Source: a virus (lineage: Duplodnaviria > Heunggongvirae > Uroviricota > Caudoviricetes). Taken from it: a DNA stretch of 27,241 bases. A program made the translations under genes and the position numbers. Position 1 is the stretch's first letter. Every line of letters begins with the position of its first letter. The stretch lies in the IMG/VR virus record IMGVR_UViG_3300026382_000007; one strand, given 5' to 3'. Below the pieces are notes generated by a model that worked only from the letters and a program-made list of their open reading frames with translations, ran no database searches and was not told the origin of the DNA. Of this stretch, positions 1-27,241 are shown one piece after another.

Positions 1-147
1 GATCCGATTGAAGATTGTGAAGATGATATCTATGTCGAATGCAGCGATCCTGATTGTGAAGATGATATCTATGTCGAATGCAGCGATCCTGATTGTGAAG
101 ATGATATCTATGTCGAATGCAGCGATCCTGATTGTGAGGGATGCTAA
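1..147 (+). CDS. 3' end of a gene entering the window; acidic Cys-rich repeated tail (DCEDDIYVECSDP)x3 ending CEGC-stop; product unknown (C-terminal CxxC recalls ribonucleotide reductase alpha subunits)
   Basis: Frame 1 is open from base 1 to TAA at 145-147; the next ATG is at 148. Confidence 0.6.
   Translation, partial: DPIEDCEDDIYVECSDPDCEDDIYVECSDPDCEDDIYVECSDPDCEGC
13..137 (+). repeat. Perfect 39-bp tandem repeat, 3 copies plus a partial copy
   Basis: GATTGTGAAGATGATATCTATGTCGAATGCAGCGATCCT at 13-51, 52-90 and 91-129, then GATTGTGA. Confidence 0.97.
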
Positions 148-498
148 ATGTTTGGATTTGACCTAGCTTTAGAAATCCTTATAATTGGCCTGGTAATGAA
201 TATCGTGTTCATGGTTTTAACATTCATGTGGTTATTACCTCAAATAATCTCATATGACAAAGTTCGCATGGCGACTTTTATCTTAGAACTGGAAAAATTA
301 CAAGCTTATAGAAAAACGGTATATCCTAAATGGGATATCACTCTAAAACAGTTTTCATTTATGATACCGTTCTTTGCCGCATACTTACAATTTGTGAATT
401 ACTTGTACACATGGTCTCATAGAGGTCCTCTTGTTGAGAACATTATAAATCGTGAAAAAGAGCAAATTGAAGCTTACAAAGCTAAAAATAGTAAATAG
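148..498 (+). CDS. Hypothetical membrane protein
   Basis: 116 aa ORF with a hydrophobic N-terminal segment (LALEILIIGLVMNIVFMVLTFMWLL) and a second hydrophobic stretch. Confidence 0.7.
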   Translation: MFGFDLALEILIIGLVMNIVFMVLTFMWLLPQIISYDKVRMATFILELEKLQAYRKTVYPKWDITLKQFSFMIPFFAAYLQFVNYLYTWSHRGPLVENIINREKEQIEAYKAKNSK

Positions 499-550
499 TA
501 CAAGAGGCTTTGCCTCTGTATACCAGTGGAGCCACTGGACTTTATTTATA
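499..550 (+). terminator. Two adjacent hairpins followed by a T-rich tract; likely intrinsic terminator
   Basis: TACA-A-GAGGC-TTT-GCCTC-TGTA (499-520), CCAGTG-GAGC-CACTGG (523-538), then ACTTTATTT. Confidence 0.5.
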
Positions 551-568
551 TACATTTAAGGAGAGAAG

Positions 569-925
569 ATGGATTTTATGAAATATGTTGAAGAACATGA
601 TATGGATAAGCTGACAAAAAATAAGGTAACTAATAAATATGTCAAGGCGAATTTTGATGTAGCACCTCGTGAGGTTGAAAAGATTACAGTTGCTGGTCAG
701 GTTCCAGTCAATGAGATATTCATGGGTCAGACTATGCCTATTAACATTTTCCTTGGGTTCGTTCAGGGGAAATTGACTGGTGATAATGTTACTCACATTG
801 AGACTGTTCGTGCTCCGAGTGGTCCAGCATTTAGACTTCTTAATAAAGAAATGGTTGAATTATCTGAGAAAGATATGGTCTCTGGTATTAAAGAGGCTCT
901 ATTAGATCGAATTAAAGGATTCTAA
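569..925 (+). CDS. Hypothetical protein
   Basis: 118 aa ORF with AAGGAG RBS; stop overlaps the next start (TAATG). Confidence 0.75.
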   Translation: MDFMKYVEEHDMDKLTKNKVTNKYVKANFDVAPREVEKITVAGQVPVNEIFMGQTMPINIFLGFVQGKLTGDNVTHIETVRAPSGPAFRLLNKEMVELSEKDMVSGIKEALLDRIKGF

Positions 926-1488
926 TGTCAAAAGTATTCGTGATTGGTGATACACACTTTCTTCATGCTAATATCATAAAGTACACTGGAAGACCAGAGA
1001 ACTTCAACCGCCTTATGGTTGAGAACTGGAACAAAGTTGTAGGTGCTGATGATATGGTTATTCATCTTGGTGATTTTTCGGCTGGTGTCAAAGGTCGTAT
1101 AGATTTACTTGAGGGGATTGCTAACATACTGAATGGTGAAAAGATTCTCATAAGAGGGAATCACGACCATTTTTCAAATGGTAGATACACTGACCATCTT
1201 GGGTTCAAAGAGGTTTATGACTACCTAGCGATTGAAGATGTGCTTTTTACTCACTATCCGCTTGAAATTACTGAGTATTCAAAACCTCAGGAAATCAACC
1301 GTGTGAAATCCTTACAAGGGTTCATGGTGAATAACAAGCTTAAATATGTTGTCCATGGCCACACCCACCGTCGTTTGGTGGATGTTCCTGGGCATTACAA
1401 CTGTTCTGTTGAACATATAGATTATACACCGATTGAACTCGGTGAACTATTAAAAGGAGCTGTAAATGGCGAATATAAAAAACTGTGA
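925..1488 (+). CDS. Calcineurin-like metallophosphoesterase
   Basis: Motifs GDTHF, HLGDF, RGNHD, THYP, HGHTH. Confidence 0.9.
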   Translation: MSKVFVIGDTHFLHANIIKYTGRPENFNRLMVENWNKVVGADDMVIHLGDFSAGVKGRIDLLEGIANILNGEKILIRGNHDHFSNGRYTDHLGFKEVYDYLAIEDVLFTHYPLEITEYSKPQEINRVKSLQGFMVNNKLKYVVHGHTHRRLVDVPGHYNCSVEHIDYTPIELGELLKGAVNGEYKKL

Positions 1489-1732
1489 AGATTGCTACTA
1501 CTCGAGACCAGCTGTAAGCGAAGATTTCGTGTTCTGTAGCTATGTTGCTGATGTTATGGCAATTAAGGGTGTTGAGAATGGGTACGATATGAAGTTGGCT
1601 CAAGAACTCACAAAAACAATCGCATTCAGTGGTGATGTTTATGAAGCTTATATTGATACTGGTAAAGAATATCCAGTCCTGGGACCAGTTGTCACGAAAG
1701 TGTCGAATTGTAGAAAATACAAGGTCAATTAA
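1466..1732 (+). CDS. Hypothetical Cys-containing protein
   Basis: 88 aa, AAGGAG RBS, CEDC...C...C; coupled to gp47 by TAATG. Confidence 0.6.
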   Translation: MANIKNCEDCYYSRPAVSEDFVFCSYVADVMAIKGVENGYDMKLAQELTKTIAFSGDVYEAYIDTGKEYPVLGPVVTKVSNCRKYKVN

Positions 1733-2808
1733 TGAAAGTTGTCGTTCTAGGTGATTTGCACTTCGGGATGAAAGGTTTTAATGACAAATTCTTCGATAAT
1801 CAACTAAAATTCTTTACTGAACAATTATTCCCATACATGAAAAAGCATGATATCAATGAAATAATTCAGCTTGGTGATTGGCTTGATAACCGCAAAAATA
1901 TGGACATTAAGTTCTTCAATCGCATTGTGGATGAATTCCTTGAAGTATTGAAAGCTCATGGATTCAAATTTACAACTTTCCTTGGTAATCATGATATCTA
2001 CTACAATTCACGACTTGATGTGAATATGGTTAAATACTTTGAAACTTTATACCCTGACAATGTTAAGGTATATTCAACTCGTGAAAAGGTGAAATATGGC
2101 GATATGACATATATGTTCGTACCTTGGGTGACTGACAAGGGGGTTTCACTTTCTGAACTGAGAAATGTGGATGTTCTTTTTGGACACTTTGAGATCAAGA
2201 ATTTTGAAATGGTTAAGGGTCACAAAGACCAAAAATCTAGCCTTTCGACTGACTTTTTCAAGAAAGCACCATCTCTAAAGAGGGTGGTGTCTGGTCATTA
2301 CCATGTTCAGGGAAATGATGGCTTCGTAATGTATGCCGGAACTCCTTATCAACTGAATTGGGGTGATTACCAAACTGAGCGAGGCTTCTTTGTATTTGAG
2401 GGTTCTGACTATGAATTCATTGAAAATACTCAGTCCGCGAAGTACATTAAGATCAAATATGACTCAAACTCTGAAAAGATGATTGAGGTCAGTGGTGTAG
2501 AACATGCTTCTATATTTGCTGATTGTGTTGATGAACTTCATGTAGACTTGAAAACCCATAAGGTCAAATTCTTCATTAATCAAAGTGAAGACAAAAATTA
2601 TGAAAGTGTAATATTCAGGCTCAATGAACTTGGGTATGAAATGGATATTATCAATAATGTTGAAATATCCGACCTGATCGGAACCGACTTTGTCGGTGAG
2701 ATCGACAATGTCGGTGGGACTGAACTTATCCTGAGGTCAGCGAAAGACAACAAACCACACCTCGTTCCTCTTTTGAACGAAATCTTACAAGAAATTCAGC
2801 AAGATTAA
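1732..2808 (+). CDS. gp47: T4 gp47-like recombination nuclease (Mre11/SbcD family)
   Basis: GDLHFG, QLGDWLD, GNHD, GHFE, SGHYH, GTPYQLNWGD motifs; 358 aa. Confidence 0.92.
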   Translation: MKVVVLGDLHFGMKGFNDKFFDNQLKFFTEQLFPYMKKHDINEIIQLGDWLDNRKNMDIKFFNRIVDEFLEVLKAHGFKFTTFLGNHDIYYNSRLDVNMVKYFETLYPDNVKVYSTREKVKYGDMTYMFVPWVTDKGVSLSELRNVDVLFGHFEIKNFEMVKGHKDQKSSLSTDFFKKAPSLKRVVSGHYHVQGNDGFVMYAGTPYQLNWGDYQTERGFFVFEGSDYEFIENTQSAKYIKIKYDSNSEKMIEVSGVEHASIFADCVDELHVDLKTHKVKFFINQSEDKNYESVIFRLNELGYEMDIINNVEISDLIGTDFVGEIDNVGGTELILRSAKDNKPHLVPLLNEILQEIQQD

Positions 2809-2824
2809 AAGTCTTTGCTGAATC
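2794..2824 (+). terminator. Stem-loop at the end of gp47, immediately upstream of a promoter
   Basis: ATTCAGCAAGAT-TAAAA-GTCTTTGCTGAAT imperfect inverted repeat followed by a T-rich tract. Confidence 0.5.
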
Positions 2825-2833
2825 TTCATATTT

Positions 2834-2865
2834 TAAGCAAGCTCTAAGCTAACTTTAGGTATAAT
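2834..2865 (+). promoter_or_regulatory. Repeated phage promoter, copy 1
   Basis: TAAGC(2834)-N6-TAAGC(2845)-N10-TATAAT(2860), then ATAGTATAACT and AAAGG RBS. Confidence 0.85.
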
Positions 2866-2894
2866 ATAGTATAACTAAATTTAAAAGGCTTAAA

Positions 2895-3209
2895 ATGAAA
2901 ACTCCAAAATTATACAAAATCGAATCGACTCGTAGAGGTAACACTTATTCAATGGTTGGTACTCTTGCTCACTTAATACAAGCACATAGACATACTTTAG
3001 AAGTTGGTGCTTCTTGGGCTCACGAAAGTGGAAATAAGAAAATCAACCAGAATCCTAAGTCTGCTGCGACACTTGTAAAGAATCTTTATAATGCTAAAAA
3101 TAATGCTGCGGCAGACGGTTGGTCTGGTTGTACATTTGAACTTGGTGAAGTGTCAGCTGAAGAAAAGGCTAAATATTTTGCTGAGAATCCTATCGAGGAA
3201 GCTGTATAG
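2895..3209 (+). CDS. Hypothetical phage protein
   Basis: 104 aa ORF directly after promoter and RBS. Confidence 0.8.
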   Translation: MKTPKLYKIESTRRGNTYSMVGTLAHLIQAHRHTLEVGASWAHESGNKKINQNPKSAATLVKNLYNAKNNAAADGWSGCTFELGEVSAEEKAKYFAENPIEEAV

Positions 3210-3463
3210 TGACCGATTTATCCCTGAAAATAGAAGTTCTTGAGGTTTGCCTTGAAGAACTTCTTACAATGGCTGGTTACGACCTCACCATAAAATGTCA
3301 GATAGATCCGTTCGGTACAATAGCAGTTGCAAAGGCTATTTTCGAACCAGGAACAACTTTTGACATTGAGTTCAAGGAATTCAGGCCGCAAGAAATTGCC
3401 CATCAGCTTTTTGTGAAATATTACAGAACACATCATCCGGAGACTTTCCCACAATGTTGGTAG
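3209..3463 (+). CDS. Hypothetical protein
   Basis: 84 aa, GTG start overlapping the upstream TAG. Confidence 0.6.
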   Translation: MTDLSLKIEVLEVCLEELLTMAGYDLTIKCQIDPFGTIAVAKAIFEPGTTFDIEFKEFRPQEIAHQLFVKYYRTHHPETFPQCW

Positions 3464-4284
3464 ATATTATCAGTGACTTACATATTGATTTTTGGATCAA
3501 TCCTTCAAGCGGTACGAGACAAAAGCATATTGATAAATATATCAATGAAGTGCTCAAGCCTCTAGGTGGAGAAGTATTAATCGTTGCTGGAGATATCGGA
3601 CATAAAAACTTTCAGATGAAAGAAATTATGACGGCTCTGGGAGAGATTTATCCCCATGTTATCATTGTACTTGGGAATCACGATTTATATATTGAGGCAA
3701 ATGACCCGAAAAAAACTCGTAAAGATTCTGTTGATAGGCTACTCGGTATAATTAAAATTGTTGATGGAATTGATAATCTAACCATGCTTCGTGGTCAAAC
3801 AGTGGTGATTAACGGTATAAAGTTTGGCGGAAGTATGGGTTGGTACAACTTTAGTGAATTCGGGAATGAAAATCTTGGTGATGCTGAAATTCAAAAAATG
3901 TACCTTTCTAGGAGTTCTGACCCTCATTATATCAGAGGAATGACATCTACAAATATGTACGGAGATAACCGCCTTAACGGTCGTGAGATATTCCGAACTG
4001 AGATTGAAAAGATTACTGAAGTTCTGGGCCAACAGCCTCAAGTGATGATCACACATATACCACCGTGGATTTCCGATGAGAATAAAAAGCTTACTGAATT
4101 CCAAGAGGACCTGAACTATGAATATTTTGACCGCCCTGAACTTCTGAAACAAGTTCCTATTTGGGTGCATGGTCATACACATTATCCTGAGGATAAAGTC
4201 CATAATGGTTGTCGTGTTGTATCTCAGCCTCTTGGCTATAAGACTGACGAATTACGAACTTCTATTAAACAAATAGAAATTTAA
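3454..4284 (+). CDS. Calcineurin-like metallophosphoesterase
   Basis: SDLH, AGDIG, GNHD, THIPP, HGHTH motifs. Confidence 0.9.
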   Translation: MLVDIISDLHIDFWINPSSGTRQKHIDKYINEVLKPLGGEVLIVAGDIGHKNFQMKEIMTALGEIYPHVIIVLGNHDLYIEANDPKKTRKDSVDRLLGIIKIVDGIDNLTMLRGQTVVINGIKFGGSMGWYNFSEFGNENLGDAEIQKMYLSRSSDPHYIRGMTSTNMYGDNRLNGREIFRTEIEKITEVLGQQPQVMITHIPPWISDENKKLTEFQEDLNYEYFDRPELLKQVPIWVHGHTHYPEDKVHNGCRVVSQPLGYKTDELRTSIKQIEI

Positions 4285-4313
4285 GCTGGTTTTAAACTAA
4301 TGTACGGTATAAT
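4282..4313 (+). promoter_or_regulatory. Repeated phage promoter, copy 2
   Basis: TAAGC(4282)-N6-TAAAC-N10-TATAAT(4308); the first TAA is the stop codon of the upstream gene. Confidence 0.85.
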
Positions 4314-4541
4314 CTAGTACAACTAAAAAGGCTCAATAAACCGAAGAACTGATACGGGACAGAGACTGACTACTTTCAGCTCTTAAAAGAATGTACAATG
4401 GTGCTCAAATCGGTTGTTGGCTTTTTGAATACTTACGAAACAGCTTTACATGAAGGGAAATAATATGACTGCTTTACAAATAGCTAAACAAATGCCTCGT
4501 CGTAGGGGCGAAGAACCAGTATCTGGAAGAGAAGGGAAATA

Positions 4542-5780
4542 ATGAAAAATACAAAAATATATGCCGAAGTCTTAGAACAATCAGCTCTTGATCAATTTGA
4601 AGCTGCAATGGCTCTTGAGTGTAATATACAAGGAGCTCTAATGCCCGATGCCCACACTGGATATACTTTGCCCATTGGAGCGGTGATCAAGTCTTCAGGG
4701 ACTGTTTTCCCGTCATATGTAGGGTATGATATCGGATGTGGTATGTGTGCGATTAAGGTGAATATTCACAAAGAGGAATTAAATTTAGAAACTCTTAAGG
4801 AATCTATACTAAAAAGAATTCCTATTGGGTTCAATCGCCACAACACACCAAAAGTAATTCCTGATAAAATTCATGAAATGAAAATGACTTCTTTTACTAG
4901 AGGTCACTTAGACAATATTGGTACTATACAAATTGGTACTTTAGGCGGTGGGAACCACTTTATTGAAATTGGTGAAGCTGATTTCGATTCTGAGATCGAT
5001 TCTTCAGGTGAAACATGGATTGTTATACATTCAGGCTCTCGTGGTCTAGGCCATAAAATTGCTGATCACTATATGAAGCTTGCTGCAACTGATTCTCTAG
5101 ATACAGTTGAAATGGAACATGAGTTTTTTATGTCTCATCAGTCTCTTTTTGAGCATAACAAACCTCGCTATGATATTGAGATTGAGCGGTACTATGAGAA
5201 AGAAAAACTGAAATTGGCTAAGGATGTTGAGGGTCATTACGGATTTGATATCACATCTAAGAACGGATCAGACTATTTGAATGACATGGAAGTTGGTCTT
5301 GAGTTCGCTCTAGCGAACCGCAAAGCTATGATTGAGAATATCCTTGAGGCTATTTTTGAACAAACTGGTGAAAGAACTACTGGATGTCTAATCAATAGAA
5401 ACCACAACCATGCTGAAGTTTCTGAGGATGGGTTCGTAATTCATCGCAAAGGTGCTACACATGCGGATGATGGTATGCTTGGTGTAATTCCAGGAAATAT
5501 GCTTGACGGTTCGTTCATTGTATCTGGTCTTGGAAATCCTGAGTCTATGAATTCATCATCTCATGGTGCTGGTCGTGTTCTTTCTCGTAAAAAAGCAAGA
5601 GAAACTTTGTCAGTTGAAACATTCAACTCTGACATGGAAAATGTTGTTACTAATCACTCAGTAGATACTATTGACGAGTCTCCACAAGCTTATAAAAACA
5701 TTTTTGAAGTTATGAAATTGCAAAAAGATTTAGTGGAAGTTGTCGATCGTTGTAGACCTTTTTTAAATATCAAAGGATAA
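4542..5780 (+). CDS. rtcB: RtcB family RNA ligase
   Basis: MPDAH, VGYDIGCG, GTLGGGNHFIE, HSGSRG, HRKGAT, PGNM, SHGAGR, DESPQAYK motifs. Confidence 0.96.
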   Translation: MKNTKIYAEVLEQSALDQFEAAMALECNIQGALMPDAHTGYTLPIGAVIKSSGTVFPSYVGYDIGCGMCAIKVNIHKEELNLETLKESILKRIPIGFNRHNTPKVIPDKIHEMKMTSFTRGHLDNIGTIQIGTLGGGNHFIEIGEADFDSEIDSSGETWIVIHSGSRGLGHKIADHYMKLAATDSLDTVEMEHEFFMSHQSLFEHNKPRYDIEIERYYEKEKLKLAKDVEGHYGFDITSKNGSDYLNDMEVGLEFALANRKAMIENILEAIFEQTGERTTGCLINRNHNHAEVSEDGFVIHRKGATHADDGMLGVIPGNMLDGSFIVSGLGNPESMNSSSHGAGRVLSRKKARETLSVETFNSDMENVVTNHSVDTIDESPQAYKNIFEVMKLQKDLVEVVDRCRPFLNIKG

Positions 5781-5782
5781 TT

Positions 5783-6013
5783 ATGGAAACATATTCAAAA
5801 TGGGAAACATCAAGTTATTGTTCTGGCTGTGACTCTATCAATTCATATGATGGGGCATACATCACATGTGGTGTATGTGGCAACACTGGTCACTCGTTCA
5901 AACCTATGCGCAAAGTTTATATGACTGTGCCATTTTTGAAGTTCTTCAAAAGATCAAAATTGATTGCGGTAGAAGTGAAATTCTATAATAAAGTAGAAAG
6001 ATTTAAACTTTAA
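5783..6013 (+). CDS. Small zinc-ribbon-like protein
   Basis: CSGC...CGVC; AAAGGA RBS. Confidence 0.65.
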   Translation: METYSKWETSSYCSGCDSINSYDGAYITCGVCGNTGHSFKPMRKVYMTVPFLKFFKRSKLIAVEVKFYNKVERFKL

Positions 6014-6042
6014 GCAAGTCTTAAGCTAACTTACAGTATAAT
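6011..6042 (+). promoter_or_regulatory. Repeated phage promoter, copy 3
   Basis: TAAGC(6011)-N6-TAAGC(6022)-N10-TATAAT(6037); the first TAA is the upstream stop codon. Confidence 0.85.
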
Positions 6043-6069
6043 ATATTATATAAAGTAGAAAGGCTTAAA

Positions 6070-6546
6070 ATGAAATTCGTGCAATACTTAACAAGACAAA
6101 ACGGTGAGTTCGCTTACACCGAAAGAAATATAGTTGAAGTATATGATGCTGAAAAGCACAAAGATGTTGACTTTAGTGCTGATGCTGGTTGCATTATGAA
6201 CAACGATTGTTGGATGCATGTCGATAAAGTACTATATGCTATCGAGTTAATAGAAATCCCTGAGTGGATGGAACCTAAAGAATACGATGCTCTTACTTGG
6301 ATGCAATACACTCGTATTGGTGGAAATGAGGAACTTGGCAGAGAAACTTACAAAAAACTTACCGAATTTATCCTTAATGACGAAAGACTTGTAATTACTT
6401 GCCTAGTTCTTTTAAACACAAAGCGGTTTAGAAATGCATTTAGACAATCTTTAAGAGATCAAATTGTATCTTGGATCAACGGTGAGAATTCATATCCCAT
6501 ACCACTGACTCAGAAACAAAGACAATGTGTTGAAAGGAGATACTAA
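6070..6546 (+). CDS. Hypothetical protein
   Basis: 158 aa ORF after promoter and AAAGG RBS. Confidence 0.8.
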   Translation: MKFVQYLTRQNGEFAYTERNIVEVYDAEKHKDVDFSADAGCIMNNDCWMHVDKVLYAIELIEIPEWMEPKEYDALTWMQYTRIGGNEELGRETYKKLTEFILNDERLVITCLVLLNTKRFRNAFRQSLRDQIVSWINGENSYPIPLTQKQRQCVERRY

Positions 6547-6731
6547 TGACAAAGTGGGGTTTTTATATTGGTCAACGGATACAATATAAGGGGTTCAGTG
6601 GTCACAATCAAACTGCGTGGGTCGTAGATTTCACTGACAAATTTGTAGTGATCTCCGCTCATAGAGGCTCAAAGACGGATACGACCAGACGAAAACCATC
6701 TAATATACAAGGGGAAATCATTGAAAATTAA
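6546..6731 (+). CDS. Hypothetical small beta-rich protein
   Basis: 61 aa, TAATG coupling to the upstream gene. Confidence 0.6.
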   Translation: MTKWGFYIGQRIQYKGFSGHNQTAWVVDFTDKFVVISAHRGSKTDTTRRKPSNIQGEIIEN

Positions 6732-8454
6732 CTTCAAAAGAATTGGGTTTAAGAACATATTTTCATATGGGAACAAACTTACTGAATTTCATTTTGAAAA
6801 CGGTATAGATCTGGTCACTGGAAAGAATGGAAACGGTAAATCAACTTTCGTTGATGCACTGACATTCGCACTATTCGGGAAGCCTTTCCGTAAGATTAAA
6901 ATTGGAAACCTCATTAACAATAAGAACAACAAAGACCTTTGGGTTGAGGTTGAATTTGATGTTAATGGGAAAGACTTCAAGATTGTCAGAGGGCAAAAGC
7001 CTCAGATATTTGATATATATAAGATGGAGGGTGACGAATTCGTGAAGATGGAAGCACACTCAACTATCAAAGACCATCAAAAGTTCCTTGAAGACAATAT
7101 CTTACAATTCGGTGAATCTGTTTTTAGACAGCTCATCGCACTTGGTGCAAATCTCAGTTCATCGAGATCATTTATGGATCTCACAAAAGCTGAGAAAGAA
7201 GAAGTGCTCCAAGTCATAACTGACACGGCGATCTTTAATTCAATTAAAGAGAAAACTCGTGAACGAAAGTTGAGGCTCAAAACACAAGAAACTGACTTTG
7301 CTTATCAATCAAAGGTTCTCAAACAAAGCTTGGCTTCATCTAAGATTAATATCAAACAGATGGAACAGCAAAATACTGAATTCAGGACTAACAAAGACCG
7401 TGTCATTTTAGATATTGAGGCTGAGTTAGCACTGAAGCGGGAGAAAATACCACAGTATGTTTCGGCACTTAAAAAGTTAGATTTGATTAAGACCGAGCAC
7501 CACAAATTGGTTCGTAAGCTAGAACCGATCGAAGAAGCAACCGCTGAACTTGAGTCACAAAAGCGGGACTTAGAAGCTGATGCGAGGGCTTATGTCAAAA
7601 ATGAAAAAGACAAAATTGTGTGCCCTAAATGTTCTTTTGAAATGAAGAAAGATATGGGGTTCAGTGTCGACGAACTTAAAGATCAACTTAGACACCTCAG
7701 CACTAGAATCGCCGATATGAGCAGTGTAATTCTACCGCTTAGAAACGACATAGAAGCTATGAGGGTTCAACTGACAAACCAAAGTCGTATTGAGGCGAAC
7801 TCAAAGGCGATTAAACTTGAAATCAAGACACTTGAAACTCGTCTAGAAGAAACAAATGCATGGGTTGAGATTGACATCAACTACACTGAATTTGAAAAGA
7901 CTAGGCGAGATTATGACACTGTCAATGAAAGGCTTATAAAAGTCCGTGGGGATATTACTGACTTGGCAGACATAGAAAGTATGGTATCTGATAAGAACCT
8001 CAAGGGGATTATTCTTAATCAGCAACTACCATTCCTTAATAGGTTTATCAATGAGTTTTTAGAACTATTTGAATCAAAGTTCAACTTTGTGATTGATGAG
8101 GAGTTTCATGAAACTATCATCAGCAGAGGCTCCGATAATGAGTTCAACTCACTGTCAAACGGTCAAAAGCAACGGATCACAATGTCAATTTTATTTGCAT
8201 TTCTAAAGCTTATCGAAGAACGGAATGGTGTTAGTACAAATCTGTTAATCCTTGATGAATATCTTGACTCAAGCCTTGACATTGATGGGATTAACGAGAC
8301 ACTGAGAATACTTGATGAAGTATTTAGTGAGACTAAGGATGTGGTGTTAATATCACACAATCCTGACATTAAGAATAGATTTGAACTACTAAATCGTTCT
8401 TACAAAACAACTATGGTAGATGGGTTCAGCTCGTTTGACATAGAAAGCACTTAG
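6721..8454 (+). CDS. gp46: T4 gp46-like recombination ATPase (Rad50/SbcC family)
   Basis: Walker A GKNGNGKS, coiled coil with CPKC zinc hook, signature LSNGQ, Walker B LLILDE, D-loop SSLD, H-loop ISH; TTG start. Confidence 0.94.
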   Translation: MKINFKRIGFKNIFSYGNKLTEFHFENGIDLVTGKNGNGKSTFVDALTFALFGKPFRKIKIGNLINNKNNKDLWVEVEFDVNGKDFKIVRGQKPQIFDIYKMEGDEFVKMEAHSTIKDHQKFLEDNILQFGESVFRQLIALGANLSSSRSFMDLTKAEKEEVLQVITDTAIFNSIKEKTRERKLRLKTQETDFAYQSKVLKQSLASSKINIKQMEQQNTEFRTNKDRVILDIEAELALKREKIPQYVSALKKLDLIKTEHHKLVRKLEPIEEATAELESQKRDLEADARAYVKNEKDKIVCPKCSFEMKKDMGFSVDELKDQLRHLSTRIADMSSVILPLRNDIEAMRVQLTNQSRIEANSKAIKLEIKTLETRLEETNAWVEIDINYTEFEKTRRDYDTVNERLIKVRGDITDLADIESMVSDKNLKGIILNQQLPFLNRFINEFLELFESKFNFVIDEEFHETIISRGSDNEFNSLSNGQKQRITMSILFAFLKLIEERNGVSTNLLILDEYLDSSLDIDGINETLRILDEVFSETKDVVLISHNPDIKNRFELLNRSYKTTMVDGFSSFDIEST

Positions 8455-8462
8455 GAGATAAG

Positions 8463-8717
8463 ATGGCATACGAAACAAGAGGCTCAACAGCTTTTAAAAA
8501 AGTTCAAGAGTTCAAAAGAGAAAATAAGGTCACGGAACATTCGATGATGCAGTTGATCTTACTATACTGTGAAAAGAAAGAGTTAGATCCTATTGAATTC
8601 GGTGAAGAACTGAAGAGGGACAAAAACTTCCGTGAGATGTTCAAAGCTGATTTGATGCACCACAATGAAGCGAAATTCATTGACACTGAAAAGCAAGCAG
8701 TGAGTGAGTGGGAATAA
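8463..8717 (+). CDS. gp33: Probable gp33-like late transcription coactivator
   Basis: 84 aa with SMMQLILLYCEKKELDP pattern resembling gp33 homologues; directly upstream of the gp59-like gene as in T4. Confidence 0.6.
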   Translation: MAYETRGSTAFKKVQEFKRENKVTEHSMMQLILLYCEKKELDPIEFGEELKRDKNFREMFKADLMHHNEAKFIDTEKQAVSEWE

Positions 8718-8734
8718 AATAAAAAGGTAAAAAT

Positions 8735-9301
8735 ATGCTACATTATAATCACCAATATGACATTAGTAACGGGATATTTCTTACATTTGATTCTCAGCTA
8801 CAAACAAGATTGCTTCACTCTAGACACGGAGCCTCTGTTCGTGAAAAGGTCAAACCATCATTCCCACATACGAAATACGAGACTATGACTAAAGAAAACT
8901 TCGTCATGACATGTCTATACATTATGTATGACTCGGCTCCGAGTTCGTACCGTGGGATGATCACTGAACTTCACGAAGTTGACCAAAAGCTCGTGAACGA
9001 TTTTAAATATAAGATACTGAATTACAACGACTACATGGGTAGAGATATCAAATTCCTCAAAGAAGAATATGGGAATGCTACATATCAACAAGTTTTCAGG
9101 TCATTGGTTGACAAAAAAGTTGAGTTTTTTACCGTTTGGTTCTTTATAATGTTCAATCCGAACATTAATCGCGACACGATACGAAAATCAAGAAGTTTGG
9201 CTCACTTACTCCGTAAGATTGAGTCATTAATGAAGTTTCTGACATTTAGACAAGAGTCAGTAGAACGAATTGGGGTTCTTTTTAAAGAGCTCGAACTATA
9301 A
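8735..9301 (+). CDS. gp59: Probable gp59-like helicase loader
   Basis: 188 aa, helical and basic; VFRSLVDKKVEFFTVWFF resembles the gp59 C-domain; synteny after the gp33-like gene. Confidence 0.5.
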   Translation: MLHYNHQYDISNGIFLTFDSQLQTRLLHSRHGASVREKVKPSFPHTKYETMTKENFVMTCLYIMYDSAPSSYRGMITELHEVDQKLVNDFKYKILNYNDYMGRDIKFLKEEYGNATYQQVFRSLVDKKVEFFTVWFFIMFNPNINRDTIRKSRSLAHLLRKIESLMKFLTFRQESVERIGVLFKELEL

Positions 9302-9310
9302 GGATAATTT

Positions 9311-10255
9311 ATGAATAAGAATATGGACCATACGATTTGGGCTGAGAGATATAGACCTACTACTTTAGAAGACTTGGTCTTCCCTGAAAAACTCCGTACA
9401 AAGGTTCAGGAATGGATCAATACTGGTGAAATCCCACATATTGGTATATTCGGAAGCATTCCTGGTACAGGAAAGTCAAGCTTACTTTCGGTGTTGATTG
9501 ACACATTACACACTGACACTTGTTGGATTAATGGTTCAAAAAACAACGGTATTGACACAATCCGTGGTGAAATTAGTGGATTTGCTCAAAACATTGCCGT
9601 AACTGGTAACATCAAACTTGTTTGTATTGACGAAGCTGATTATCTTACAGTTCCGGCTCAAGCGACTCTTAGATCTGACCTTGAGTTATATGCTAAGAAT
9701 ACTCGTTTTGCATTTACTGGAAACTTGCCTGAAAAGATCATCCCTCCATTGATGCAAAGACTTCAGGTGTTTGACCTTGATAAGATTTATCAAGAGAACA
9801 AAAAAGAACTTGGTGGTCAAATCTTTCAAAGACTGATCAATATCCTGAATGAGGAAGAAGTTCAGCATAAGGCAAAAGATGTTATGGCGGTCGTTAAGAA
9901 CTTCTATCCGTCTACTCGTGCGATGCTCATGTTCATGGAACAAAATACGGTTGATTCTGTACTTGATGTTGCTGATCTAGCGAAAGCTGATACAGTATTT
10001 GACACACTTATTGAAGCTATGAAAGCCAGAAAGTTTAAAGATGTTAGAACTGCTGTGACTGAACTTATGATTCCGGCTGACTTCTATACTTGGATGTGGA
10101 AAAACATTGATATCTTTGAAATGCCGTCCCAGCCTCAAGTCATTATGTTACTCGCTGAATTCCAAGATAAATCAATGAGAGCAAGCAATAAGCAAATCCC
10201 ACTTATCGCAATGTTGGTAAATATCATACAAGACCCTGATGTCAAATTCGTATAA
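9311..10255 (+). CDS. gp44: Clamp loader AAA+ subunit (T4 gp44/RFC-like)
   Basis: WAERYRP, Walker A PGTGKS, Walker B IDEAD, AQATLR, IIPPLMQRL. Confidence 0.95.
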   Translation: MNKNMDHTIWAERYRPTTLEDLVFPEKLRTKVQEWINTGEIPHIGIFGSIPGTGKSSLLSVLIDTLHTDTCWINGSKNNGIDTIRGEISGFAQNIAVTGNIKLVCIDEADYLTVPAQATLRSDLELYAKNTRFAFTGNLPEKIIPPLMQRLQVFDLDKIYQENKKELGGQIFQRLINILNEEEVQHKAKDVMAVVKNFYPSTRAMLMFMEQNTVDSVLDVADLAKADTVFDTLIEAMKARKFKDVRTAVTELMIPADFYTWMWKNIDIFEMPSQPQVIMLLAEFQDKSMRASNKQIPLIAMLVNIIQDPDVKFV

Positions 10256-10604
10256 ACGATTCATCCAGAGGGTCGGTGAGGAAGGGATTCTCACTGCTGC
10301 TCGGTTTGGGAAGGCGGTTAAAGTCATTGACATAAGGGTGAATGGTGCTGTCAAAAAGCCACTTACCATTTTATTCAACGAAAATCACTTACAAGTTGAA
10401 GATACTCACATTATATTCGAAAGTCATGAAGCTGAGGTTCTTTTCTTACAAGATCTATACTTTGTTCTAGAAGAGTATAGTGAAATTCCCACAAAATCTC
10501 GTATAACCAACGGTCAGAAAGAAGTCACCATCGACCAGCTACTTGCTGAAGCTCGTAAAGATATTCAAAAAACATCACAAGGAGACATTGATGGCGAAAA
10601 ATAG
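10239..10604 (+). CDS. Hypothetical protein
   Basis: 121 aa ORF overlapping both neighbours by a few codons. Confidence 0.65.
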   Translation: MSNSYKRFIQRVGEEGILTAARFGKAVKVIDIRVNGAVKKPLTILFNENHLQVEDTHIIFESHEAEVLFLQDLYFVLEEYSEIPTKSRITNGQKEVTIDQLLAEARKDIQKTSQGDIDGEK

Positions 10605-11508
10605 TATGATTGACAGATTGTCAAAAAACAAAGCACTCAAAGAGAGTGTATTCACTAAGAATCAAGATGCTGAAATTGATTTCATCAACACGGGAGCACT
10701 GGTGCTTAATGTGTTATTCTCTGGCCGTTTACAAGGCGGAATTCCTGTTGGGAAGATCAGTTCAATTGCTGCTCCTTCAAGCTTAGGAAAGTCATTTGTT
10801 GGTATGAAAATTGCCAAAAACGCACAGAAAAAGGGTAAAGACTGGATTGTCATTTACATGGACACGGAAATGGCATTTGATTTTGATTTTGCTGATTCAA
10901 TTGGGATTGATCTTGATAGATTGCTGGTTATTCAAAATAACCACATTGAAGAAGTTCAAAAACAAATCATGGCAGTTACCGCTGAGTTCTCAAAAGAAGA
11001 ACGAAAAAAGGTTCTGATTGTTGTAGATTCATGGGGCGGTCTAGTTACCTCAAAAACTGTAGACGATGCCAAAACTGGTAAAGATGTTACGGATATGACT
11101 GTTGCTAAGAAAAAGAATACATTATCAAAACTAATGACTTCTTTGGGTGTTACTATTTTTGTTGTTAATCAAGTTTATGATTGTCAAGTTGCTGGTACTA
11201 TGGTAAAAACTGACTCCGGTGAGAAAGCAATTGAGGTGTTGAAAGAGGGAGACAAAGTTTTAACGACTGATGGTTTTCAAGATGTCTTAGAAACAGTTGA
11301 ACACGAGGATGCTCATATTTTTGAAATTGAGTTGGAAGATGGTTCAACGATAAAATGTACTGAGGGTCATAAGTTCATTATTAGAAATACATTGACTGAT
11401 TCTTTGGAATGGATCCCTGCAGGTGCTCTGTCCGAAAATATGGAAATTCTATGTGAAAGTGATTTAGAAGAGATAAAATCTAAAGAACTCGCCGAATATA
11501 CCTTGTAA
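10591..11508 (+). CDS. uvsX: UvsX/RecA recombinase N-terminal part fused to split intein N-half (IntN)
   Basis: GGAG RBS and ATG 10591; INTGALVLN, Walker A APSSLGKS, DTE, VDSWGGL, VNQVYD, then intein block A (CQVAGTMV) and block B (CTEGHKF); TAA at 11506-11508. Confidence 0.92.
   Translation: MAKNSMIDRLSKNKALKESVFTKNQDAEIDFINTGALVLNVLFSGRLQGGIPVGKISSIAAPSSLGKSFVGMKIAKNAQKKGKDWIVIYMDTEMAFDFDFADSIGIDLDRLLVIQNNHIEEVQKQIMAVTAEFSKEERKKVLIVVDSWGGLVTSKTVDDAKTGKDVTDMTVAKKKNTLSKLMTSLGVTIFVVNQVYDCQVAGTMVKTDSGEKAIEVLKEGDKVLTTDGFQDVLETVEHEDAHIFEIELEDGSTIKCTEGHKFIIRNTLTDSLEWIPAGALSENMEILCESDLEEIKSKELAEYTL
11182..11505 (+). mobile_element. Split intein N-fragment (108 aa)
   Basis: Starts with Cys1; I..LK.GDKVLT, FEIELEDGSTIKCTEGHKF, W..A..L HINT motifs; ends in an acidic tail and stop. 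Confidence 0.9.
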
Positions 11509-11975
11509 ATTTCATTATCATCATCTACGAAGGGGAAAACATATGATGAAATCTACGGTGATGATGAGTTCATTAGAAACAAGAAAATTGCTATGAGTGA
11601 AAAACAGAAAGGTGTTAAAAAGACACAAGAAGTTATTCAGCGAATGGTAAATAATCATTGGTCATTGAGGATGAAAAATACTTGGTCTTCGTATAAGAAA
11701 GGTTCCAAGCTCTCTGATGAAACTATTCGAAAAATATCGGATGGGACAAAGTTGTTTTGGGACAATGATGATGAACTTAAAAAGAAGTTTTCGGAAAGAA
11801 ACAAGGGCTCGAAAAATCCAAATTTTGGGAAAAAGCACACTGATGAAGCTAAGAAAAAATGTCAGAAGCTTCAAAGGTATTGGTAAAATGTCCTCACTGT
11901 GGGACAGAAACAACAAGAGGTCCGGCAAAAAGATGGCACTTCGAAAATTGTAAAAGGAAATGTGATGAAAATTAA
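11509..11975 (+). pseudogene. Degenerate homing-endonuclease remnant (NUMOD3 repeats plus CPHC Zn finger), frameshifted, no catalytic domain
   Basis: KGKTYDEIYG, KLSDETIRKIS, KNPNFGKKHTDEAKKK; one extra A in the run at 11854-11859 continues as MSEASKVLVKCPHCGTETTRGPAKRWHFENCK, stop 11973-11975. Confidence 0.75.
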
Positions 11976-12069
11976 AAAAATAAAACAACTCAAAGACAGG
12001 GAAAATGTATATGATATAAGAACTGAAAGTCATAACTACATTATGACTAATGGTGTGGTATCACATAAC
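11965..12069 (+). mobile_element. Split intein C-fragment (35 aa)
   Basis: Block F VYDI..ESHNY, block G NGVVSHN, +1 Thr; basic N-terminus. Confidence 0.92.
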
Positions 12070-12552
12070 ACGATGGACCAATATAACCCATTAGCAATTG
12101 CAGGTGGTCGTGGTTTATACTTTGCTTGTTCAAGCATTGTACTTGGTTCTTCAAAATCAAGACATAAGGCTACACAATCAGATACTGAAGTTCTGGGAGC
12201 ATTGATCTTAGCAACTACTAAAAAGTCACGGTTCTGTAAAGAACTCACGAAACTCAGATATCTAATCAAGTATGAGGGCGGAATTCATCCTTACTACGGG
12301 CTTATGGAAGATGCACTAGAGGGCGGTTATATTGACAAGCCATCTATGGGCTACTATTCACGACCTTGTGTAACTGGTGATAAAAAGTGGCGAGAAAGAG
12401 AGGTATGGGACAATGCTAAAGAGTTCTGGACACCGATCTTAACTGACACCGATTTCGCTTGGTACATCGAGAAAAAGTACACATTTATGCATTCACAGCT
12501 AGATGATGAAGACTTTGACATCGATATGGCTAAATTACCAAAGTCTGAGTAA
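11965..12552 (+). CDS. uvsX: Split intein C-half (IntC) fused to UvsX/RecA C-terminal part
   Basis: AAAGGA RBS and ATG 11965; MKIKKIK...VYDIRTESHNYIMTNGVVSHN/T, then MDQYNPLAIAGGRGLYFACS, KKSRF, GGIHPYYGL typical of UvsX. Confidence 0.92.
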   Translation: MKIKKIKQLKDRENVYDIRTESHNYIMTNGVVSHNTMDQYNPLAIAGGRGLYFACSSIVLGSSKSRHKATQSDTEVLGALILATTKKSRFCKELTKLRYLIKYEGGIHPYYGLMEDALEGGYIDKPSMGYYSRPCVTGDKKWREREVWDNAKEFWTPILTDTDFAWYIEKKYTFMHSQLDDEDFDIDMAKLPKSE

Positions 12553-12555
12553 CTT

Positions 12556-12587
12556 TAAGCAAGCTCTAAGCTTGTTTTAGGTATAAT
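12556..12587 (+). promoter_or_regulatory. Repeated phage promoter, copy 4
   Basis: TAAGC(12556)-N6-TAAGC(12567)-N10-TATAAT(12582). Confidence 0.85.
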
Positions 12588-12617
12588 ATAGTATATCAAA
12601 AGTAAAAAGGCACTAAG

Positions 12618-12821
12618 GTGACTGAAAACAAATTTAACAAAATGTTACAATCACTGGGCTTCATCACCCAGGAGTTAGAAGCGGATGGAATGGAAGTTGA
12701 TGATTCAATTGTTTATGAAATTGCTGCTAATGTGATGAGAGAATACTCCGGTGTTGAAAAATACCTTTTGGATAAGTTTGGTGTCAGTGATGCACAGTGC
12801 TGGATTGCAGATAGAATTTAA
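12618..12821 (+). CDS. Hypothetical acidic protein
   Basis: 67 aa, GTG start after promoter and AAAGG. Confidence 0.7.
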   Translation: MTENKFNKMLQSLGFITQELEADGMEVDDSIVYEIAANVMREYSGVEKYLLDKFGVSDAQCWIADRI

Positions 12822-12840
12822 TTAAACGCAAGGAGTCAAT

Positions 12841-13218
12841 ATGACTAAAGATTTATCAAGAGTAGAAGCAAAACTGGATCTAATTTTCGGAATGTTCAGT
12901 AACCAACTAATGAGTGCACAAGCAATTGAGGCATTTCAAGCTACTCAGGACAAAGAAGACGATCAGTCTAAAGAGATCAATGCGAAAGCTGAAAGTGCTT
13001 TTAAACATCACAACAAAAATATGATGGACTCAGTTGACTATTACATCACACTATTCGGTGTCGATGCAAATGCGAAACTTGTTGATCTGTTAAAAGATGC
13101 TGGATATGGTGCTAAAAATGAGGCTCCAACTGAATCTGATGTTGCTAATGAGCCTGGGCTTGAAGTAGCTAACGATGTTAAGGCATCTGGCTCACATAAA
13201 TCAGAAACGGTTGAATAA
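12841..13218 (+). CDS. Hypothetical protein
   Basis: 125 aa, AAGGAG RBS. Confidence 0.75.
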   Translation: MTKDLSRVEAKLDLIFGMFSNQLMSAQAIEAFQATQDKEDDQSKEINAKAESAFKHHNKNMMDSVDYYITLFGVDANAKLVDLLKDAGYGAKNEAPTESDVANEPGLEVANDVKASGSHKSETVE

Positions 13219-13685
13219 TGACTGAACTTGATGAATGGGGAATTGAGGTTTATAATGAGCCTATAATCGAAGATTATGTTCCTGAAAAGAAAAGGGGGAA
13301 GTCTGTTTTTGACATTATGATGTCAGCTTTTAACAAAAAGTTCAAACCAACACAAGTTGAAAAAGAATCTATCCCTGAATTCTTGTTTCATCAAATTCTA
13401 TCTAACGACCCACAAACGGTGCAACTTGCACTGATGTTCACGACTCATCAAATTCCTGTTGCTAAGCAATGGGATATGGTCAATGAGTTACTTGGAAAGT
13501 GTTATATAGCTTATCCCAAGAAAACGAAAGTTGACACTGATGATTTGAATATCATCAGTGACTTTTATAATTGTTCACTCCGTGTGGCTGAACAATACTG
13601 TGGTCTTTTAACTACAGTCCAAATCAACGATATAATCGAGCGATCACAAACTGGTCACTTGAAAACTAAAAAAGGCAAGAAATGA
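13218..13685 (+). CDS. gp62: Clamp loader small subunit (T4 gp62-like)
   Basis: ISDFYNCSLRVAEQYCGLLT..QINDI resembles the gp62 C-terminal pattern; gp44 is in the window. Confidence 0.7.
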   Translation: MTELDEWGIEVYNEPIIEDYVPEKKRGKSVFDIMMSAFNKKFKPTQVEKESIPEFLFHQILSNDPQTVQLALMFTTHQIPVAKQWDMVNELLGKCYIAYPKKTKVDTDDLNIISDFYNCSLRVAEQYCGLLTTVQINDIIERSQTGHLKTKKGKK

Positions 13686-14656
13686 ATGAGTATATAAATT
13701 TATCACACAATGACATGGATGGGGCTGGTTGTAATATCGTCCTAAGATCTAGATATCCGGATATGAAAACGATCCACTCTAGCTACAATGATATCATTGA
13801 GAACCTTGAACTGATAGATGAAAATATGGACCACCGTGTTAAGGCAATGTTCATCACTGACTTGAACTTCGATGTACCATCATTTATTCAGCTTGCAAAA
13901 GTTATTTCACGGAATCCTGGTGTGAAATTCGTTTATATCGACCACCACCCTTATGAGGGTGCAGTTGGTGAGATCTTTGAAAAGATCAAAAAACTTCCAA
14001 ACTTCATCGTTGTACATGAAATTGGCAAATCAGCTACTAAATTATGTTATGAGACTATTAAGTCAGATGATGTAGAACTTGGTAAACTGGTTGATTATAT
14101 CAACGCATTTGATATTTGGCTCGAAACTCAAGATCCTAAGAACTTCAAAGTTGGTTGGTTTCTAAATACAATCTTCTGGGAACTTAAAATGTCAGGGTTT
14201 AAGTCAAATCTCATTAAAAATGACTACAAGATTCCTAAGTTTTTCAAGACTATGTATGCTGATCAGGTTGAAGATAAAAATAAGTACATTGAAAAGATGA
14301 AAGGGAACGGTTTACTGATTGAAGATGAAGAAAACTCAGTGTTGATCGCATTCAGTGATAAGTACAAATCATGGTTCCAAAATGACTTTCCTGATTATGT
14401 TGTACACATTCTTCCTTATGTGAGTAAGAATAACATCTCAGTCAGAATCTCAAATACCCCCGAAGTAACTTGGGCAAAAGAGATGAAAGAAGAGATGGTT
14501 GCATTCATTCAGTCTTATCCTTACACGATGAGCTGTGGTGGTCATGAACACGCATTCGGTTCAGCTATTGAACCAGATGCTCCTAAAGAAGATATCTTTG
14601 CTCTAATTGAGGGCTTATCTGAAATTGCTGGTACATATTTACGAAAACACCAGTAA
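13682..14656 (+). CDS. DHH family phosphoesterase
   Basis: SHNDMDGAGC, ITDL, IDHH, GGH motifs. Confidence 0.85.
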   Translation: MNEYINLSHNDMDGAGCNIVLRSRYPDMKTIHSSYNDIIENLELIDENMDHRVKAMFITDLNFDVPSFIQLAKVISRNPGVKFVYIDHHPYEGAVGEIFEKIKKLPNFIVVHEIGKSATKLCYETIKSDDVELGKLVDYINAFDIWLETQDPKNFKVGWFLNTIFWELKMSGFKSNLIKNDYKIPKFFKTMYADQVEDKNKYIEKMKGNGLLIEDEENSVLIAFSDKYKSWFQNDFPDYVVHILPYVSKNNISVRISNTPEVTWAKEMKEEMVAFIQSYPYTMSCGGHEHAFGSAIEPDAPKEDIFALIEGLSEIAGTYLRKHQ

Positions 14657-14658
14657 TT

Positions 14659-14690
14659 TAAGCTTATTCTAAGCTGATGTACGACATAAT
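14659..14690 (+). promoter_or_regulatory. Repeated phage promoter, copy 5 (CATAAT variant), upstream of the helicase
   Basis: TAAGC(14659)-N6-TAAGC(14670)-N10-CATAAT(14685). Confidence 0.75.
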
Positions 14691-14715
14691 ATAAAATATA
14701 AACAAAGGCTTATGA

Positions 14716-16092
14716 ATGACAGAAGTTATACTTAAAAATCTGGTGACAAACGGTGAGTATTTTGCCAAAGTGTACCAGCACATCAAACCAGAACATTTTG
14801 AGTCATCAGAGCAAATTGAAATATTCAATGCTATGCACGACTATGTTTTAAAGTATGATGCGCAACCAAATATCAAGGAACTGGGCTTATTCATCAAGAA
14901 TACGGCAAAGTTAAGTGATTCACAGCGACAAGATGTCATTGTTGAATATAAATCAGTTATGACTGAGGCTCCAGTTGAAAATGAAGAGTTCTTACTTGAA
15001 GAGACTGAGAAGTATATTCAAAAGATGGAACTATCGGATGCTATTTTCCGGTCAGCTGAGATCATAGAACAAGATATGCCGTTTGAGGGTGTTATCGGTT
15101 TAGTTGAGAATGCACTTAGTGTGACATTTGACACTGATACTGGTATGAACTTCGGTATGTCAGCGGAAGATCGCTTCGCCTACTACACACAAACAATTAC
15201 AGGGTTTAAGCTTGGAATTCGTTCAGTGGATATAGCACTTGGTGGTGGACTCCGTAGAAAGACATTGAATGTAGCAGTTGCTCCATCACACGGTGGTAAA
15301 TCAGCATTACTGGTTGCCTCTGCTGCGGAACAATACTTACAAAAAGAAGATGTGCTCTTCGTTTCACTTGAAATGCCTGAGAATGAGATCGCTCGTCGTA
15401 TTGATGCGAATCTACTTAATGTTCAGGCAAATGATTTAGGTAAAATGCGAAGAGATGAATATACTTCTCGTTTATCTAAAATTGATAAGGATGCTGGTCG
15501 TATAGTTGTAAAAGATTACTCAGCTGGTACATTTAGTGTTTTAACACTAAAATCATTACTATCTGAGCTCAATTCAAAAGACGGATTCGATCCATCAGTG
15601 ATCATCATAGATTACATCGGTTTAATGGCTTCGTCAAGGGTTTCACTGGCTCAGTCAGGCGGATCATATGCATATTTCAAGGCTATTGCTGAGGAATTAC
15701 ATGGTTTCGCAAAGAAATTTGACAAAGCCCTTTTCACAGCAGCACAGTTGAATCGTGGTGCTTATGATAATCTGGATTCAGGTCTTGATTCAATTGCCGA
15801 CAGTTTGGGTGTTATTCAGACTGCCGATACGGTTATTGCGATTTTGTCTAATGGACAGCTTCGTGAGTACAATCAAGCTTTATTCAAGTTCTTGAAAAAC
15901 AGAAATACTGGTAAACTGACATCGCATCTTGTTGAGGTTGACTTCGGAACAACGAGGTACACGGATCTAGATGATGGCCCAACAACTGCTTCAGGTGATC
16001 AAAAGGATGCTATGGAATCACTAAATAGTTCAGTTCTCCAGGCAGCAGTTGATAAGAACAAGCCAAAAGAAAATATCATGAATTTCGATTAG
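14716..16092 (+). CDS. gp41: Replicative helicase (T4 gp41/DnaB-like)
   Basis: APSHGGKS, SLEM.E..IARRIDAN, IIDYIGLM, IAEELHG, TAAQLNR, KNR motifs. Confidence 0.95.
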   Translation: MTEVILKNLVTNGEYFAKVYQHIKPEHFESSEQIEIFNAMHDYVLKYDAQPNIKELGLFIKNTAKLSDSQRQDVIVEYKSVMTEAPVENEEFLLEETEKYIQKMELSDAIFRSAEIIEQDMPFEGVIGLVENALSVTFDTDTGMNFGMSAEDRFAYYTQTITGFKLGIRSVDIALGGGLRRKTLNVAVAPSHGGKSALLVASAAEQYLQKEDVLFVSLEMPENEIARRIDANLLNVQANDLGKMRRDEYTSRLSKIDKDAGRIVVKDYSAGTFSVLTLKSLLSELNSKDGFDPSVIIIDYIGLMASSRVSLAQSGGSYAYFKAIAEELHGFAKKFDKALFTAAQLNRGAYDNLDSGLDSIADSLGVIQTADTVIAILSNGQLREYNQALFKFLKNRNTGKLTSHLVEVDFGTTRYTDLDDGPTTASGDQKDAMESLNSSVLQAAVDKNKPKENIMNFD

Positions 16093-16100
16093 GAGGAATT

Positions 16101-16364
16101 ATGTTAAAATTATATATTAAGATCTGGAAGCTTTATGGCTTCTGGCATATCGTGAAAAACTTCACAGCTTACTTCAAAGTCTTTAATGGGCTCCAGGTTA
16201 TGGCTGAGAAGTTCAATGTTCTCAAAGAGTGGAACCAATTCAAAAGTCACACAAATGTCGGTAAAAACTTCACATATCTGAACCTTATGCAGTTAAAATA
16301 CCAACTTGAATCTCAAAAAGGTATCAATTATCAAAAGAAACTTAGATTTCTTACAAAGGTGTAA
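16101..16364 (+). CDS. Hypothetical basic protein
   Basis: 87 aa, AGGAGG RBS. Confidence 0.7.
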   Translation: MLKLYIKIWKLYGFWHIVKNFTAYFKVFNGLQVMAEKFNVLKEWNQFKSHTNVGKNFTYLNLMQLKYQLESQKGINYQKKLRFLTKV

Positions 16365-16366
16365 CT

Positions 16367-16762
16367 ATGTTGATAAAAAGTATAGATATTGATAATATCT
16401 GGAAGTTCCCATTCGGGACTCAGGTATTCATCAAACAAAATCAACTAGATAAAGCTGATCCTGATTTATCTGAGGGTTGGTTCACTTACACGGCAAGAGA
16501 CCAAGAACTCGGTGAGTTATTCGTTGATACTTATGGTGAACTATTTTGGAGTTCAGGTGAACTTTCTGGCGACACGGTTAAGATTGAGACTCAGGAAACT
16601 GAAGATTTAGTCAAAATGTTCGTGAAAGGGCTTACAGCTTACACCATCAGTCTACACGAAGAACCAATCATGCATGCGGAAACTATCGCATACAATGCCG
16701 TCACAACTAAAAACATGCTTGCACTACAAGAGCTATTTGAAAACGATATTAATCCGGATTAA
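16367..16762 (+). CDS. Hypothetical protein
   Basis: 131 aa, AAGG RBS. Confidence 0.7.
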   Translation: MLIKSIDIDNIWKFPFGTQVFIKQNQLDKADPDLSEGWFTYTARDQELGELFVDTYGELFWSSGELSGDTVKIETQETEDLVKMFVKGLTAYTISLHEEPIMHAETIAYNAVTTKNMLALQELFENDINPD

Positions 16763-16791
16763 GCTGGTTCTAAGCAAGATTACGGTATAAT
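16760..16791 (+). promoter_or_regulatory. Repeated phage promoter, copy 6, upstream of the polymerase N-half
   Basis: TAAGC(16760)-N6-TAAGC(16771)-N10-TATAAT(16786); the first TAA is the upstream stop codon. Confidence 0.85.
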
Positions 16792-16810
16792 ACTCTCATA
16801 AAGGATTACC

Positions 16811-18325
16811 ATGGCAAAACAATATGAAATGTCTTGGAGAAGTGGTACTGACTACTTCTGTAGAACAAGAGATACTGAAACAAATGAAGTCAGTTTTGAA
16901 AAGATAGACCCTGAATGGGAGTTTTATGAAAGATCTAACGGTGGTGAGTTTTCATCACTACTGGACAAATCAGTTCAACTACAACCTCGTATTTTCAATG
17001 ATACAAAATCTCAAAAAGAGTACACTGGTATGATGGACACTTTGGGTCGCGAAGTATTTGGTGGACAAAGACCTGAATACCATCACATTCGTAAAAACTA
17101 TTGGAACAATGGTCTTGTAAGTGAAATGAGAATCTGGTTCTTCGATATTGAAGTAATTAAAGCTGGTGATTATGCATTCCCTGATGCCCAAAAGGCTGAA
17201 AAGCCAGTTACACAAATTCAGATACTAGATTCTTACACTGATAAGATTATCATCATTAGTACGGATAATATGAAAGAGCCTGAGAAGTTCAAGAAATGGG
17301 GAGACCAACTGGTTTTCAAATATGTTGAATCTGAAAAAGCTCTTTTTAATATGTTCTTCAAATTACTTGAGGGGCTGAAGCCTACTGTGCTCACCGCATG
17401 GGGTGGTGACAACTTTGACTTTCCATACTTAACACACCGTGCCATGAAATTAGATGGTGTGAATTATCGTCGTCTTAGCCCTATTAATAAGGTCAGTCAG
17501 ATCCGTTCAATGGGTACTGATAAGAACTATAAATGGGAGGGATTGTACTTAATTGATATGATGGAAGCCTATAAGAAGTTCACATTTACACCGCAAACTT
17601 CGTACAGTCTTGATAACATTGCTAAAGAAGAACTTGGTCTCGGTGAGGGAAAAGTGAACTATGGTGAATTCGATAACATTATTGATTTTCATGATAATGA
17701 TATTGATAAGTTCCTTGAGTATTCTATCATGGATGTTGTAATTCTTAAAAAGCTTGAAGATAAAATCAAGCTTGTCGCTCTTATGCAAATCCTGTCAGTA
17801 ATGATGGGATGTAATATGGAAGACTCGATGGGGACGGTTAATCCTTGGACTCAATACCTGACAAATCTCGGTTATGAGAAACAACTGGTTATGCCGTACA
17901 ATAAACACGGTTCACTGGATAAGACAATTATCGGTGGATATGTCCGTGACCCGAAAAAAGGTAAACATGAATGGTTGGCTTCAATCGATGTCAACTCAAT
18001 GTATCCTCTATTAGGAATGCGTGCTTTCAATATGAGCCCCGAAACTTATATCGAAGAATACAAAATGCCAGCTGATCTTTTAGCTCTGAGAAACAGACTT
18101 CATACTCACGAAGATGAGAATGTTTATCTTGATGAAAGTCTACTTGAAGAGATTAAAGAAATGTGTCACAAATATGATGTGGCTTATGGTATGAATGCTT
18201 TCTTTATGAGAGATGAGGAAGGAATTATCCCTGAAAGGGTTGCTGACATTTACTCAACTCGTAAAGAAGCCAAACGAAAAATGCTTATGTATAAAGCATT
18301 CAAAGCTCGACTCAAGGTGACATAA
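16811..18325 (+). CDS. gp43: Family B DNA polymerase N-terminal half (gp43A: exonuclease, motif A, first fingers helix)
   Basis: ExoI FFDIEV, ExoII FDFPY, SYSLDNIA, ExoIII YSIMDV, GGYV, motif A DVNSMYP, GIIP..V..IY..RK..K, then stop. Confidence 0.95.
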   Translation: MAKQYEMSWRSGTDYFCRTRDTETNEVSFEKIDPEWEFYERSNGGEFSSLLDKSVQLQPRIFNDTKSQKEYTGMMDTLGREVFGGQRPEYHHIRKNYWNNGLVSEMRIWFFDIEVIKAGDYAFPDAQKAEKPVTQIQILDSYTDKIIIISTDNMKEPEKFKKWGDQLVFKYVESEKALFNMFFKLLEGLKPTVLTAWGGDNFDFPYLTHRAMKLDGVNYRRLSPINKVSQIRSMGTDKNYKWEGLYLIDMMEAYKKFTFTPQTSYSLDNIAKEELGLGEGKVNYGEFDNIIDFHDNDIDKFLEYSIMDVVILKKLEDKIKLVALMQILSVMMGCNMEDSMGTVNPWTQYLTNLGYEKQLVMPYNKHGSLDKTIIGGYVRDPKKGKHEWLASIDVNSMYPLLGMRAFNMSPETYIEEYKMPADLLALRNRLHTHEDENVYLDESLLEEIKEMCHKYDVAYGMNAFFMRDEEGIIPERVADIYSTRKEAKRKMLMYKAFKARLKVT

Positions 18326-18402
18326 TGACTTAGTATCAATGGGCGGATGTCTATTTTTTAATGATCTTCGGTGGAGGCGGTGGAGACTTTTCTTTCGATA
18401 TT

Positions 18403-18434
18403 TAAGCTTGTTTTAAGCTGATGTACGGTATAAT
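18403..18434 (+). promoter_or_regulatory. Repeated phage promoter, copy 7
   Basis: TAAGC(18403)-N6-TAAGC(18414)-N10-TATAAT(18429). Confidence 0.87.
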
Positions 18435-18458
18435 ATAGTATAACTAAAAAGGATTAAC

Positions 18459-18824
18459 ATGCAACACTTAGACTTCATCATTTTAAACGAAAAGGACATT
18501 ATCGTTGATAAGAACTGTAACTTCAATCTAGAGACTACTGTAAGTGGATTTGAAATCTACTCAGCTGATCGTGTTCATACGGTACGAGGTGACAAAGTTT
18601 CAATGACTAAGCAAATGGATAAGATCCGTTACATACCGTTGTATATCAAGATTGATGATTGTATGGTGAGAGTCTTTAATATGTACGGACAATTCAATCC
18701 TACTGTTACTCGTGCAAAGTCTGAAGCGATTATTCCTCAAATCGATGCGGTTAAAAAATCAATTGAGGATATGTTCACGATGATTAATGACTCAGAAAAT
18801 AGTATGAAAGTTCTCATAAAATAA
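18459..18824 (+). CDS. Hypothetical protein between the polymerase halves
   Basis: 121 aa after promoter and AAAGGA RBS. Confidence 0.75.
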   Translation: MQHLDFIILNEKDIIVDKNCNFNLETTVSGFEIYSADRVHTVRGDKVSMTKQMDKIRYIPLYIKIDDCMVRVFNMYGQFNPTVTRAKSEAIIPQIDAVKKSIEDMFTMINDSENSMKVLIK

Positions 18825-18842
18825 GCTACATTACGGTACAAT
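18822..18842 (+). promoter_or_regulatory. Repeated phage promoter, copy 8 (partial, TACAAT)
   Basis: TAAGC(18822)-N10-TACAAT(18837); the TAA is the upstream stop codon. Confidence 0.6.
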
Positions 18843-18860
18843 AGTATAAAAAGGTAAACT

Positions 18861-19010
18861 ATGAAAGTAAAATATATTGGTGGGAAACACCCTATGTTAA
18901 AATATGGGGAAGTGTATGAAGTGTTCACATCTAATGTGACTGGTGTCCAAGTTAGGACAAGAACTGGCTTTGCTGGTATTCAAAATGTAAATTTCACTAA
19001 GGAGAAATAA
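18861..19010 (+). CDS. 49 aa hypothetical protein (not in the ORF track)
   Basis: AAAGG RBS; MKVKYIGGKHPMLKYGEVYEVFTSNVTGVQVRTRTGFAGIQNVNFTKEK; TAATG coupling to the next ORF. Confidence 0.65.
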   Translation: MKVKYIGGKHPMLKYGEVYEVFTSNVTGVQVRTRTGFAGIQNVNFTKEK

Positions 19011-19279
19011 TGACTGAAGCAAAAGAACTTTCTGCTGATACAATGGATCAGCTTCGCACTCTAGCACTCGGAATGGGTGTAGATGCAAAAACTATTGAAA
19101 ATATGACTGATGATGAGGTTCTTATGAATACTCGCCAAATCATAGCTGAACATGCTGGTGATCGTGCTTCTCCTCACTGGAAAGATTTACAATCTGAAGA
19201 AGATAAAAATGCTCGTTTAGCCAAGGCTGAAGCCAAAAGAGAGCGAAAAAGACTTAAAAAGACAAGATACACTGACTAA
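19010..19279 (+). CDS. Hypothetical protein with basic C-terminus
   Basis: 89 aa, AAGGAG RBS. Confidence 0.7.
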   Translation: MTEAKELSADTMDQLRTLALGMGVDAKTIENMTDDEVLMNTRQIIAEHAGDRASPHWKDLQSEEDKNARLAKAEAKRERKRLKKTRYTD

Positions 19280-19424
19280 GTGGTCTCGACACCCCAACCT
19301 TTCATGTGACATGTTCTGGTTCAGGAGTCGTTCGACTGTAAATACTATCCTGGAGTGAATATTACTTCTAGTGGGTAGAAAGGTAAATCGTTGTTTTTGT
19401 AAGTCAAAGGCTGTATCAGTTCTA

Positions 19425-19445
19425 CAAGCTGATTTAGTATATAAT
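19425..19445 (+). promoter_or_regulatory. Repeated phage promoter, copy 9 (partial), upstream of the polymerase C-half
   Basis: CAAGC(19425)-N10-TATAAT(19440). Confidence 0.65.
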
Positions 19446-19448
19446 AGT

Positions 19449-19487
19449 ATTCAATAACAAATTACCATTCAATAACAAACTACCATT
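19449..19487 (+). repeat. 18-bp tandem duplication in the 5' leader of the polymerase C-half
   Basis: ATTCAATAACAAATTACC / ATTCAATAACAAACTACC / ATT. Confidence 0.85.
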
Positions 19488-19501
19488 TAGGAGGTAAAGA
19501 T

Positions 19502-20713
19502 TTGAAACTTTCCATAGAAGAGGTTTTTGCTAAGATTGATTCAGGGGAAATGACCATAGATGTCATCAATAACTCGGATTGGTCTCATATAGAAGATGTC
19601 AATTTTGATGCACTTGATTCAAAAATTGCATACTTTGATACCCTACAAATGGCACTGAAAATTGCGATGAACTCCTTGTATGGAGCACTTGCAAATGTTC
19701 ACTTTCCATTATTCAATCGTGACATTGCTGCGAGCATTACTGGAAACGGTCGCATCTTTATTCAAGGGCTTGCAACTTACATTAACGGAAAGCTACAACA
19801 AGCACTTAATTCAAAGGCGAACTTCGTAGTTTACGGTGATACCGATTCAGTTTACTTCACTCTACAGGAATTAGTTGATAAGATTTCAACTAAAGATCCG
19901 AGTCTAGACACTGCTGGACTATTGGATAAGATTTTAAGCTTCGATAAAAAGCTTCTGGACCCATGGGTCCAGGAGTATATTGATAAATATGCTGATGACT
20001 TTAACGCATTCAATAAAGATCCTATTGGGGCAAAACTTGAAAAAATTGCTGATAAGGGTATTTTCATTGCTAAAAAGAAATACGCACTGAGAGCAGTTTG
20101 GGATGAGGGTTCATTCCTCGTTGAAAATCCTAAAATGGCTGTAACTGGGCTTGAAATCGTAAGATCTTCAACACCTATGTTTTGTCGTAAAGAGCTAAAA
20201 AAGGTCATTGATATTATCATGGACCATGACGAGCGATCTGTAGTTGACTTTATCAAAACTGCTGAAGAGGGCTGGTACAAGGCTTCAATTAATGACCTGA
20301 GTCGTGTAAGTGGTATCGGAAGCCTGAGTTATGATGGTGTTCCTGGATCACTTTTCAAAATTGATGATAAGGGTGATTTTGAACTTAATAAGAACGGTCG
20401 TAAACTATCCGCTCCTATGAATGTTCGTGCTGCGATGAACTATAATATGTTTATTGAAGAGCACAACATGAAAAGTTATCCGAAACTGACAACTGACGAC
20501 AAGATCAAATATGTGTTCCTGACTACACCAAACACTCTGGGTGATGATGTGGTTGGGTTTTTAGATGAGCAATTCATACACGATGCAAACCTACTAAGAT
20601 TTGTAGACAAGTCTCGTATGTGGGAAGGATTCTTCATGAGTCCGCTGAATATCATGCTTGATGCTGTTGAATATGATATTAATACTAATTTCGAGGTTGA
20701 TGAATGGTTGTAA
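19502..20713 (+). CDS. gp43: Family B DNA polymerase C-terminal half (gp43B: motifs B and C, thumb)
   Basis: AGGAGG RBS and TTG start; QMALKIAMNSLYG, SITGNGR, YGDTDSVY, KKKYA, GLEIVRSSTP. Confidence 0.95.
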   Translation: MKLSIEEVFAKIDSGEMTIDVINNSDWSHIEDVNFDALDSKIAYFDTLQMALKIAMNSLYGALANVHFPLFNRDIAASITGNGRIFIQGLATYINGKLQQALNSKANFVVYGDTDSVYFTLQELVDKISTKDPSLDTAGLLDKILSFDKKLLDPWVQEYIDKYADDFNAFNKDPIGAKLEKIADKGIFIAKKKYALRAVWDEGSFLVENPKMAVTGLEIVRSSTPMFCRKELKKVIDIIMDHDERSVVDFIKTAEEGWYKASINDLSRVSGIGSLSYDGVPGSLFKIDDKGDFELNKNGRKLSAPMNVRAAMNYNMFIEEHNMKSYPKLTTDDKIKYVFLTTPNTLGDDVVGFLDEQFIHDANLLRFVDKSRMWEGFFMSPLNIMLDAVEYDINTNFEVDEWL

Positions 20714-20886
20714 ATGATTACATGGACATAGTCCAACAAACGAGGTTATTTCTTCTGACGGTGCAAGCCAACGAGGAAACTGACGAAACTTTGGCTGAAA
20801 TGTCAATACTTCTGAAATCAGAAGTGACTACACATAATGTTGACCGCTTGGGTTATCTTGTAGAAAAAATTGAAAAGGAACACTAA
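20704..20886 (+). CDS. Hypothetical protein
   Basis: 60 aa, GAGG RBS, coupled to the next gene. Confidence 0.55.
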   Translation: MVVNDYMDIVQQTRLFLLTVQANEETDETLAEMSILLKSEVTTHNVDRLGYLVEKIEKEH

Positions 20887-22055
20887 TGCTAAATAGAAAT
20901 GCCGATGTACTTTACAATGATGTAGATCAAGAGAAAATCAATTCAGCGAATCCTAAAATGTTCGCTGATGTACTTGAATTTCACAACACCTACATATTTG
21001 AGAGACATGAAATTTACAAACGGAAGGAGATTCAAAACCTCCCACAAGATGAATGGACTGATGACGAAGTCTTTCAAAAATATAGGTTCACAAATGTTCG
21101 CCGTGAGATAGATCGTGAGTCGGTGTGGCTTATTAGAAACATCAGTGAAAATAACGACTTGACTTTAATTGAAAAGATCCTGAACTCTATCCTATTCAGA
21201 ACTTTCAATAAATCATCTACGATGGAGCTGTTTGGCTGCCCAATTAAAGATTTTGATGATATTGAAAGATATCGACCTATGTTTGAGCGATATGCTGAAC
21301 TGAATCCAAAATATGTATTCTTCACTCCCGCTTTTAACACAGGTGGTCTTAAAGCTGCAAATGCATTCCCGGATGCAAATGATATGTATGAATGTACATC
21401 ATCAGGGAAAGAAGTAAAAATTACCAACGGTGTAGATGAAAAGAGATTGACTCTTAGGCAAGCCAAAGATTATATTGCGATCAATGAAGATTGGTCTATT
21501 ATAGGACTTGAGCCGAATATGCCGATGCGCATGATGCACTTGGTTAGAAATGCATATCATAACAAACTCGCTGAAAAGATACTTGAATGTACTGACCAGC
21601 GAGAGGTGTTTGATGTACTTCAGGAAGTTAAGGGGTTCAGTAAATTCCTTGCTTATCAGGTTTTCGTTGACCTTACATACATCCCTGAATTCAAATTCAG
21701 TGAAAATGAGTTCACTGTTAGTGGACCTGGATGTCATAACGGACTTGAGTTTTTATTCTCAGACCGTGATGGGTTAAATGATGAAGAGTTACTATTCTGG
21801 CTTAGAAATAATCTACCAAACATATGGAAACGAGAAAACCTGAAATATGATCTTAATAAGTTATTTGACCATCTTCCTGAACACGACCGTTGCTTAAATG
21901 TGATGATGCTTGAAAATTCGTTCTGTGAACTTGGAAAGTATACAAAAGCTAGAAAGGGCATTGGTCGCCCACGAGTTACATACAAACCTACTGAAGATTC
22001 TAATGTTAGAGTTCAGATGGTGAACGAGTGTACACTTGATGAGTGGGCTGATTAA
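20886..22055 (+). CDS. aGPT-Pplase1 / 5-hmdU DNA kinase helical-domain family DNA base-modification enzyme
   Basis: ERH.IY, WTDDEVFQKYRFTNVRREIDR, LFRTFN, FLAYQVFVDL, GPG, ENSFCELGKY motifs. Confidence 0.82.
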   Translation: MLNRNADVLYNDVDQEKINSANPKMFADVLEFHNTYIFERHEIYKRKEIQNLPQDEWTDDEVFQKYRFTNVRREIDRESVWLIRNISENNDLTLIEKILNSILFRTFNKSSTMELFGCPIKDFDDIERYRPMFERYAELNPKYVFFTPAFNTGGLKAANAFPDANDMYECTSSGKEVKITNGVDEKRLTLRQAKDYIAINEDWSIIGLEPNMPMRMMHLVRNAYHNKLAEKILECTDQREVFDVLQEVKGFSKFLAYQVFVDLTYIPEFKFSENEFTVSGPGCHNGLEFLFSDRDGLNDEELLFWLRNNLPNIWKRENLKYDLNKLFDHLPEHDRCLNVMMLENSFCELGKYTKARKGIGRPRVTYKPTEDSNVRVQMVNECTLDEWAD

Positions 22056-22201
22056 TGGATAAGGAAGACTTCTTTGACATGTTAGTCGCATTCGTAAAAT
22101 CGGTGAAGAGTCAGGATTCAACTGACGATTCATTTAGTTGGCATCTGGGTCATTTAGATTTTCCAGAGGCTATGATAGAACAATTTAATGAAATGATTTA
22201 A
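22055..22201 (+). CDS. 48 aa hypothetical protein (not in the ORF track)
   Basis: TAATG coupling; MDKEDFFDMLVAFVKSVKSQDSTDDSFSWHLGHLDFPEAMIEQFNEMI. Confidence 0.55.
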   Translation: MDKEDFFDMLVAFVKSVKSQDSTDDSFSWHLGHLDFPEAMIEQFNEMI

Positions 22202-22206
22202 GGATA

Positions 22207-22905
22207 ATGAAAATGGCAAAATTTAACACAATGACACACGAAGATATGAGAGCACTTTTAACGGCACAAGCAAGTTTAAATGTAAAGTACACTGGCGAAG
22301 ATTGGGCTTCTAAAGTTCCCGTGGCTCACTTCATCGCAGCAATGCAAGCGGAATATGGTGAATTACTTGAAAGTTCTCCGAGAACTGGTGACCTTGTTGG
22401 TGATGATATGCCAAAGGGTTGGAAGTGGTGGAAGCCATATCTTGAAAATGATGTAAATAACAACAAAGTTGAGGGTGTTGACATGATTCACTTTGCAATG
22501 AGTGCTATGCTTGTTCGCCTTGGTGGTGTTGATGAAGTCATGAGTGAGATTGAGAAACTTGAGATTCAGCCTGATAAGCCAGAACAAGCTGACGAGTTCA
22601 TCGCAACTGCACTTATCGGTTCTGTAAGTGGTTTCACGATTAACATTCTTTTCACTGACTCACCTCAGGAAGTCACTGCTGCATATATTTACCTTGTTGA
22701 TGCTCTTTGTGACTATTGTTTAATGACACCTGAAGAGATGGTTGAGCTTTACAACAAGAAAAACAAACTGAACTCTGAGAGAATTGAGGGCGGTTACACT
22801 AAAGATGCTGACTCATACCAAAAGTATGATGAAGACGGAAACGAAGATAATACTAAGATGTTTGATTCAGTACCTGATACTGAATGTTCACCTTGTGAAT
22901 CTTAA
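22207..22905 (+). CDS. Dimeric (all-alpha) dUTPase family NTP pyrophosphatase
   Basis: Q..LN, AEYGELLES, WKWWK, EGVDMIHF, Y..KN.LN.ER...GY motifs. Confidence 0.85.
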   Translation: MKMAKFNTMTHEDMRALLTAQASLNVKYTGEDWASKVPVAHFIAAMQAEYGELLESSPRTGDLVGDDMPKGWKWWKPYLENDVNNNKVEGVDMIHFAMSAMLVRLGGVDEVMSEIEKLEIQPDKPEQADEFIATALIGSVSGFTINILFTDSPQEVTAAYIYLVDALCDYCLMTPEEMVELYNKKNKLNSERIEGGYTKDADSYQKYDEDGNEDNTKMFDSVPDTECSPCES

Positions 22906-22907
22906 AG

Positions 22908-23063
22908 AATTCTAGTAAATACTAGGATTTAGTTAATTATCATCTCTTTTGAGATGATAATCCAGTTAATTACCCGGAAATGGTTATTTAATATATTCCA
23001 TTAAGAATAGAATTTTTTTAGTATAGATAATATGGTTTTTTACTATTATCTATACTAAAAAAA
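22908..23063. repeat. AT-rich cluster of inverted repeats, including a perfect 20-bp stem
   Basis: AATTCTAGTA-AA-TACTAGGATT; ATTATCATCTC-TTTT-GAGATGATAAT; TTTTTTTAGTATAGATAATA(23013-23032)-N11-TATTATCTATACTAAAAAAA(23044-23063). Confidence 0.9.
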
Positions 23064-23091
23064 GCCTCTTTTATTTGTAAATATACAATTT

Positions 23092-23123
23092 TAAGCTTAC
23101 TCTAAGGAGTTTTTAGTTATAAT
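23092..23123 (+). promoter_or_regulatory. Repeated phage promoter, copy 10
   Basis: TAAGC(23092)-N6-TAAGG-N10-TATAAT(23118). Confidence 0.85.
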
Positions 23124-23147
23124 ATAGTATAACTAAAAAGGCTTAAC

Positions 23148-23441
23148 ATGAAAATGACACCAGAACACTTCAAAAAACTTTCTTCAATCGTAGATGACTT
23201 CATTGCGGTAAAAACTCCCGAACATTTAGTAAACTATTGTAATTCTATTGCTGGTGATGAAAGAATTCATGATCTTGAAACTCGTTTTGCATGGGACATC
23301 TACTGGGCAATCCCGAGAACTCTGCGAAGTGTTTGGTATGAAGATGCTAAACAGTATAACGATAACCATATGACAACTGCTCTTAAGAAAGCGGTAAAAA
23401 CTTCAATGGGTGAACTTTATCCATTCACGAAAAGGATATAA
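23148..23441 (+). CDS. Hypothetical protein
   Basis: 97 aa after promoter and AAAGG RBS. Confidence 0.8.
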   Translation: MKMTPEHFKKLSSIVDDFIAVKTPEHLVNYCNSIAGDERIHDLETRFAWDIYWAIPRTLRSVWYEDAKQYNDNHMTTALKKAVKTSMGELYPFTKRI

Positions 23442-23443
23442 TT

Positions 23444-23851
23444 ATGACAAGAGCAAAATGGCAAGCAACAAGAAGAAAGGGTGTATTTTATACACAGACA
23501 TTTAGCAGAGGGGCGGTTCTAGCATATTCTGAAATTGAATTCATTGATGAAATCCTTATATCAGAGCGAGACGGTGATTTATATGTGCACTTTGACATCA
23601 ACTTCAAGTCAGGAGAGAAGAAGCAGCAGAAATATACCATCGAGCCTGAAATGAAAACTGTTTCAGTTTCAAGATTGTTCCGCTCAAATAAAGATGTTCA
23701 GAAGAAAATGGGCTTCCGTGACTATATTGACCTCTTATCTACTGAAGAAGCTGAAGAAAAATGTGCAGCTTATAAAGCAGCAAAATCAGACCATGCGAAG
23801 CTGACAGCAAGATTTAAGAAATATTGTAAACTATCTGCTAAATTAAGTTAG
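23444..23851 (+). CDS. Hypothetical protein
   Basis: 135 aa, AAGGA RBS. Confidence 0.7.
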   Translation: MTRAKWQATRRKGVFYTQTFSRGAVLAYSEIEFIDEILISERDGDLYVHFDINFKSGEKKQQKYTIEPEMKTVSVSRLFRSNKDVQKKMGFRDYIDLLSTEEAEEKCAAYKAAKSDHAKLTARFKKYCKLSAKLS

Positions 23852-23875
23852 TTTTAAGTAAATACACGGTATAAT
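23844..23875 (+). promoter_or_regulatory. Repeated phage promoter, copy 11
   Basis: TAAGT(23844)-N6-TAAGT(23855)-N10-TATAAT(23870). Confidence 0.83.
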
Positions 23876-23905
23876 ATAGTATATCAAAAGTTAAAAGGAA
23901 ATATT

Positions 23906-24337
23906 ATGTTAGATGTAGCAATAGCAATCACTTCAGAGGCATTCAGAGGCAAGTTCGACAAAGGTGGAAAGCCTTACATCCTTCACTGCCTTCGTGTCAT
24001 GAACGGTGTTATACACTTGGGAGAGGATCATGCATGTGTAGCTATAATGCACGATTTAATCGAAGACACAAAATACACTGCCCAGGATCTTTATGATCTA
24101 GGGTTCAACTCGGATGTTGTGAACAATGTCGTAGCTATGACACACATCAAGGGTGTACCATATTCTGAATATGTTATGGAAATTAGTAAATTTGCAATCG
24201 CAACTGAGGTTAAGAAATCAGACCTCAAGGATAACAGTGATATCACTCGTTTAAAAGGAATCACTGAGAAAGATACTAAGCGAATGGAAAAATACCATAA
24301 AGCTTACACATTCCTTACAACTGGGTCTGGATACTAA
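23906..24337 (+). CDS. Stand-alone HD domain protein (RelA/SpoT hydrolase-like, small alarmone hydrolase type)
   Basis: DKGGKPYILH..RV, AIMHDLIEDT, VKKSDLKDN motifs. Confidence 0.88.
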   Translation: MLDVAIAITSEAFRGKFDKGGKPYILHCLRVMNGVIHLGEDHACVAIMHDLIEDTKYTAQDLYDLGFNSDVVNNVVAMTHIKGVPYSEYVMEISKFAIATEVKKSDLKDNSDITRLKGITEKDTKRMEKYHKAYTFLTTGSGY

Positions 24338-24348
24338 AAAGGCAAAAT

Positions 24349-24870
24349 ATGCAAATTAAAATGTTTAATTTCGATGGTGCTGATGATAAGCACTACAATG
24401 TGAGCAAAAGCTCGCATGTTTATGACAAACGGTTCACATCAGTGTTCCATAGGGATGGGTTCATCTCTGATACAAGCTATAAGAAGCTCATGAGGCTCGC
24501 AATTCTAGGTGGTTTAACATCATTTAGACATAAGGGTCCAGTGGTTCTGAGTTTTGAGGACTACAGAGGTAGGAATTTCAGTATTCTTATGATTCTTGAT
24601 AGATTTGACCTTGTTAATGACATTTTTATTATAACGGTTTTTAAGGGTTCAAAAGAGTTCCCATTCTACAAGCATTTCACCAAAGAGCATAACCGCCTAT
24701 GGATATCCCCTGATAAGTTTGTACTGCCGTACATGGACACGAAAACTCGTACGAAGCAGAAAATGGAACGAGAACGACACTTGGTTGATATCGGGTGCTG
24801 GGACGAAGATGTGAAATTCATAGACACGATGAATCGCGCAAAAGTAAAAAGGTCAAATGGTGGATATTAA
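24349..24870 (+). CDS. Hypothetical protein (possible RelE/BECR-like fold)
   Basis: 173 aa; N-terminal S.H...R and later IFIITVF strand, weak pattern only. Confidence 0.65.
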   Translation: MQIKMFNFDGADDKHYNVSKSSHVYDKRFTSVFHRDGFISDTSYKKLMRLAILGGLTSFRHKGPVVLSFEDYRGRNFSILMILDRFDLVNDIFIITVFKGSKEFPFYKHFTKEHNRLWISPDKFVLPYMDTKTRTKQKMERERHLVDIGCWDEDVKFIDTMNRAKVKRSNGGY

Positions 24871-25177
24871 ACAAAATGATATTTGGATGGTGAGTCTAGG
24901 TCACGATGCCGTTGGGCATGAGCAAAAAGGTGACCGCCCATTCGTGGTGATCAGTTCTGATGAATATAATAGGAACTCGGGAACTCCCGTAGGCTTCTTT
25001 CTCAGTACATCACTCAAAAAATCAACAAACCGCTTCGCTGTAGAGCTAGTTAGTGGTGTTGCTAACATTTCTCAAGTAAGAACACTTTCAAGTCTGAGAT
25101 TCAAGAAGTTCATGAACAATGCTGGTAAGGGCTCGACTCAAAGGCTTATGGAAAAATTCATAGCAGAAGTTCTATAA
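24857..25177 (+). CDS. PemK/MazF family endoribonuclease-like protein
   Basis: DIWMVSL, GHEQKGDRPFVVIS..YN, SQVRTLS..RF motifs. Confidence 0.9.
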   Translation: MVDIKQNDIWMVSLGHDAVGHEQKGDRPFVVISSDEYNRNSGTPVGFFLSTSLKKSTNRFAVELVSGVANISQVRTLSSLRFKKFMNNAGKGSTQRLMEKFIAEVL

Positions 25178-25179
25178 TT

Positions 25180-25211
25180 TAAGCTGTCCCTAAGATGTTT
25201 TTAGGTATAAT
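25180..25211 (+). promoter_or_regulatory. Repeated phage promoter, copy 12
   Basis: TAAGC(25180)-N6-TAAGA-N10-TATAAT(25206). Confidence 0.85.
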
Positions 25212-25235
25212 ATAGAATAACTAAAAAGGACTAAC

Positions 25236-25427
25236 ATGACAGATTTAATTATATTGGGTATCGAGTGTGAATGGGATATTGGTCAAGAGGGTGTTTGTTT
25301 CTTAGGATATGATGCTGTTCATAATTTCATTAGCCGAAACTGGGATGATGAAGAAATGGAAATGACTCAAGTCGAGGCTGAAGAGCAAGGGCTTCTTAGT
25401 ACATTTAACTTTGTAGTAGAGAAATAG
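25236..25427 (+). CDS. Small acidic hypothetical protein
   Basis: 63 aa after promoter and AAAGGA RBS. Confidence 0.75.
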   Translation: MTDLIILGIECEWDIGQEGVCFLGYDAVHNFISRNWDDEEMEMTQVEAEEQGLLSTFNFVVEK

Positions 25428-25434
25428 GAGAAAT

Positions 25435-25974
25435 ATGAAAAATAAAATTATAGGGGTCGATGTAGACCTGACTTTATGTGACTCTGTTACACCATGGCAA
25501 AATTGGTATCGTGATCTAACTGGACATGATATCAGTGAAGAAATTGATGAAGTGAATAATGATCTTCAAGACCTTATGAAGCGACACAACGATCCGCTAT
25601 CATTTTGGAAAAAACCTGATCTTTATGACAAGATTCCACCGTTTCAAGATGCAATTGATGTACTTCAGCGGTTAAGTGACAGAGGATACACAATCCTTTT
25701 TATAAGCACTTGTTTTCCTGAACATGAGAACTCAAAGAGAATGTTCCTTAAAAGACACTTCCCCATGGGTTCTGGTTTTATTTCAACATCTGACAAGCAG
25801 TACATTACAATGGACTGGTTCATTGATGACTATAAAAAGAACTTGAAAGCGGTTCAGGCTCACCAACCTGAGTGTAATTGTTTTCACATCAAAAGTGGAA
25901 TAAATAAGGCTGATGGATTCCCATTCGGTGATTGGGATGAATTTGAAAGTATGATATTAGCATCGGAGGATTAA
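25435..25974 (+). CDS. HAD family 5'(3')-deoxyribonucleotidase (NT5C-like)
   Basis: GVDVDLTL, FW...LY, K..FLKRHFP, DK, FIDD motifs. Confidence 0.85.
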   Translation: MKNKIIGVDVDLTLCDSVTPWQNWYRDLTGHDISEEIDEVNNDLQDLMKRHNDPLSFWKKPDLYDKIPPFQDAIDVLQRLSDRGYTILFISTCFPEHENSKRMFLKRHFPMGSGFISTSDKQYITMDWFIDDYKKNLKAVQAHQPECNCFHIKSGINKADGFPFGDWDEFESMILASED

Positions 25975-25975
25975 T

Positions 25976-27211
25976 ATGGATTTAAAGCGGTTCACAGAAC
26001 TGAATGGTGTTGAGGAGATCAGTGACCTTGAACAAGGTATGGATTTTCGTGACCCAAAAGTTAGGCGGGAGGTTTTCCTGAGATTCTATGGTTTTCACCT
26101 TGAGTACAAATCACATCCAGGTGCAGTTTACTATGTTATGCCATTTTTAGCTAACAAGTACAAATGGGACCTTGAAACGAAATTGTGGTTTGCATTCATT
26201 AATGGCGCAACACAGAATCCTCTAACATCTTGGGTTATTTTCAATCACTTCCCAACAGTTGATACTGATCCCGAAGTCATGGAAAAATGGCATAGGGAAT
26301 ATTGGAGAAACTTAGATTATGATATTGATCGTCGTTACCAAAAGGGGCACTTCGTTGAGATGTTCGAAAATTACAAGGAGTTGTTAAATGGTAAGACTCA
26401 AGTGGAGTATTTTGGTGATATTTGTAGTTCTGATGATCCATATAAAAACTTCGAGGCTTTATGGGATGTTGTTTATAATGACTTTTTCATGTATGGTCGC
26501 CTTTCTACATTTTCATATACTGAGTATCTGAAGATTTCAGGGCTGAACATTGATTGTAATACATTACTGATACATGATAAGTCAGGCTCCAAATCACATA
26601 GGAATGGTCTTTGTAAGGTGCTCGGTCGTGACGACATGGATGTTGATAAGCGAAACGAAATACTGATTCCTGGTCTTGAAAATGGTCACACCAAAGAGAT
26701 TATGAACTGGCTTGAAAAAGAGGGTGAACTTCTTATGAGCGAAGCCAAAGAGCGGTTCGCTGGTACTGACTTCATTGAAGATGTAAATTATTACACTTTA
26801 GAGAGCACACTTTGTTGTTACAAATCGTGGCATAGGGTCAATCGTCGTTATGCGAATGTCTATAATGATATGTTCCATGACCGCATCCTCAAGGCTGAAA
26901 CTCGTGATTGGTATGAGATTGACGGTATGAGCATCAACTTCAAAGATTTTTGGGAAGCCAGGGAGGCTTATCTCCCTGAAGAACTTCGACTTGAGATTCA
27001 GGAAAATGATCCCGGATTGGTTAAGGTTAAACAAAATTGGTATAGGCTGACAGGTCAAGTGCCTATGATGGAAATGTACGACCCTGTGTTCAAGAATGAC
27101 TTTCTTAAGAACTATGAAAACCGTGCAATTGAATGGTATGGCAAACCACCTACACCAAAGCCTAAAAAGGTTAAAATAGAATCACCAGATATAACGGAGG
27201 AGTGGCTATGA
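25976..27211 (+). CDS. aGPT-Pplase2 / amino acid:DNA transferase family DNA base-modification enzyme
   Basis: KLWFAFING, DIDRRYQK, GRLSTFSYTEYL, GSKSHRNGL, LESTLCCYK, RRY motifs. Confidence 0.8.
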   Translation: MDLKRFTELNGVEEISDLEQGMDFRDPKVRREVFLRFYGFHLEYKSHPGAVYYVMPFLANKYKWDLETKLWFAFINGATQNPLTSWVIFNHFPTVDTDPEVMEKWHREYWRNLDYDIDRRYQKGHFVEMFENYKELLNGKTQVEYFGDICSSDDPYKNFEALWDVVYNDFFMYGRLSTFSYTEYLKISGLNIDCNTLLIHDKSGSKSHRNGLCKVLGRDDMDVDKRNEILIPGLENGHTKEIMNWLEKEGELLMSEAKERFAGTDFIEDVNYYTLESTLCCYKSWHRVNRRYANVYNDMFHDRILKAETRDWYEIDGMSINFKDFWEAREAYLPEELRLEIQENDPGLVKVKQNWYRLTGQVPMMEMYDPVFKNDFLKNYENRAIEWYGKPPTPKPKKVKIESPDITEEWL

Positions 27212-27241
27212 ATGAAAGACAGTCTATAAATGACGACACAC
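27208..27241 (+). CDS. 5' start of the next gene (truncated by the window)
   Basis: ATGA overlap with the upstream stop, GGAGG RBS; MNERQSINDDT... Confidence 0.55.
   Translation, partial: MNERQSINDDT

Follow-up and report, generated by a model that had tools for sequence, protein, structure and literature searches.

A terminal tryptophan peptide shared by the DNA polymerase and the thymidine-hypermodification enzymes of a phage suggests docking on the sliding clamp

The window analysed here, 27,241 nucleotides of the 154,998-bp genome of the T4-like phage IMGVR_UViG_3300026382_000007, carries replication genes and genes for thymidine hypermodification, all those described below lying on the plus strand. 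The gp43-type, family B DNA polymerase is encoded in two halves: an N-terminal half (16811..18325), which comprises the exonuclease domain and the start of the polymerase domain and lacks the tail, and a C-terminal half (19502..20713), which ends in FEVDEWL (20690-20710). A similar ending, AVSEWE (8697-8714), closes an 84-aa protein (8463..8717) in the syntenic slot of gp33, and the clamp-loader small subunit gp62 (13218..13685) has the motif at its N-terminus, MTELDEWG (13218-13241). In the 5-hmdU DNA kinase (5-HMUDK; 20886..22055) a linker, YKPTEDSNVRVQMVNE, stands directly before the end CTLDEWAD (22029-22052), and in the amino-acid:DNA transferase (aGPT-Pplase2/AADT; 25976..27211) a basic Pro/Lys linker, KPPTPKPKKVKIESP, stands directly before DITEEWL (27188-27208). 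These five termini had been named in a sequence-only reading of the window, and ORF translation places every one of them at these positions. The same reading saw no such ending in other ORFs of the window, which is correct for the complete ORFs but not for the one that runs off the window from 27202 (27202..27241). The latter is the start of a 351-aa PLP-type enzyme that ends in EIDEWLKESE at genome position 103700. The gene next to it, 5-hmdU DNA kinase 2, lies beyond the window (genome 103697-104410; L005:3697-4410) and ends in ADLDEWF. All four DNA-acting thymidine-hypermodification enzymes therefore carry the tail, the two noted earlier and two more beyond the window. The full carrier set consists of these four enzymes, the polymerase C-terminal half, the gp33-slot protein and RNase H/FEN, which had been predicted as a carrier, together with gp62 at its N-terminus.

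Profile matches agree with the labels first given to the polymerase C-terminal half (PF00136, 6.6e-21; phrog_262, 6.7e-83), gp62 (phrog_225, E 4.6e-16) and the 5-hmdU DNA kinase (PF18723, E 1.3e-61, 208.9 bits with the curated cut-off at 25, residues 31-356 covered). The N-terminal half of the polymerase matches PF03104 (1.6e-24) and, by phmmer, T4 gp43 (6e-32). The transferase matches phrog_3271 (5.9e-71); direct hmmscan gave no Pfam match even at E 10, but its homologues, 50-77% identical, carry precomputed PF18724 and one of them is named 'amino acid-DNA transferase-like'. Its membership in the aGPT-Pplase2/AADT family is secure by homology, and its activity is predicted on that basis. Kinase 2 matches PF18747 (3.7e-9; 36.6 bits with the cut-off likewise at 25). 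The PLP-type enzyme matches phrog_3650 (5.6e-60) and is homologous to the ViI-type PLP decarboxylase gene; its homologue in the Salmonella phage sal1 is annotated as threonine ammonia lyase. The label 'gp33-like' fared less well, as no homology of the 84-aa protein to T4 gp33 is detectable. Its size, its tail and its slot directly upstream of the gp59-like gene, matching the T4 gene order of 33 then 59, make it a candidate clamp-binding transcription co-activator. The gp59-like helicase loader itself (8735..9301) lacks the tail; its AlphaFold model (pLDDT 96.5) is all-helical, with T4 gp59 (1C1K) as the top Foldseek match (TMq 0.71, probability 1.00). This ORF adjoins the gene for the clamp-loader large subunit gp44 (9311..10255; AAA and Gp44_lid domains; T4 gp44 by phmmer, 1.2e-31) and is not the clamp.

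The earlier reading had allowed that the motif might be no more frequent at termini than chance would have it; its frequency turned out to be far above that level. Of 232 crude ORFs in the whole genome, 8 have [DEST]EW among their last 10 residues, where 0.9 would be expected (Poisson P ~5e-6), and 6 have [DE]EW there, where 0.48 would be. For plain 'EW', shuffling the residues within each protein never yielded more than 7 (mean 1.7), compared with 8 observed. One of the eight carriers, a 527-aa nucleotidyltransferase-like protein ending in LMTEWEK, is probably a chance occurrence, because its orthologues lack the tail. Before Trp, five carriers encode Glu by GAG and three by GAA, so it is the protein sequence that is constrained.

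The tails are kept in orthologues that are 40-77% identical, while the linkers vary in both sequence and length. In six phages of the lineage the polymerase tail takes the form [LI]-x-[DEN]-W, with KLEEWF, ELDDWDF, IDINEW, SLDDW and TLEEW among the orthologues. The 15 nearest homologues of the transferase all end in Phi-x-[DE]-W-[LI]; in their alignment W is invariant and E nearly so, and the preceding linkers vary in length, differing by up to ~15 residues. Orthologues of the PLP enzyme and of kinase 2 have the tails EIENW, IFDEW and DTEWF, those of the 84-aa protein end in LNIEEWV and KKIDEVW, and those of gp62 begin with MLADEWG and MLEDWG. The PLP enzyme has its tail in the present phage and in one relative but lacks it in sal1, D532 and G001. 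5-HMUDK shows the same combination of a conserved motif and a variable linker, and all its 25 nearest homologues (at least 54% identity) end in ..NEC[ST][LI][DE][DE]W.

Homologues from smaller, non-T4-like contexts had been expected to lack the tail, and they do: neither the 5-HMUDK homologues of 331-339 aa on ~50-kb contigs nor the mycobacteriophage transferase has one. Two further expectations, that gp55 and ligase would be carriers, were not borne out. The ligase has no [DE]W motif anywhere. The gp55 protein (phrog_234, 4.3e-11) ends in NMDSFMYK instead of an E-W tail, a sequence that fits Phi-D-x-aromatic-Phi with Phe in place of Trp; one relative's gp55 ends in EQEWFKNLKKG, and gp55 of CP220 and phiKT1024 has no obvious tail.

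The strongest evidence for the putative clamp docking comes from comparison with other lineages, in which the enzyme tails co-vary with the polymerase tail. Kuttervirus sal1, a ViI-type Salmonella phage, has a canonical gp45 (phrog_223, 3.9e-67), and its polymerase and the same enzymes have the common tail ..VNLLxMM. The tail of its PolB is RVNLLSMMGKKG and that of its 5-HMUDK SVNLLDRLKKPE; the transferase ends in SVNLMTLLKR, kinase 2 in SVSLLGLLNKG and a 69-aa protein in KINLLNMMRK. In Vibrio phage D532 (gp45 at 1e-52), the ending is [KR][KR]LW; chance would give 0.19 such proteins, and exactly five have it, namely the polymerase, 5-HMUDK, the transferase, a protein resembling kinase 2 and one of 99 aa encoded near gp59. 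Two metagenomic T4-like phages with a PF09116 clamp have yet other endings: ..GTLEAFF (TET/JBP), ..STLEAFL (transferase) and ..ENLECLL (acetyltransferase) in one, ..ATLENFFA (TET/JBP dioxygenase) and ..FGLENFLE (transferase) in the other. We found no publication in the literature that describes polymerase-type tails on hypermodification enzymes.

The sliding clamp of the present phage is a 228-aa protein encoded upstream of gp32, 16 kb beyond the window (genome 118935-119621; L005:18935-19621). The gp45 profiles phrog_223 and PF09116 have no match in the genome, and at the sequence level the clamp gene is linked only to Campylobacter-phage 'sliding clamp' genes, with 26% identity (E 2e-6). By the two-domain clamp fold of its model (pLDDT 73.6), it is a divergent gp45-type member: the four top Foldseek matches are 6DRT, 1CZD, 3U61_F and 1B77 (T4/RB69 gp45; E 8e-9 to 1e-7), and all the remaining ones are PCNA or beta clamps. 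Of these, 1B77 is the RB69 gp45-peptide structure and 6DRT is T4 gp45 with the ligase LDFLF peptide. Complex prediction for the clamp and the C-terminal 30 residues of the transferase scored 0.51, compared with 0.02 for the best of three controls and 0.00 when an unrelated protein replaced the clamp; contacts agreed to at least 98% in the prediction runs and the partner pLDDT was at least 61. The predicted complex lends docking weak support. Of 80 solved complexes, 58 reach the mark used for such predictions, as do 2 of 110 mismatched pairs; those that reach it with a score of 0.60 or lower are only 7 of the 80 solved complexes and both of the mismatches that passed. Similar complexes have been solved (RB69 gp45 with a polymerase peptide; 6DRT), so the pass may reflect likeness to them.

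Taken together, the tails in orthologues, RNase H and gp62, along with the co-variation and the tailless homologues from smaller contexts, give strong if indirect support to the earlier proposal that this lineage uses a Trp-based clamp motif which its hypermodification enzymes have acquired. We consider it probable that the Phi-x-[DE]-W-(Phi) terminal peptide is the docking peptide of the lineage for its gp45-type clamp and that modification is thereby coupled to replication. The peptide most likely represents a version of the T4 (S/T)LDFL(F/Y) epitope built on tryptophan. The polymerase, RNase H/FEN, the gp33-slot protein and gp62 would then be ordinary clamp clients, and the four enzymes acting on 5-hmdU already in DNA would have acquired the peptide of the polymerase, carried by a flexible linker whose length varies. 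Clamps loaded or left at the fork would concentrate the enzymes on freshly replicated duplex, along which the clamp-held enzymes could slide, so that they would act on nascent DNA and hypermodification would follow replication closely. A protective role against host nucleases has been proposed for thymidine hypermodification, and for such protection close timing would matter. A broader rule, on which we are evenly divided, would be that in phages with their own gp43/gp45-type replisome every enzyme acting on thymidine in DNA is clamp-tethered through a lineage-specific peptide copied from the polymerase. The enzymes under such a rule are a TET/JBP dioxygenase or 5-hmdU kinases, the amino-acid:DNA transferase, and a PLP decarboxylase or acetyltransferase. 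If this is true, the clamp would be a moving assembly line for hypermodification, and the last 6-8 residues of the polymerase could serve as a per-genome search key for new DNA-modifying enzymes and for the clamp-binding code.

The tail might instead be a genuine docking peptide for a hub other than the clamp, such as gp32, gp59, the clamp loader, the polymerase or host RNA polymerase. The low complex-prediction score is in line with this, as is the lack of the Trp motif in gp55 and ligase, both clamp clients in T4; T4 RNase H, moreover, binds gp32 too (PMC3012046). We nevertheless regard a different hub as unlikely. The position of FEVDEWL equals that of the experimentally defined gp45 epitope of T4/RB69 gp43; a clamp-loader subunit, gp62, carries the motif; where gp45 is canonical, the enzyme tails TLEAFF and TLENFF closely resemble the proven LDFLF of T4; and the prediction controls with an unrelated protein instead of the clamp scored 0.00. 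Still less probable is that the tail is some other terminal signal (a degron, a localisation or packaging signal, or a translational-coupling element) that does not tether proteins to DNA. As in many degrons, the motif is short, terminal and preceded by disordered linkers, and in two cases the start of the downstream gene overlaps the tail codons. Yet most carriers have no overlapping downstream start, GAG and GAA alternate before Trp, and the D-W, N-W, ViI and D532 tails cannot encode ATG. The carriers are specifically the polymerase, FEN, the clamp loader and DNA-acting modification enzymes, whereas the nucleotide-level enzymes of the same operons (the thymidylate-synthase-like hydroxymethylase, the NT5C nucleotidase and the MazG/dUTPase-like enzyme) never have the tail in the present phage, its relatives, sal1 or D532. 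Finally, even though the core of the motif comprises just two or three residues, and the 527-aa carrier and one sal1 regex match (a tail tube protein) are probably fortuitous, there is a negligible chance that the resemblance is accidental or a compositional artefact of an AT-rich phage proteome, a reading effectively refuted, beyond the enrichment itself, by comparative data: orthologues on four related contigs keep the tail, as do dozens of homologues from metagenomes, and the pattern recurs independently, with other peptides, in two cultured lineages (P ~2e-6 and 4e-4).

Clamp docking through the terminal peptide can be set against several known systems. The thymidine-hypermodification pathway of phages ViI, M6 and others, which operates after replication on 5-hmdU in DNA, employs the same families, namely a TS-like hydroxymethylase, 5-HMUDK, kinase 2, aGPT-Pplase/AADT and a PLP decarboxylase, but the papers on it make no mention of clamp, replisome or processivity and do not describe polymerase-type tails, including those of the ViI-type phage (Lee et al. 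2018, PMC5889632; Lee et al. 2021, PMC8989533). In T4, the protein tails are SLDFLFG (gp43), SLDFLYEAND and TLDFLL. The C-terminal gp45-binding epitope of T4/RB69 gp43 (PMC2988020, PMC6212786) is likewise a short acidic/hydrophobic peptide that ends the replicative polymerase on a flexible linker, is common to other clients, among them the late-transcription factors gp55 and gp33, and is paired with a clamp of gp45 fold; the gp55 epitope, too, is short and conserved and sits on a linker that is divergent and varies in length (PMC2988020). The present phage differs in that its key aromatic residue is Trp, in Phi-x-[DE]-W-Phi rather than LDFLF, its clamp is too divergent for phrog_223 and PF09116, its gp55 has the Phe variant and its ligase lacks the motif. 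T4 also lacks the four thymidine-hypermodification enzymes found among the present clients. The idea of a modifying enzyme riding the clamp during replication has a precedent in T4 alpha-glucosyltransferase, reportedly linked with gp45 by Sommer et al. 2004 (cited in bioRxiv 10.64898/2025.12.06.692756 and NAR 2026 gkag531); recent pull-downs did not reproduce the interaction, either in vitro or in vivo, which counts against the clamp reading. That enzyme ends in ..EQFDIITK with no polymerase-like tail, whereas the present enzymes copy the polymerase tail and co-vary with it. PCNA clients with a PIP box (DNMT1, 6K3A; FEN1) offer a further parallel, with a maintenance DNA-modifying enzyme and a flap endonuclease brought to new DNA by a short clamp motif, just as the phage RNase H/FEN has the tail, although both motif and clamp lineage are different and so is the chemistry, which is multi-step 5-hmdU hypermodification here and methylation there.

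The sequence-only reading had assigned a shared acidic-Trp peptide to five proteins of this phage, and all five termini are as it stated: the C-terminal half of the family-B polymerase ends FEVDEWL, an 84-aa protein (8463-8717) ends AVSEWE, gp62 (13218-13685) begins MTELDEWG, and the two base-modification enzymes (20886-22055 and 25976-27211) end CTLDEWAD and DITEEWL. Chance does not account for such termini. Across the 232 ORFs of the whole genome, [DEST]-E-W lies within the final 10 residues of 8 proteins where 0.9 are expected (P ~5e-6), the stricter [DE]EW within those of 6 (0.48 expected), and shuffling within proteins never attained 8. The tail, a C-terminal peptide of the form Phi-x-[DE]-W, is thus confirmed and highly non-random. 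RNase H/FEN, predicted to bear it, ends SSTDEWL; a 351-aa enzyme, whose gene begins at 27202 and extends past the window end, terminates in EIDEWLKESE, and the gene after it, encoding a second 5-hmdU DNA kinase (kinase 2, PF18747), in ADLDEWF. One match, LMTEWEK in a 527-aa nucleotidyltransferase-like protein, is probably fortuitous, because the orthologues of this protein, including those of phages CP220 and phiKT1024, lack the tail.

The peptide persists where the surrounding sequence has diverged. In four related IMG/VR contigs, with orthologues 40-55% identical, the polymerase ends KLEEWF, ELDDWDF or IDINEW (the last being an unsplit 903-aa polymerase), the 5-hmdU DNA kinase (5-HMUDK) TDEWLKTH, SLENW or SLKEW, the transferase (25976-27211) ISEWL or IIDDWA, and kinase 2 DTEWF, IFDEW, LSEWQFTL or LSDWDF. 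RNase H of a relative ends SLSEWV, counterparts of the 84-aa protein end IEEWV and IDEVW, and gp62 begins MLADEWG or MLEDWG. The tail of the 351-aa enzyme recurs as EIENW in one relative and is not universal among relatives and other lineages. Among cultured phages, the C-terminal half of the phiKT1024 polymerase ends SLDDW and the CP220 polymerase TLEEW. Within sets of 120 database homologues each, the 15 closest transferases all end in Phi-x-[DE]-W-[LI], preceded by basic linkers that vary in length, and the 25 closest 5-HMUDKs all end ..NEC[ST][LI][DE][DE]W. The Glu-Trp codons (GAATGG) might have been kept merely because they contain an ATG from which an overlapping gene downstream starts. 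We rejected this: Glu is encoded by GAG in 5 of 8 carriers, there is mostly no overlap, and likelier downstream starts fall outside these codons. Since the Glu codon preceding Trp varies between GAG and GAA and overlapping downstream starts are mostly missing, the constraint acts on the peptide and not on the DNA.

ORF 20886-22055 is a 5-hmdU DNA kinase (PF18723, 1.3e-61), and ORF 25976-27211 belongs, via homologues at 50-77% identity, to the aGPT-Pplase2/amino-acid:DNA transferase family. The 351-aa protein is homologous to a ViI-type phage gene annotated as threonine ammonia lyase, to whose family ViI gp226, the PLP decarboxylase known from the published pathway, also belongs. Neither the transferase nor this PLP enzyme had a match when scanned directly against Pfam. 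A thymidylate-synthase-like gene just downstream is likely a dUMP hydroxymethylase. Taken together, the identities of the kinase, the transferase, the PLP enzyme and the thymidylate-synthase-like gene indicate that the phage encodes a thymidine-hypermodification pathway resembling that of ViI. All four enzymes predicted to act on DNA have the tail, and it is absent from the nucleotide-level enzymes, namely the thymidylate-synthase-like protein, the NT5C nucleotidase and the MazG/dUTPase-like protein. The same nucleotide-metabolism/hypermodification region also holds a MazF-like growth-inhibitor gene (24857-25177; phrog_1936, 1.9e-14) adjoining an HD phosphohydrolase.

The central evidence is co-variation: if the tail is the docking peptide of the polymerase, then the enzyme tails should differ likewise where the polymerase tail differs, and this is what we found. 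Kuttervirus sal1 is of the ViI type and encodes a canonical gp45 (3.9e-67). It has a polymerase ending RVNLLSMMGKKG, a transferase ending SVNLMTLLKR, a kinase 2 ending SVSLLGLLNKG, a 5-HMUDK ending SVNLLDRLKKPE and a 69-aa protein ending KINLLNMMRK; an extra regular-expression match in sal1 sits under the tail tube gene and was taken as chance. In Vibrio phage D532 (gp45 at 1e-52), [KR][KR]LW ends occur in exactly 5 of 217 ORFs (0.19 expected), and these are the polymerase, 5-HMUDK, the transferase, a kinase-2-like 'guanylate kinase' and a 99-aa protein near gp59. In two metagenomic T4-like phages with a PF09116 clamp, where the comparison is with the T4 motif and not with their own polymerases, the enzyme tails come near T4's proven LDFLF: the first has GTLEAFF on a TET/JBP dioxygenase, STLEAFL on the transferase and ENLECLL on an acetyltransferase, and the second ATLENFFA on the dioxygenase and FGLENFLE on the transferase. 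Homologues outside T4-like phages had been expected to lack the tail, and none was seen in a mycobacteriophage transferase, in most of the distant homologues or in kinases of 331-339 aa on ~50-kb contigs. At the level of sequence, the presence of a polymerase-type terminal peptide on hypermodification enzymes predicted to act on DNA is thereby established.

Two further observations concern other lineages. TET/JBP-type dioxygenase genes on metagenomic T4-like contigs (L056, 8589-10001; L058, 6447-7715) directly adjoin the transferase and encode T4-like clamp tails, pointing to a conversion of T to 5-hmU on DNA that would likewise be tethered. Some transferase and 5-HMUDK homologues (L057 locus, 10001-11152; proteins P0042, P0054, P0057, P0075; P0213, P0218, P0224) end in ..QSLF, ..QTLF, ..NSLF or ..KTLF, recalling the bacterial beta-clamp motif QL[SD]LF; the L057 locus has RecA, NAD ligase and ParB, with no gp45 seen, and such ends may tether their enzymes to a beta-type clamp.

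The phage (an IMG/VR virus record of 154,998 bp with direct terminal repeats, the window spanning 75,444-102,684) has, within this window of 37% G+C with genes nearly all on the + strand, a T4-type replication module: SbcC-like gp46, the clamp loader gp44 and gp62, UvsX with a Hint/intein interruption, a DnaB-type helicase and family-B polymerase in two ORFs. Its closest cultured polymerases, from phiKT1024-type Vibrio phages, cyanophages and Campylobacter phages, are ~35% identical, and 7 kb of the window had no megablast match among cultured phages. No clamp was detected in the genome with the gp45 profiles PF09116 and phrog_223 or by phmmer with T4 gp45, and none of ten acidic ORFs of 200-300 aa had a PHROG match. 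ORF 8735-9301, beside gp44, was considered as the clamp and rejected, its model being all-helical (pLDDT 96.5) with T4 gp59 as best match (1C1K, TMq 0.71); its PHROG family, phrog_12320, listed as 'unknown function', could be annotated as T4 gp59-like helicase loader. Since this neighbour is gp59-like and the T4 order is 33 then 59, the 84-aa ORF occupies the slot of gp33. The 'gp33-like' label it had been given therefore holds for position, but not for homology, none having been found with phrog_254, a PHROG scan or hhalign against T4 gp33. The clamp was identified in an acidic ORF of 228 aa that directly precedes gp32 (genome 118935-119621): it is 26% identical to Campylobacter-phage 'sliding clamp' genes (tblastn, E 2e-6), and its model (pLDDT 73.6) has T4 and RB69 gp45 as its four best PDB matches in a fold search. 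A search for related loci with this clamp as query found none.

When the clamp (9-row alignment) was folded with the transferase C-terminus (final 30 residues; 15-row alignment), the prediction score was 0.51, the best of 3 controls reaching 0.02, with contact agreement of at least 98% between runs and partner pLDDT of at least 61. This lends weak support to a predicted complex. Of 80 solved complexes, 58 passed the mark used, as did 2 of 110 mismatched pairs. Only 7 of the 80 passed with a score of 0.60 or below, as did both of those mismatches, and the pass here may reflect likeness to similar solved complexes rather than evidence on this pair. Other expected clients fit unevenly. The gp55 homologue (phrog_234, 4.3e-11), anticipated as a carrier, ends NMDSFMYK, which agrees with Phi-D-x-aromatic-Phi but has Phe, not Trp; gp55 of a relative ends EQEWFKNLKKG, and those of CP220 and phiKT1024 have no clear tail. 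The same expectation failed for ligase, which has no [DE]W anywhere; a different ligase motif is conceivable, because T4 ligase contacts the clamp through an internal loop (PMC6212786). The affinity of the T4 ligase peptide is ~10 uM. T4 RNase H contacts gp45 via its N-terminus (PMC3012046), whereas the tail here is C-terminal. On balance, we consider it probable that the tail's receptor is the sliding clamp, the reading with the best support.

Such a tail would work like the gp45-binding epitope of T4/RB69 (PMC2988020, PMC6212786), a candidate parallel, and like the PIP boxes of the PCNA clients DNMT1 and FEN1. It differs in its Trp-based sequence; the clamp it presumably serves has diverged beyond the reach of current profiles, and its putative clients include a whole hypermodification pathway. 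In the literature searched, the only published claim that a DNA-modifying enzyme of a phage associates with gp45 concerns T4 alpha-glucosyltransferase, and it was recently not reproduced (bioRxiv 10.64898/2025.12.06.692756; NAR 2026 gkag531); by our reading of its sequence, that enzyme has no polymerase-like tail. The papers defining the thymidine pathway (PMC5889632, PMC8989533) do not mention clamp or replisome. Thymidine hypermodification is post-replicative and affects up to half of thymidines (PMC8989533), and how fresh DNA is quickly found and the enzymes act in sequence is not addressed in this literature. If true, a clamp tether would be a simple physical answer to fast, ordered modification of fresh DNA, would parallel DNMT1 and FEN1 on PCNA, and would bear on the dispute over phage DNA-modifying enzymes riding gp45. 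ViI-type phages are cultivable and their enzymes already purified, making the hypothesis directly testable. Matching the polymerase tail against protein termini is also a cheap search for clamp clients, among them DNA-modification enzymes not yet known, and reads divergent clamp-binding motifs in uncultured phages.

Several features of the replication genes were noted along the way. UvsX/RecA is split into 10543-11508, an N-part terminating in a Hint/intein N-fragment, and 11899-12552, the recombinase C-part, with small ORFs between, an arrangement consistent with a split intein. The polymerase ORFs (16811-18325 and 19502-20713) are separated by ~1.2 kb with small ORFs; the gene is also split in related contigs G001 and G002 and in phiKT1024, and unsplit in contig G003 (903 aa) and CP220 (882 aa). 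gp32 (genome 119770-120840) has a conserved acidic C-terminus, ..DDDVLAMLDDL (..ILAMLGEL and ..ILALLNDL in relatives, ..DLDDLLNDL in T4), distinct from the Trp tail. In phiKT1024, acid/Asn-Trp ends occur in 17 proteins against 4.2 expected, and ~10 small paralogous ORFs near the polymerase (OM249648.1, 144125-157222) have the C-terminus [YF]PE[LMN]F[IL], as in DYPEMFI, HPELFI, APELFI and YPEEYL, a second terminal peptide common to several ORFs.

Follow-up and report, generated by a model that had tools for sequence, protein, structure and literature searches.

The uvsX gene of an uncultured phage is divided into two genes that carry the halves of a split intein and flank an endonuclease remnant

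Fractured genes with split inteins were described from ocean metagenomes by Dassa, London, Stoddard, Schueler-Furman and Pietrokovski (2009; PMC2677866) for the loci gp41-1 to gp41-9, NrdJ-1, NrdA-2 and IMPDH-1. In these loci, the gene for a phage replication or repair enzyme consists of two adjacent ORFs on the same strand, with oppositely charged intein halves at the break and a free-standing GIY-YIG/NUMOD endonuclease gene between them, which is absent from the gp41-7 locus. That study reports no fractured uvsX; the gene occurs there only as a neighbour. The locus described here is a new example of this "fractured gene" class, not a new kind: it shares the two adjacent ORFs, the oppositely charged intein halves and the type of host. 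It differs in its endonuclease gene, which is half-decayed here but either intact or absent in the loci of Dassa et al. The cyanobacterial DnaE split intein (Npu/Ssp) is likewise split at the canonical endonuclease insertion site, has no working endonuclease left and combines an acidic N half with a basic C half. But its halves are encoded far apart in the genome and it uses Cys+1, whereas the halves studied here are separated by 456 bp, probably share a transcript and are followed by Thr+1.

Within the stretch of 27,241 nucleotides analysed (the window), uvsX of this 155-kb phage is present as two genes, the products of which contain split-intein halves. All features are located on the plus strand. 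The N-part ORF (10591-11508, stop codon TAA at 11506-11508) follows a Shine-Dalgarno-like AGGAG (10580..10584), 6 nt before its ATG at 10591. It encodes the UvsX N-extein (10591..11181; residues 1-197), with the Walker A motif ...SSLGKS... and the end ...VNQVYD, and then an N-intein (IntN) of 108 aa plus the stop (11182..11508). The C-part ORF (11965-12552, stop codon TAA at 12550-12552) has a Shine-Dalgarno-like AAGGAA of its own (11954..11959), 5 nt upstream of its start codon (ATG at 11965); both Shine-Dalgarno-like motifs were read from the sequence. It starts with a C-intein (IntC) of 35 aa (11965..12069) ending in ...VVSHN. After the terminal HN follows Thr, then MDQYNPLAIAGG..., as the start of a C-extein of 160 aa, i.e. 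Thr+1 plus 159 residues and the TAA (12070..12552). An initial sequence-only reading of this DNA had described the same arrangement. Its account of the N-part was confirmed to the base, and its separately translated basic IntC, placed about 460 bp downstream, was found after 456 bp (11509-11964).

The host gene belongs to the UvsX/RecA family of recombinases. The N-extein matches Pfam RecA (E 4.5e-16) and the PHROG of UvsX-like recombinases (E 1.1e-41), and the C-extein matches Pfam T4_UVSX_C (E 2.3e-06). The protein thus combines a RecA core, including Walker A and an NQ motif before L2, with a T4 UvsX-type C-terminal domain. Compared to the intein-less UvsX of the related contig L086, identity is 75% for the N-part (residues 1-197 of L086) and 71% for the C-part (residues 195-346). 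When an intein-less homologue was compared to solved structures, T4 UvsX (3io5, E 1.6e-35), the phage recombinases 7z3m and 9gbg, and E. coli RecA were retrieved. In relatives without the intein, the sequence spanning this position is VNQVYD-SMSQFDPLAIGGG. The intein is inserted three residues past the NQ motif, where the loop aligned with RecA L2 begins, so the location in L2 proposed by the earlier reading holds. Both exteins together (197 + 160) give a spliced length of 357 aa, the same as that of the intein-less UvsX of L084. A genome search, performed on a genome rated 100% complete, found the fractured uvsX as the sole uvsX/recA homologue, and the idea of a second recombinase was rejected. 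Judged from these sequences, the UvsX enzyme of this phage must most likely be joined at the protein level.

The features of a class-1 intein are present: Cys1 (Cys198), the block B motif TxxH (TEGH, T257-H260), the Asp of block F (VYDI), and the terminal His-Asn of block G (NGVVSHN), followed by Thr+1. C198 and H260 are invariant across 14 divergent N-parts with the intein at the same insertion point (site a), the mutual identity of which is 27-57%, and the IntC residues V15, Y16, D17, N29, G30, H34 and N35 are invariant in a 4-row alignment. IntN matches Pfam Hint_2, Intein_splicing and Hint. IntC alone matches positions 122-155 of the 155 positions of Intein_splicing (E 3.2e-06), and the region translated through its two stops reaches 43.3 bits for this family, compared to a cut-off of 35.8. 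The split is canonical, with the halves on separate ORFs with their own translation signals and the break between blocks B and F. The closest solved chain to IntN is the gp41-1 split intein (6qaz, E 8.6e-07), and that to IntC is, weakly, the IntC of Npu DnaE (E 0.016). IntN, including its acidic tail, has a net charge of -17 and IntC of +3, in agreement with the charge-complementary split intein postulated initially.

We then considered the association of the two halves. The predicted IntN-IntC complex scored 0.67, compared to 0.02 for the best control, with at least 93% of contacts in agreement between runs and a partner pLDDT of at least 68. Of 80 solved complexes, 58 attain this mark, compared to 2 of 110 mismatched pairs, and the result may reflect the likeness to split-intein complexes that are already solved. 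Such binding would also be expected if the intein halves merely held the UvsX fragments together, yielding a non-covalent two-chain recombinase without any new peptide bond. There are precedents for this: the intein-less split NrdA of phage Aeh1 was reported to work as a non-covalent two-chain enzyme, T4-like phages with split genes but without inteins are known (PMC2677866), and the phage studied here itself has a split DNA polymerase without an intein. But a dimerisation tag has no need of splicing residues, every one of which (Cys1, TxxH, block F Asp, terminal HN, Thr+1) is kept and invariant in distant relatives. Moreover, a HINT domain of 143 residues in the L2 loop would occupy the DNA-binding face of UvsX. 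We therefore regard a purely non-covalent enzyme as very unlikely and trans-splicing as the best-supported mechanism.

Since a single reading frame runs through N-part, gap and C-part and is interrupted by only two in-frame TAA codons (11506 and 11887), the intein could in principle be contiguous, with the stops being sequencing errors or being read through to give a single precursor of 653 aa. The stops between the halves are not assembly errors, because the contigs of three runs are identical here and the same two-gene layout occurs in relatives with gaps in other frames. In detail, Logan contigs from three hydrothermal-vent runs (which may be the source samples of this sequence) span positions 10400-12584 with 0 differences at word depths of 22-88, confirming both stops. 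A fourth run (X4) provided only low-depth fragments, with a 2-nt deletion at 11536 that has a depth of 2.1 and may be an error. Read-through by a suppressor tRNA was rejected, since none of the 26 tRNA genes encodes a suppressor. TAA is also the commonest stop codon of this genome (70 of 113 long ORFs) and ends uvsX itself, and a zinc-finger piece within the gap is in another frame. The gaps of the related contigs L082 and L083 are out of frame, which makes the shared frame here a 1-in-3 coincidence. Taken together, a contiguous intein is highly unlikely, the least probable of the alternatives that we considered.

The gap contains a feature that the earlier reading had overlooked, namely the remnant of a homing endonuclease that consists of NUMOD3 repeats and a frameshifted CPHCG...WHFENC zinc finger but lacks the GIY-YIG catalytic domain. 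Hence, where Dassa-type fractured genes have a free-standing endonuclease gene between the halves, only a remnant is found. Its first piece (11509..11886) is in the uvsX frame and comprises a linker and the NUMOD3 DNA-binding repeats without a catalytic domain; the longest ORF starting with ATG covers 11593-11886 (97 aa). It matches Pfam NUMOD3 (E 8.6e-12) and the PHROG homing endonuclease families 314 and 655. L094 has an intact GIY-YIG endonuclease, with the GIY-YIG domain at residues 5-84; residues 91-138 of that protein align with residues 2-50 of this piece (E 3e-07). The second piece (11859..11975) is the frameshifted C-terminal zinc finger, the stop codon of which overlaps the IntC start by 11 nt. 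The 284-residue endonuclease inside uvsX of Vibrio phage EniLVp02 matches it at residues 250-283 with 51% identity (E 1e-10), and the C-terminus of the L003 endonuclease is a further match (E 5e-07). Pfam detects no GIY-YIG domain in these last two proteins, which are classified as homing endonucleases by PHROGs. No GIY-YIG domain was found anywhere in the genome of the phage, so no such enzyme is available in trans.

This decay could mean that a mobile cassette broke uvsX and that the gene is now degenerating together with the endonuclease. The endonuclease between the halves is plainly decaying, having lost its catalytic domain and undergone a frameshift, and the further 2-nt deletion in the low-depth contig of the fourth run would fit such a process. 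But the gap is the sole place of decay: both uvsX ORFs are intact, with ribosome-binding site, start and stop codon, the layout is kept in three relatives, and the genome offers no other recombinase to take over. Furthermore, pN (0.11-0.44) is well below pS (0.64-0.85) in all partitions of exteins and of both intein halves, in a selection test that is coarse as dS is saturated. A dead gene is therefore very unlikely, slightly more so than the non-covalent enzyme. Instead, the pattern argues for a fractured uvsX that is very probably restored by a trans-splicing intein, with the endonuclease decayed and the intein halves kept.

Related viral contigs form a series at the same insertion point: uvsX is intein-less in L084 and L086, contains a split intein with an intact GIY-YIG gene in L094, and a split intein without any endonuclease in L082 and L083. 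The latter three share the insertion point and the two-ORF layout at an extein identity of 67-71%, and a purine-rich, Shine-Dalgarno-like run precedes IntC at the same place in all of them, and thus in 4 of 4 loci if this phage is included. At one insertion point, the natural series hence runs from the empty site to a split intein of which the endonuclease is live, then headless and finally missing. This is the pathway proposed by Dassa et al. for the fixation of split inteins. The identity of our N-intein to the others at site a is only 31-37%, compared to about 69% for the exteins; activity can therefore not simply be carried over from the relatives. The +1 residue at this site is Ser in the split relatives and Ser or Thr in the intein-less ones. 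Thr+1 is thus ordinary extein variation. Searches for related loci with the uvsX N-part alone or with the remnant alone gave no confirmed relatives, and a blastn comparison of the locus to GenBank phages gave no match.

The sequence-only reading had called the combination of a UvsX host with a Cys1/Thr+1 junction unusual, which was not supported. Among the best 151 representative proteins, 92 carry an intein in the UvsX loop, and 70 of these 92 stop within 130 residues of Cys1 and are therefore split. Dozens of metagenomic protein clusters have a split intein in this loop, and at a neighbouring site, Cys1/Thr+1 split inteins interrupt uvsX in at least 13 cultured T4-like phages, among them Klebsiella phage vB_KpnM_Lion_ER11, Vibrio phage EniLVp02 and Proteus phage Pm5461. 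Their genes are annotated only as 'DNA repair protein / homing endonuclease / recombinase', and our literature search found no description of a canonical split intein in uvsX. These inteins resemble ours in their canonical split (IntN of about 95 aa, IntC of 35 aa), in the CPHCG...WHF[DE]NC finger at the end of the endonuclease between the halves, and in the overlap of the endonuclease stop with the IntC start. In contrast, their insertion follows ...GG at the far end of the loop, 13-14 residues beyond ours, their endonuclease is intact, and their exteins are only about 30-35% identical to those studied here. None of the cultured phage records matches across the junction of this uvsX. UvsX, on which homing itself depends, hence joins the fractured hosts, and its DNA-binding loop has been struck repeatedly. 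Tentatively, the L2 loop of phage UvsX might be an undescribed intein hot spot with at least three insertion points in about 15 residues and predominance of the split form. The intein studied here would then be a separate lineage at the first point that has outlived its endonuclease and could be efficient and orthogonal to gp41-1 and Npu DnaE, but on sequence comparison we consider this whole proposal rather doubtful.

Both halves are probably cotranscribed, since they are located on the same strand, 456 bp apart, without a copy of a promoter box in between. A repeated promoter-like box, TAAGC...TATAAT, has 9 matches in the window compared to 0.59 expected by chance, but none within the uvsX gene or its gap; the next copy after uvsX is at 12567..12587, where the word depth increases about 9-fold (12556-12632), and the previous plus-strand copy at 6022-6042. 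A scan of the locus for sigma-70 promoters and terminators gave no more hits than shuffled sequence. Each half would be translated from its own ribosome-binding site, and the acidic IntN and the basic IntC would associate to form one HINT domain. Splicing would then follow the class-1 route, with thioester formation at Cys1, attack by Thr+1, cyclisation of the terminal Asn and an O-to-N shift, ligating ...NQVYD to TMDQYNPLAIAGG... and yielding UvsX of 357 aa, in which the L2 DNA-binding loop is intact. No new mechanism is shown by this locus. Historically, the cassette presumably entered as a split intein accompanied by a free-standing GIY-YIG homing endonuclease, a layout still intact in L094, and the endonuclease would subsequently have lost its catalytic domain and gained the frameshift. 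The intein halves would have been kept because the gene can be restored only by their exact removal.

From a practical point of view, the locus adds one more candidate split-intein pair (Cys1/Thr+1, short C half) to screens for protein ligation, and a value as an orthogonal ligation tool, as suggested initially, is possible. As a nucleophile, Thr+1 generally reacts more slowly than Cys or Ser.

UvsX may also be the host of a different type of split intein. The atypically split VidaL inteins, which have a 16-aa N fragment, reportedly come from UvsX genes of a Lake Vida metagenome; in the literature searched, VidaL is mentioned without its host. They differ from our intein in being split after strand beta-2 and inserted at the P-loop instead of L2. 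In L082, a further piece with a long IntC is found at the P-loop of UvsX besides the site-a intein, and represents such a piece.

The fractured uvsX gene with a split intein that the sequence-only reading had claimed was found, on re-reading of the sequence, at exactly 10591-12552. Its N-terminal part is an ORF of 305 residues on the + strand (ATG at 10591, TAA at 11506-11508) with an AGGAG run upstream of the ATG. Residues 1-197 form the UvsX N-extein, a RecA-like core (Pfam RecA, E 4.5e-16; PHROG UvsX-like recombinase, E 1.1e-41), and are followed by the N-terminal intein half (IntN). IntN comprises 108 residues from Cys198, matches Hint/intein models, contains TEGH at 257-260 and has a very acidic tail and a net charge of -17. 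After a gap of 456 bp, a second ORF starts with an ATG at 11965, 5 nt downstream of a Shine-Dalgarno (SD)-like AAGGAA. Its first 35 residues are the basic C-terminal intein half (IntC; net charge +3), which holds VYD and ends in NGVVSHN. The UvsX C-extein then consists of a Thr and 159 further residues and includes the T4_UVSX_C domain (Pfam). All features named earlier for the two halves (Cys1, TxxH, acidic tail, separate ribosome-binding site and ATG, basic 35-aa IntC ending in HN, Thr+1) are present.

The two UvsX pieces match residues 1-197 and 195-346 of the intein-less 348-aa UvsX of a related contig (L086) with 75% and 71% identity, and a whole-genome search gave no match to this protein in the phage genome beyond these two. 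Because intein-less relatives read VNQVYD-SMSQFDPLAIGGG straight across the junction, the predicted splice product has 357 aa, the length of UvsX in the related contig L084. In an alignment with E. coli RecA, the intein break lies three residues past the NQ motif, at the start of the UvsX segment aligned to ...MKIGVMFGNPETTTGG, which we take to be loop L2, in agreement with the earlier placement of the junction.

The sequence-only reading had named erroneous stops and a contiguous intein as one finding that would count against it. The source IMG/VR record (154,998 bp, direct terminal repeats) is rated 100% complete, and positions 10400-12584 are covered without difference or gap by Logan contigs from three metagenome runs on hydrothermal vents (word depths 26, 88, and 22). 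Since these runs may be the window's own source samples, their agreement rules out a one-off assembly slip and falls short of fully independent proof; independent support for the stops comes from relatives that repeat the two-gene layout. We also considered read-through of TAA, because the N-terminal part, the gap and the C-terminal part happen to lie in the same frame, interrupted by just two TAA codons. This was rejected: TAA terminates 70 of 113 long ORFs, more than any other stop, and is also the stop of uvsX; the 26 tRNA genes, which form a cluster at 61529-70119 of the whole phage genome (37% G+C), include no suppressor; and in the related loci L083 and L082 the gap is not in frame. The stops are thus upheld.

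The full set of class-1 splicing residues is present in the window intein. All 14 aligned N-terminal parts share Cys1 and the block B His, the block F and G residues are likewise invariant in the C-terminal parts, and the region read through its stops scores 43.3 bits with Pfam Intein_splicing (cut-off 35.8). Among solved chains, the gp41-1 split intein is the nearest. Complex prediction with IntN carrying 8 extein residues and IntC carrying 10 gave a score of 0.67; of 80 solved complexes 58 reach this mark, and of 110 mismatched pairs 2 do. As the structure bank contains split-intein complexes, the score expresses likeness to them and is no proof of binding by these halves. The best control scored 0.02, contact agreement between runs was at least 93%, and partner pLDDT was at least 68. 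The split intein is real, well preserved and very probably functional. A promoter-like box (TAAG...TATAAT) occurs nine times in the window vs 0.59 expected by chance (12555-12611; also 2845, 6022, 16771, 18414, 23103, 23855, and 25191); assembly contigs break at this box and word depth rises about 9-fold there. Because the + strand copies flanking uvsX (6022 and 12567) lie outside the gene and none lies within its gap, the two halves are probably cotranscribed. IntN and IntC would then associate, their splicing would yield the 357-aa UvsX, and recombination would depend on it.

The gap holds a decayed endonuclease gene. The 125 codons directly 3' of the IntN stop, in the same frame, encode two NUMOD3 motifs (Pfam, E 8.6e-12) and match PHROG homing endonuclease families. 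Overlapping their end in another frame, a 38-codon ORF (11859-11975) reads ...CPHCG...WHFENC... and shares 51% identity (E 1e-10) with the C-terminal 34 residues of the endonuclease within uvsX of Vibrio phage EniLVp02, where the endonuclease stop likewise overlaps the IntC start. The remnant's initial 50 residues align (E 3e-07) to residues 91-138 of the endonuclease in the related locus L094. That endonuclease is intact (298 aa), and its GIY-YIG domain (residues 5-84, Pfam) lies before the aligned stretch. The gap is thus what is left of a homing endonuclease gene: the catalytic head and the upstream spacer are gone, and a frameshift has put the zinc finger out of frame. A whole-genome search found no GIY-YIG domain anywhere in the phage genome. 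In one contig of low depth (2.1), assembled from another study's 2025 run, there is a 2-nt deletion at 11536, within the remnant; this would be consistent with neutral decay, or it may be an error.

The split layout is conserved at the window's insertion point, defined as ...NQVY[DA]|C. L094 encodes UvsX-N plus IntN (290 aa), then the intact GIY-YIG endonuclease, then IntC plus UvsX-C with Ser+1. L083 (a 110-kb contig) and L082 are split with gaps of just 91 and 128 bp and without endonuclease, and in 4/4 split loci the IntC start has an SD-like run upstream. L084, L086 and about fifteen more close relatives have an uninterrupted uvsX. Among the window, L082 and L083, identities are 67-71% for exteins, 56-85% for IntC and 31-51% for IntN; pN (0.11-0.44) lies far below pS (0.64-0.85) in every partition, and with dS saturated these values do not give a reliable ratio. 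In L082 (192-1334), UvsX is apparently in three pieces, the first beyond the contig end. The first 130 or so residues of the middle ORF resemble a C-intein and end ...HHN|SF at the P-loop (GKS|F); this would be an additional intein, split atypically so that its N fragment is very short. The 519-aa UvsX of another related locus, L114 (3498-5057), has a contiguous P-loop intein (...SSLGK|C...LNHN|SF...), none at the L2 site, and Thr at the equivalent of the window's +1 residue.

An exhaustive HMMER search gave 5,296 relatives of the N-terminal part. Host and junction had both been called unusual, and neither is: an N-intein occupies this UvsX loop in 92 of the 151 best representatives, and the Cys1/Thr+1 form is found at the loop's ...GG site in at least 13 cultured phages. 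Where Cys1 could be placed (91), 70 N-inteins stop within 130 residues of it, and so are split, and 21 run on. At least three insertion points recur: the window's, one residue past N[HQ]xY (24 split, 3 longer forms, with 3 split forms directly after the motif counted alongside); four residues past N[HQ]xY; and after ...GG, at the loop's far end. The window IntN has no close relative, its best matches (35-46% identical) being drawn alike from all three sites. In a second UvsX clade, the ...GG site holds a contiguous mini-intein (L008, 493 aa) or a split intein accompanied by an intact endonuclease of 289 aa (L003). In L003, a 208-kb viral contig, the gp41-type helicase ORF adjoining uvsX (6529-7914) ends in an N-intein-like tail (...SE|CIYVKE...), which suggests two putative fractured genes side by side.

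Cultured phages with IntN matches inside RecA-like genes number at least 13 distinct ones. The split ...GG-site layout with Cys1/Thr+1 occurs in Straboviridae such as Klebsiella phage vB_KpnM_Lion_ER11, Vibrio phage EniLVp02 and Proteus phage Pm5461; the annotation of these loci goes no further than repair protein, homing endonuclease and recombinase. None of these records matches across the window's own junction. In Pm5461 (locus L092, 3121-4500), a 'Hef-like homing endonuclease' gene lies immediately 3' of the second uvsX half, giving two endonuclease genes at the locus.

None of the papers searched describes a split intein in uvsX, and none confirms the assignment of the atypically split VidaL inteins to UvsX. 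The window's uvsX has the same layout as the fractured genes of Dassa et al. (2009) and belongs to this known kind. Their hosts are gp41, NrdA, NrdJ, IMPDH, DnaE, ligase and terminase, UvsX is mentioned solely as a neighbouring gene, and one endonuclease-less locus is already included (PMC2677866). The points of interest are the insertion point, absent from the cultured phages examined, and the half-decayed endonuclease.

A family-B DNA polymerase in the window is also encoded by two ORFs, 16811-18325 (504 aa) and 19502-20713 (403 aa), which are separated by about 1.2 kb containing small ORFs. The break shows no visible intein motifs, and a genome-wide search gave one intein only. Both ORFs match a single PHROG profile, at its positions 9-488 and 499-845 respectively, and the arrangement is similar to that of split gp43 in some T4-like phages of Aeromonas.
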